Shown here: positions 1 through 32,000 of the stretch, piece after piece
Position numbering within the stretch: the stretch's first letter is position 1
Layout of the letters: the number at the start of each line of letters is the position of its first letter
Assembly (NCBI RefSeq): GCF_001457615.1
Contig: NZ_LN831024.1
Span: 4,170,001-4,202,000 of the forward strand
DNA: 32,000 nucleotides
Source: Pseudomonas aeruginosa
GTDB lineage: Bacteria > Pseudomonadota > Gammaproteobacteria > Pseudomonadales > Pseudomonadaceae
Direction: 5' to 3'
The notes under the pieces: generated by a model
The model's database searches: none
Seen by the model: only the letters and a program-made list of their open reading frames with translations
What the model was told of the DNA's origin: nothing
Position numbers and translations under genes: made by a program

Positions 1-228
1 GGCGAGGAACTGGCACGGGCCCTCGAATACGCCGAGCGGATCGCCCGGGCCGCGCCGCTGGCGGTGCGCGCCGCGCTGCAATCGGCGTTCCAGGGGCGCG
101 ACGAGGGGGACGATGCGGCGCTGTCGCGGGTCAACGAGTCGCTGGCCGCGTTGATCGGCAGCGAGGACGTCCGCGAGGGCGTGCTGGCGATGGTGCAAAA
201 GCGCGCGCCGGCGTTCAAAGGCCGCTAG
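1..228 (+). CDS. Enoyl-CoA hydratase/isomerase (crotonase) family protein, 3' fragment; the 5' end lies outside the window
   Basis: Frame 1 is open from the window edge to TAG at 226-228. The C-terminal peptide ...GSEDVREGVLAMVQKRAPAFKGR resembles the conserved crotonase C-terminal helix. GC3-rich codons. Confidence 0.6.
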   Translation, partial: GEELARALEYAERIARAAPLAVRAALQSAFQGRDEGDDAALSRVNESLAALIGSEDVREGVLAMVQKRAPAFKGR

Positions 229-284
229 CTCCCCTGCGGGTCGACCCCCGGTCGCTCCGCTCCATCTCTCCTGCGGAAACCGAC

Positions 285-1169
285 ATGACTTCGTTGACTC
301 AACATTCCGCAGCGCCGGTGCGGATGGAACGCCTGGCCCTGCCCGCGACCGACGGCTATCCGCTGTCCGCCTACCGCTACCACGCGCCGGGCCACGCCCA
401 TGGCAACCTGCTGGTGGCCGGCGCGACGGGCGTCGCCCAGCGCTTCTACCGGCGTTTCGCCGAACACGCCGCGCGCCAGGGCTTCGACGTACTCACCCTG
501 GACTATCGCGGCATCGGCGAATCCGCGCCGGCAAGCCTGAAGGGCTTCGCCATGTCCTACCTGGACTGGGCCTACCGGGACCTCGCCGCCGCCGTCGAGC
601 TGCTCGGCCGGGAGGAGCGGCCGCTGTACTGGATCGGCCACTCCTTCGGCGGCCACGCCATCGGCCTGCTGCCCGACCATGGGCGGCTCGCCGCCTGCTA
701 CAGCTTCGGCAGCGGCGCCGGCTGGAGCGGCTGGATGTCGCGCCGCGAAGCGCTCAAGGTGCGCCTGCTGTGGACCCTGGTGCTGCCGCCGCTGGTGGCC
801 TGGAAAGGCTACATGGCCTGGAGCCTGCTGGGCATGGGCGACGACCTGCCGCTGGGGGTCTACCGCGACTGGAAGCGCTGGTGCCGCCATCCCCGCTACT
901 ATTTCGACGACCCGGCGATGCGCCACCTCCACCAGCGCTACGCCGCAGTGCGCACGCCCTGTCTGTTCGCCACCGCCCTGGACGATCCCTGGGCACCGCC
1001 GCGCTCGCGGGACGCCTTCGTCGAGGCCTACCGCAACGCACCGCTGGAAACCCTCGACCTGCGACCCGACGGTGGACCGCTCGGACACATGGGCTACTTC
1101 CGCGCCGGTGCAGAGGCGCTGTGGGACGACGCTCTGCGCTGGCTGAGACGGCATCCGGAGAACGCCTGA
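285..1169 (+). CDS. Alpha/beta-fold hydrolase (294 aa)
   Basis: ORF track 285..1169. Nucleophile elbow GHSFGG (WIGHSFGGHA) and typical GC3-rich codon usage. The start is uncertain because there is no clear SD; an alternative ATG lies at 324. Confidence 0.75.
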   Translation: MTSLTQHSAAPVRMERLALPATDGYPLSAYRYHAPGHAHGNLLVAGATGVAQRFYRRFAEHAARQGFDVLTLDYRGIGESAPASLKGFAMSYLDWAYRDLAAAVELLGREERPLYWIGHSFGGHAIGLLPDHGRLAACYSFGSGAGWSGWMSRREALKVRLLWTLVLPPLVAWKGYMAWSLLGMGDDLPLGVYRDWKRWCRHPRYYFDDPAMRHLHQRYAAVRTPCLFATALDDPWAPPRSRDAFVEAYRNAPLETLDLRPDGGPLGHMGYFRAGAEALWDDALRWLRRHPENA

Positions 1170-1189
1170 AAGACCAGCGAGAGCGCGCC

Positions 1190-1443
1190 ATGCACCCGTT
1201 GCCGTTGTCCCTTCGCCTGTTCGCCGTCGCATTCTGGCTGGGCGTGGTCGCCGTGGAGTTCCTTCTCGAACGCAGCCGCGCCGAAAGCCGCGACCGGGGT
1301 TTCGCCGGGAGACCGCCACCAAGGGCGACAGCTTTGCCGGGGTGAACCGCTACTCCCGGCAGATCGCCCGCATCTCCCTGCTGGCCATCCCGGCCGGGCT
1401 GCTGGCCCTGGGCTGCGGCCCGTACCTGATGCGACAACGCTGA
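1190..1443 (+). pseudogene. Small two-TM membrane protein interrupted by an apparent 1-nt frameshift (about 84 aa if repaired)
   Basis: ATG 1190 in frame 2 encodes MHPLPLSLRLFAVAFWLGVVAVEFLLERSRAESRDRGFAG. Codon quality then collapses (aga, cca, cca, agg, aca, gct, ttg) until TGA at 1343-1345. From about 1309, frame 1 carries GC3-rich codons ...ETATKGDSFAGVNRYSRQIARISLLAIPAGLLALGCGPYLMRQR* ending at 1443. The switch point sits at the G-run 1307-1309. Confidence 0.3.
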
Positions 1444-1551
1444 AAAATCCGCCGACTGTCCATTTCGCGACGATGACTGGCGCTTTTGCCGGCGCAGGCC
1501 GCCCGCGCCTGCCTTACCGTTCCCCGCTCTTTCAGACACGGGAGCAGGGCA

Positions 1552-3000
1552 ATGCCGCTTGCCAGTCATCTGCGTTGCGTGGCGCTGGCGCTGGGGATCT
1601 CCACCGCGCTGGGCTGCGCGAACCGCAACCAACCCGCGCCACGCGCGGAAAGCCTCGACCCTGGCCTGTCGAGGGTGGCGGGAACCCGCGGCGACGCGCT
1701 GCCCGCCCAGTGGTGGACGCTCTACCAGGACCCTGGGCTGAACCACCTGGTGGCCGCCGCGCTGCGCCACAACCGCGACCTGGCCGCAGCCGATGCCCAT
1801 GCCCGCGCGCTCCTCGGCCATCTGCGCGGCGCACAGGGCGAACGCTGGCCACGGACCGAGGTCGGCTATGGCTACCAGTATGGGCGCGACGGCGACGACC
1901 AGACCCTCGCCGAAGCCACCGACGAGGAGCTGCGCAGCCAGTGGAAACACACCGCCCGCCTCGACCTGTCCTACCAGTTGGACCTGTGGGGCGAAGTCCG
2001 CGCCCGCATCGCCGCGGCGAAGGCGGATGCCGAAGCGGCGCAAGCGGCGCGCGACCTGCTCAGAGTCAGCGTGGCCAGCCAGACCACCCTCGCCTACGTC
2101 CGCGCCTGCGCCCTGGCGCGACGGGCAGAGGTACAACGCCGATCGGTCGGCCTGCTCGACGCGAGCCTGGCGCTGAGCGAACGCCAGCTCGCCGCCGGCC
2201 TTTCCAGCGAGCTGCAGCGACGCCGGCTGCTGGCCTTGCGCGAGCGGACCCGCGCCGCGCTGCCGATGCTCGAGGCGCGGCGGCGCGCGGCACTCTACGA
2301 ACTGGCGCTGCTCAGCGGGCGCTCGCCGCGCCAGTTGGACGCTCCTGCCGCGACCTGCGCCGGCATACCGCAACTGCGCCGTGCCCTGCCCACCGGCGAC
2401 GGCTGGAGCCTGCTGGCGCGCCGCCCGGACGTCCGCGCGGCCGAGCGCCGGCTCGCCGCCGCCGACGCCCGGCGCGCGCTGGCCGAAGCCGAGCTGTACC
2501 CGCGCATCAGCTTCGCCGTCGGCGCCGAAACCTCCGCAGCGACCCTCGCCGGCCTCGGCGGCAGCGGCGCGCTAGCCTACGCGGCCGGTCCTCTGCTGAG
2601 CTGGCGCTTCCCCAACCGGGAAAGCGCGCGAGGCCGCCTGGACAGCGCAGCGGCAGAGCGCGACGCCGCTCTGGCGCGCTTCGACGGAGCGGTGCTCGGC
2701 GCCCTGCGCGAGGTCGAGCGTGCCTTGGCGCTGTATGCCGGCGAGCGCCAGCGGCGTGCCGACCTCCAGCGTGCCCTCGACGAGCAGCGCCACGCCTACC
2801 GGTTGGCGCGCAGCAACTATCGCGCCGGCGCCCTCGATGCCCTCGAGCTGCTCGACAGTCAACGCAGCCTGGTCGCCGACCGGGCGCGCCTGGTCGACGC
2901 CGAGATGCGCGTCGCCGAGCGCCAGGTCGAACTGTTCCGGGCTCTCGGCGGCGGCTGGCAAGCCGCTCCCAGCCCCTCCCACCAGGAAAACGGACAATGA
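1552..3000 (+). CDS. Outer-membrane efflux lipoprotein, NodT/OMF family (482 aa)
   Basis: Lies within ORF 1486..3000. ATG 1552 is preceded by GGAG. Lipoprotein signal MPLASHLRCVALALGISTALGC with a lipobox Cys. Length and coiled-coil-rich sequence are typical of OprM/NodT-type factors. Its stop overlaps the next gene's start (ATGA). Confidence 0.85.
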   Translation: MPLASHLRCVALALGISTALGCANRNQPAPRAESLDPGLSRVAGTRGDALPAQWWTLYQDPGLNHLVAAALRHNRDLAAADAHARALLGHLRGAQGERWPRTEVGYGYQYGRDGDDQTLAEATDEELRSQWKHTARLDLSYQLDLWGEVRARIAAAKADAEAAQAARDLLRVSVASQTTLAYVRACALARRAEVQRRSVGLLDASLALSERQLAAGLSSELQRRRLLALRERTRAALPMLEARRRAALYELALLSGRSPRQLDAPAATCAGIPQLRRALPTGDGWSLLARRPDVRAAERRLAAADARRALAEAELYPRISFAVGAETSAATLAGLGGSGALAYAAGPLLSWRFPNRESARGRLDSAAAERDAALARFDGAVLGALREVERALALYAGERQRRADLQRALDEQRHAYRLARSNYRAGALDALELLDSQRSLVADRARLVDAEMRVAERQVELFRALGGGWQAAPSPSHQENGQ

Positions 3001-4148
3001 ACCAGGCAATCAGGGAACCCATCGAACACACCACTGGCGAAACCATGCCAGCAGCCACGCACCGGCGCCGAACCTGGCTGCTGGGCGGCCTCGCCGGCGC
3101 CATCGCGCTCGCCGCCCTGCTGGCCTGGTGGTGGAGCAGCGGACGCTTCCTGGAGGGCACCGACGATGCCTATGTACGCGCCGACTGGGTGGCGGTCAGC
3201 GCGCAGGTCTCCGGCTACGTCGCCGAGGTGCTGGTGGCCGACGACGCCGACGTCCAGGCCGGCGACCTGCTGCTGCGCCTGGACCCGCGCGACTTCCGCC
3301 AGCGCCTGCGCGCCGCCGAGTCCCGCGAAGCGGCGGCGCAGGCGGCGCTGGAAGCCCAGCGCGCGAAGCTGGAGACCCTCGATCGGCAACTGCTGGAGCA
3401 GGTGCAGACGATCAGCCGCGCCCGCGCCGATGGCGAAGCGGCGCGAGCCGAATGGCGCCGCGCCGAGACCGACTGGCGACGCTACCGGCAATTGGCCGAC
3501 GAGCATGCCACCAGTCGCCAGCGCCTGGAGAATGCCGACGCGGCGCACCAGCGAGCGCGGGCGGCGGCGCGGCGGGCAAGCGCCGAGGAAGGCCGCCAGC
3601 GCGCCGCCAGGGACGTACTGAAGAGCCGGCGACGCGAGGCGGAGGCGGCGCTCGCCCAGCGCCAGGCGGAGCTGCAGGAAGCCGCGGCGGCGCGCGAACT
3701 GGCGCGCCACGCCCTGGACGATACCGAAATCCGCGCCCCATTCGCCGGCCGCGTCGGCCAGCGCAAGGTGCGCCTGCGCCAGTACGTCACGCCGGGGCTG
3801 CCGCTGCTGGCGGTGGTGCCGCTGGAGCAGGCCTACGTGGTGGCCAACTACAAGGAGACCCAGCTCGAACGCATCCGCCCCGGGCAACCGGTAGAGCTGG
3901 AGGTGGACACGTTCGGCCGCCGCTGGCGCGGCCGCGTCGACAGCGTGGCGCCGGCCTCCGGCGCGGTATTCGCGCTGCTGCCGCCGGACAACGCCACCGG
4001 CAACTTCACCAAGATCGTCCAGCGCTTCCCGGTGCGTATCCGCCTGGACGCCGACGCCGCCGAGCGGGGCCGGCTGCTGCCGGGGATGTCGGTGATCGCC
4101 ACCGTGGACACTCGCGAACCGGACGGAGCCTCCGCCGATGAGCGCTGA
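2997..4148 (+). CDS. EmrA/HlyD-family periplasmic adaptor of an MFS efflux pump (383 aa)
   Basis: Real gene embedded in the long frame 1473..4148. ATG 2997 overlaps the upstream TGA (ATGA); an alternative ATG is at 3045. It has one N-terminal TM segment (WLLGGLAGAIALAALLAWWW), the motif DDAYVRADWVAVSAQVSGYV, a long coiled coil, and the C-terminal NFTKIVQRFPVRI motif typical of EmrA. Confidence 0.85.
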   Translation: MNQAIREPIEHTTGETMPAATHRRRTWLLGGLAGAIALAALLAWWWSSGRFLEGTDDAYVRADWVAVSAQVSGYVAEVLVADDADVQAGDLLLRLDPRDFRQRLRAAESREAAAQAALEAQRAKLETLDRQLLEQVQTISRARADGEAARAEWRRAETDWRRYRQLADEHATSRQRLENADAAHQRARAAARRASAEEGRQRAARDVLKSRRREAEAALAQRQAELQEAAAARELARHALDDTEIRAPFAGRVGQRKVRLRQYVTPGLPLLAVVPLEQAYVVANYKETQLERIRPGQPVELEVDTFGRRWRGRVDSVAPASGAVFALLPPDNATGNFTKIVQRFPVRIRLDADAAERGRLLPGMSVIATVDTREPDGASADER

Positions 4149-5649
4149 CGACAAGGTATCGCTGCGTGCCTGGGTCGCCGTCACCGGCGGCCTGTTCGGC
4201 TGCTTCATGGCTGGCATGAACGTGCACGTCACCAGCGCGGCGCTGCCGGAGATAGAAGGCGCGCTGGGAGCCACCTTCGAGGAGGGCTCGTGGATATCCA
4301 CCGCCTATCTGGTCGCGGAAATCAGCATGATCCCGCTTACCGCCTGGCTGGTGGAAGTGTTCTCCTTGCGCCGGGTGATGCTCCTCGGCTCGCTGGTGTT
4401 CCTGCTCAGTTCGCTGAGCTGCGCGCTGGCGCCGAACCTGTCGACGCTGATCCTGATCCGGGTGATCCAGGGGGCTTCGGGGGCGGTGCTGATCCCGCTG
4501 TCGATGCAACTGATCCTCACCGAGCTGCCGTCCAGCCGGATACCCCTCGGCATGGCGCTGTTCAGCCTTTCCAACAGCGTGGCCCAGGCCGCCGGCCCGT
4601 CGATCGGCGGCTGGCTGGCGGATGCCTATTCCTGGCGCTGGATCTTTCTCCTGCAACTGTTGCCGGGGATCGCCCTGCTGGCCGCGGTGGCCTGGTCGAT
4701 CCGCCCCCGCGACGGCGACCGCGAACGCCTGCGCCAGGCCGACTGGCTCGGCATCGGCGCGATGGTCGCCGGCCTCGGCGCGCTGCAGATCGTGCTGGAG
4801 GAAGGTGGCCGCCGCGACTGGTTCGAGTCTGGCTTCATCCGCGCCTTCGCCGTCCTCGCCGTGCTCGCCTTGCTGCTCTTCGTACAGCGCCAACTGTGGG
4901 GCGCGCGGCCGTTCATCAACCTGCGCCTGCTGGGCAGCTACAACTTCGGCGTGTCCAGCCTGGCGATGGCGGTGTTCGGCGCGGCGACCTTCGGCCTGGT
5001 GTTCCTGGTGCCCAACTACCTGTCCCAGTTGCAGGGTTTCAACGCCCGGCAGATCGGCGACAGCCTGATCCTCTACGGCCTCGTGCAACTGCTCCTGGCG
5101 CCGCTGCTGCCGCGCCTGATGCGCTGGCTGAACCCCAAGCTGCTGGTGGCCGGCGGCTTCGCGATCATGGCCCTGGGCTGCTGGATGGGCGCGCACCTGA
5201 ACGCCGACGCGGGACGCAACGTGATCATCCCCTCCATCGTCGTGCGCGGCATCGGCCAGCCGCTGATCATGGTCGCGCTCTCGGTACTGGCGGTGAAGGG
5301 CCTGGACAAGGCCCAGGCCGGCTCGGCCTCGGCGCTGATCTCGATGCTGCGCAACCTCGGCGGCGCGATCGGCACCGCGCTGTTGACGCAACTGGTCTCG
5401 CTGCGCGAGCGCTTCCACTCCGAGCGGATCGGCGAGACCCTGACGATCTTCGACGGCGCCCTGCAACAGCGCCTGGGCGGTAGCCAGGTGCGGATACAAC
5501 TGCCGGAGCAGCAGCAGGCGCTGGCCCTGCTCGACCACGGGGTGCGCCAGCAGGCCTACCTGATGGCCTACTCCGACGCCTTCTACCTTTCCTGCGTGGC
5601 GCTCCTGGCCTGCGCCCTGGCCTCGCTGATGCTGCGCCAGAAGGACTGA
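4138..5649 (+). CDS. MFS drug:H+ antiporter, DHA2/EmrB-like (503 aa)
   Basis: ORF track 4138..5649. Overlaps the adaptor gene by 11 nt. Highly hydrophobic, with a length appropriate for a 14-TMS transporter. Confidence 0.9.
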   Translation: MSADDKVSLRAWVAVTGGLFGCFMAGMNVHVTSAALPEIEGALGATFEEGSWISTAYLVAEISMIPLTAWLVEVFSLRRVMLLGSLVFLLSSLSCALAPNLSTLILIRVIQGASGAVLIPLSMQLILTELPSSRIPLGMALFSLSNSVAQAAGPSIGGWLADAYSWRWIFLLQLLPGIALLAAVAWSIRPRDGDRERLRQADWLGIGAMVAGLGALQIVLEEGGRRDWFESGFIRAFAVLAVLALLLFVQRQLWGARPFINLRLLGSYNFGVSSLAMAVFGAATFGLVFLVPNYLSQLQGFNARQIGDSLILYGLVQLLLAPLLPRLMRWLNPKLLVAGGFAIMALGCWMGAHLNADAGRNVIIPSIVVRGIGQPLIMVALSVLAVKGLDKAQAGSASALISMLRNLGGAIGTALLTQLVSLRERFHSERIGETLTIFDGALQQRLGGSQVRIQLPEQQQALALLDHGVRQQAYLMAYSDAFYLSCVALLACALASLMLRQKD

Positions 5650-5651
5650 AC

Positions 5652-6434
5652 TCAGTCGCCCTCGGCCACCCGGTAGGCGGCGCCGCGGCCGAAATAGAGG
5701 CTCGGCGAAACGCCCAGGGTCCGGCGAAACATGGCGCTGAAGGCGCTCTGGCTGTCGTAGCCGAGGTCCAGTGCGACCTCGAGGATCGAATGCCCTGCCG
5801 CCAGCGCATCGAGGCTGGCGAGCAGGCGCATGCGCCGCAGCCACTGGACGAAGCTGAGACCGGTTTCGCGCTGGAAGGCGCGGGTCAGGGTCCGCGGGCT
5901 GACGCCCAGGCGACGCGCAGCATCGCCCAGGCTCCAGTCGGCGGCCGGCTCGGCGCGCAGGCTGCGGCACAGCGCCGCCAGTCGCGGATCGACCGGCTGT
6001 GGCACGTGCAGGGCGAGGATCGGCAGCACCCGCAGTTCATCGAGGATCAGCTCCATCACCCGCTCGTCGCGGCCACCCGGCGGGTAGTCCGGGGCGATCC
6101 GCATCGCCGCGACGATCAATTGCCGCAGCAACGGCGGCACGTCCACCACCCGGCAGTCCTGCGGTAGGTCGTGGCGCGCTTGCGGGGCGATGAACAAGGT
6201 GCGCATGCGCACCTGGCCGGCGAAACGCAGGGCATGCTCGATACCGGCCGGCAACCAGACACCGCGTCCCGGCGGCACCACCCAGGTGCCCTCGGCGGTG
6301 CCGACCGTGACCACCCCGCTGAGCGCATGGATCAATTGCGCGCGCGAATGCCGGTGCAGCTCGACGCGCTCGCCGTGGAGATAATCCTGGGCATAGGCGA
6401 AGACCGGACGGGTGGAAGGCAGGTCGATCAGCAT
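5652..6434 (-). CDS. AraC-family transcriptional regulator with N-terminal cupin-type sensor domain (260 aa)
   Basis: ORF track 5652..6434. The C-terminal AraC HTH region includes ...LGVSPRTLTRAFQRETGLSF...GYDSQSAFSAMFRRTLGVSPS. N-terminal HRH...QL cupin signature. Its stop lies only 2 nt from the convergent MFS gene's stop. Confidence 0.85.
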   Translation of the reverse strand: MLIDLPSTRPVFAYAQDYLHGERVELHRHSRAQLIHALSGVVTVGTAEGTWVVPPGRGVWLPAGIEHALRFAGQVRMRTLFIAPQARHDLPQDCRVVDVPPLLRQLIVAAMRIAPDYPPGGRDERVMELILDELRVLPILALHVPQPVDPRLAALCRSLRAEPAADWSLGDAARRLGVSPRTLTRAFQRETGLSFVQWLRRMRLLASLDALAAGHSILEVALDLGYDSQSAFSAMFRRTLGVSPSLYFGRGAAYRVAEGD

Positions 6435-6625
6435 CGGGCGGGCCTTGGCGGGCAGTGGTGGCGCTGTCTTTTTACCAGCCGCGCCATGCTAACGACCAGA
6501 CCCGGCGGAGCACGCCGGCGCTCGCCGCGACGCGGCGAGCGCGCTACCCTGGCCGCCCCGGCGTGGCGCGACTGCCTGGCATATCCGCCGCGCCATCCCT
6601 CCCCAAGCACAGGAGCGAAACCAGC

Positions 6626-7129
6626 ATGGCCTCTTACGCGGAACTGTTCGATATCGGAGAAGACTTCGCCGCCTTCGTCGGCCATGGCCTGGCCACGGAA
6701 CAGGGCGCGGTCGCGCGGTTCCGGCAGAAGCTGGAAAGCAACGGGCTGCCGAGCGCGCTGACGGAACGCCTGCAACGCATCGAACGGCGCTATCGCCTGC
6801 TGGTCGCCGGGGAAATGTGGTGCCCGGACTGCCAGATCAACCTGGCCGCGCTGGACTTCGCGCAGCGCCTGCAACCGAATATCGAGCTGGCAATCATTTC
6901 CAAGGGCCGCGCCGAGGACGACCTGCGCCAGCGCCTGGCGCTGGAGCGAATCCCGATTCCGCTGGTACTGGTGCTGGACGAGGAGTTCAACCTGCTCGGA
7001 CGCTTCGTCGAACGGCCGCAGGCGGTGCTCGACGGCGGTCCGCAGGCGCTTGCGGCGTACAAGGCGGGCGACTACCTGGAGCACGCCATCGGCGACGTCC
7101 TGGCGATCATCGAAGGCGCGGCGCGCTGA
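6626..7129 (+). CDS. Thioredoxin-fold protein with WCPDC redox motif (167 aa)
   Basis: Lies within ORF 6455..7129. ATG 6626 sits about 10 nt downstream of AGGAG (6611-6615). CxxC motif in GEMWCPDCQ. Confidence 0.65.
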   Translation: MASYAELFDIGEDFAAFVGHGLATEQGAVARFRQKLESNGLPSALTERLQRIERRYRLLVAGEMWCPDCQINLAALDFAQRLQPNIELAIISKGRAEDDLRQRLALERIPIPLVLVLDEEFNLLGRFVERPQAVLDGGPQALAAYKAGDYLEHAIGDVLAIIEGAAR

Positions 7130-7150
7130 GACAGCGCCTTCGCCCGCTTC

Positions 7151-7408
7151 TCAGTGCCGCGAACAGCCCGCGCCAAGGCCTCGGTACTGCAAGCGATGTA
7201 GGCGTCCGGCGCTGTCGCGGTAGAGCATCACCAGCGGCACCACGCCACAGGTGGCCGGCACCGGCGTGACGGAAAGCACCCGCTCGATGTCCAGCGGCAT
7301 GCCGTAGTCGTAGCGCTCGATCGGCGGCAACTCTTTCCCGTCGTCGTCCGCCGCCTGGACCTGGGACCAGCAGGACAGCAGCAAGGCCAGCAAGAACGAG
7401 GTTTTCAT
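7151..7408 (-). CDS. Small secreted protein, possibly a lipoprotein, DUF2790-like (85 aa)
   Basis: C-terminal part of ORF 7151..8284. Its ATG (7408-7406) overlaps the stop of the upstream FUSC gene (ATGA). Signal peptide MKTSFLLALLLSCWSQVQA. The family call is from memory of short Pseudomonas DUF2790 proteins. Confidence 0.55.
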   Translation of the reverse strand: MKTSFLLALLLSCWSQVQAADDDGKELPPIERYDYGMPLDIERVLSVTPVPATCGVVPLVMLYRDSAGRLHRLQYRGLGAGCSRH

Positions 7409-9444
7409 GAGGTCTTTTCTCCATGCTGCGCCCCGTCGGACGAGACGCTTTGCGAATAGGCCCGGAGCAACCAGGCGAGGTCGGTGAGGATCGCGGCCAG
7501 GCGCCACTCGCCGGCGGCCGCCAGGCGGGCGCCGGCACGGCGTGCGTGCCGCGCGGCGAGCGGCGGATCGCGATGGCGGACGGCGATGGCTCGCAGTGCG
7601 CGCTCGATCCACCGCGCCTCCGCGGCGGCCGGGTCGAGCCCGGCCAGGGCGCGCCACAGGCGCCGCGACTCGCGGCCGAGTTGCAGGGATACGAAGCCCA
7701 GGCGCAGGGCCAGCGCGCTGCGCGGATGTTCCATGCCATGCAGCGCGCCCAGCTGGGCGATGCGATGCTGCTGGCGGGCCTGCCAGGCATGCGCGTCGAA
7801 ACCGGCGCGACGACGCAGCAAGGCGAGGGTCTCGCGGCGCAGATGGTCGAGCAGCGACGCCGAATGCCGTTCCAGGTCCTTCGGCAGCAGGCGGTAGACC
7901 AGCAGGCTGATGCAGAGCGCCAGCACCCAGGCGCAGGACTGGTTGGCGAAGTCGCCGAAATCGAAGCGGGCGAGATTGCCGGTGGCGACCAGGGTGTTGA
8001 AGGCGATCAGGTAGGCGATTCCCTGCAACGCCCGCCTGGGCACTGTGGTGGCCTGGATACCGAACGACCAGAAGAAGGCGAGGCACAGCAGCAGCAATGG
8101 AAAACCGTTGATCAGCGGTAGCAGAAGGAATTTGCAGAGCAATGCGGCAGGTATCGCGTAGAGCGTGCCGCGAATGAAATTGCGCGTGCCCTCGGCGGGA
8201 AAGGGCGAGGCTGCCAGCAGCGTGCAGTAGGGGCCGAGCACCGCCAGCAGGGCCGGCCCCTGGTCCCACCCGCTGAGGAACCACAGGGCGCCGCCGACCA
8301 GCATCGCCAGCCAGGCTCGCGCGCCGTTGCGCAAGGCCTCGCGGTAATGTCGATGGAAGGCCGCTGGGCGGACGTCGGCGCGGGCCCGGCCGTCGAGCCG
8401 GGCGAACCCCCGCAGGGCGGCCTGCAGGTCATCCAGTTGCTCGTCGAGACGCTCCATGAACAGCCCTTCGCGACAGGCATCCGCTTGGTCTGTCGGAAGT
8501 CCGCGCCGAATCGCCGCCAGGCGACCGCGCAAGCTCGCGAGCCGTCGCGCGGCGCCGGCGAAGTCGAGCTCGCCGCGATCCAGTTGGCCGCCCAGCAGGC
8601 GCAGGTCGTCGGCCATCGGCAGCGCCAGTCCACGCTCCGCCAAGCGCCGGGCCCAATGCGTCTCGCCGGCGAAGCGGAACTCCATCAGCGTGGAAAACAG
8701 CGCCGCCAGGCCACCGCGGATCGCCGGGAGCGCAGCGCTCAGCGCCCGCGACTCGGCGCGACCGACACCCAGCAGGTCGTCTACCGCGTAGACCTCGCCG
8801 GCCAGCGTCCGGCGACGGCGCTCCAGTTCCCCGTCAGCCGCACCGGCATGCCGCGCAGCGACCAGCGCCAGCGTCGCCGCGCAGAGCGAGACGAGACGCT
8901 GGCGCACCCGCCCGGACACGGTCCTGCGGCTGAAGAGCACGGTCACCAGGCTCAGGCAGCAGACCCCGACGATTACCGCCGAGGCGCGGGTGACGATGTG
9001 CTCGAAGGCCGCCTCGGGCTCGACCATGGCCGGTCCCAGCGCCAGGCACACAGTGTAGCCGGCGACCACCGCGGCGGTGGCGTAGAAGTGCCAGACCAGG
9101 CTCATGACGCCGACGCAGAGACCCAGCCAGAAACCCAGGGCGACGACGAACAGCAGCATCTTCTGGGCGAACAGCGCGGTCAGGACGAAGGCAGCGAGCG
9201 TGCCGACCAGGGTACCCACGGCGCGCCACCAGCCCTTGCCGACCACCGCTCCCTGCACCGGATTGATCAGCAACAGCACAGTGGACGCGGCGGAAAACGG
9301 CGAATCCAGTTGCAGGTAGAGCCCCAGGCCGAGCGCCAGAGCGGCAGCGCCGATGCTGCGCAGCACGTAGTCCAGGCTGTCGATCCGCCAGGGCAACGGC
9401 AACGCCGCGTACCAATCGCGCCCGCCGGACGCCGACGCCGCCAT
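7405..9444 (-). CDS. FUSC/AaeB-family aromatic-acid (fusaric-acid-resistance type) efflux permease (679 aa)
   Basis: Lies within ORF 7405..10038. The ATG at 9444-9442 overlaps the adaptor gene's stop (TGATG). It has two hydrophobic multi-TM blocks separated by a long soluble helical region, which is the AaeB/FusC architecture. Confidence 0.8.
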   Translation of the reverse strand: MAASASGGRDWYAALPLPWRIDSLDYVLRSIGAAALALGLGLYLQLDSPFSAASTVLLLINPVQGAVVGKGWWRAVGTLVGTLAAFVLTALFAQKMLLFVVALGFWLGLCVGVMSLVWHFYATAAVVAGYTVCLALGPAMVEPEAAFEHIVTRASAVIVGVCCLSLVTVLFSRRTVSGRVRQRLVSLCAATLALVAARHAGAADGELERRRRTLAGEVYAVDDLLGVGRAESRALSAALPAIRGGLAALFSTLMEFRFAGETHWARRLAERGLALPMADDLRLLGGQLDRGELDFAGAARRLASLRGRLAAIRRGLPTDQADACREGLFMERLDEQLDDLQAALRGFARLDGRARADVRPAAFHRHYREALRNGARAWLAMLVGGALWFLSGWDQGPALLAVLGPYCTLLAASPFPAEGTRNFIRGTLYAIPAALLCKFLLLPLINGFPLLLLCLAFFWSFGIQATTVPRRALQGIAYLIAFNTLVATGNLARFDFGDFANQSCAWVLALCISLLVYRLLPKDLERHSASLLDHLRRETLALLRRRAGFDAHAWQARQQHRIAQLGALHGMEHPRSALALRLGFVSLQLGRESRRLWRALAGLDPAAAEARWIERALRAIAVRHRDPPLAARHARRAGARLAAAGEWRLAAILTDLAWLLRAYSQSVSSDGAQHGEKTS

Positions 9445-10352
9445 CAAAGGTACTCCTGCAACCAGCGGGTCAGCCGCCAGTGCCGCGCGGTCCCCGCCTG
9501 CAGCACCTCGACACTGCCGGTCATGCCGGCGGCAAGCACCACGCCCGCCGGTACCCGGTCGAGTTCGATGCGCACCGGCACGCGCTGCGCCAGGCGTATC
9601 CAGCTGAAGTTCGGGCTGACCTGCGGCAGGCCGCTGTCGGCACGGCTTTCGTTGAGGTCGGCGACACCGCGACCGATGCTCGCGACATGGCCGTCGAGCA
9701 GCGGATCGAACCCCATCAGCTTGATCGTCGCCGGCGCGCCGACCTGTACATTGCGCAGCTTGGTTTCCTCGAAATAGCCGGTGACCCAGAAGCTTCGCCG
9801 ATCGACGATGAAGATGTTGGTCCGGCCCGCCGCCGCGTAATCGCCGGGCTGCACGCGCAACTGCGTCACATAGCCGTCCACCGGCGAGCGCAACTCGCTG
9901 CGCCGCAGGTCCAGCCGCGCCTGGTCGAGCGCCGCCCCGGCGGCCTCGGCGCGGGCGCGGGCGATACGCAGGGCGCGACCGGCGTTGGCGACCTCCTCGC
10001 GCGAAACCGCGCCGGCCAACTGCATGCGTCGGCGCCATTGCTCGTCACGTTGGCGCAGGGTTTCCCGCGCCTGCTCCAGCTCCGCCTCGCGCTGGCGCAC
10101 GGCCAGGCGATAGCTGCGCGGATCGATGCGGTACAGCGGATCGCCGCGGGCCACCCGCTGGTTATCTGCGACGAACACCGCCTCGACGCTGCCGGAGACT
10201 TCCGGCGCGATGCGGATCACCTGCGCGCTGACCCGCCCGTCACGGGTCCAGGGCGCCAGCACGTAGGCTTGCCACAACTGCAACGCCAGGCACAGGGCGA
10301 GCAGGCCGCAGGCGAAGGTCGCAGCCACCTTGGAAAGACGAACGATGGACAT
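9444..10352 (-). CDS. HlyD/AaeA-family efflux adaptor (302 aa)
   Basis: ORF track 9444..10352. N-terminal membrane anchor, barrel-sandwich and coiled-coil pattern, and the C-terminal NFSWIRLAQRVPVRI motif. Confidence 0.85.
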   Translation of the reverse strand: MSIVRLSKVAATFACGLLALCLALQLWQAYVLAPWTRDGRVSAQVIRIAPEVSGSVEAVFVADNQRVARGDPLYRIDPRSYRLAVRQREAELEQARETLRQRDEQWRRRMQLAGAVSREEVANAGRALRIARARAEAAGAALDQARLDLRRSELRSPVDGYVTQLRVQPGDYAAAGRTNIFIVDRRSFWVTGYFEETKLRNVQVGAPATIKLMGFDPLLDGHVASIGRGVADLNESRADSGLPQVSPNFSWIRLAQRVPVRIELDRVPAGVVLAAGMTGSVEVLQAGTARHWRLTRWLQEYL

Positions 10353-10364
10353 GGGGACCTCGGC

Positions 10365-10553
10365 TCAGAACTTCAGCACCAGCACGGACAGCACGATGAA
10401 CGACAGGAAGAAACGCAGCAGGCCGGGATGCCAGGCGCATTCCAGCCAGCGCCAGGCGAGGCGCTCCAGCAGCAGGTAGAGCGGCATCGCCAGGCACAGG
10501 TAGAGGAACAATGGCGGCACGTAGAGGCCGGAAACGGAGACTTCGCTCAGCAT
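10365..10553 (-). CDS. DUF1656/AaeX-like small membrane protein (62 aa; 65 aa if the GTG at 10562 is used)
   Basis: ORF track 10365..10562. MLSEVSVSGLYVPPLF...AWHPGLL... resembles E. coli AaeX (GxxxPP and WHP motifs, recalled from memory). It is the first gene of the aaeXAB-like operon. Confidence 0.65.
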   Translation of the reverse strand: MLSEVSVSGLYVPPLFLYLCLAMPLYLLLERLAWRWLECAWHPGLLRFFLSFIVLSVLVLKF

Positions 10554-10562
10554 GCAGGGCAC

Positions 10563-10696
10563 CAGGGTATCGAGGGCGCGGAGCGGTCGGCCGCTCCTGT
10601 CGGGTTGACGAGCACAGGCTACGGGTCGTAGCGATTTGCAAATATCGACTACTCAGCCAGAAAATAATCGAATTCGGACAACCCACAGGACCTGCC
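10563..10696. promoter_or_regulatory. Divergent promoter/operator region between the AaeX-like operon and its AraC regulator
   Basis: A 134-bp intergenic region with a local AT-rich core. It contains a perfect 10-bp palindrome ATTTGCAAAT (10634-10643) and an 8-bp palindrome CGAATTCG (10669-10676). No promoter was mapped. Confidence 0.3.
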
Positions 10697-11503
10697 GTGA
10701 GCCGTGAACCGCAGACCTACCTCGCCCAACGCTTCGATCCCGACGCGCTCGGCCAGCCGGCCCTGGCCCTGCAGCTGGAGGCCCGGCACAACGACACCGA
10801 AGTGCCGGTGCACCGGCATCGCAAGGGCCAGCTGGTGGTGGCCTGCCGCGGCGGCATCACCTGCACGGTGCCCGATGGCCTGTGGATGGTGCCGGCCGGG
10901 TTCGGTGTGTGGATTCCCGGCGGCATCGCCCATAGCAACCGGGTCACCGCCAACGGCAAGGTCTGCTTCCTCTTCGTCGAGCCGGGGGCGGCACGCCTGC
11001 CGAGCGACTGCTGCACCCTGGCCCTGTCGCCGCTGGTCCTCGAACTGATCCTGCACCTGAGCGCGCAACCGCAGGACTATCCGCACGACGGCCCGCTCGC
11101 ACGTCTCGCCGGGGTGCTGCTGGAACTCCTGGAACAGGCGCCGACCGAACAGCTCTACCTGCCGCTGCCGGACAACCGCGGCCTACGCCGCATCGCCGAC
11201 GAACTGACCCGCGCCCCCGGCGACCGCGCCAGCATGGCCGAATGGGCCAGGCGAGTGGCGATGAGCGAGCGGTCCCTGGCGCGGATGGTGCGGCGGGAGA
11301 CCGGCATGACCTTCGGCCAGTGGCGCCAGCAATTGCAGATCATCATCGCCCTGCAGCAACTGTCCGCCGGCGTTTCGGTGCAACGCACCGCCGAGATCCT
11401 CGGCTACGAGTCGGTCAGCTCGTTCATCGGCATGTTCCGCAAGGCGCTCGGCAGCCCCCCGGCCCGCTACGTGCGCGACAGCATGCGGCGGCCAGCCGAC
11501 TGA
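10697..11503 (+). CDS. AraC-family transcriptional regulator with cupin-type N-domain (268 aa)
   Basis: Lies within ORF 10511..11503. I prefer the GTG at 10697, which has AGGA 6 nt upstream, because the track's start would overlap the divergent gene. N-domain VPVHRHRKGQLVVACRGG; C-terminal HTH ...MSERSLARMVRRETGMTFGQW...GYESVSSFIGMFRKALGSPP. Confidence 0.8.
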   Translation: MSREPQTYLAQRFDPDALGQPALALQLEARHNDTEVPVHRHRKGQLVVACRGGITCTVPDGLWMVPAGFGVWIPGGIAHSNRVTANGKVCFLFVEPGAARLPSDCCTLALSPLVLELILHLSAQPQDYPHDGPLARLAGVLLELLEQAPTEQLYLPLPDNRGLRRIADELTRAPGDRASMAEWARRVAMSERSLARMVRRETGMTFGQWRQQLQIIIALQQLSAGVSVQRTAEILGYESVSSFIGMFRKALGSPPARYVRDSMRRPAD

Positions 11504-11612
11504 ACGAAGGTCGACGGAAAGGTCTTGCAGTTCGTCAGCTGTTCTCCCCCGAGGCTGGCACTCGAAGACACTTCTGGGAATAATGCCGCCCTTTTTTCTC
11601 CAGGAGGATCAG

Positions 11613-11963
11613 ATGGTTACGCACTTCTTGAGCGAATCCGGCCAGGCAGCCTGCGGGCGCGGCGACAGCAACGTGAACGGCTCGAGCGACGTCGGCCAGG
11701 TCAGTTGCAAGACCTGCCGGCGCACCAACGCCTTCGCCCAGGCCCAGGAAAACGCCGCTCCGGCCAGTGCCCCTGTCACCCCCACCGCCGCTGCGCCAGT
11801 GATCGACAAGGCCGCGCCGCGGCCGAAAGCCGAGGCCAGGCTCGCCGCCGCGCAGCGCCAGGACCGCGATGCCGCCCGCAAGGCCTGGCAGGCGCGTCTC
11901 AACGAATTGTCCGGGAAGAACCGCATGCCGCGCTCGCGGCGCCGCGCGCAAGCCTATCTCTGA
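11613..11963 (+). CDS. Hypothetical small protein (116 aa): Cys-rich N-terminus, Ala/Pro-rich linker, basic C-terminus
   Basis: Lies within ORF 11583..11963. ATG 11613 is preceded by a strong SD, AGGAGG (11602-11607). Three Cys in C-x18-CxxC spacing (QAACGRG...VSCKTCRR), with a fourth zinc ligand not evident. The C-terminus is rich in Arg and Lys. Confidence 0.5.
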   Translation: MVTHFLSESGQAACGRGDSNVNGSSDVGQVSCKTCRRTNAFAQAQENAAPASAPVTPTAAAPVIDKAAPRPKAEARLAAAQRQDRDAARKAWQARLNELSGKNRMPRSRRRAQAYL

Positions 11964-12039
11964 GCGGTAGCGGTACTTCGCGGCGGATGTCCGCACGCGG
12001 TCATATCCGTCCTGCCCAGCACAACCGCGCGTCCCCTCA

Positions 12040-12930
12040 TCAGGCCAGGCCCTGCGCCTCCGCCAGGGCCAGGCCGTCGAGGGCGCCGGCGAGCATCTCC
12101 GGCAGATGGCGCGGCTCGTCGGCCAGCTCGGCCAGCTCCGACAACCGATGCGCCGCCGTCAGCAAGGCGATCCGCCGACGCTCCAGGCGCCGACCGCTGA
12201 AGCGCTCGTAGGCGGCGACGATGCGCTCGGTGAGGTCGGCATCGATGAACGCGGAATAGATGAATTCCTGGTGCAGCGGACCGATGCCCGCGTCGGCGAA
12301 GTCGTACACACCGTTCAGCCGCCCGGCCTCGCTATCGAATGCCATGTTCCAGCCATGGCCGTCGAAGAAGCCGAAGATCGAACCCAGCGGATCGGCAGGC
12401 AGCTTGGCATATTCCCGCACCAAGCGTTCCGCGCGTTCGCGCCAGGCCGCAGGCAGCAGCGGCAAGGCGCGCCTGCGCATCGCCGCAGGCGACTCCCAGG
12501 GACGCACCGGCAAGGCTCCAACCGCCCGCATGCGCGCCGGTGGCAGTCGATGCAGCTCGGCGTAGAAGCGCCCCAACGCATCGCCGACCGCCTGCCGTGC
12601 GGGTTCGTCCAGGCGCCGGTAGTCCTCGCCCAGGAGGTAACCGCCAGGCAGTTTCTCGTGGCGGGAAAACAGCGGCGGTCCCGCAAACACCTGCGGCGCC
12701 GGCACCGGCAGGCTCACCGCCGGACGCACCAGGCGTAGCACGGCGGCCTCGCGCAGCAGCGCCGCCTCGGCCTCCGCGCCGCGCGGAAACTTGAACACCC
12801 AGCGCCCTCCGACCTCCACCGCCGTGGAATGCCAGCCCGAGGCCAGGATGGCGAAAGTGGCGTCCGCCAGCTCCGGACAGGCCGCCACTATCGCCCGGCG
12901 ATATTCCTCCAGGGCACGCGGTTCCTTCAC
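12040..12930 (-). CDS. Aminoglycoside/choline-kinase-like phosphotransferase (APH fold) (296 aa)
   Basis: Lies within ORF 12040..13110. GTG at 12930 overlaps the TetR stop (GTGA). Kinase-like motifs GFFDGHGWNMAF (catalytic-loop-like H..N) and VYDFADAGIG (DFxD metal-binding loop). Confidence 0.7.
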   Translation of the reverse strand: MKEPRALEEYRRAIVAACPELADATFAILASGWHSTAVEVGGRWVFKFPRGAEAEAALLREAAVLRLVRPAVSLPVPAPQVFAGPPLFSRHEKLPGGYLLGEDYRRLDEPARQAVGDALGRFYAELHRLPPARMRAVGALPVRPWESPAAMRRRALPLLPAAWRERAERLVREYAKLPADPLGSIFGFFDGHGWNMAFDSEAGRLNGVYDFADAGIGPLHQEFIYSAFIDADLTERIVAAYERFSGRRLERRRIALLTAAHRLSELAELADEPRHLPEMLAGALDGLALAEAQGLA

Positions 12931-13535
12931 CGACGACTCCGCGCGACCATCGCCACGATCGCCTCGTACAGTTCCCGCCGCGCCTCTTCCGGGGCGATCT
13001 CTTCGGTGGCGGCCGCGTGCGACAGCGCTTCGGCGGCGCCGATCATTGCGCGCAGAGCGGCGACGGTCAGCCGTCCGCCGCCGGCGAAGGGCTCCAGCAC
13101 GGCGCGGCACTTGTCCATGAAGAGAACCTCGTAGTCGCGCTTGATCCGCTCCAGCTCCGGCGAGCTGGCGAGGGCCGCGACCACCCCGGGAATCTCCCGG
13201 CCTTGTTGCATCACGCAGTCGACATAGGCGCGGGCGATGACGTCGGCGCGCCCCTCCAGGGTCGCCTCGCTCGCTTCCAGGGCAGCCTCCATCAGCGCCG
13301 TCTGGCGCAGGTCGTAATCCTGGTAGAGCGCCGCCAGCAGGCCGGCGCGGGTGCCGAAGTGGTCATAGACCACCGGCTTGGTCACCCCGGCCTGCTCGGC
13401 CAGGCGTCCGAGGGTCAGCGCCTCGGTACCTTCTTCGCGGACCAGCCGCCAGGCCACCTCGAGCAACTGGCGCTGGCGCTCGTCGCGGGACAGGCGGCGG
13501 CGTGGCGACGGGTCGTCTGGGGAGTGCGTTGACAT
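12927..13535 (-). CDS. TetR-family transcriptional repressor (202 aa)
   Basis: ORF track 12927..13535. N-terminal HTH LLEVAWRLVREEGTEALTLGRLAEQAGVTKPVVYDHFGTRAGLL. Confidence 0.9.
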   Translation of the reverse strand: MSTHSPDDPSPRRRLSRDERQRQLLEVAWRLVREEGTEALTLGRLAEQAGVTKPVVYDHFGTRAGLLAALYQDYDLRQTALMEAALEASEATLEGRADVIARAYVDCVMQQGREIPGVVAALASSPELERIKRDYEVLFMDKCRAVLEPFAGGGRLTVAALRAMIGAAEALSHAAATEEIAPEEARRELYEAIVAMVARSRR

Positions 13536-13538
13536 AGA

Positions 13539-13590
13539 TAACCTACTAAAAGTAACTTACTAAAGGTAACCTACGGAAAGTAGGTTTACC
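13539..13590. promoter_or_regulatory. Candidate TetR operator: three tandem 14-bp repeats plus an inverted half-site
   Basis: TAACCTACTAAAAG (13539-13552), TAACTTACTAAAGG (13553-13566) and TAACCTACGGAAAG (13567-13580), followed by TAGGTTTACC. GTAACCTAC (13566-13574) and GTAGGTTTAC (13580-13589) form an imperfect inverted repeat. The region lies between the divergent TetR and reductase genes and is an AT-rich island. Confidence 0.45.
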
Positions 13591-13639
13591 CAGACTATCG
13601 ACTTGCCCCCCTTCCCGCAATTCCCGGAGGAATTCGCCC

Positions 13640-14266
13640 ATGCATGCCCTGATCGTCGTCGCCCATCACCATCCTCGCTCTCTCACACATGCCCTCGCCG
13701 CGCGCATCGCCGAAGGCGTGGTCCGCGCCGGTCATTCCGCGGAAACCGCCGACCTGGCGGCGGAAGGCTTCGAGCCGCGCTTCGGCCTGGCCGACCACGC
13801 CGTGCATCGCGGCCAGGCGTCGCCTCCCGCCGACGTCCTCGCCGAGCAGGCGCGCATCGATCGCGCCGATACCCTGGTGCTGGTCTACCCGATCTACTGG
13901 TGGTCGATGCCGGCCCTGCTCAAGGGCTGGATCGATCGCGTGTTCTCCAATGGCTGGGCCTTCGACTACAGCATCGGCGGCGACCTGCGGAAAAAGCTGC
14001 AGCGCCTGCGCGTGGTGCTGGTCGGTGTCGGCGGCGCCGATGCCGGCACCTTCGAGCGGCACGGCTACGCCGGGGCGATGCGCACCCAGATCGACCATGG
14101 CATCTTCGATTACTGCGGCGCACGGGTGGTCCGTTCCGAACTGTTGCTGGAATCGGAGACCGCCGATCCGATCCGGCATCTGGACCAGGCCCTGCACATC
14201 GGCAGCCAGCTCTTCGCCGCACGCGGCGCGCAGGGGGCCGCCCAGGCGCAGCCGCTGGAGGCCTGA
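13640..14266 (+). CDS. Flavodoxin-fold NAD(P)H dehydrogenase (quinone) family protein (208 aa)
   Basis: ORF track 13640..14266. GGAGG lies 10 nt upstream. MHALIVVAHHHPRSLTHALA... and PIYWWSMPALLKGWIDRVF are typical of Flavodoxin_2/NQO-type reductases. Confidence 0.85.
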   Translation: MHALIVVAHHHPRSLTHALAARIAEGVVRAGHSAETADLAAEGFEPRFGLADHAVHRGQASPPADVLAEQARIDRADTLVLVYPIYWWSMPALLKGWIDRVFSNGWAFDYSIGGDLRKKLQRLRVVLVGVGGADAGTFERHGYAGAMRTQIDHGIFDYCGARVVRSELLLESETADPIRHLDQALHIGSQLFAARGAQGAAQAQPLEA

Positions 14267-14273
14267 CCCCAGG

Positions 14274-15053
14274 TCATTCGGCCAGGTGCATGGCGAAACC
14301 GGCCCGCTGCGGGGCAAGTTCGTCGCGCAGGGTCAGCGCCGGGATCAGGTAGTCGCCGCCGTTCTGCCGGCGGAACGGGATCGGCGCAGCGCGCTGCAGG
14401 TCATCGAGGCGCCGGCCCAACTGCTCGCTCAGCGCGGCGAAACGCTCCGCGTCGATCCGGCCGCTGCGATAGACGACGAACGGCGGCAATACCTCGAAGC
14501 CGGGGTAATGCAGGATGCCGTGGTGGATGGGGAACAGCAGGTCGTCCATCGGTCCGTTGATACCGCGCGCGGCGTAGTGCGACTCCCAGCCGCCGGCGGT
14601 GACTACCAGCATCGCCCGCTTGCCCTGCATCCGGCCCTCGCCGTAGCGGTCGCCCCAGTGGCTGTCGGAATGTTCGCCGACCCCGTAGGCGAAGCCGCAG
14701 GCATAGACGCGATCGATCCAACCCTTGAGGATCGCCGGCATGCTGAACCACCAGAGCGGGAATTGCAGGATCAGCGTATCGGCCCAGCGCAGCTTGTCCT
14801 GCTCACCGGCGATGTCGACGCTCTGCCAACCGTTCTCGAAGGCGCGCAGGGAAGTTGCGGAAGGATCGAAGCGTTCGCTGGCCTCGCGCTCGAGGCTGTC
14901 GCCGGCATCGAGCACGGCCTTCCAGCCCATCGCGTAGAGGTCCGAAACCTGCACCGCATGGCCGGCCGCCTCGAGGCGGGCGACCGCGAAGTCCTTGAGC
15001 GCACCGTTGAGGGAGCGCGGCTCGGGATGGGCATAGACGATGAGTACGTTCAT
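14274..15053 (-). CDS. Flavodoxin-fold NAD(P)H quinone oxidoreductase, NQO1/KefF-like (259 aa)
   Basis: Lies within ORF 14274..15260, using the ATG at 15053. MNVLIVYAHPEPRSLNGALKDF... and FPLWWFSMPAILKGWIDRVY. Paralogous to the convergent neighbour. Confidence 0.85.
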   Translation of the reverse strand: MNVLIVYAHPEPRSLNGALKDFAVARLEAAGHAVQVSDLYAMGWKAVLDAGDSLEREASERFDPSATSLRAFENGWQSVDIAGEQDKLRWADTLILQFPLWWFSMPAILKGWIDRVYACGFAYGVGEHSDSHWGDRYGEGRMQGKRAMLVVTAGGWESHYAARGINGPMDDLLFPIHHGILHYPGFEVLPPFVVYRSGRIDAERFAALSEQLGRRLDDLQRAAPIPFRRQNGGDYLIPALTLRDELAPQRAGFAMHLAE

Positions 15054-15095
15054 GGCGGGTCTCCGGCAAAAGGTGGGCGCAGGATCGGCCATCGC

Positions 15096-15120
15096 CGGAT
15101 ATAGTTGAAATGAATATCCG
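15096..15120. promoter_or_regulatory. LysR-type binding site, a perfect dyad with T-N11-A core
   Basis: CGGATAT-agttgaaatga-ATATCCG: perfect 7-bp arms with an 11-bp spacer. It sits 18 bp upstream of the LysR ATG and 43 bp from the divergent reductase ATG. Confidence 0.5.
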
Positions 15121-15137
15121 AAATTCCAGGTATATGG

Positions 15138-16031
15138 ATGATTAATCTCCGGCGACTGGACCTGAACCTGCTGGTGACCCTCGACGTGCTGCTCACCGAA
15201 CACAATGTGACGCGCGCGGCGGAACGCCTGAATTTTTCCCAACCCTCGGTGAGCGTGCACCTGGCCAAGCTGCGGGCGATCTTCGACGATCCCTTGCTGC
15301 TTCCCGGCCCGCGCGGGATGCGCCCGACGGCGCGGGCGGAGGAGCTGCGCGAGCCGTTACGCCTGGCCCTGGAAGCCCTGGAGCAGGCGGTGGCGCCGGC
15401 CGCGCCGTTCGATCCGACGCAGTCACGGCATACCTGGCGCGTCGCCGCCACCGACTACGCCGAGTCGGCGATCCTCCTGCCGATCCTCGCCAGTCTTCGC
15501 CGCCAGGCGCCGGGCAGCCGCCTGGCGGTGCTGGAGCTGGCGCCGACGCGAATCGTCAGGCAGGCGGAACGCGGCGAGATCGACCTGGCCTTCCACACCC
15601 TCGAAGAAGCGCCGCCGGGACTGCGCTGTCGCCGGCTGTTCAGCGAGCGCTATGTGCTGGCCGGGCGCGCCGGGCATCCGGGGCTGCGTCGGCGACCGAC
15701 GCTGAAGCAGTTCTGCCGCCTCGAGCAGGCGATCGTCTCGCCCGACGGCGGCGGCTTCCTAGGTCCCACCGACCAGGCGCTCGCCGAACTCGGCGCGGAA
15801 CGCCGGGTGGCGTTGTCGGTGCCGCACTTCCTGTTCCTCCGCGCGGTGCTGGAAAGCACCGACCTGGTGGCGCTGCTGCCGTCGCGACTGGTACGCGAGC
15901 GCGACAGGTTGCGGGTGGTCGAGGCGCCCCTGGAGGTGCCCGGCTACGACCTGGCCATGCTCTGGCACGAGCGCTCGCACCGCGATCCGGCCCATCGCTG
16001 GCTGCGCGAACTCATCGCCGCCTCGGTGTAA
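15138..16031 (+). CDS. LysR-family transcriptional regulator (297 aa)
   Basis: ORF track 15138..16031. N-terminal HTH LNLLVTLDVLLTEHNVTRAAERLNFSQPSVSVHLAKLR, followed by a LysR substrate-binding domain. Confidence 0.9.
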   Translation: MINLRRLDLNLLVTLDVLLTEHNVTRAAERLNFSQPSVSVHLAKLRAIFDDPLLLPGPRGMRPTARAEELREPLRLALEALEQAVAPAAPFDPTQSRHTWRVAATDYAESAILLPILASLRRQAPGSRLAVLELAPTRIVRQAERGEIDLAFHTLEEAPPGLRCRRLFSERYVLAGRAGHPGLRRRPTLKQFCRLEQAIVSPDGGGFLGPTDQALAELGAERRVALSVPHFLFLRAVLESTDLVALLPSRLVRERDRLRVVEAPLEVPGYDLAMLWHERSHRDPAHRWLRELIAASV

Positions 16032-16064
16032 CGCGGCGATACGCTTCGGTCGTCGCCGCGGTTT
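16032..16064 (+). terminator. Possible terminator hairpin after the LysR gene
   Basis: CGCGGCGA (16032-16039) pairs with TCGCCGCG (16053-16060) across a 13-nt loop, followed by GTTT. The U-tract is short, so the call is weak. Confidence 0.35.
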
Positions 16065-16126
16065 GACGCACCGTCGCGCTTTGCCCAAGCTAGCGGGCTT
16101 CGATCCACCACCAGGAAGTCCTTGGC

Positions 16127-17284
16127 GTGAAGTTTCCGTTCCATCCCTGGCGCCGCCTGCTGCTCTGCGCGCTCCCTTTCGCCGCCCTGCTGACCGCATG
16201 CGACGACGGCAAGAAAGAGCCCCCGCCCAAACCCGCCGAAGTCACCACCTACAACAGCGTGCCCTGGGACGCCCTGCCGGCCACCAGCGACGCCGACCTG
16301 CTCGCCGGCTTCAATGCCTGGCGCTCGGCCTGCGCGCGGCTGGCCAAGGACCCGGTATGGGGCGAGCCCTGTGCGAGCGCCACGACGGTCGCCGCCGATC
16401 CGACGGCGGTGCGCGCGTTCCTCCAGGAGCGGATGCAGGTCTATAGCCTGCGTTCCTCCAGCAACGGCGACCAGGGCCTGATCACCGGCTACTACGAACC
16501 GGTCTACCACGGCAGCCTGAGCCAGGGCGAAAAAACCCCGGTGCCGGTCTACGGCGTACCGGACGACCTGGTGGTGGTCGCGCTGGAAAGCGTCTACCCG
16601 GAACTCAAGGGCAAGCGCCTGCGCGGACGCCTGGAAGGCCGGGTGCTGAAACCCTACGACGACGCCGCGACGATCCGCGACAACGGCTCCAGCGCGCCGG
16701 TGCTCGCCTGGCTGGGCGACCCGATGGACCTGCAGTTCCTGCAGATCCAGGGTTCCGGGCGCATCCAGCTGGAAGACGGCCGGCAACTGCGGATCGGCTA
16801 CGGCGACCAGAATGGCCACCCGTACAAGCCGGTCGGCCGCTGGCTGGTCGAGCAGGGCCTGGTGCCGAAGGAAGAGGTCAGCATGAAGCGCATCCGCGAC
16901 TGGGCCGAGGCCAATCCGCAGCGGGTCTCCGAACTGCTGGCGAGCAATCCCAGCTTCGTGTTCTTCAGCCTGCGCCCGGACAGCGACGAAGGTCCGCGCG
17001 GCTCGCTGAACGTACCGCTGACCGACGGCTACAGCGTGGCCATCGACCGCAAGGTGATTCCGCTGGGCAGCCTGATGTGGCTGTCCACCACCCGCCCTGA
17101 CGACGGCAGCGCGGTGGTCCGTCCGGTGGCGGCCCAGGATACCGGCGGGGCCATCGTCGGCGAGGTCCGCGCCGATCTGTTCTGGGGCACCGGCGACGCC
17201 GCCGGCGAACTCGCCGGACACATGAAGCAGCCGGGCCGGCTCTGGCTGCTATGGCCCAAGGGCGCGCCGCTGCCCGCCTCCTGA
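16127..17284 (+). CDS. mltA: Membrane-bound lytic murein transglycosylase A (385 aa)
   Basis: ORF track 16127..17284 (GTG start, with AGGAAG upstream). Lipoprotein signal ...LPFAALLTAC. MltA-specific and 3D domains (GYYEP, GSGRIQLEDG, VAQDTGGAIVGEVRADLFWGTGDAAGELAG). Confidence 0.9.
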   Translation: MKFPFHPWRRLLLCALPFAALLTACDDGKKEPPPKPAEVTTYNSVPWDALPATSDADLLAGFNAWRSACARLAKDPVWGEPCASATTVAADPTAVRAFLQERMQVYSLRSSSNGDQGLITGYYEPVYHGSLSQGEKTPVPVYGVPDDLVVVALESVYPELKGKRLRGRLEGRVLKPYDDAATIRDNGSSAPVLAWLGDPMDLQFLQIQGSGRIQLEDGRQLRIGYGDQNGHPYKPVGRWLVEQGLVPKEEVSMKRIRDWAEANPQRVSELLASNPSFVFFSLRPDSDEGPRGSLNVPLTDGYSVAIDRKVIPLGSLMWLSTTRPDDGSAVVRPVAAQDTGGAIVGEVRADLFWGTGDAAGELAGHMKQPGRLWLLWPKGAPLPAS

Positions 17285-17597
17285 AAACCTCCGGCCGGTG
17301 CCGACGCACCCGGCCGGGACGGCTGGCCAACGCAACGCCAGCGAGCGCCCGACACCGCAGACCAGCATCGACGGCGCCGGGCGCGCTTGCGGCAGCAACC
17401 ATTCAAACGATGAATGACGCCGCAGAATCCTCTGTGATGATCGCCGCGCCAGCCGGACCTCCGCGCCTCGCCGCAGCGGCCAGGCCCCCCGACACCACTT
17501 GTCCGTGCTACCCCCGGCAGGCGTAGCCGCGGCCGCCTGCCTCGGCAAAAAGCCATCAGCCGGCACGCTTCGACGCCCCTCATGGCGCCCTTTCGCC

Positions 17598-17617
17598 AAC
17601 TACCAATTCTCATAGTT
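17598..17617 (+). promoter_or_regulatory. las/rhl-box-like 20-bp dyad (LuxR-type activator site) upstream of the biosynthetic operon
   Basis: AACTACCAATTCTCATAGTT fits the CT-N12-AG dyad, with palindromic ends AACTA/TAGTT. It is immediately followed by an AT-rich stretch with -10-like hexamers (TATCTT, TATTTT, TAAATA at about 17633-17648), at the spacing expected for a class II activator site centred near -42. Confidence 0.5.
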
Positions 17618-17714
17618 GTGAGGGGAAATTTGTATCTTATTTTAAATACCCACGAAACATATAAAAACACACACAGCGAAACACTTCGGAAAACCAACGC
17701 AAGGTGGAAGTGCA

Positions 17715-17786
17715 ATGCGTGACCGTGAATCCATTCTCATCGCTTTTCTCTCTTTCCTGACGATAAGACTGCATGGCAGCAGTTGA
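17715..17786 (+). CDS. Candidate 23-aa leader sORF (MRDRESILIAFLSFLTIRLHGSS); speculative
   Basis: The ATG at 17715 lies 7 nt downstream of a good SD, AAGGTGG (17701-17707). Hydrophobic core, with stop TGA at 17784-17786. Codons are AT3-rich and atypical for the host. Too short for the ORF track. Confidence 0.2.
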   Translation: MRDRESILIAFLSFLTIRLHGSS

Positions 17787-17833
17787 CTGCCCTTGAGTCG
17801 ACGGCACTCCGTATTTCCATAACGGTTTTTCCG

Positions 17834-17924
17834 GGCAAGGCGCCTCGACGCTTGCCGCTCGCGTGAGCGAGCCGGTGGGCGGCGGACGACTGGCAGAGCC
17901 CGGGAAGACTCGGTCGCCGTCTTC
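17834..17924 (+). promoter_or_regulatory. Three consecutive perfect 6-bp stem-loops in the operon leader
   Basis: GGCAAG (17834-17839) pairs with CTTGCC (17851-17856). GCTCGC-GTGA-GCGAGC (17857-17872) carries a GNRA-type tetraloop. GAAGAC (17904-17909) pairs with GTCTTC (17919-17924). All lie 40-130 nt upstream of the first gene. Confidence 0.3.
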
Positions 17925-17967
17925 GCGAAAAACCAAAAATCCTTCATTTAGCCGAAGAAGCCGGCAG

Positions 17968-19824
17968 ATGGACTCATTTTTTCGAAAAAAGGCGATTGCC
18001 AGAATGTCCCAGAACTCCCTGCTCGACCTGTACGCGCACCCGACGGTGGTGGCCCGCTTCAGCGAAATGGCAGCGCTTCATCCCCATCGCGAAGCCATCA
18101 GGGACCGTTTCGGAAGTGTCGACTATCGGCAACTCCTGGATAGCGCCGAACAACTTTCAGACTATCTTCTCGAGCATTATCCGCAGCCGGGAGTTTGTCT
18201 TGGAGTGTACGGCGAATATTCTCGGGAAAGCATTACCTGCCTGCTCGCCATACTGTTATCCGGCCATCACTACTTATATATAGACCTGAAACAACCGGCG
18301 GCCTGGAATGCAGAGTTGTGCCGGCAGGTCGACTGCCGCCTGATCCTCGACTGCTCGACCACGCCGACGCCCGCCAACGGTCTTCCCTGCGTCCCGGTCA
18401 GGCACCTGCCTGCCGCTCCAGCCTCGGTCGCCCGGCCATGCTTCGCGGCGGACCAGATCGCCTACATCAACTTCTCCTCGGGCACCACCGGCCGCCCGAA
18501 AGCCATCGCCTGCACCCACGCCGGCATTACCCGCCTGTGCCTGGGCCAGTCGTTCCTCGCGTTCGCTCCGCAGATGCGCTTCCTGGTGAACTCGCCGCTG
18601 TCCTTCGATGCGGCGACCCTGGAGATCTGGGGTGCGCTGCTCAACGGCGGCTGCTGCGTGCTGAACGACCTCGGCCCCCTCGACCCGGGCGTGCTGCGCC
18701 AGTTGATCGGAGAGCGCGGAGCCGACAGCGCCTGGCTCACCGCCTCGCTGTTCAACACCCTGGTGGACCTCGACCCGGACTGTCTCGGCGGCCTTCGCCA
18801 GTTGCTCACCGGCGGCGACATCCTCTCGGTGCCGCACGTGCGCCGGGCGCTGCTGCGGCATCCGCGACTGCACCTGGTGAATGGCTACGGACCGACGGAG
18901 AACACCACCTTCACCTGCTGCCATGTCGTCACCGACGACGACCTCGAGGAAGACGACATCCCCATCGGCAAGGCCATCGCCGGCACCGCGGTGCTCCTGC
19001 TCGACGAGCACGGACAGGAGATCACCGAGCCCGACCGGGCCGGGGAGATCGTCGCCTTCGGCGCCGGCCTGGCGCAGGGTTATCGGAACGATGCGGCGCG
19101 CACCCGCGCCAGCTTCGTCGAGTTGCCCTATCGCGGCCGCCTCCTGCGTGCCTACCGTACCGGCGACCGCGCTCGCTACGACGAGCAGGGCCGGCTGCGC
19201 TTCATCGGCCGCGGCGATGGCCAGGTCAAGCTGAACGGCTATCGCCTCGACCTCCCCGCCCTGGAACAGCGCTTGCGCCGCCAGCCGGGCATCCTCGACT
19301 GCGCCCTGCTGGTCCGCGAGCGCAACGGCGTCAAGCAACTGCTCTGCGCCTGGACGGGAAAAGCCGACACCAGCCCGCAGGCCCTGCTCCGCCAACTGCC
19401 CACCTGGCAGCGCCCGCATGCCTGCGTCCGGGTCGAGGCCTTGCCCTTGACGGCGCACGGCAAGCTGGACCGCGCCGCCCTGCTGCGCCGCCTGGAAGAA
19501 CCGCTGGAGCGCTGCGCCAGCGCGCTCGATCCCGACCAACGCGGCTGCGCGCAGCTGTGGAGCGAATTGCTGGGTTGCGAGGTCGGCGCCGCCGACCAGG
19601 ATTTCTTCCTCTGCGGCGGCAACTCGTTGCTCGCCCTGCAACTGGTCGCCCTCTGTCAATCGGCGGGTGCGGGAGCAAACCTGGGACTCGCCGACTTGCA
19701 GGCAAACTCGCACCTCGACCAGTTCAGCCGTCTCCTGCGCAGCCACGGCCTGGCGCCGGAGCGTCTGCTGGAACGGGCGGCGACGCCGGAGCAGCCGCTG
19801 GTGCTGTCGAGGAGCGCGGCATGA
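17968..19824 (+). CDS. Nonribosomal peptide synthetase, adenylation-PCP didomain (618 aa; 606 aa if the ATG at 18004 is used)
   Basis: Lies within ORF 17863..19824. A-domain core motifs YINFSSGTTGRPKA, NGYGPTENTT, YRTGDRARY, GRGDGQVKLNGYRL and HGKLDRAAL. The carrier motif is FFLCGGNSLLALQL. From memory it resembles the structurally characterised PA1221 A-PCP protein. Confidence 0.9.
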   Translation: MDSFFRKKAIARMSQNSLLDLYAHPTVVARFSEMAALHPHREAIRDRFGSVDYRQLLDSAEQLSDYLLEHYPQPGVCLGVYGEYSRESITCLLAILLSGHHYLYIDLKQPAAWNAELCRQVDCRLILDCSTTPTPANGLPCVPVRHLPAAPASVARPCFAADQIAYINFSSGTTGRPKAIACTHAGITRLCLGQSFLAFAPQMRFLVNSPLSFDAATLEIWGALLNGGCCVLNDLGPLDPGVLRQLIGERGADSAWLTASLFNTLVDLDPDCLGGLRQLLTGGDILSVPHVRRALLRHPRLHLVNGYGPTENTTFTCCHVVTDDDLEEDDIPIGKAIAGTAVLLLDEHGQEITEPDRAGEIVAFGAGLAQGYRNDAARTRASFVELPYRGRLLRAYRTGDRARYDEQGRLRFIGRGDGQVKLNGYRLDLPALEQRLRRQPGILDCALLVRERNGVKQLLCAWTGKADTSPQALLRQLPTWQRPHACVRVEALPLTAHGKLDRAALLRRLEEPLERCASALDPDQRGCAQLWSELLGCEVGAADQDFFLCGGNSLLALQLVALCQSAGAGANLGLADLQANSHLDQFSRLLRSHGLAPERLLERAATPEQPLVLSRSAA

Positions 19825-21083
19825 ACGTCGGTCTCTCCGCGGAGGTGCGCTACCACTGGTTCCGCGAGCACCTGGTGGTGGTCGGCGATTGGCACCGCCT
19901 GTCCCCCTCCGAGCGCGACCGCCTGCGGCACCAACCGATGCCGGATGAGGCCGCACAGTCCTTGCGCGTCGACCTGTCGCCCTGGTCCTGCGGGATGGTC
20001 TTCAGCGAGCTGCTCGGCGCCGACCTGACCCGCTTCGGCCTCTGCTACCTGGCTCCGGCCGAGGTGCCGGCATCCGACCTGACGCGCCTGGGACGGCGCC
20101 TGCGCGAAGAGTTCCCGTTGCTCGACAGCCAGGTGGACAGCGGCGCGGAAGGTTTCGAACTGGTCGTCCACGGGCGGCCCGAGGACAGCCCGGCGCTGGA
20201 AGTCGGCCCCTTCGCCGACGAAAACGCGCTCATCGCAGCGCTGCTGCAACGCCCGCATTCCCTGTTCGAGCGCGGCCTGCTGCGACTGTTCCACGGGCGC
20301 TGCGGAGGACGTGCGCGCTGGGGCGTCTGGCTGCATCACCTGGTCGCCGACGCCGACTTCGCCAGCGTGCTGCTGGCCCGCCTGGCCGTGCTCAACGCCG
20401 ACCCCACGACCGAAGCGGCGGCCCCCGAGTTCGGCTTCCTCCAGCAGCAATGGCGCCTGGAGCGCCAGCTGCGCGAGCGCAGGACCAGGCTGGAAGACTA
20501 CTGGAGCGAGCGCGGCGAGGCGTTCCGCGAACTGGCGAGCCTGCCCTGGGCGGAGCGCGCCAGACATTGCGAGGATTTCCGCTTGGCCGCCACGCCAGGA
20601 GGCGGCGAAGCCGCCCTGCTGACCCGGCTCGCCTGCGCCCTGGCTCTCGCCCTGGCCAGCCAGGGCGCCACCGGCAAGGTCCTGGCGCTGACCCCGGTCA
20701 GCCTGCGCAGTCGCCGAGGCACGGCGGTTTCCGGTTGCTGGCTGAACCTGGTGCCGCTGTTGCTGGACGCCGCGACCGCCGAGGACACCTTCGAACGACA
20801 CAGGCTCGAGGCCTTCGAGCACAGCCTGCTGCCGGCGGAGGCCATCGCCGAACGGGCCGGGCTGCGCTATGCCGACGCCCAGGTGATGATCAATGTCATC
20901 GACCAGCCATTCCGCAGCGCCGGGTTCATCCACCGGCCGACACTGAAGAGCCGCCTGCCGCTGACCCTGACCCTGGTCCGGCGCGACGACGGCGGCTGGG
21001 ACGCCAGCCTGGCCAGCCGCTTCGGCCGCGAACGGACCCTGGCGCTGGCGGCGGCCATGGCCGAGGCGCTACGCCCATGCTGA
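19821..21083 (+). CDS. Free-standing NRPS condensation-domain protein (420 aa)
   Basis: Lies within ORF 18195..21083. ATG 19821 overlaps the upstream stop (ATGA). Contains WLHHLVADADF, which is the HHxxxD(G) catalytic motif with G replaced by A. The length matches a single C domain. Confidence 0.75.
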   Translation: MNVGLSAEVRYHWFREHLVVVGDWHRLSPSERDRLRHQPMPDEAAQSLRVDLSPWSCGMVFSELLGADLTRFGLCYLAPAEVPASDLTRLGRRLREEFPLLDSQVDSGAEGFELVVHGRPEDSPALEVGPFADENALIAALLQRPHSLFERGLLRLFHGRCGGRARWGVWLHHLVADADFASVLLARLAVLNADPTTEAAAPEFGFLQQQWRLERQLRERRTRLEDYWSERGEAFRELASLPWAERARHCEDFRLAATPGGGEAALLTRLACALALALASQGATGKVLALTPVSLRSRRGTAVSGCWLNLVPLLLDAATAEDTFERHRLEAFEHSLLPAEAIAERAGLRYADAQVMINVIDQPFRSAGFIHRPTLKSRLPLTLTLVRRDDGGWDASLASRFGRERTLALAAAMAEALRPC

Positions 21084-21691
21084 TCCTGCTGCCTGACTTC
21101 ATCGGCCACCCGAGCTGCTTCCGCGGGCTGCTGGCACGCCTCGGCGCAACGGACTGCCGGCTGGTCGACTACCACCGGCTGGATGCCTACGCCAGCATCG
21201 AAGCCCTCGCCAGCCAGGTACTCGACGGCCTGGCGGAAGAACCGGACTGGCTGATCGGCTATTCCTTCGGCGGCCTGGTCGGCTACGAGATGACCCGCCA
21301 GTTGCCGGCCAGCCGCCTGCTGATGATCGACAGCCACCTGCCCTGGCCGGCCCTGCGGCGAATGCCGCCGAGCGAGCAATACCAGCGCTGGCTGAGCGCC
21401 GAGATGCGCGAATGGATCGCCCTGATGAGCGAGCTTGGCGAACTGCGCGAAGAGGTCCTGCTGCGCAATGTCGAGCTGTTCGGCCGCTGGCAGCCCCGCC
21501 ATCGCCTCGCCCGCGCCAGCTGGGTGCGTTGCCGGGACGACGCCGGCCGCGACCCGGCCGCCGAACGCTGGTGCGACCTGATCGAGCGGCTCGACACCTT
21601 CCCCTGCGAGCGTCCGCACCACCTGGCCCTGCAGGACCCGGCGGTGATCGATTTCATCGTCCACACCGTCAGCAAGGAGTCCGTCCAATGA
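21077..21691 (+). CDS. Type II thioesterase / alpha/beta hydrolase (204 aa)
   Basis: Lies within ORF 20450..21691. ATG 21077 overlaps the upstream gene by 7 nt. GYSFGG nucleophile elbow. Its size and context match an NRPS editing or releasing thioesterase. Confidence 0.8.
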   Translation: MLILLPDFIGHPSCFRGLLARLGATDCRLVDYHRLDAYASIEALASQVLDGLAEEPDWLIGYSFGGLVGYEMTRQLPASRLLMIDSHLPWPALRRMPPSEQYQRWLSAEMREWIALMSELGELREEVLLRNVELFGRWQPRHRLARASWVRCRDDAGRDPAAERWCDLIERLDTFPCERPHHLALQDPAVIDFIVHTVSKESVQ

Positions 21692-22566
21692 AACACTATC
21701 GGCAGGTGGTATCCCCGCAATTGCGCCAACAGGCGCTGGACTGGATCCTCGCCGCGGCGCAGCGGCCGGACCCGGCGCTGGAACCGGAATTCGACATCGC
21801 CGACGACGAGCGCCGCGAGGCGAAGAAGGTGCGCAACCTGCACCGCCACGACCCGCTCTTCTGGGACGACTGGTTCGCCCGCTCCGGGCTCGACGCGCTG
21901 GTCCGCGACCATCTGCGCAAGCCGCGCCTGCTGCGCCACGCGGCGTTCATCAAGCGCCACGCCGACGAGTCCTACATCCCGCTGCACCAGGACATCGCGC
22001 TATGGGAGAAGCGCTACGAAAGCGCGCAGACCTTCTGGGTCGCCCTGACCCCGTCGCGGAACGACAACGGTGGGATGTTCTATTACCCCGACGACCGCAC
22101 CATCTTCCCCCACGAGTTCGACCTCGCCTACCCGATGTTCAAGTGCATCGACCTCCAGGCCAACGGCATTTCCCGCGAGCAACTGGTGGATGCCGAGCTG
22201 GACGCCGGCGATGTCCTGGTCTGGCCCGCCCGCACCGCACATGGCAGCCACAACAACCGCAGCGGCCAGCTGCGCATCGGCATGCCGATCGTCTTCGTCG
22301 AGGACGACGAATTCCACCAACTGAATCGAGAGGACAGCATGAAAACCTGGATCGCTTCCAACCTGAAAAGCGTGTTCCCGGACGAGGCAATCACCGAGGA
22401 CAACCTCGACCACTATCTTCCGCAGCTGTGCGACTACTCGCTGAAGATGGTCACCTTCCTCGCCCGTTTCTCCCGCCAGTTCGGTCATGCGCCGAAGATC
22501 CACGACTTCATCAGGGAGCCGCGGCTGGCGACGCTGTCGGCCTCGGACGCGGGAGCGAGACGATGA
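21688..22566 (+). CDS. PhyH-family Fe(II)/2-oxoglutarate dioxygenase with C-terminal carrier-protein-like domain (292 aa)
   Basis: Lies within ORF 21412..22566. ATG 21688 overlaps the upstream stop (ATGA). HxD facial-triad motif (IPLHQDIALW) and distal His (ARTAHGSHNN). The last 75 aa (22339-22563) read like an ACP/PCP: ...NLDHYLPQLCDYSLKMVTFLARFSRQFGHAPKIHDFIREPRLATL. Confidence 0.75.
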   Translation: MKHYRQVVSPQLRQQALDWILAAAQRPDPALEPEFDIADDERREAKKVRNLHRHDPLFWDDWFARSGLDALVRDHLRKPRLLRHAAFIKRHADESYIPLHQDIALWEKRYESAQTFWVALTPSRNDNGGMFYYPDDRTIFPHEFDLAYPMFKCIDLQANGISREQLVDAELDAGDVLVWPARTAHGSHNNRSGQLRIGMPIVFVEDDEFHQLNREDSMKTWIASNLKSVFPDEAITEDNLDHYLPQLCDYSLKMVTFLARFSRQFGHAPKIHDFIREPRLATLSASDAGARR

Positions 22567-23930
22567 TCCGGGTCATCGACTGCACCCTGCGCGAGGGGTG
22601 CCAGGCCCGCCAGTGCAGCTTCGACAGCGCGCAGTCGGTCCAGCTGGCGAGGGAAATCGCGGCGCTGGGGGTGGATATGATCGAGTGCGGCCACCCGCGG
22701 ATTTCCGCGGACGAACGCGAGCGGGTACGCGCCGTGGTGGCGGCGGTTTCCACGCCGGTGCTGGCCCACGCCCGGGCGCGCCGGGAGGATATCGACGCGG
22801 TGCTGGAAACCGGTGCCCAGTGGGTCGGGCTGTTCGCCTCGATCAACGCGATCTCGCTGGAAACCAAGTTCAAGGGCATGAACCGCGAGGAGGTGCTCGA
22901 ACTGTTCCACGACGCGATCCGCTACGCCCGCGAACGCGGCCTGCGGGTCCGGGCCACGGTGGAAGACGCCGCGCGCACCTCGGTCAGCGACCTGGTCAGC
23001 ATGATCGCCACCGCGCGCGACGCCGGCGCCGATCGCATCTGCTTCGCCGACAGCGTCGGCATCCTGCTGCCGGACGAGACCTTCGACGTGCTCTCGCTGC
23101 TGCGCCACGAGTTCCCCGACGTGGTCTTCGAGTACCACGTGCACAACGACCGCGGCCTGGCCCTGGGCAACACCCTGGCGGCGATCCAGGCCGGGGTCCA
23201 GTGGCACTCGGCGAGCTGCAACGGGATCGGCGAACGCGCCGGGATCACCGACACCTTCCAGTTGCTGACCCTGCTGCATACCAAGTTCGCCGCCGACCGC
23301 TTCAACCTGAAGAACGTCCTCGCGGTCTCCGAGCTGGTCGAGGCGCACAGCCGGATCAAGCGTTCACCGATGCACCCGGTGGTCGGCGAGAACGCCTTCG
23401 TCCATGTCGCCCGCCTGCACCAGTTGGCCATGCAGGAAAACCAGGACGCCTACAGCGCCTTCGATCCGGAACTGATCAACGGCCGCGTCTCGCTGCAACG
23501 CTACACGCCGATGCACCGCCAATCCCTGTTCCTCACGCCTTTCGAGAAATCCGCCAGCGAACTGAAGTACCACCGCCACGGCCCCGGCAAGCGCTTCGTC
23601 ATGCTCGACCGGCGCCTGCTCGACGGCTCGCCGTTCTACTTCATCGCCCGCCAGTTCCACGACGTCGGCGACGGCGGGCCGGGCCACGTCGACAGCCACG
23701 TGCACAACTGCGACTCGGTGTTCCTGTTCCTCGGCAGCGACGAGGACTACCGCGGCCTGGAGGTGGAAGTCCTGCTCGGCGGCCAACTGCGCCGTTTGCA
23801 GAGCCCGGCCAGCGTGTTCATCCCCGCCGGCGTCGAGCACAGCTACCGCTACCTCGGCGGCAGCGGCACCTACATCAATTTCGTCCACAAGGGCGATTAC
23901 CACGAGAGCCTACTGGAGATTACCCAATGA
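22563..23930 (+). CDS. HMGL-like (2-isopropylmalate/homocitrate/citramalate synthase family) aldolase fused to a C-terminal cupin domain (455 aa)
   Basis: Lies within ORF 22002..23930. ATG 22563 overlaps the upstream stop (ATGA). Catalytic motifs are IDCTLREG and YHVHNDRGLALGNTLAAIQAG. The C-terminus (about 23570-23927) has cupin motifs GHVDSHVHNCDSVFLFLG and IPAGVEHSY. Confidence 0.85.
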   Translation: MIRVIDCTLREGCQARQCSFDSAQSVQLAREIAALGVDMIECGHPRISADERERVRAVVAAVSTPVLAHARARREDIDAVLETGAQWVGLFASINAISLETKFKGMNREEVLELFHDAIRYARERGLRVRATVEDAARTSVSDLVSMIATARDAGADRICFADSVGILLPDETFDVLSLLRHEFPDVVFEYHVHNDRGLALGNTLAAIQAGVQWHSASCNGIGERAGITDTFQLLTLLHTKFAADRFNLKNVLAVSELVEAHSRIKRSPMHPVVGENAFVHVARLHQLAMQENQDAYSAFDPELINGRVSLQRYTPMHRQSLFLTPFEKSASELKYHRHGPGKRFVMLDRRLLDGSPFYFIARQFHDVGDGGPGHVDSHVHNCDSVFLFLGSDEDYRGLEVEVLLGGQLRRLQSPASVFIPAGVEHSYRYLGGSGTYINFVHKGDYHESLLEITQ

Positions 23931-24673
23931 AGCAGTTCGACAAGCACGCAGACGCCTACAACGTGGTCCGCGGCAAGATCGCCTATCCGGATTCGCTCTA
24001 CCGCAACCTCGCCGAACGCGCCCCGGCACGCGAAGCGGCGCTGGACATCGGCTGCGGCAACGGCGTCTCGACCGTCCGCCTGCAACCCTGGTTCCGCTAC
24101 GTGGAAGGCAGCGACCTGGGCGAGGCGCTGATCGCCAAGGCCCGCGAGAACTACCCGGAGATCCGCTTCAGCGTGTCGCCGGCGGAAACCTTCGCGCCGC
24201 AACGCCGCTTCGACCTGGTCACCAGCGCCACCTCCTTCTACTGGATGGACCGCAAGCAGGTGCTGACGCGCATGGCCGACTGGCTGACCCCCGGCGGGCT
24301 GTTCTGCGCCTACAAGTACGACTTCCCGATCGCCTACGGGCCGCTGCGCGACTTCATCGAGCACGAACTGGTGAACAAGTGGGCCAAACACCGTGATCCG
24401 CGCCTGACCCGCTATGACGACACCCTGGAGATCATGGGCAGTTGCCCGCACCTGCGCGACTGCCGCCGCGAAGTGTTCGCCAACATCATCTTCCTCAGCC
24501 CGGAGGAGGTCGCGCTGTTCTTCCTCTCCACCAGCTACGTGACCCGCTACATCGAGCAGGAAGGCGGCGAAGACTACGCCGACCGCTTCATCGCCGCGGT
24601 GCGCGAGATCGAGAGCGCGCCGCAGGTGGCGGTGAACTTCGACATCCACGCCTTCACCGCGCTGAATCGCTGA
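23927..24673 (+). CDS. Class I SAM-dependent methyltransferase (248 aa)
   Basis: Lies within ORF 22487..24673. ATG 23927 overlaps the upstream stop (ATGA). Motif I is ALDIGCGNGVST. Confidence 0.85.
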   Translation: MKQFDKHADAYNVVRGKIAYPDSLYRNLAERAPAREAALDIGCGNGVSTVRLQPWFRYVEGSDLGEALIAKARENYPEIRFSVSPAETFAPQRRFDLVTSATSFYWMDRKQVLTRMADWLTPGGLFCAYKYDFPIAYGPLRDFIEHELVNKWAKHRDPRLTRYDDTLEIMGSCPHLRDCRREVFANIIFLSPEEVALFFLSTSYVTRYIEQEGGEDYADRFIAAVREIESAPQVAVNFDIHAFTALNR

Positions 24674-24682
24674 GGAGCCGGC

Positions 24683-26161
24683 ATGAGCAGCCTCCCCGTA
24701 CCCGTATCGCTCGACAGCACCCTCCGCCATCTCGGCAGCGCCGACCCGCGGCGGCCGTTCCTGATCGACGCCCGCGAGCCGGAGCGACCGCTGGAATACA
24801 CCTGGGGCGACGCCGACCGCCAGGTCGATGCCCTCGCCGAGCAGATCGCCGCGCATGCCTGCCGCAGTGTCGGCGTGCTGCTCGACAACAGCTACCGCAA
24901 CCTCTGCCTGATCTATGCGGTCATGCGCGCGGGCAAGCATCTGGTGCTGATCGATCCCGAGTGGGGGGAGGCCGCGAAGCAGGCCATCGTCGACGAGATG
25001 CGCCTGGACGCGCTGGCCAGCGAACATCCGCTCAAGGGCGCGCTGGCCGGGCTGCGCCTGGCGCTGGACTTCGAGCGCAGCGCGACGCGCCGGCTCGACC
25101 GCGCCGCGCACAGCCACATGATCCTGTTCACCTCGGGCACCACCGGCCAGCCGAAAGGCATCGAACTCAGCCAGCAGGCCATGCTCCATGCCTACCGCAT
25201 CGGCCGCGACTGCCTGGGCATCGGCGAGCACACGCGCTCCGGTTGCTTCTACCGGATCAGCGGCCTGGGCATCCTCGGCATCAATTTCCTCTTCCCGCTG
25301 CTGTACGGCGGCAGCGCGGTGCTCCTGCCGCTGCACTGCTGGGCCGACAGCGAAGGCTTCTGGGAATGCGTGGAACGCTTCGGCATCAGTTTCCTCTACC
25401 TGGTGCCGCCGGTGGTCAACCACATGGTCAAGGAAGGCTCCCCGCCGCCGCGCCGCTTGCCGTTGCAGCGCCTGCTCTGCGTCGCCGGCTCGGCGCGCCT
25501 GGACGCCGACCTGCAGGCGGCCTTCCAGCGCGACTACGCGGCGCTGGCGAACATCTACGGCCTCAGCGAGTGCGGCTTCGCCTTCCTCTTCGGCAAGCGT
25601 CGCGGCGATGCGTTCGACAACTCGGTGGGACCTGCCATCGGCCTGGAACTCAAGCTGACCGACCCCGACGGCCGCCCGCTGGAGGGCAGCGGCGAACGCG
25701 GGCGCCTGTGGGTGCGCACGCCGAGCCTGTTCTCCGGCTACGTCAACCGCCCCGACCTGACCGCCCAGGTGCTCGAGGACGGCTGGCTGAACACCCAGGA
25801 CCTCGCCTACTTCGACGAGGACCGCTGCGTGCACGTCCTCGGCCGTTGCGACGGCACCATCAACAAGGGCGGCAACCTGTTCCACCTGAATGAATGCGAA
25901 AGGGCGCTCAACGGCCTGGACGAGGTGATCGACGTCTGCTGCCTGAAGGTCGACTGCCCGCTCTATGGCGAAGACTATGTCGCCGTGATCCACACCGCGC
26001 CGCAGGTCGAGTTCGCCTTCCTGCCCTGGCTCCAGCAGCAGCTCGGCACCCTCCGCGCGCCACAGCGCGTGGTGCTGTCGCACCAGGCCCTGCCGCTGAA
26101 CGGCGCCGGCAAGCACGACCGCCGTGCGCTCGCCGCCCTGCTGCAACGGGAAGCCTCGTGA
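24683..26161 (+). CDS. ANL-superfamily AMP-dependent synthetase/ligase (492 aa)
   Basis: ORF track 24683..26161. GAGGAG SD in the 9-nt gap upstream. Motifs FTSGTTGQPKGI, YGLSECG, WLNTQDLAYFD and NGAGKHDRRAL. No fused carrier domain. Confidence 0.9.
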   Translation: MSSLPVPVSLDSTLRHLGSADPRRPFLIDAREPERPLEYTWGDADRQVDALAEQIAAHACRSVGVLLDNSYRNLCLIYAVMRAGKHLVLIDPEWGEAAKQAIVDEMRLDALASEHPLKGALAGLRLALDFERSATRRLDRAAHSHMILFTSGTTGQPKGIELSQQAMLHAYRIGRDCLGIGEHTRSGCFYRISGLGILGINFLFPLLYGGSAVLLPLHCWADSEGFWECVERFGISFLYLVPPVVNHMVKEGSPPPRRLPLQRLLCVAGSARLDADLQAAFQRDYAALANIYGLSECGFAFLFGKRRGDAFDNSVGPAIGLELKLTDPDGRPLEGSGERGRLWVRTPSLFSGYVNRPDLTAQVLEDGWLNTQDLAYFDEDRCVHVLGRCDGTINKGGNLFHLNECERALNGLDEVIDVCCLKVDCPLYGEDYVAVIHTAPQVEFAFLPWLQQQLGTLRAPQRVVLSHQALPLNGAGKHDRRALAALLQREAS

Positions 26162-27759
26162 TGTGCGGCATCCTCGGTTACGTCGGCACCGGTTTCAGTG
26201 TCTCGCGCTTCGCCGGAGCGCTACGCCTGCTGGCCCATCGCGGCCCGTTCGGCGAGGGCATCGCGGCCCTGCCGAACGGCGCCATCGGCATGACCCGCCT
26301 GCCGATGTCCGGCGCCGCGGCGGTACCGCTGCCGCCGCAGGAGGGCCAGCGGCGGGTCGCCTACAACGGCGAGGTCTACCAGGCCGGCTGCGAAATCCAT
26401 GGCGAGATCCGCCTGCTGCTCGACGGCTTGCAGCGCGGGGTACTGCCGGACGGCATGTACGCCCTCGCCAGCTGGGACCCGCAGACCCGGCAATTGACCC
26501 TGCTGCGCGACGAGTTCGGCATCAAGCCGCTGTACTACAGCTACCAGCCCGAGCGCGGCCTGCTGGCCTTCGCCTCCGAGCCGCGGGCGCTGCTGCACCT
26601 GCTCGGCGGCGCCCGCGCCGACGCCGAGGCGATCGCCCAGGTGGTCGCCGCCGGCGTGCCGCTGGAAGGCCAGACCCTGTTCCAGCAGGTCCGTCTGCTG
26701 CTGCCCGGCGAGGTGTTGCGCTTCGATCTCTCCCAGGAGCGTCCGCGCCTCTGCCAGCGCCAGCGGCTGGCCACCGCCCCGGCCAGCGAGGTGGACAGCC
26801 TCGACGAGCAGCTCGGCGAAACCCTCGAACGCTGCCGCCAGACCTTCCGCCCCTGCGCCCTGCTGGTCAGCGGCGGGGTCGATTCCAACCTGCTCGGCAG
26901 CTACCTGGACCCGCAGTTGCAACGCTTTCACCTGTGCCTGGAAGGCGACGAGGAAAGCCTGCTGCCACACCCTCGGCTGCAACGCTTCGAGCTGCGCCAG
27001 GAAGCCTTCATGCCGCTGCTGCGTCGCGCGGTCGGCAACTTCGGCGGGGCGACACGGATGTCCAGCCTGCTGATGTACCAGCGCCTGGCCGACGGTATCG
27101 GCGAGCAGGGCTATCACTGCGTGCTTCTCGGCGAAGGCGCCGACGAACTGTTCTGGGGCTACCCGCGCCATCTCGAACTCTGGCGCCGGCGCGACGCACC
27201 GGAACCGCGGCGCTTCGCCGCCGCCTGGTTCGGCGAGTACCGGCGCAAGGCCGCGCTGCTGGCGGAACCGGCGGGCCGACGGGTCGCCGAGCGGATCGAG
27301 GAACTCGCCCACGAGGCCCTCGGCCAGGGCCTCGAGGCGGCGATCGGCCAGTTCGACCTGCACTACTCGCTGGAGCCGCTGCTGCGCCGCGCCGACCATC
27401 TGCTGATGTCGCGCACCATCGAAGCGCGCACCCCCTACCTGCATGGCGCCCTGGCGCAGCGCGCCGGGCGCCTCCAGCGGATCGTCGGCGACACCGCCAA
27501 GGCACCGCTGGTGGCGCTCCTGGAGCAGCGCGAGAAACGCTGGCAGGCGCAGCCGAAACGGCATTTCCGCCTGCCGTTCGAACGTTGGCCGCAGGCCCTC
27601 GGGGAAATGCGCCGGCACCTCGCCGAACGCCTGCCGGCGCTCCACGACCTCGGCCTGGAAGGCCTGGATGCACCGAGCGTCGCGGCGCTGCCCGGCGACC
27701 AGTTGTTCACCCTCACCACCCTGTCGCTCTGGCAGCAGGAATACGGAGCCTCGCTATGA
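26161..27759 (+). CDS. Asparagine synthetase B-like glutamine-dependent amidotransferase (532 aa)
   Basis: Lies within ORF 25894..27759. ATG 26161 overlaps the upstream stop by 1 nt (TGATG). N-terminal nucleophile MCGILGY and PP-loop LLVSGGVDSNLL. Confidence 0.9.
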   Translation: MCGILGYVGTGFSVSRFAGALRLLAHRGPFGEGIAALPNGAIGMTRLPMSGAAAVPLPPQEGQRRVAYNGEVYQAGCEIHGEIRLLLDGLQRGVLPDGMYALASWDPQTRQLTLLRDEFGIKPLYYSYQPERGLLAFASEPRALLHLLGGARADAEAIAQVVAAGVPLEGQTLFQQVRLLLPGEVLRFDLSQERPRLCQRQRLATAPASEVDSLDEQLGETLERCRQTFRPCALLVSGGVDSNLLGSYLDPQLQRFHLCLEGDEESLLPHPRLQRFELRQEAFMPLLRRAVGNFGGATRMSSLLMYQRLADGIGEQGYHCVLLGEGADELFWGYPRHLELWRRRDAPEPRRFAAAWFGEYRRKAALLAEPAGRRVAERIEELAHEALGQGLEAAIGQFDLHYSLEPLLRRADHLLMSRTIEARTPYLHGALAQRAGRLQRIVGDTAKAPLVALLEQREKRWQAQPKRHFRLPFERWPQALGEMRRHLAERLPALHDLGLEGLDAPSVAALPGDQLFTLTTLSLWQQEYGASL

Positions 27760-28715
27760 CAACCATCCATCGTCGCCCCGCGCCCTGGCGGGGCAACGCG
27801 GTGTTCTGCGCTTCGGCCGCTTTCGCCGCCGGCCTGGAAACGCTGTTCGCGCGCCTGCTGGAGCGGCGTCCCGCGGATAGCGCGGAGGCTCTCCTGCGCC
27901 AGCGCCTGCATCACGAACTGGAGCATGGAAGCGGCGTGCTGCTGCACGATTCCGCGCTGCTGCGCGGACTCGCCGAGGACGAATTCCAGCGGGTGTTCCG
28001 CGCATTCTGCCAATGGCTGGGACGCACCGTGGCGATCAACCGCAACGGCGAGTACCTCAAGGAAGTGCGCGACCTCGGCCTGCGCGACGCCCGCGACGCG
28101 CCGCAGCGCGGCCACCTGACCAGCCAGGAACTGGCCTTCCACTCCGATCGCGCCGACCTCACGGTGCTCGCCTGCTGGTCGCCGGCACGCCGGGGCGGCG
28201 CCTTCCGCATCCGTTCCTCGGCCGACGTCCTCGCCACCCTGGAAGCCGCCAATCCGGCCTGGCTGCCCCTGCTCGGCCAGCCGATCCCCCACGACCTGCG
28301 CGACGAAGGCGACGCCGACTACGCGCTGGTGCCGCTGCTCACGGAAACCCCGCGGACCTTCGTCTTGCGCTATATCCGCAAGTTCAACGAATCGGTGACG
28401 CGCCACGGGCTAAGCCTCGCCCCGCAGGTGCGAAGCATGCTCGACGGCCTGGACGAGGCGATCGAACGCGCCGACGGCTATGCCGAACTGGACTTCAGCA
28501 AGGGCATGCTGGTGCTGGTGAACAACCACACCACCCTGCACGCGCGCACCGAGTTCAGCGACGACGAGCGGCAGCGCCGCTGCCTGCTGCGCTGCTGGCT
28601 GAGCAGCGAGTTCACCCGCGAACTGCCGGAAAGCTTCCTGCCGCTGTTCCACCAGGTAGCCGCCGGCAGCCTGCGCGGCGGCATCCGTCCCCTCGCCCAG
28701 GAGCCCCGCCCGTGA
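27756..28715 (+). CDS. TauD/TfdA (clavaminate-synthase-like) Fe(II)/2-oxoglutarate dioxygenase (319 aa)
   Basis: Lies within ORF 26124..28715. ATG 27756 overlaps the upstream stop (ATGA). HxD motif LAFHSDRAD, distal His in NNHTTLHARTEF, and a downstream Arg (RRCLLRCW). Confidence 0.8.
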   Translation: MTTIHRRPAPWRGNAVFCASAAFAAGLETLFARLLERRPADSAEALLRQRLHHELEHGSGVLLHDSALLRGLAEDEFQRVFRAFCQWLGRTVAINRNGEYLKEVRDLGLRDARDAPQRGHLTSQELAFHSDRADLTVLACWSPARRGGAFRIRSSADVLATLEAANPAWLPLLGQPIPHDLRDEGDADYALVPLLTETPRTFVLRYIRKFNESVTRHGLSLAPQVRSMLDGLDEAIERADGYAELDFSKGMLVLVNNHTTLHARTEFSDDERQRRCLLRCWLSSEFTRELPESFLPLFHQVAAGSLRGGIRPLAQEPRP

Positions 28716-29941
28716 GCGACAACACCTTCAGCGTGCAACGCTTCCGCGCCCTGCCGACGGAAATCCACGTGATGCTCGTCGGTACGCTGCTGACCCGCGG
28801 CGCCTACTTCATGGTCTGGCCGTTCCTGGCATTGCTGCTGTGGCGCGAGTTCCGGCTGTCCGCCAGCGCCATCGGCCTGCTGCTGGCGCTGGCGACCGTC
28901 TGCGGCGCGCTCAGCGGCATCTACACCGGCTGGCTGTCGGACCGTTTCGGGCGCAAGCGCCTGATCTTCTTCGGCACCAGCCTCAGCGGGCTTTCCTTCG
29001 TGTTGCTGGGCTTCAGCGGCCAGCCGCTGTCCTACGGACTGGCGATCTCCGGGGTGAGCATCGGCTGCGCCCTGCTCGAATCCAGTTGCAAGGCGCTGAT
29101 CGGCGACCGCGTCGAGGATCGCCGCTCGCGGGAACTGGCGCTCTACTGCCGGTACTTCCTGATCAACCTCGGCGCCGCCCTCGGCCCGCTGATCGGCCTG
29201 ACTCTCGGCGTCGCCGCCCAGGCCGGCACCTTCCTGGTCACCGCGCTGGTCTACTTCTGCTACGGCCTGCTGCTCTGGCGCCTGCTGCACCACCTCGAAC
29301 TTAAGCGGCGCAGCCTTGCCCCGCGATCCTCGACGGGGTTCCTCGAAGCCTGCCTGAGCATGGCCCGGCATCGCGCCTTCACCCTGCTGTTGCTGTGCAA
29401 CATGCTGGCCGCGCTGATCTACGCCACCTTCGATTCGACCCTCGTGCAGTACCTCACCCGCAGCGGTCTGCCCGACGTGGTCAACAGCATCGCCCTGCTG
29501 GTGACCATCAACGCGCTGACCATAGTGGTCGCCCAGTTTCCCCTCCTCCGCCTGCTGGAAAACACCGGCACCGGCGGCCGCCTGATGCTCGGCATGCTGC
29601 TCATGCTCCTGGCCCAGCTAGGCTTCGCCTGGACCCCGGTGACCCTGTTCGCCGGCCTGGCGCTGGCCACGGTGGTGCTCAGCCTCGGCGAACTGATCGT
29701 GTTCCCGACCTTCAGCGTGGAGGTCGACCAACTGACCCCCGACGACTTGCGCGGCAGCTATTTCGGCGCGGCCAATCTCTACAGCCTCGGCACCGCGCTG
29801 GCACCGCTGTACGGCGGGATCATGCTCGACCATGCCGGCAGCCAGGCGCTGTACCTCGGCCTGGCCGCGCTGTGCGGGGTGATCATGCTGCTGCAGGTCG
29901 GCGCGGTCGGCCTGCGCCAGGCCGAGCGGGCCGGCGGATGA
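28712..29941 (+). CDS. MFS transporter, probable exporter of the pathway product (409 aa)
   Basis: Lies within ORF 28013..29941. GTG 28712 overlaps the upstream stop (GTGA). About 12 hydrophobic segments. MFS loop motif GWLSDRFGRKRLI. Confidence 0.85.
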   Translation: MSDNTFSVQRFRALPTEIHVMLVGTLLTRGAYFMVWPFLALLLWREFRLSASAIGLLLALATVCGALSGIYTGWLSDRFGRKRLIFFGTSLSGLSFVLLGFSGQPLSYGLAISGVSIGCALLESSCKALIGDRVEDRRSRELALYCRYFLINLGAALGPLIGLTLGVAAQAGTFLVTALVYFCYGLLLWRLLHHLELKRRSLAPRSSTGFLEACLSMARHRAFTLLLLCNMLAALIYATFDSTLVQYLTRSGLPDVVNSIALLVTINALTIVVAQFPLLRLLENTGTGGRLMLGMLLMLLAQLGFAWTPVTLFAGLALATVVLSLGELIVFPTFSVEVDQLTPDDLRGSYFGAANLYSLGTALAPLYGGIMLDHAGSQALYLGLAALCGVIMLLQVGAVGLRQAERAGG

Positions 29942-30573
29942 GCGGCGCGCTGCTGGTCTCGGGATTTTTCCTGCGCCGCTCCGCCTGGTCCGTGGAAGGC
30001 GCCGGCTGGCGAAGCTGCGACCATCTGCGCGACGCGCCCGGATGCGACCTGGCGCATTGGCTGGACCAGGCCGCCGCCACGCTGGCCGGCGAGGAGCGGG
30101 TGATACTCTGCGGCCACAGCTTCGGCGGCTACCTGGCGCAATGCCTGGCGGCCCGCCTGGGCGAGCGCGCCGCGCACCTGTACCTGTTCAGCGCGCTGGT
30201 CAGCGAGGGCGGCGGCGCGCTGGAAAGCTACCAGGACAGCGGCCAGGACAATCTCCTCGGGCTATGCCGCCTCGACCCGCTCGGAGGGCGGGTCCGCCTG
30301 GAAGACCGCGCCGGCTTCCTCGAACTGCTCGGCGCCGAGGTGCCGACCAGCGCCAGCGAACCCGCGCAATTGCTGATCGACTCGCCGCGGCAGGTTCGTC
30401 CAGCCTGCCCGGTCACCTACGTTGTGGCGGCCGCCGACCGGCTCAGCCCGCCGCCGCTGCAACGTACCTTCGCCCACCGCCTGGACGCGCGAGTGCGGGA
30501 ATACCCGGGCGGGCACCTCGCCGCACTGGCGGACCCGCGCTTCCTTCGCGCCCTTATCGAATCTAATAATTAG
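29938..30573 (+). CDS. Alpha/beta-fold hydrolase (211 aa), last gene of the operon
   Basis: Lies within ORF 29395..30573. ATG 29938 overlaps the upstream stop (ATGA). GHSFGG nucleophile elbow. The C-terminal codons become AT-rich (gaa tct aat aat tag). Confidence 0.7.
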   Translation: MSGALLVSGFFLRRSAWSVEGAGWRSCDHLRDAPGCDLAHWLDQAAATLAGEERVILCGHSFGGYLAQCLAARLGERAAHLYLFSALVSEGGGALESYQDSGQDNLLGLCRLDPLGGRVRLEDRAGFLELLGAEVPTSASEPAQLLIDSPRQVRPACPVTYVVAAADRLSPPPLQRTFAHRLDARVREYPGGHLAALADPRFLRALIESNN

Positions 30574-30691
30574 ATAGATAAAGCCAAAAATACGCGCTTT
30601 TTTATCGCAATGATCTGACGGATGATGACCCCATCAACCGCCCGCCCCCCTCGCGCAAACGAGCGGCGACGGGCCCAATGGAGATCCGATC

Positions 30692-31390
30692 ATGATCGAA
30701 CGTCGTCCCTTCGACCGTCTGGGCCATGCCAACCACGGCTGGCTGAACGCGCGTCATCATTTTTCCTTCGCCGACTACTATGATCCGGAGCGCGAGGACT
30801 GGGGCCGCCTGCGGGTCTGGAACGATGACGAGATCGCCGCCGGCAGCGGCTTCCCGCCGCACCCGCACCGCGACATGGAGATCATTACCTATGTCCGCGA
30901 AGGCGCGATCACCCACCAGGACAGCCTGGGCAACAAGGGCCGCACCGAGGCCGGTGACGTGCAGGTGATGAGCGCCGGTACCGGCATCGTCCATTCGGAG
31001 TACAACCTGGAAGCCGAGACCACCCGGATCTTCCAGATCTGGATCATCCCGGACCGCCGCGGCGACCAACCGCGCTGGGGCTCCAAACCGTTCCCGAAGG
31101 CCGAGCGCGACGGTCGTTTCGTCACTCTCGCCAGCGGCGACGAGCAGGACAGCGAAGCGCTGCACATCCGCGCCGACGCCGAGGTCGCCGCGGTGACCCT
31201 GAAGGCCGGCCAGAGCGCCGAGTACGCCCTGGAAAACGGTCGCCGCGCCTACCTGGTGCCGGCCACCGGCAGCATCGAGGTCAACGGCGTGCGCGCCGAG
31301 GCCCGCGATGGCCTGGCGGTACGCGACGAACCGACCCTGAAGGTCACCGCCCTGGAAGACAGCGAAGTGCTGCTGGTGGAAGTGGCCTGA
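30692..31390 (+). CDS. Pirin-family (bicupin) protein (232 aa)
   Basis: ORF track 30692..31390. Pirin signatures GWLNARHHFSFADYYDP and GFPPHPHRDMEIITYVREG. Confidence 0.9.
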   Translation: MIERRPFDRLGHANHGWLNARHHFSFADYYDPEREDWGRLRVWNDDEIAAGSGFPPHPHRDMEIITYVREGAITHQDSLGNKGRTEAGDVQVMSAGTGIVHSEYNLEAETTRIFQIWIIPDRRGDQPRWGSKPFPKAERDGRFVTLASGDEQDSEALHIRADAEVAAVTLKAGQSAEYALENGRRAYLVPATGSIEVNGVRAEARDGLAVRDEPTLKVTALEDSEVLLVEVA

Positions 31391-31395
31391 CCCGA

Positions 31396-31434
31396 CAGCC
31401 CCTCGCCCCCACGGGCGAGGGGCTGCTTTCGTTG
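31396..31434 (+). terminator. Rho-independent terminator after the pirin gene
   Basis: A perfect 13-bp GC-rich stem: CAGCCCCTCGCCC (31396-31408), loop CCAC, GGGCGAGGGGCTG (31413-31425), followed by CTTTCGTT. Confidence 0.7.
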
Positions 31435-31559
31435 CGCCCCAGCCTCTCTCGACGCAGCGGCGTTATCCGCCGCAACGCCTCCGGCCCTGCCGACTGGGTT
31501 CTTCCCAGCTTCACGCTTCGCGCTCACACTACCCGCAGAAGAATTCGAGAGGCTCCGCC

Positions 31560-32000
31560 ATGCGTGAACTGCAACCCCTGCTGGAGAACCACGGGCTGCT
31601 CCTGCTGTTCCTCAACGTGCTCTGCGAGCAGGCCGGGCTGCCGATCCCCGCCTACCCGGCGCTGATCGTCGCCGGCGCGCTGGCCATGCAGGGCGTCGGC
31701 GCGCCGCTGGGCGTGGTCCTGCTGGTGGTGGTGCTCGCCTGCCTGCTGGCGGACGTCGCCTGGTACCTGGCCGGACGCCGCTACGGCGGCTTCCTCCTGC
31801 GCAGCATCTGCAAGGTCTCGCTGTCCCAGGACAGTTGCATCCGCCAGAGCCAGAACATGTACCTGCGGGTCGGTCCGAGGGCGCTGCTGATGTCGAAGTT
31901 CCTGCCCGGCGCCAGTGCGTTGTCCACCACCCTGGCCGGCATGACCCGCACCCACCTGCGCCGCTTCCTCGCCTACGACGCCGCCGGCTCGGCACTCTGG
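31560..32000 (+). CDS. DedA/SNARE-associated family membrane protein, 5' fragment that runs off the window
   Basis: ATG 31560 follows GAGAGG. The frame stays open for 147 codons to the window end, so it is absent from the ORF track. MRELQPLLENHGLLLLFLNVLCEQAGLPIPAYPALIVAGAL...SKFLPGASALSTTLAG is typical of DedA. Confidence 0.8.
   Translation, partial: MRELQPLLENHGLLLLFLNVLCEQAGLPIPAYPALIVAGALAMQGVGAPLGVVLLVVVLACLLADVAWYLAGRRYGGFLLRSICKVSLSQDSCIRQSQNMYLRVGPRALLMSKFLPGASALSTTLAGMTRTHLRRFLAYDAAGSALW

Follow-up and report, generated by a model that had tools for sequence, protein, structure and literature searches.

A quorum-sensing-regulated orphan operon of Pseudomonas aeruginosa, PA1221–PA1211, may make a small exported acyl-valine

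Within the 32,000-nucleotide stretch of P. aeruginosa DNA analysed here (the window), GC3 frame plots and open reading frame boundaries place 11 genes on the + strand between 17968 and 30573. They agree with the near-gapless, same-strand operon described in a sequence-only reading: 9 of the 10 gene junctions overlap by 1-7 nt, with stop and start codons overlapping, and the remaining one is a 9-nt gap. That reading had set the start at 17598, which falls in a 22-bp dyad and not at a gene start; the first gene begins at 17968. The features are:

17597..17618, + strand: possible las/rhl-box-like operator, 22-bp dyad CAACTACCAATTCTCATAGTTG
17968-19824, + strand: PA1221, NRPS A-PCP didomain (Pfam AMP-binding, PP-binding; PDB 4DG8/4DG9)
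19821-21083, + strand: PA1220, free-standing, highly divergent condensation-superfamily protein (weakly recognisable)
21077-21691, + strand: PA1219, type II thioesterase-like alpha/beta hydrolase (Pfam Thioesterase)
21688-22566, + strand: PA1218, PhyH domain (21688..22332) and predicted carrier domain (22333..22566)
22563-23930, + strand: PA1217, DRE-TIM Claisen condensing domain (22563..23492) and predicted cupin (23550..23930)
23927-24673, + strand: PA1216, class I SAM-dependent methyltransferase (Pfam Methyltransf_25, Methyltransf_11)
24683-26161, + strand: PA1215, stand-alone ANL adenylating enzyme (Pfam AMP-binding)
26161-27759, + strand: PA1214, AsnB-family glutamine-dependent amidotransferase (Pfam Asn_synthase, GATase_7)
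27756-28715, + strand: PA1213, TauD/clavaminate-synthase-family Fe(II)/2-oxoglutarate oxygenase (Pfam TauD)
28712-29941, + strand: PA1212, MFS transporter (Pfam MFS_1)
29938-30573, + strand: PA1211, small alpha/beta hydrolase (Pfam Abhydrolase_6)

As the earlier reading had stated, this operon is PA1221–PA1211 of P. aeruginosa, an already catalogued locus and not a newly discovered one: the first gene product matches all 618 residues of PDB 4DG8, 'PA1221', at 1404 bits. The protein assignments for all 11 genes stand, with refinements, and Pfam and NCBIfam confirm those of every gene but PA1220. In papers up to July 2026, PA1211–1222 figures as an orphan NRPS cluster to which no product has been assigned, in line with the earlier statement that no metabolite was known. 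That reading had missed that the cluster is already treated in print as an orphan BGC, under the antiSMASH label "NRPS-like/betalactone".

The dyad CAACTACCAATTCTCATAGTTG, an inverted repeat of the form CAACTA-N10-TAGTTG with a CT-N12-AG core, lies ~370 bp upstream of the operon's first ATG. Because the minimal CT-N12-AG pattern occurs 75 times in the window against 97.5 expected, and so shows no enrichment there, the dyad alone is weak evidence for an operator. Quorum-sensing control, another earlier claim, does have experimental backing: a PA1221 promoter-gfp fusion requires both RhlR and PqsE, and a literature summary describes the operon as AHL-induced.

The first three genes make up a valine NRPS set. 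PA1221 consists of an A domain (about residues 32-505; AMP-binding, 7.9e-55) and a PCP (residues 529-589; PP-binding, 2e-6), and the valine preference attributed to it is what the literature reports. PA1219 carries a GYSFGG motif and belongs to the alpha/beta-hydrolase-fold families PF00975 (Thioesterase, 7.5e-9) and PF12697. The situation with PA1220, which had been called a free-standing C domain, is more delicate. Its HHLVAD motif (residues 172-177; 20334-20351) is present, and it aligns at E=0.017 (hhalign), with the HHxxxD motif in register, to the Streptomyces PCP-C proteins of related loci; however, it reaches only E=0.013 against Pfam Condensation, below the cutoff, and its sequence profile found no match in the PDB. 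A poor AF2 model (pLDDT 51) gave C/E/X-domain proteins as all of its best 50 Foldseek PDB matches, headed by 6CGO (6e-9). PA1220 can be recognised as a C domain only weakly, and its homologs turned up in P. aeruginosa, Xenorhabdus, Serratia and Chimaeribacter alone.

Two proteins of the operon are fusions whose C-terminal parts, the carrier-like tail of PA1218 and the cupin of PA1217, go undetected by Pfam in the P. aeruginosa proteins and therefore needed demonstration by other means. In PA1218, a PhyH domain (residues 7-197, 1.1e-36) with an HxD triad (HQD), and not the HxA/G of halogenases, is followed by a tail with the serine motif YSLKMV, which reads HS(L/M)KMV in Xenorhabdus, Serratia and Chromobacterium. 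By ORF analysis, the same segment is its own ~75-residue ORF behind a ~213-residue PhyH protein in Xenorhabdus and Serratia, and in Chromobacterium the counterpart has been called as a gene, with a Pfam PP-binding match. These comparisons sustain the earlier suggestion of a carrier-like tail, which we predict to be a genuine carrier protein. Elsewhere the carrier domain is joined to the synthase-cupin protein (5 loci, all 5 with the ligase) or to a C domain and, since it is fused to each of them, we argue that the PhyH, synthase-cupin and C-domain proteins would act on a tethered intermediate.

In the case of PA1217, the aldolase-cupin fusion proposed earlier stands, but its condensing domain (HMGL-like, 7.2e-60) is closer to homocitrate synthase than to the isopropylmalate synthase (IPMS) then suggested. 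Its top PDB match is the homocitrate synthase 6KTQ (5.4e-59; the best IPMS reaches 2.4e-38), and H69, R130 and T132 align with H103, R163 and S165 of the Schizosaccharomyces pombe enzyme, which bind the C5 (distal) carboxylate of 2-oxoglutarate; at these positions IPMS carries Ile, Glu and Gly. This triad and the aligned metal ligands (E11, H192, H194) are kept in 76/76 homologs. The synthase domain thus looks homocitrate-synthase-like and not like a leucine-pathway enzyme, and the triad points to a substrate whose distal carboxylate is free, without singling out 2-oxoglutarate. In place of the LeuA regulatory/dimerisation domain there is a cupin, with profile matches to 6J4B (2.4e-6) and 7EQK (1.8e-5). 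Its AF2 model (pLDDT 74) has as best Foldseek matches MarH (5e-8) and 7EQK, a non-heme iron epimerase/lyase. It carries the motif HVDxHxHxxD...H, and conservation reaches 93% or more at its putative metal and Arg residues. This domain is predicted to bind metal and resembles the 2-oxo-acid epimerase MarH.

The remaining genes encode tailoring, activation and export. PA1216 resembles carboxyl methyltransferases only generically, its best NCBIfam matches (BioC, 3.5e-13; Tam, 1.1e-11) being far below the family cutoffs, and its match to the cystargolide enzyme CysG (9FCD, 4.5e-4) covers the Rossmann core only. SAM and SAH binding have been demonstrated experimentally, and in published thermal shift assays organic acids gave no significant stabilisation. 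It may be either a carboxyl O-methyltransferase or a 2-oxo-acid C-methyltransferase; its gene comes immediately after that of the synthase-cupin in Pseudomonas, Xenorhabdus, Chromobacterium and Streptomyces. PA1215 (AMP-binding, 3.8e-44) matches NRPS A domains and oxalate-/malonyl-CoA ligases in the PDB about equally well. In NRPS A domains the Asp of motif A4 binds the alpha-amino group; since a hand alignment with PA1221 places Gly there, PA1215 is predicted to adenylate a non-amino carboxylic acid. PA1214 (532 residues, likewise annotated in a RefSeq record; Asn_synthase 2.8e-37, plus GATase_7) matches 7YLZ, the TsnB9 hydroxyamidotransferase (8.7e-14), and then AsnB 1CT9 (7.6e-9). With its start at ATG 26161 and not at GTG 26158, the Cys nucleophile comes directly after Met (MCGILG), ahead of an SGGVDS PP-loop, as expected of the Cys-nucleophile amidotransferase first proposed. 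PA1213 (TauD, 5.3e-19) has FrbJ 5EQN (6.2e-22) and 7N7V (2.2e-19) as its only matches in the PDB, PA1212 (MFS_1, 1.7e-40) is a probable exporter, and PA1211 (Abhydrolase_6, 4.5e-8; GHSFGG motif) may act as an esterase, perhaps on methyl esters, or as a second thioesterase. Homologs of PA1211 also sit at the operon's end in Xenorhabdus, Serratia and Chromobacterium.

Gene co-occurrence, counted over 68 loci with a synthase-cupin gene and with partner genes called at set thresholds, suggests a layered cluster: (i) The predicted core, synthase-cupin plus AsnB plus TauD, is spread across many phyla (AsnB in 40 loci, TauD in 38, both in 36). (ii) A second layer would comprise the ligase, carrier, PhyH, methyltransferase and hydrolase; AsnB, TauD and PhyH occur together in 29 loci, and tblastn found the methyltransferase in 16, a search that overlooks divergent copies, as in a Streptomyces locus that scored none and has two methyltransferase-like genes. 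(iii) The valine A-PCP/C/TE layer appears confined to a few Gammaproteobacteria (P. aeruginosa, Xenorhabdus, Serratia and Chromobacterium), with C and TE together in 3 loci and C-like homologs also in Chimaeribacter. About 28 of the loci, mostly from Bacillota and cyanobacteria, had no partner gene at the thresholds used, so the synthase-cupin would also work in other pathways.

Starting from these assignments, and from what has been published on the operon's regulation, on valine activation, on SAM binding and on the use of acetyl-CoA, we infer the following pathway. The N-terminal domain of PA1217 would condense 2-oxoglutarate, or a dicarboxylic 2-oxo acid close to it, with an acetyl thioester, giving a homocitrate-like 2-hydroxy-tricarboxylate, and its cupin would bind and enolise, epimerise or otherwise edit the 2-oxo acid or the product. 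Three enzymes would tell the three carboxylates apart: PA1214 would convert one to a carboxamide with glutamine as donor, PA1216 would methylate one, and PA1215 would adenylate one and load it onto the C-terminal carrier of PA1218. The PhyH domain would then oxidise the tethered acyl group, PA1213 would carry out a second oxidation, PA1221 would load valine, PA1220 would join acyl group and valine, PA1219 would release the product, PA1211 would remove a methyl ester or proofread, and PA1212 would export the product. The order of steps and the carboxylate given to each enzyme are guesses. A small N-acyl-valine is the likeliest product; its acyl part would be a hydroxy-tricarboxylate that is amidated and oxidised and possibly methyl-esterified or β-lactonised.

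Known systems suggest other outcomes, and dapdiamide and cystargolide logic come closer to the operon than isonitrile or beta-lactam logic. Following cystargolide and belactosin, a lactone acid joined to valine would form an electrophilic warhead: PA1216 would transiently methylate the carboxylate on the carbinol carbon, PA1211 would strip the methyl ester, and PA1215 would be a beta-lactone synthetase acting on a beta-hydroxy acid, not a carrier-loading enzyme. The gene set has parallels there (CysA synthase, CysG methyltransferase, CysF, CysE hydrolase and CysB MFS), CysF, the ANL lactone synthetase, has 491 aa to the 492 of PA1215, cystargolide also contains valine, the homocitrate-like product would be a beta-hydroxy acid, the antiSMASH label points the same way, and a related locus in Streptomyces also encodes an aconitase-family protein along with an ATP-grasp ligase. 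These parallels are not orthology, however: beyond the core-only CysG match, CysF (8RA0) is absent from the best 60 PDB matches of PA1215, CysA is a true IPMS paralog and not a synthase-cupin fusion, the P. aeruginosa operon is without the ATP-grasp ligase, and the carrier domain, C domain, AsnB and two oxygenases are left unexplained. We regard this route as unlikely.

Somewhat less probable is a dapdiamide-like glutamine mimic, an electrophilic amide on valine aimed at glutamine-using enzymes, in which dehydration to an unsaturated di- or tri-acid would be followed by amidation by PA1214, tethering, and Fe/2OG epoxidation or hydroxylation. The operon matches the dda composition, with a ligase, an AsnB-like enzyme, an A-T protein, a TauD-type oxygenase that works on a tethered substrate, a thioesterase and an exporter; the roles of DdaD and DdaC are taken from the literature. 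In Acinetobacter rudis the core trio adjoins a dapdiamide-type set (PLP enzyme and OCD, ATP-grasp, DdaG_C-domain ligase, AsnB), and 7EQK is described as an epimerase/lyase. However, the A. rudis adjacency may join two separate clusters, PA1215 is without a DdaG_C domain by Pfam, the diaminopropionate genes are absent from the window, and no dehydratase was found in the operon.

We hold it as likely as the glutamine mimic that the methyltransferase and cupin cooperate in the manner of maremycin and streptonigrin biosynthesis: PA1216 would C-methylate a 2-oxo acid at the 3-position, the cupin would epimerise it and the synthase would condense the branched acid, with no methyl ester. MarH, whose partner is a SAM C-methyltransferase acting on a 2-oxo acid, is with 7EQK the cupin's nearest relative by structure and sequence, and the methyltransferase gene adjoins that of the synthase-cupin in the four genera named. 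Against this, the best family matches of PA1216, though weak, are carboxyl methyltransferases, tblastn, which misses divergent copies, detects the methyltransferase in only 16 of the 68 loci, and the alpha/beta hydrolase at the operon's end suits ester removal.

It is very improbable that PA1217 is a true isopropylmalate-type synthase acting on 2-ketoisovalerate, with both halves of the product derived from valine metabolism. PGAP and Pseudomonas annotations name it 2-isopropylmalate synthase, the NCBIfam IPMS subfamily model comes first by a small margin (1.2e-80, against 1.8e-77 for homocitrate synthase) and the partner A domain favours valine, but the pocket-lining residues and the cupin in place of the LeuA domain speak against it, and in a published IPMS assay PA1217 consumed acetyl-CoA yet gave no product. 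Least probable of all are the earlier analogies to isonitrile lipopeptides and tabtoxin/clavam-type beta-lactams, the first built on a ligase, a carrier, a thioesterase, a ScoE-like oxygenase and an NRPS, the second on a beta-lactam synthetase, a clavaminate-synthase-like oxygenase, a methyltransferase and an MFS protein. A superficial overlap in protein families speaks for them, as does the RefSeq name of PA1213, 'clavaminate synthase family protein'. Against them, ScoE is absent from the PDB matches of PA1213 at E<=0.1, ScoD is a hotdog-fold enzyme and PA1219 an alpha/beta hydrolase, PA1214 keeps the glutaminase Cys and matches no beta-lactam synthetase or CarA in the PDB at E<=0.001, and neither glycine-adduct logic nor a beta-amino-acid source is encoded.

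The N-acyl-valine reading is the one we prefer. What is new here is the proposed homocitrate-synthase-like character of PA1217 with its cupin, the predicted carrier at the end of PA1218, and the suggested layering of the cluster. All the evidence gathered fits the small, heavily tailored amino-acid/keto-acid hybrid first predicted for the locus, and we put at roughly 0.4 the probability that this operon, activated by RhlR and PqsE, makes a small exported acyl-amino acid rather than a peptide.

The eleven + strand genes between 17968 and 30573 form an operon, as the sequence-only reading had proposed. The window has a G+C content of 63–76%, and its third-position GC frame plots display a clean series of + strand coding frames from ~18000 to 30570, onto which stop codons and nearby starts were mapped to set the gene boundaries. 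Overlapping stop and start codons (of the ATGA, GTGA or TGATG type) are found at 9 of the 10 junctions, the remaining one being a 9-nt gap, and it is because of these overlaps that we consider the genes a translationally coupled operon and not a chance run of ORFs. The product of gene 1 matches the PDB entries 4DG8/4DG9, 'PA1221', over all 618 residues (1404 bits); the window thus corresponds to the P. aeruginosa PA1221-PA1211 region, which lies on the reverse strand in PAO1, and the locus identity given in the sequence-only reading was right. Pfam and NCBIfam confirm the A-PCP protein, the thioesterase, the PhyH, HMGL-like and class I methyltransferase proteins, the ANL ligase, the AsnB-like amidotransferase, the TauD-like oxygenase, the MFS transporter and the alpha/beta hydrolase.

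Genes of the operon from ORF mapping (window coordinates, strand, product)
17968-19824, +, PA1221, A-PCP protein
19821-21083, +, PA1220, probable C-superfamily enzyme
21077-21691, +, PA1219, thioesterase
21688-22566, +, PA1218, PhyH oxygenase with carrier tail
22563-23930, +, PA1217, synthase-cupin
23927-24673, +, PA1216, methyltransferase
24683-26161, +, PA1215, ANL ligase
26161-27759, +, PA1214, AsnB-like amidotransferase
27756-28715, +, PA1213, TauD-like oxygenase
28712-29941, +, PA1212, MFS transporter
29938-30573, +, PA1211, alpha/beta hydrolase

Upstream of the operon, genes for a LysR regulator and an MltA lytic transglycosylase come first, and then a gap of 680 bp with a higher AT content; a scan of the region upstream of PA1221 for a sigma-70-like promoter, a terminator or an Rfam family returned none. 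Position 17598, at which the sequence-only reading had begun the locus, falls on the 22-bp dyad CAACTACCAATTCTCATAGTTG (17597-17618), whose geometry fits a las/rhl box, the minimal CT-N12-AG core being common by chance within the window; as judged from its sequence, this dyad is a candidate operator only. The segment 17285-18250, which comprises the 680 bp 5' of PA1221 and approximately its first 90 codons, has a markedly lower G+C content than the rest (third-position GC of 0.5–0.65 vs ~0.9 elsewhere). Downstream, a pirin-family gene (PA1210, 30692-31390) lies 119 nt past the last operon gene with no terminator between them, and is followed by a strong terminator-like hairpin (31396-31425). 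Co-transcription of the pirin gene with the operon is possible; it is unlikely to be part of the pathway and, since no counterpart was found in any related locus, we have not counted it in the system.

Much about this locus has already been published: its induction by quorum sensing, RpoH and opioids, its antiSMASH label of 'NRPS-like/betalactone', the attenuation of a PA1216 knockout in C. elegans, and SAM- and SAH-binding by PA1216, for which thermal shift (DSF) experiments detected no effect of valine esters and non-significant effects of organic-acid salts. According to a 2024 preprint, a gfp fusion to the PA1221 promoter depends on RhlR as well as on PqsE; according to a 2019 preprint, PA1217 is bound by the phage LUZ19 protein Qst, consumes acetyl-CoA and gives no product in an isopropylmalate synthase assay. 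The core statement with which the analysis began, namely an orphan, quorum-regulated operon headed by a crystallised, valine-preferring A-PCP protein, is correct and already in print; with the locus, its standing as an orphan, the way it is regulated and its antiSMASH class all in the literature, the operon is not new as a discovery. A literature search by enzyme combination for a characterised homologous cluster found none, and a search by PDB code gave nothing useful. In the literature on the locus that we found, we met no statement of a homocitrate-synthase pocket, of a MarH-like cupin, of a carrier domain that is mobile, or of a three-layer architecture with a widely distributed core.

PA1217 had been read as an isopropylmalate-synthase-like aldolase fused to a cupin; the cupin stands, whereas the synthase domain is closer to homocitrate synthase. 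Searched alone against the PDB, the N-terminal 326 residues score 5.4e-59 with homocitrate synthase 6KTQ, compared with 2.4e-38 for the best isopropylmalate synthase and 3e-37 for citramalate synthase. When aligned with the S. pombe homocitrate synthase (HCS), R10, E11 and Q14 of PA1217 correspond to R43, E44 and Q47, E41 to E74, H69 to H103, R130 to R163, T132 to S165, E134 to E167, and E190, H192 and H194 to E222, H224 and H226. The Glu/His/His metal site and the catalytic Arg and Glu are present (R10, E11, E134, E190, H192, H194) and kept in 75–76 of 76 relatives; the 76 full-length relatives span many phyla, and every one of them keeps H69 and R130 and has Thr or Ser at position 132. The isopropylmalate synthase 6E1J has Ile, Glu and Gly at the positions of H69, R130 and T132. 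In the S. pombe enzyme, H103, R163 and S165 are the residues that hold the C5 carboxylate of 2-oxoglutarate. A pocket of this type therefore points to a dicarboxylic 2-oxo acid, 2-oxoglutarate or a close derivative, as the substrate of PA1217, and such a substrate would explain its negative isopropylmalate synthase assay. PA1217 shares with the homocitrate synthases of the LysS/NifV type (6KTQ, 3IVS, 2ZTJ) the DRE-TIM fold, the metal site and the His/Arg/Ser(Thr) triad that serves the distal 2-oxoglutarate carboxylate. Unlike them, it falls far below the equivalog cutoffs, carries a catalytic-looking cupin at its C-terminus, has carrier-fused relatives in some lineages, and belongs to a secondary-metabolite operon without homoaconitase or dehydrogenase.

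The C-terminal ~125 residues of PA1217 gave no Pfam match. In the aligned relatives this region has invariant H375, D377, H379, H381, D384 and H426, together with several Arg and Tyr residues. Its profile retrieves from the PDB the small cupins 6J4B (2.4e-6) and 7EQK (1.8e-5), and the best fold matches of an AlphaFold model (pLDDT 74) are again 6J4B, which is the maremycin epimerase MarH, and 7EQK, a 'non-heme iron epimerase/lyase'. All of these are small metal-dependent cupins of ~120–130 residues, although identity to the PA1217 cupin is only ~25% and the latter is fused to a Claisen condensing domain. MarH inverts the beta-carbon of a beta-methyl 2-oxo acid; by analogy, it would make sense for a metal-dependent cupin that handles 2-oxo acids to be fused to a domain that condenses them.

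The carrier-like tail suspected on the PhyH oxygenase PA1218 is a real carrier. ORF analysis showed that in Xenorhabdus and Serratia the PhyH ORF ends at about residue 213 and is followed by a separate ORF of ~75 residues, and in Chromobacterium a called gene with a Pfam PP-binding match occupies the same position. The serine motif reads YSLKMV in P. aeruginosa and HS(L/M)KMV in Xenorhabdus, Serratia and Chromobacterium. Five loci (Alpha- and Betaproteobacteria plus one Chthoniobacterales MAG) have instead, at the C-terminus of the synthase-cupin, a fused carrier of the classical (V/L)DS(I/L) motif, and all 5 encode an ANL ligase; the Streptomyces carrier is joined to a C domain. From these alternative fusions we argue that PhyH, synthase-cupin and C domain all handle a carrier-tethered intermediate. 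The PhyH-carrier fusion, and the free carrier gene beside PhyH in the relatives, suggest that it is on such an intermediate that the Fe/2OG oxygenase works. A candidate for loading the carrier is the ligase PA1215, in which a hand alignment with PA1221 places Gly at the position of the alpha-amino-binding Asp of amino-acid-activating A domains; PA1215 should therefore activate a plain carboxylic acid. Its Pfam content is AMP-binding only, with no DdaG_C domain.

Among the tailoring enzymes, PA1214 is best started at ATG 26161, giving an N-terminal MCGILG with the Cys nucleophile, and RefSeq annotates the same 532-residue product; with an SGGVDS PP-loop motif and Pfam Asn_synthase and GATase_7 matches, it is the Cys-nucleophile, AsnB-like amidotransferase that had been proposed. 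Its PDB relatives include asparagine synthetases, and since the best of them is the trichostatin hydroxyamidotransferase TsnB9, PA1214 may by analogy form a hydroxamate instead of an amide; genes for a hydroxylamine donor are not evident. PA1213 belongs to a mid-sized family (30 clusters at E<1e-30 in a HMMER search) that offered no functional lead, and a tblastn search with it against plasmids for the Pantoea dapdiamide cluster returned only an unrelated Pantoea cluster and a P. aeruginosa record. A database representative of the family, P0139, is 850 residues long and identical to PA1213 over residues 532-850; it is apparently a fusion of AsnB and TauD, from some assembly or strain, made by reading through the ATGA junction.

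The NRPS genes are uneven in their support. PA1221 is essentially identical to the A-PCP structure 4DG8, with Pfam AMP-binding and PP-binding domains and FDAAT (A4) and GGNSL motifs, and PA1219 is an alpha/beta-hydrolase-type thioesterase with a GYSFGG motif, its Pfam Thioesterase match (7.5e-9) passing the cutoff. PA1220 is the weakest assignment of the operon. Of the claim that it is a free-standing C domain with HHLVAD, the motif is there and the C-domain identity is only probable: the Pfam Condensation match (E=0.013) is below the cutoff, NCBIfam support is weak, a four-sequence profile found no match in the PDB, and BLASTP detected nothing between PA1220 and the PCP-C protein of a related Streptomyces locus, while hhalign of the two families gave E=0.017 with the motifs in register. 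Its AlphaFold model is poor (pLDDT 51, pTM 0.41), having been built on a six-sequence alignment that is shallow because database searches gave only P. aeruginosa, Xenorhabdus and Chimaeribacter sequences. All of the best 50 Foldseek matches of this model are nevertheless condensation-superfamily proteins, the top one being the chain-releasing C domain 6CGO (6e-9), with the free-standing C enzymes SgcC5 and CmnI among them. PA1220 is thus probably a very divergent C-superfamily enzyme; in the sequences and loci searched, its family is seen only in P. aeruginosa, Xenorhabdus, Serratia and Chimaeribacter.

A search of the GTDB species representatives (~186,000 species genomes) found 360 relatives of the synthase-cupin, and full-length fusions are widespread: identity to PA1217 is 80% in Serratia, 74% in Xenorhabdus, 59–66% in Chromobacterium, Burkholderia and Acinetobacter, ~47% in Streptomyces and Kitasatospora, 40–43% in Cyanobacteria and ~40% in the Bacillus cereus group. 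When the eleven PA proteins were compared by tblastn with the 68 synthase-cupin loci of at least 15 kb, an AsnB homolog was found in 40, a TauD homolog in 38, both in 36, and both with PhyH in 29; ANL and methyltransferase homologs were found in 21/68 and 16/68, and C-like plus TE genes in 3/68. The cluster is layered, then, in three tiers around a widely distributed core. The full operon, with its order conserved, is present in Xenorhabdus stockiae, Xenorhabdus sp. BG5, Serratia rubidaea and Chromobacterium phragmitis. An intermediate version in Rugamonas (KAS III, AsnB, ANL, PhyH, hydrolase, TauD, methyltransferase, synthase-cupin-carrier) is without the NRPS layer, and a Streptomyces version comprises TauD, hydrolase, PCP-C, PhyH, synthase-cupin, a weak methyltransferase match, AsnB, an A domain, an aconitase-family protein, ATP-grasp, MFS and methyltransferase. 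The Acinetobacter rudis locus (L086) has only the core trio of synthase-cupin, AsnB and TauD, preceded by a citrate synthase.

In ~28 loci, mostly from Bacillota and cyanobacteria, the synthase-cupin keeps different gene company. The loci of Bacillus proteolyticus (L061, 4118-13018) and of other Bacillus cereus-group, Thermoactinomyces and Brevibacillus strains (L048-L074) combine a synthase-cupin of ~40% identity with a fatty-acid desaturase, two ThiF-family proteins, DUF441, alpha/beta hydrolases and a stand-alone C domain; tblastn detected no AsnB, TauD or PhyH partners in them, which suggests a second, unrelated use of the synthase-cupin. Three further loci differ from the full operon. (i) On an 847-kb P. 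aeruginosa 'plasmid' (L089; NZ_CP131792.1 260670-285626, at 379-10406), phage-like genes abut a shortened PA1215 homolog (1044 nt) and the PA1221-PA1216 half is not adjacent, so that the operon appears interrupted by a prophage or a rearrangement. (ii) Xenorhabdus bakwenae SF857 (L001/L005, 5638-18022) has only the PA1217-PA1211 half, with the methyltransferase split into two ORFs (129 + 114 aa) and primase/AlpA and integrase genes on the flanks; this copy appears to be degraded or mobile, since all 11 genes are found in other members of Xenorhabdus. (iii) In Burkholderia glumae (L002, 7653-12507), FA_hydroxylase, synthase-cupin and TauD (59% identical to PA1213) are followed by a transposase, and the opposite strand carries, ~600 bp upstream, the gene of a LuxR-type regulator (Autoind_bind + GerE); this is possibly a second quorum-sensing-linked case, or a truncated cluster.

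We propose for the operon an overall scheme to which we give a probability of about 0.4, the order of individual steps being worth less. It starts from firm ground: the protein families, the carrier domain, the homocitrate-synthase-type pocket and the operon structure seen here, and the regulation, valine activation, SAM binding and acetyl-CoA use already published. The synthase domain of PA1217 would build a homocitrate-like hydroxy-tricarboxylate, with the cupin editing either the 2-oxo acid or the product. Each of the three carboxylates would then be addressed by one enzyme, AsnB making an amide, the methyltransferase an ester and the ANL ligase a carrier thioester. AsnB and TauD accompany the synthase-cupin even where ligase and carrier are missing, and therefore probably act early, on the free acid. 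PhyH, carrier-fused in P. aeruginosa, would oxidise the tethered acyl group, and TauD would supply a second oxidation. The C-like PA1220 would transfer this acyl group to PA1221-bound valine, and an N-acyl-valine would be freed by the thioesterase; finally, the terminal hydrolase may take off the ester or proofread, and the MFS protein would export the product.

A rival route would follow the logic of cystargolide and belactosin biosynthesis (CysA-G, BelH/I/R), in which cryptic methylation, ANL-catalysed lactonisation and ester hydrolysis, as by CysG, CysF and CysE, would yield a beta-lactone. The gene set fits, since a malate-type synthase, a SAM methyltransferase, an ANL enzyme of ~490 residues, an alpha/beta hydrolase and an MFS transporter recur in both and the cystargolide product contains valine; it is this combination that accounts for the antiSMASH 'betalactone' call, which likewise agrees. 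PA1215 is of the size of CysF, and its best PDB matches are the oxalate- and malonyl-CoA ligases used as CysF comparators. However, orthology is not apparent for any PA component: the match of PA1216 to CysG (9FCD; E=4.5e-4) covers residues 28-128 only, a generic SAM-binding core, and CysF (8RA0) is absent among the best 60 of 71 PDB matches of PA1215, so on these matches orthology with the cystargolide enzymes was rejected and the pathway retained as an analogy alone. The PA synthase is of the homocitrate type and bears a cupin, and peptide bonds would come from a C domain instead of an ATP-grasp or amide-bond synthetase; indeed, Pfam identified no ATP-grasp protein among the 11 products, which include a probable C domain and an A-PCP instead. 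As the carriers, the C domain, AsnB and the two oxygenases are extra to such a route and left unexplained by it, we consider it unlikely.

We are still more doubtful that the product is an unsaturated or epoxy-amide glutamine mimic like the dapdiamides of Pantoea agglomerans. The enzyme types agree: dda has an A-T protein on which the intermediate is tethered and a TauD-type Fe/2OG enzyme that works on the substrate in its tethered form (DdaD and DdaC), and the AsnB-family amidotransferase, with an N-terminal Cys and a PP-loop, is PA1214 here. The dda product is a small acyl-amino-acid antibiotic with a valine building block, made with a stand-alone dicarboxylic-acid ligase, an AsnB-like amidotransferase, a thioesterase and an exporter. 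In contrast to dda, which takes fumarate as its acid, the PA operon has a dedicated synthase-cupin for the acid, a probable C domain and a second carrier, and is without a DdaG_C domain on PA1215, the diaminopropionate genes (PALP/OCD pair) and the ATP-grasp ligase. A dapdiamide-type gene set does adjoin the core trio in A. rudis (locus coordinates 1-12910): directly upstream of the citrate synthase and the trio are genes for a PLP enzyme (PALP) and an ornithine-cyclodeaminase-like protein (OCD), i.e. the diaminopropionate pair, as well as for an ATP-grasp ligase, a DdaG_C-domain ligase, an AsnB of 609 aa and a transporter of the EamA family. Together, set and trio may be one larger uncharacterised cluster.

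A Mar-like pairing, with PA1216 as a C-methyltransferase and the cupin as an epimerase, draws on the resemblance to MarH; we give it little credence, and it would be compatible with the main scheme. That PA1217 is a genuine isopropylmalate synthase acting on the valine keto acid is very improbable, being contradicted by the published assay, the pocket alignment and its conservation in the relatives; PA1217 scores far below the cutoffs of all LeuA equivalog models, and its identity as a 2-isopropylmalate synthase (LeuA) was rejected on its homocitrate-type pocket, its cupin C-terminus and a Pfam profile without LeuA_dimer. Weakest are the isonitrile (ScoA-E) and tabtoxin/clavam analogies of the sequence-only reading, which draw on overlapping families (ligase, carrier, thioesterase, TauD, AsnB, methyltransferase, MFS) and which we reject on PDB searches and thioesterase fold family: at E<=0.1, PA1213 matches only FrbJ and 7N7V and nothing ScoE-like, PA1219 and PA1211 are alpha/beta and not hotdog proteins like ScoD, and PA1214 keeps its glutaminase Cys and matches TsnB9 and asparagine synthetases in the PDB, not BLS or CarA. 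BLS and CarA have lost that Cys.

P. aeruginosa has few secondary-metabolite clusters and most of them are solved, yet PA1221-PA1211 is still an orphan despite its links to important traits. For its product, in a major pathogen, the four sequence findings give concrete handles. The analysis narrows the search, the probable substrates of PA1217 being acids of the 2-oxoglutarate type rather than the valine keto acid and the tail of PA1218 being a real carrier, to a valine conjugate of an amide-bearing, C7-type hydroxy-tricarboxylate; much simpler core loci elsewhere could serve to identify the building block. More tentatively than for the scheme itself, we suggest that the core trio may be an uncharacterised cross-phylum cassette whose starting materials are 2-oxoglutarate and an acetyl unit and whose output is a new and widespread class of amidated, oxidised hydroxy-tricarboxylate block. 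This might be an electrophile that mimics glutamine, for instance a beta-lactone or an epoxy-amide, and P. aeruginosa, with RhlR/PqsE in control, would attach it to valine to form a virulence-associated metabolite. Should the block prove new, a widespread pathway family and not a single curiosity would be defined by it.
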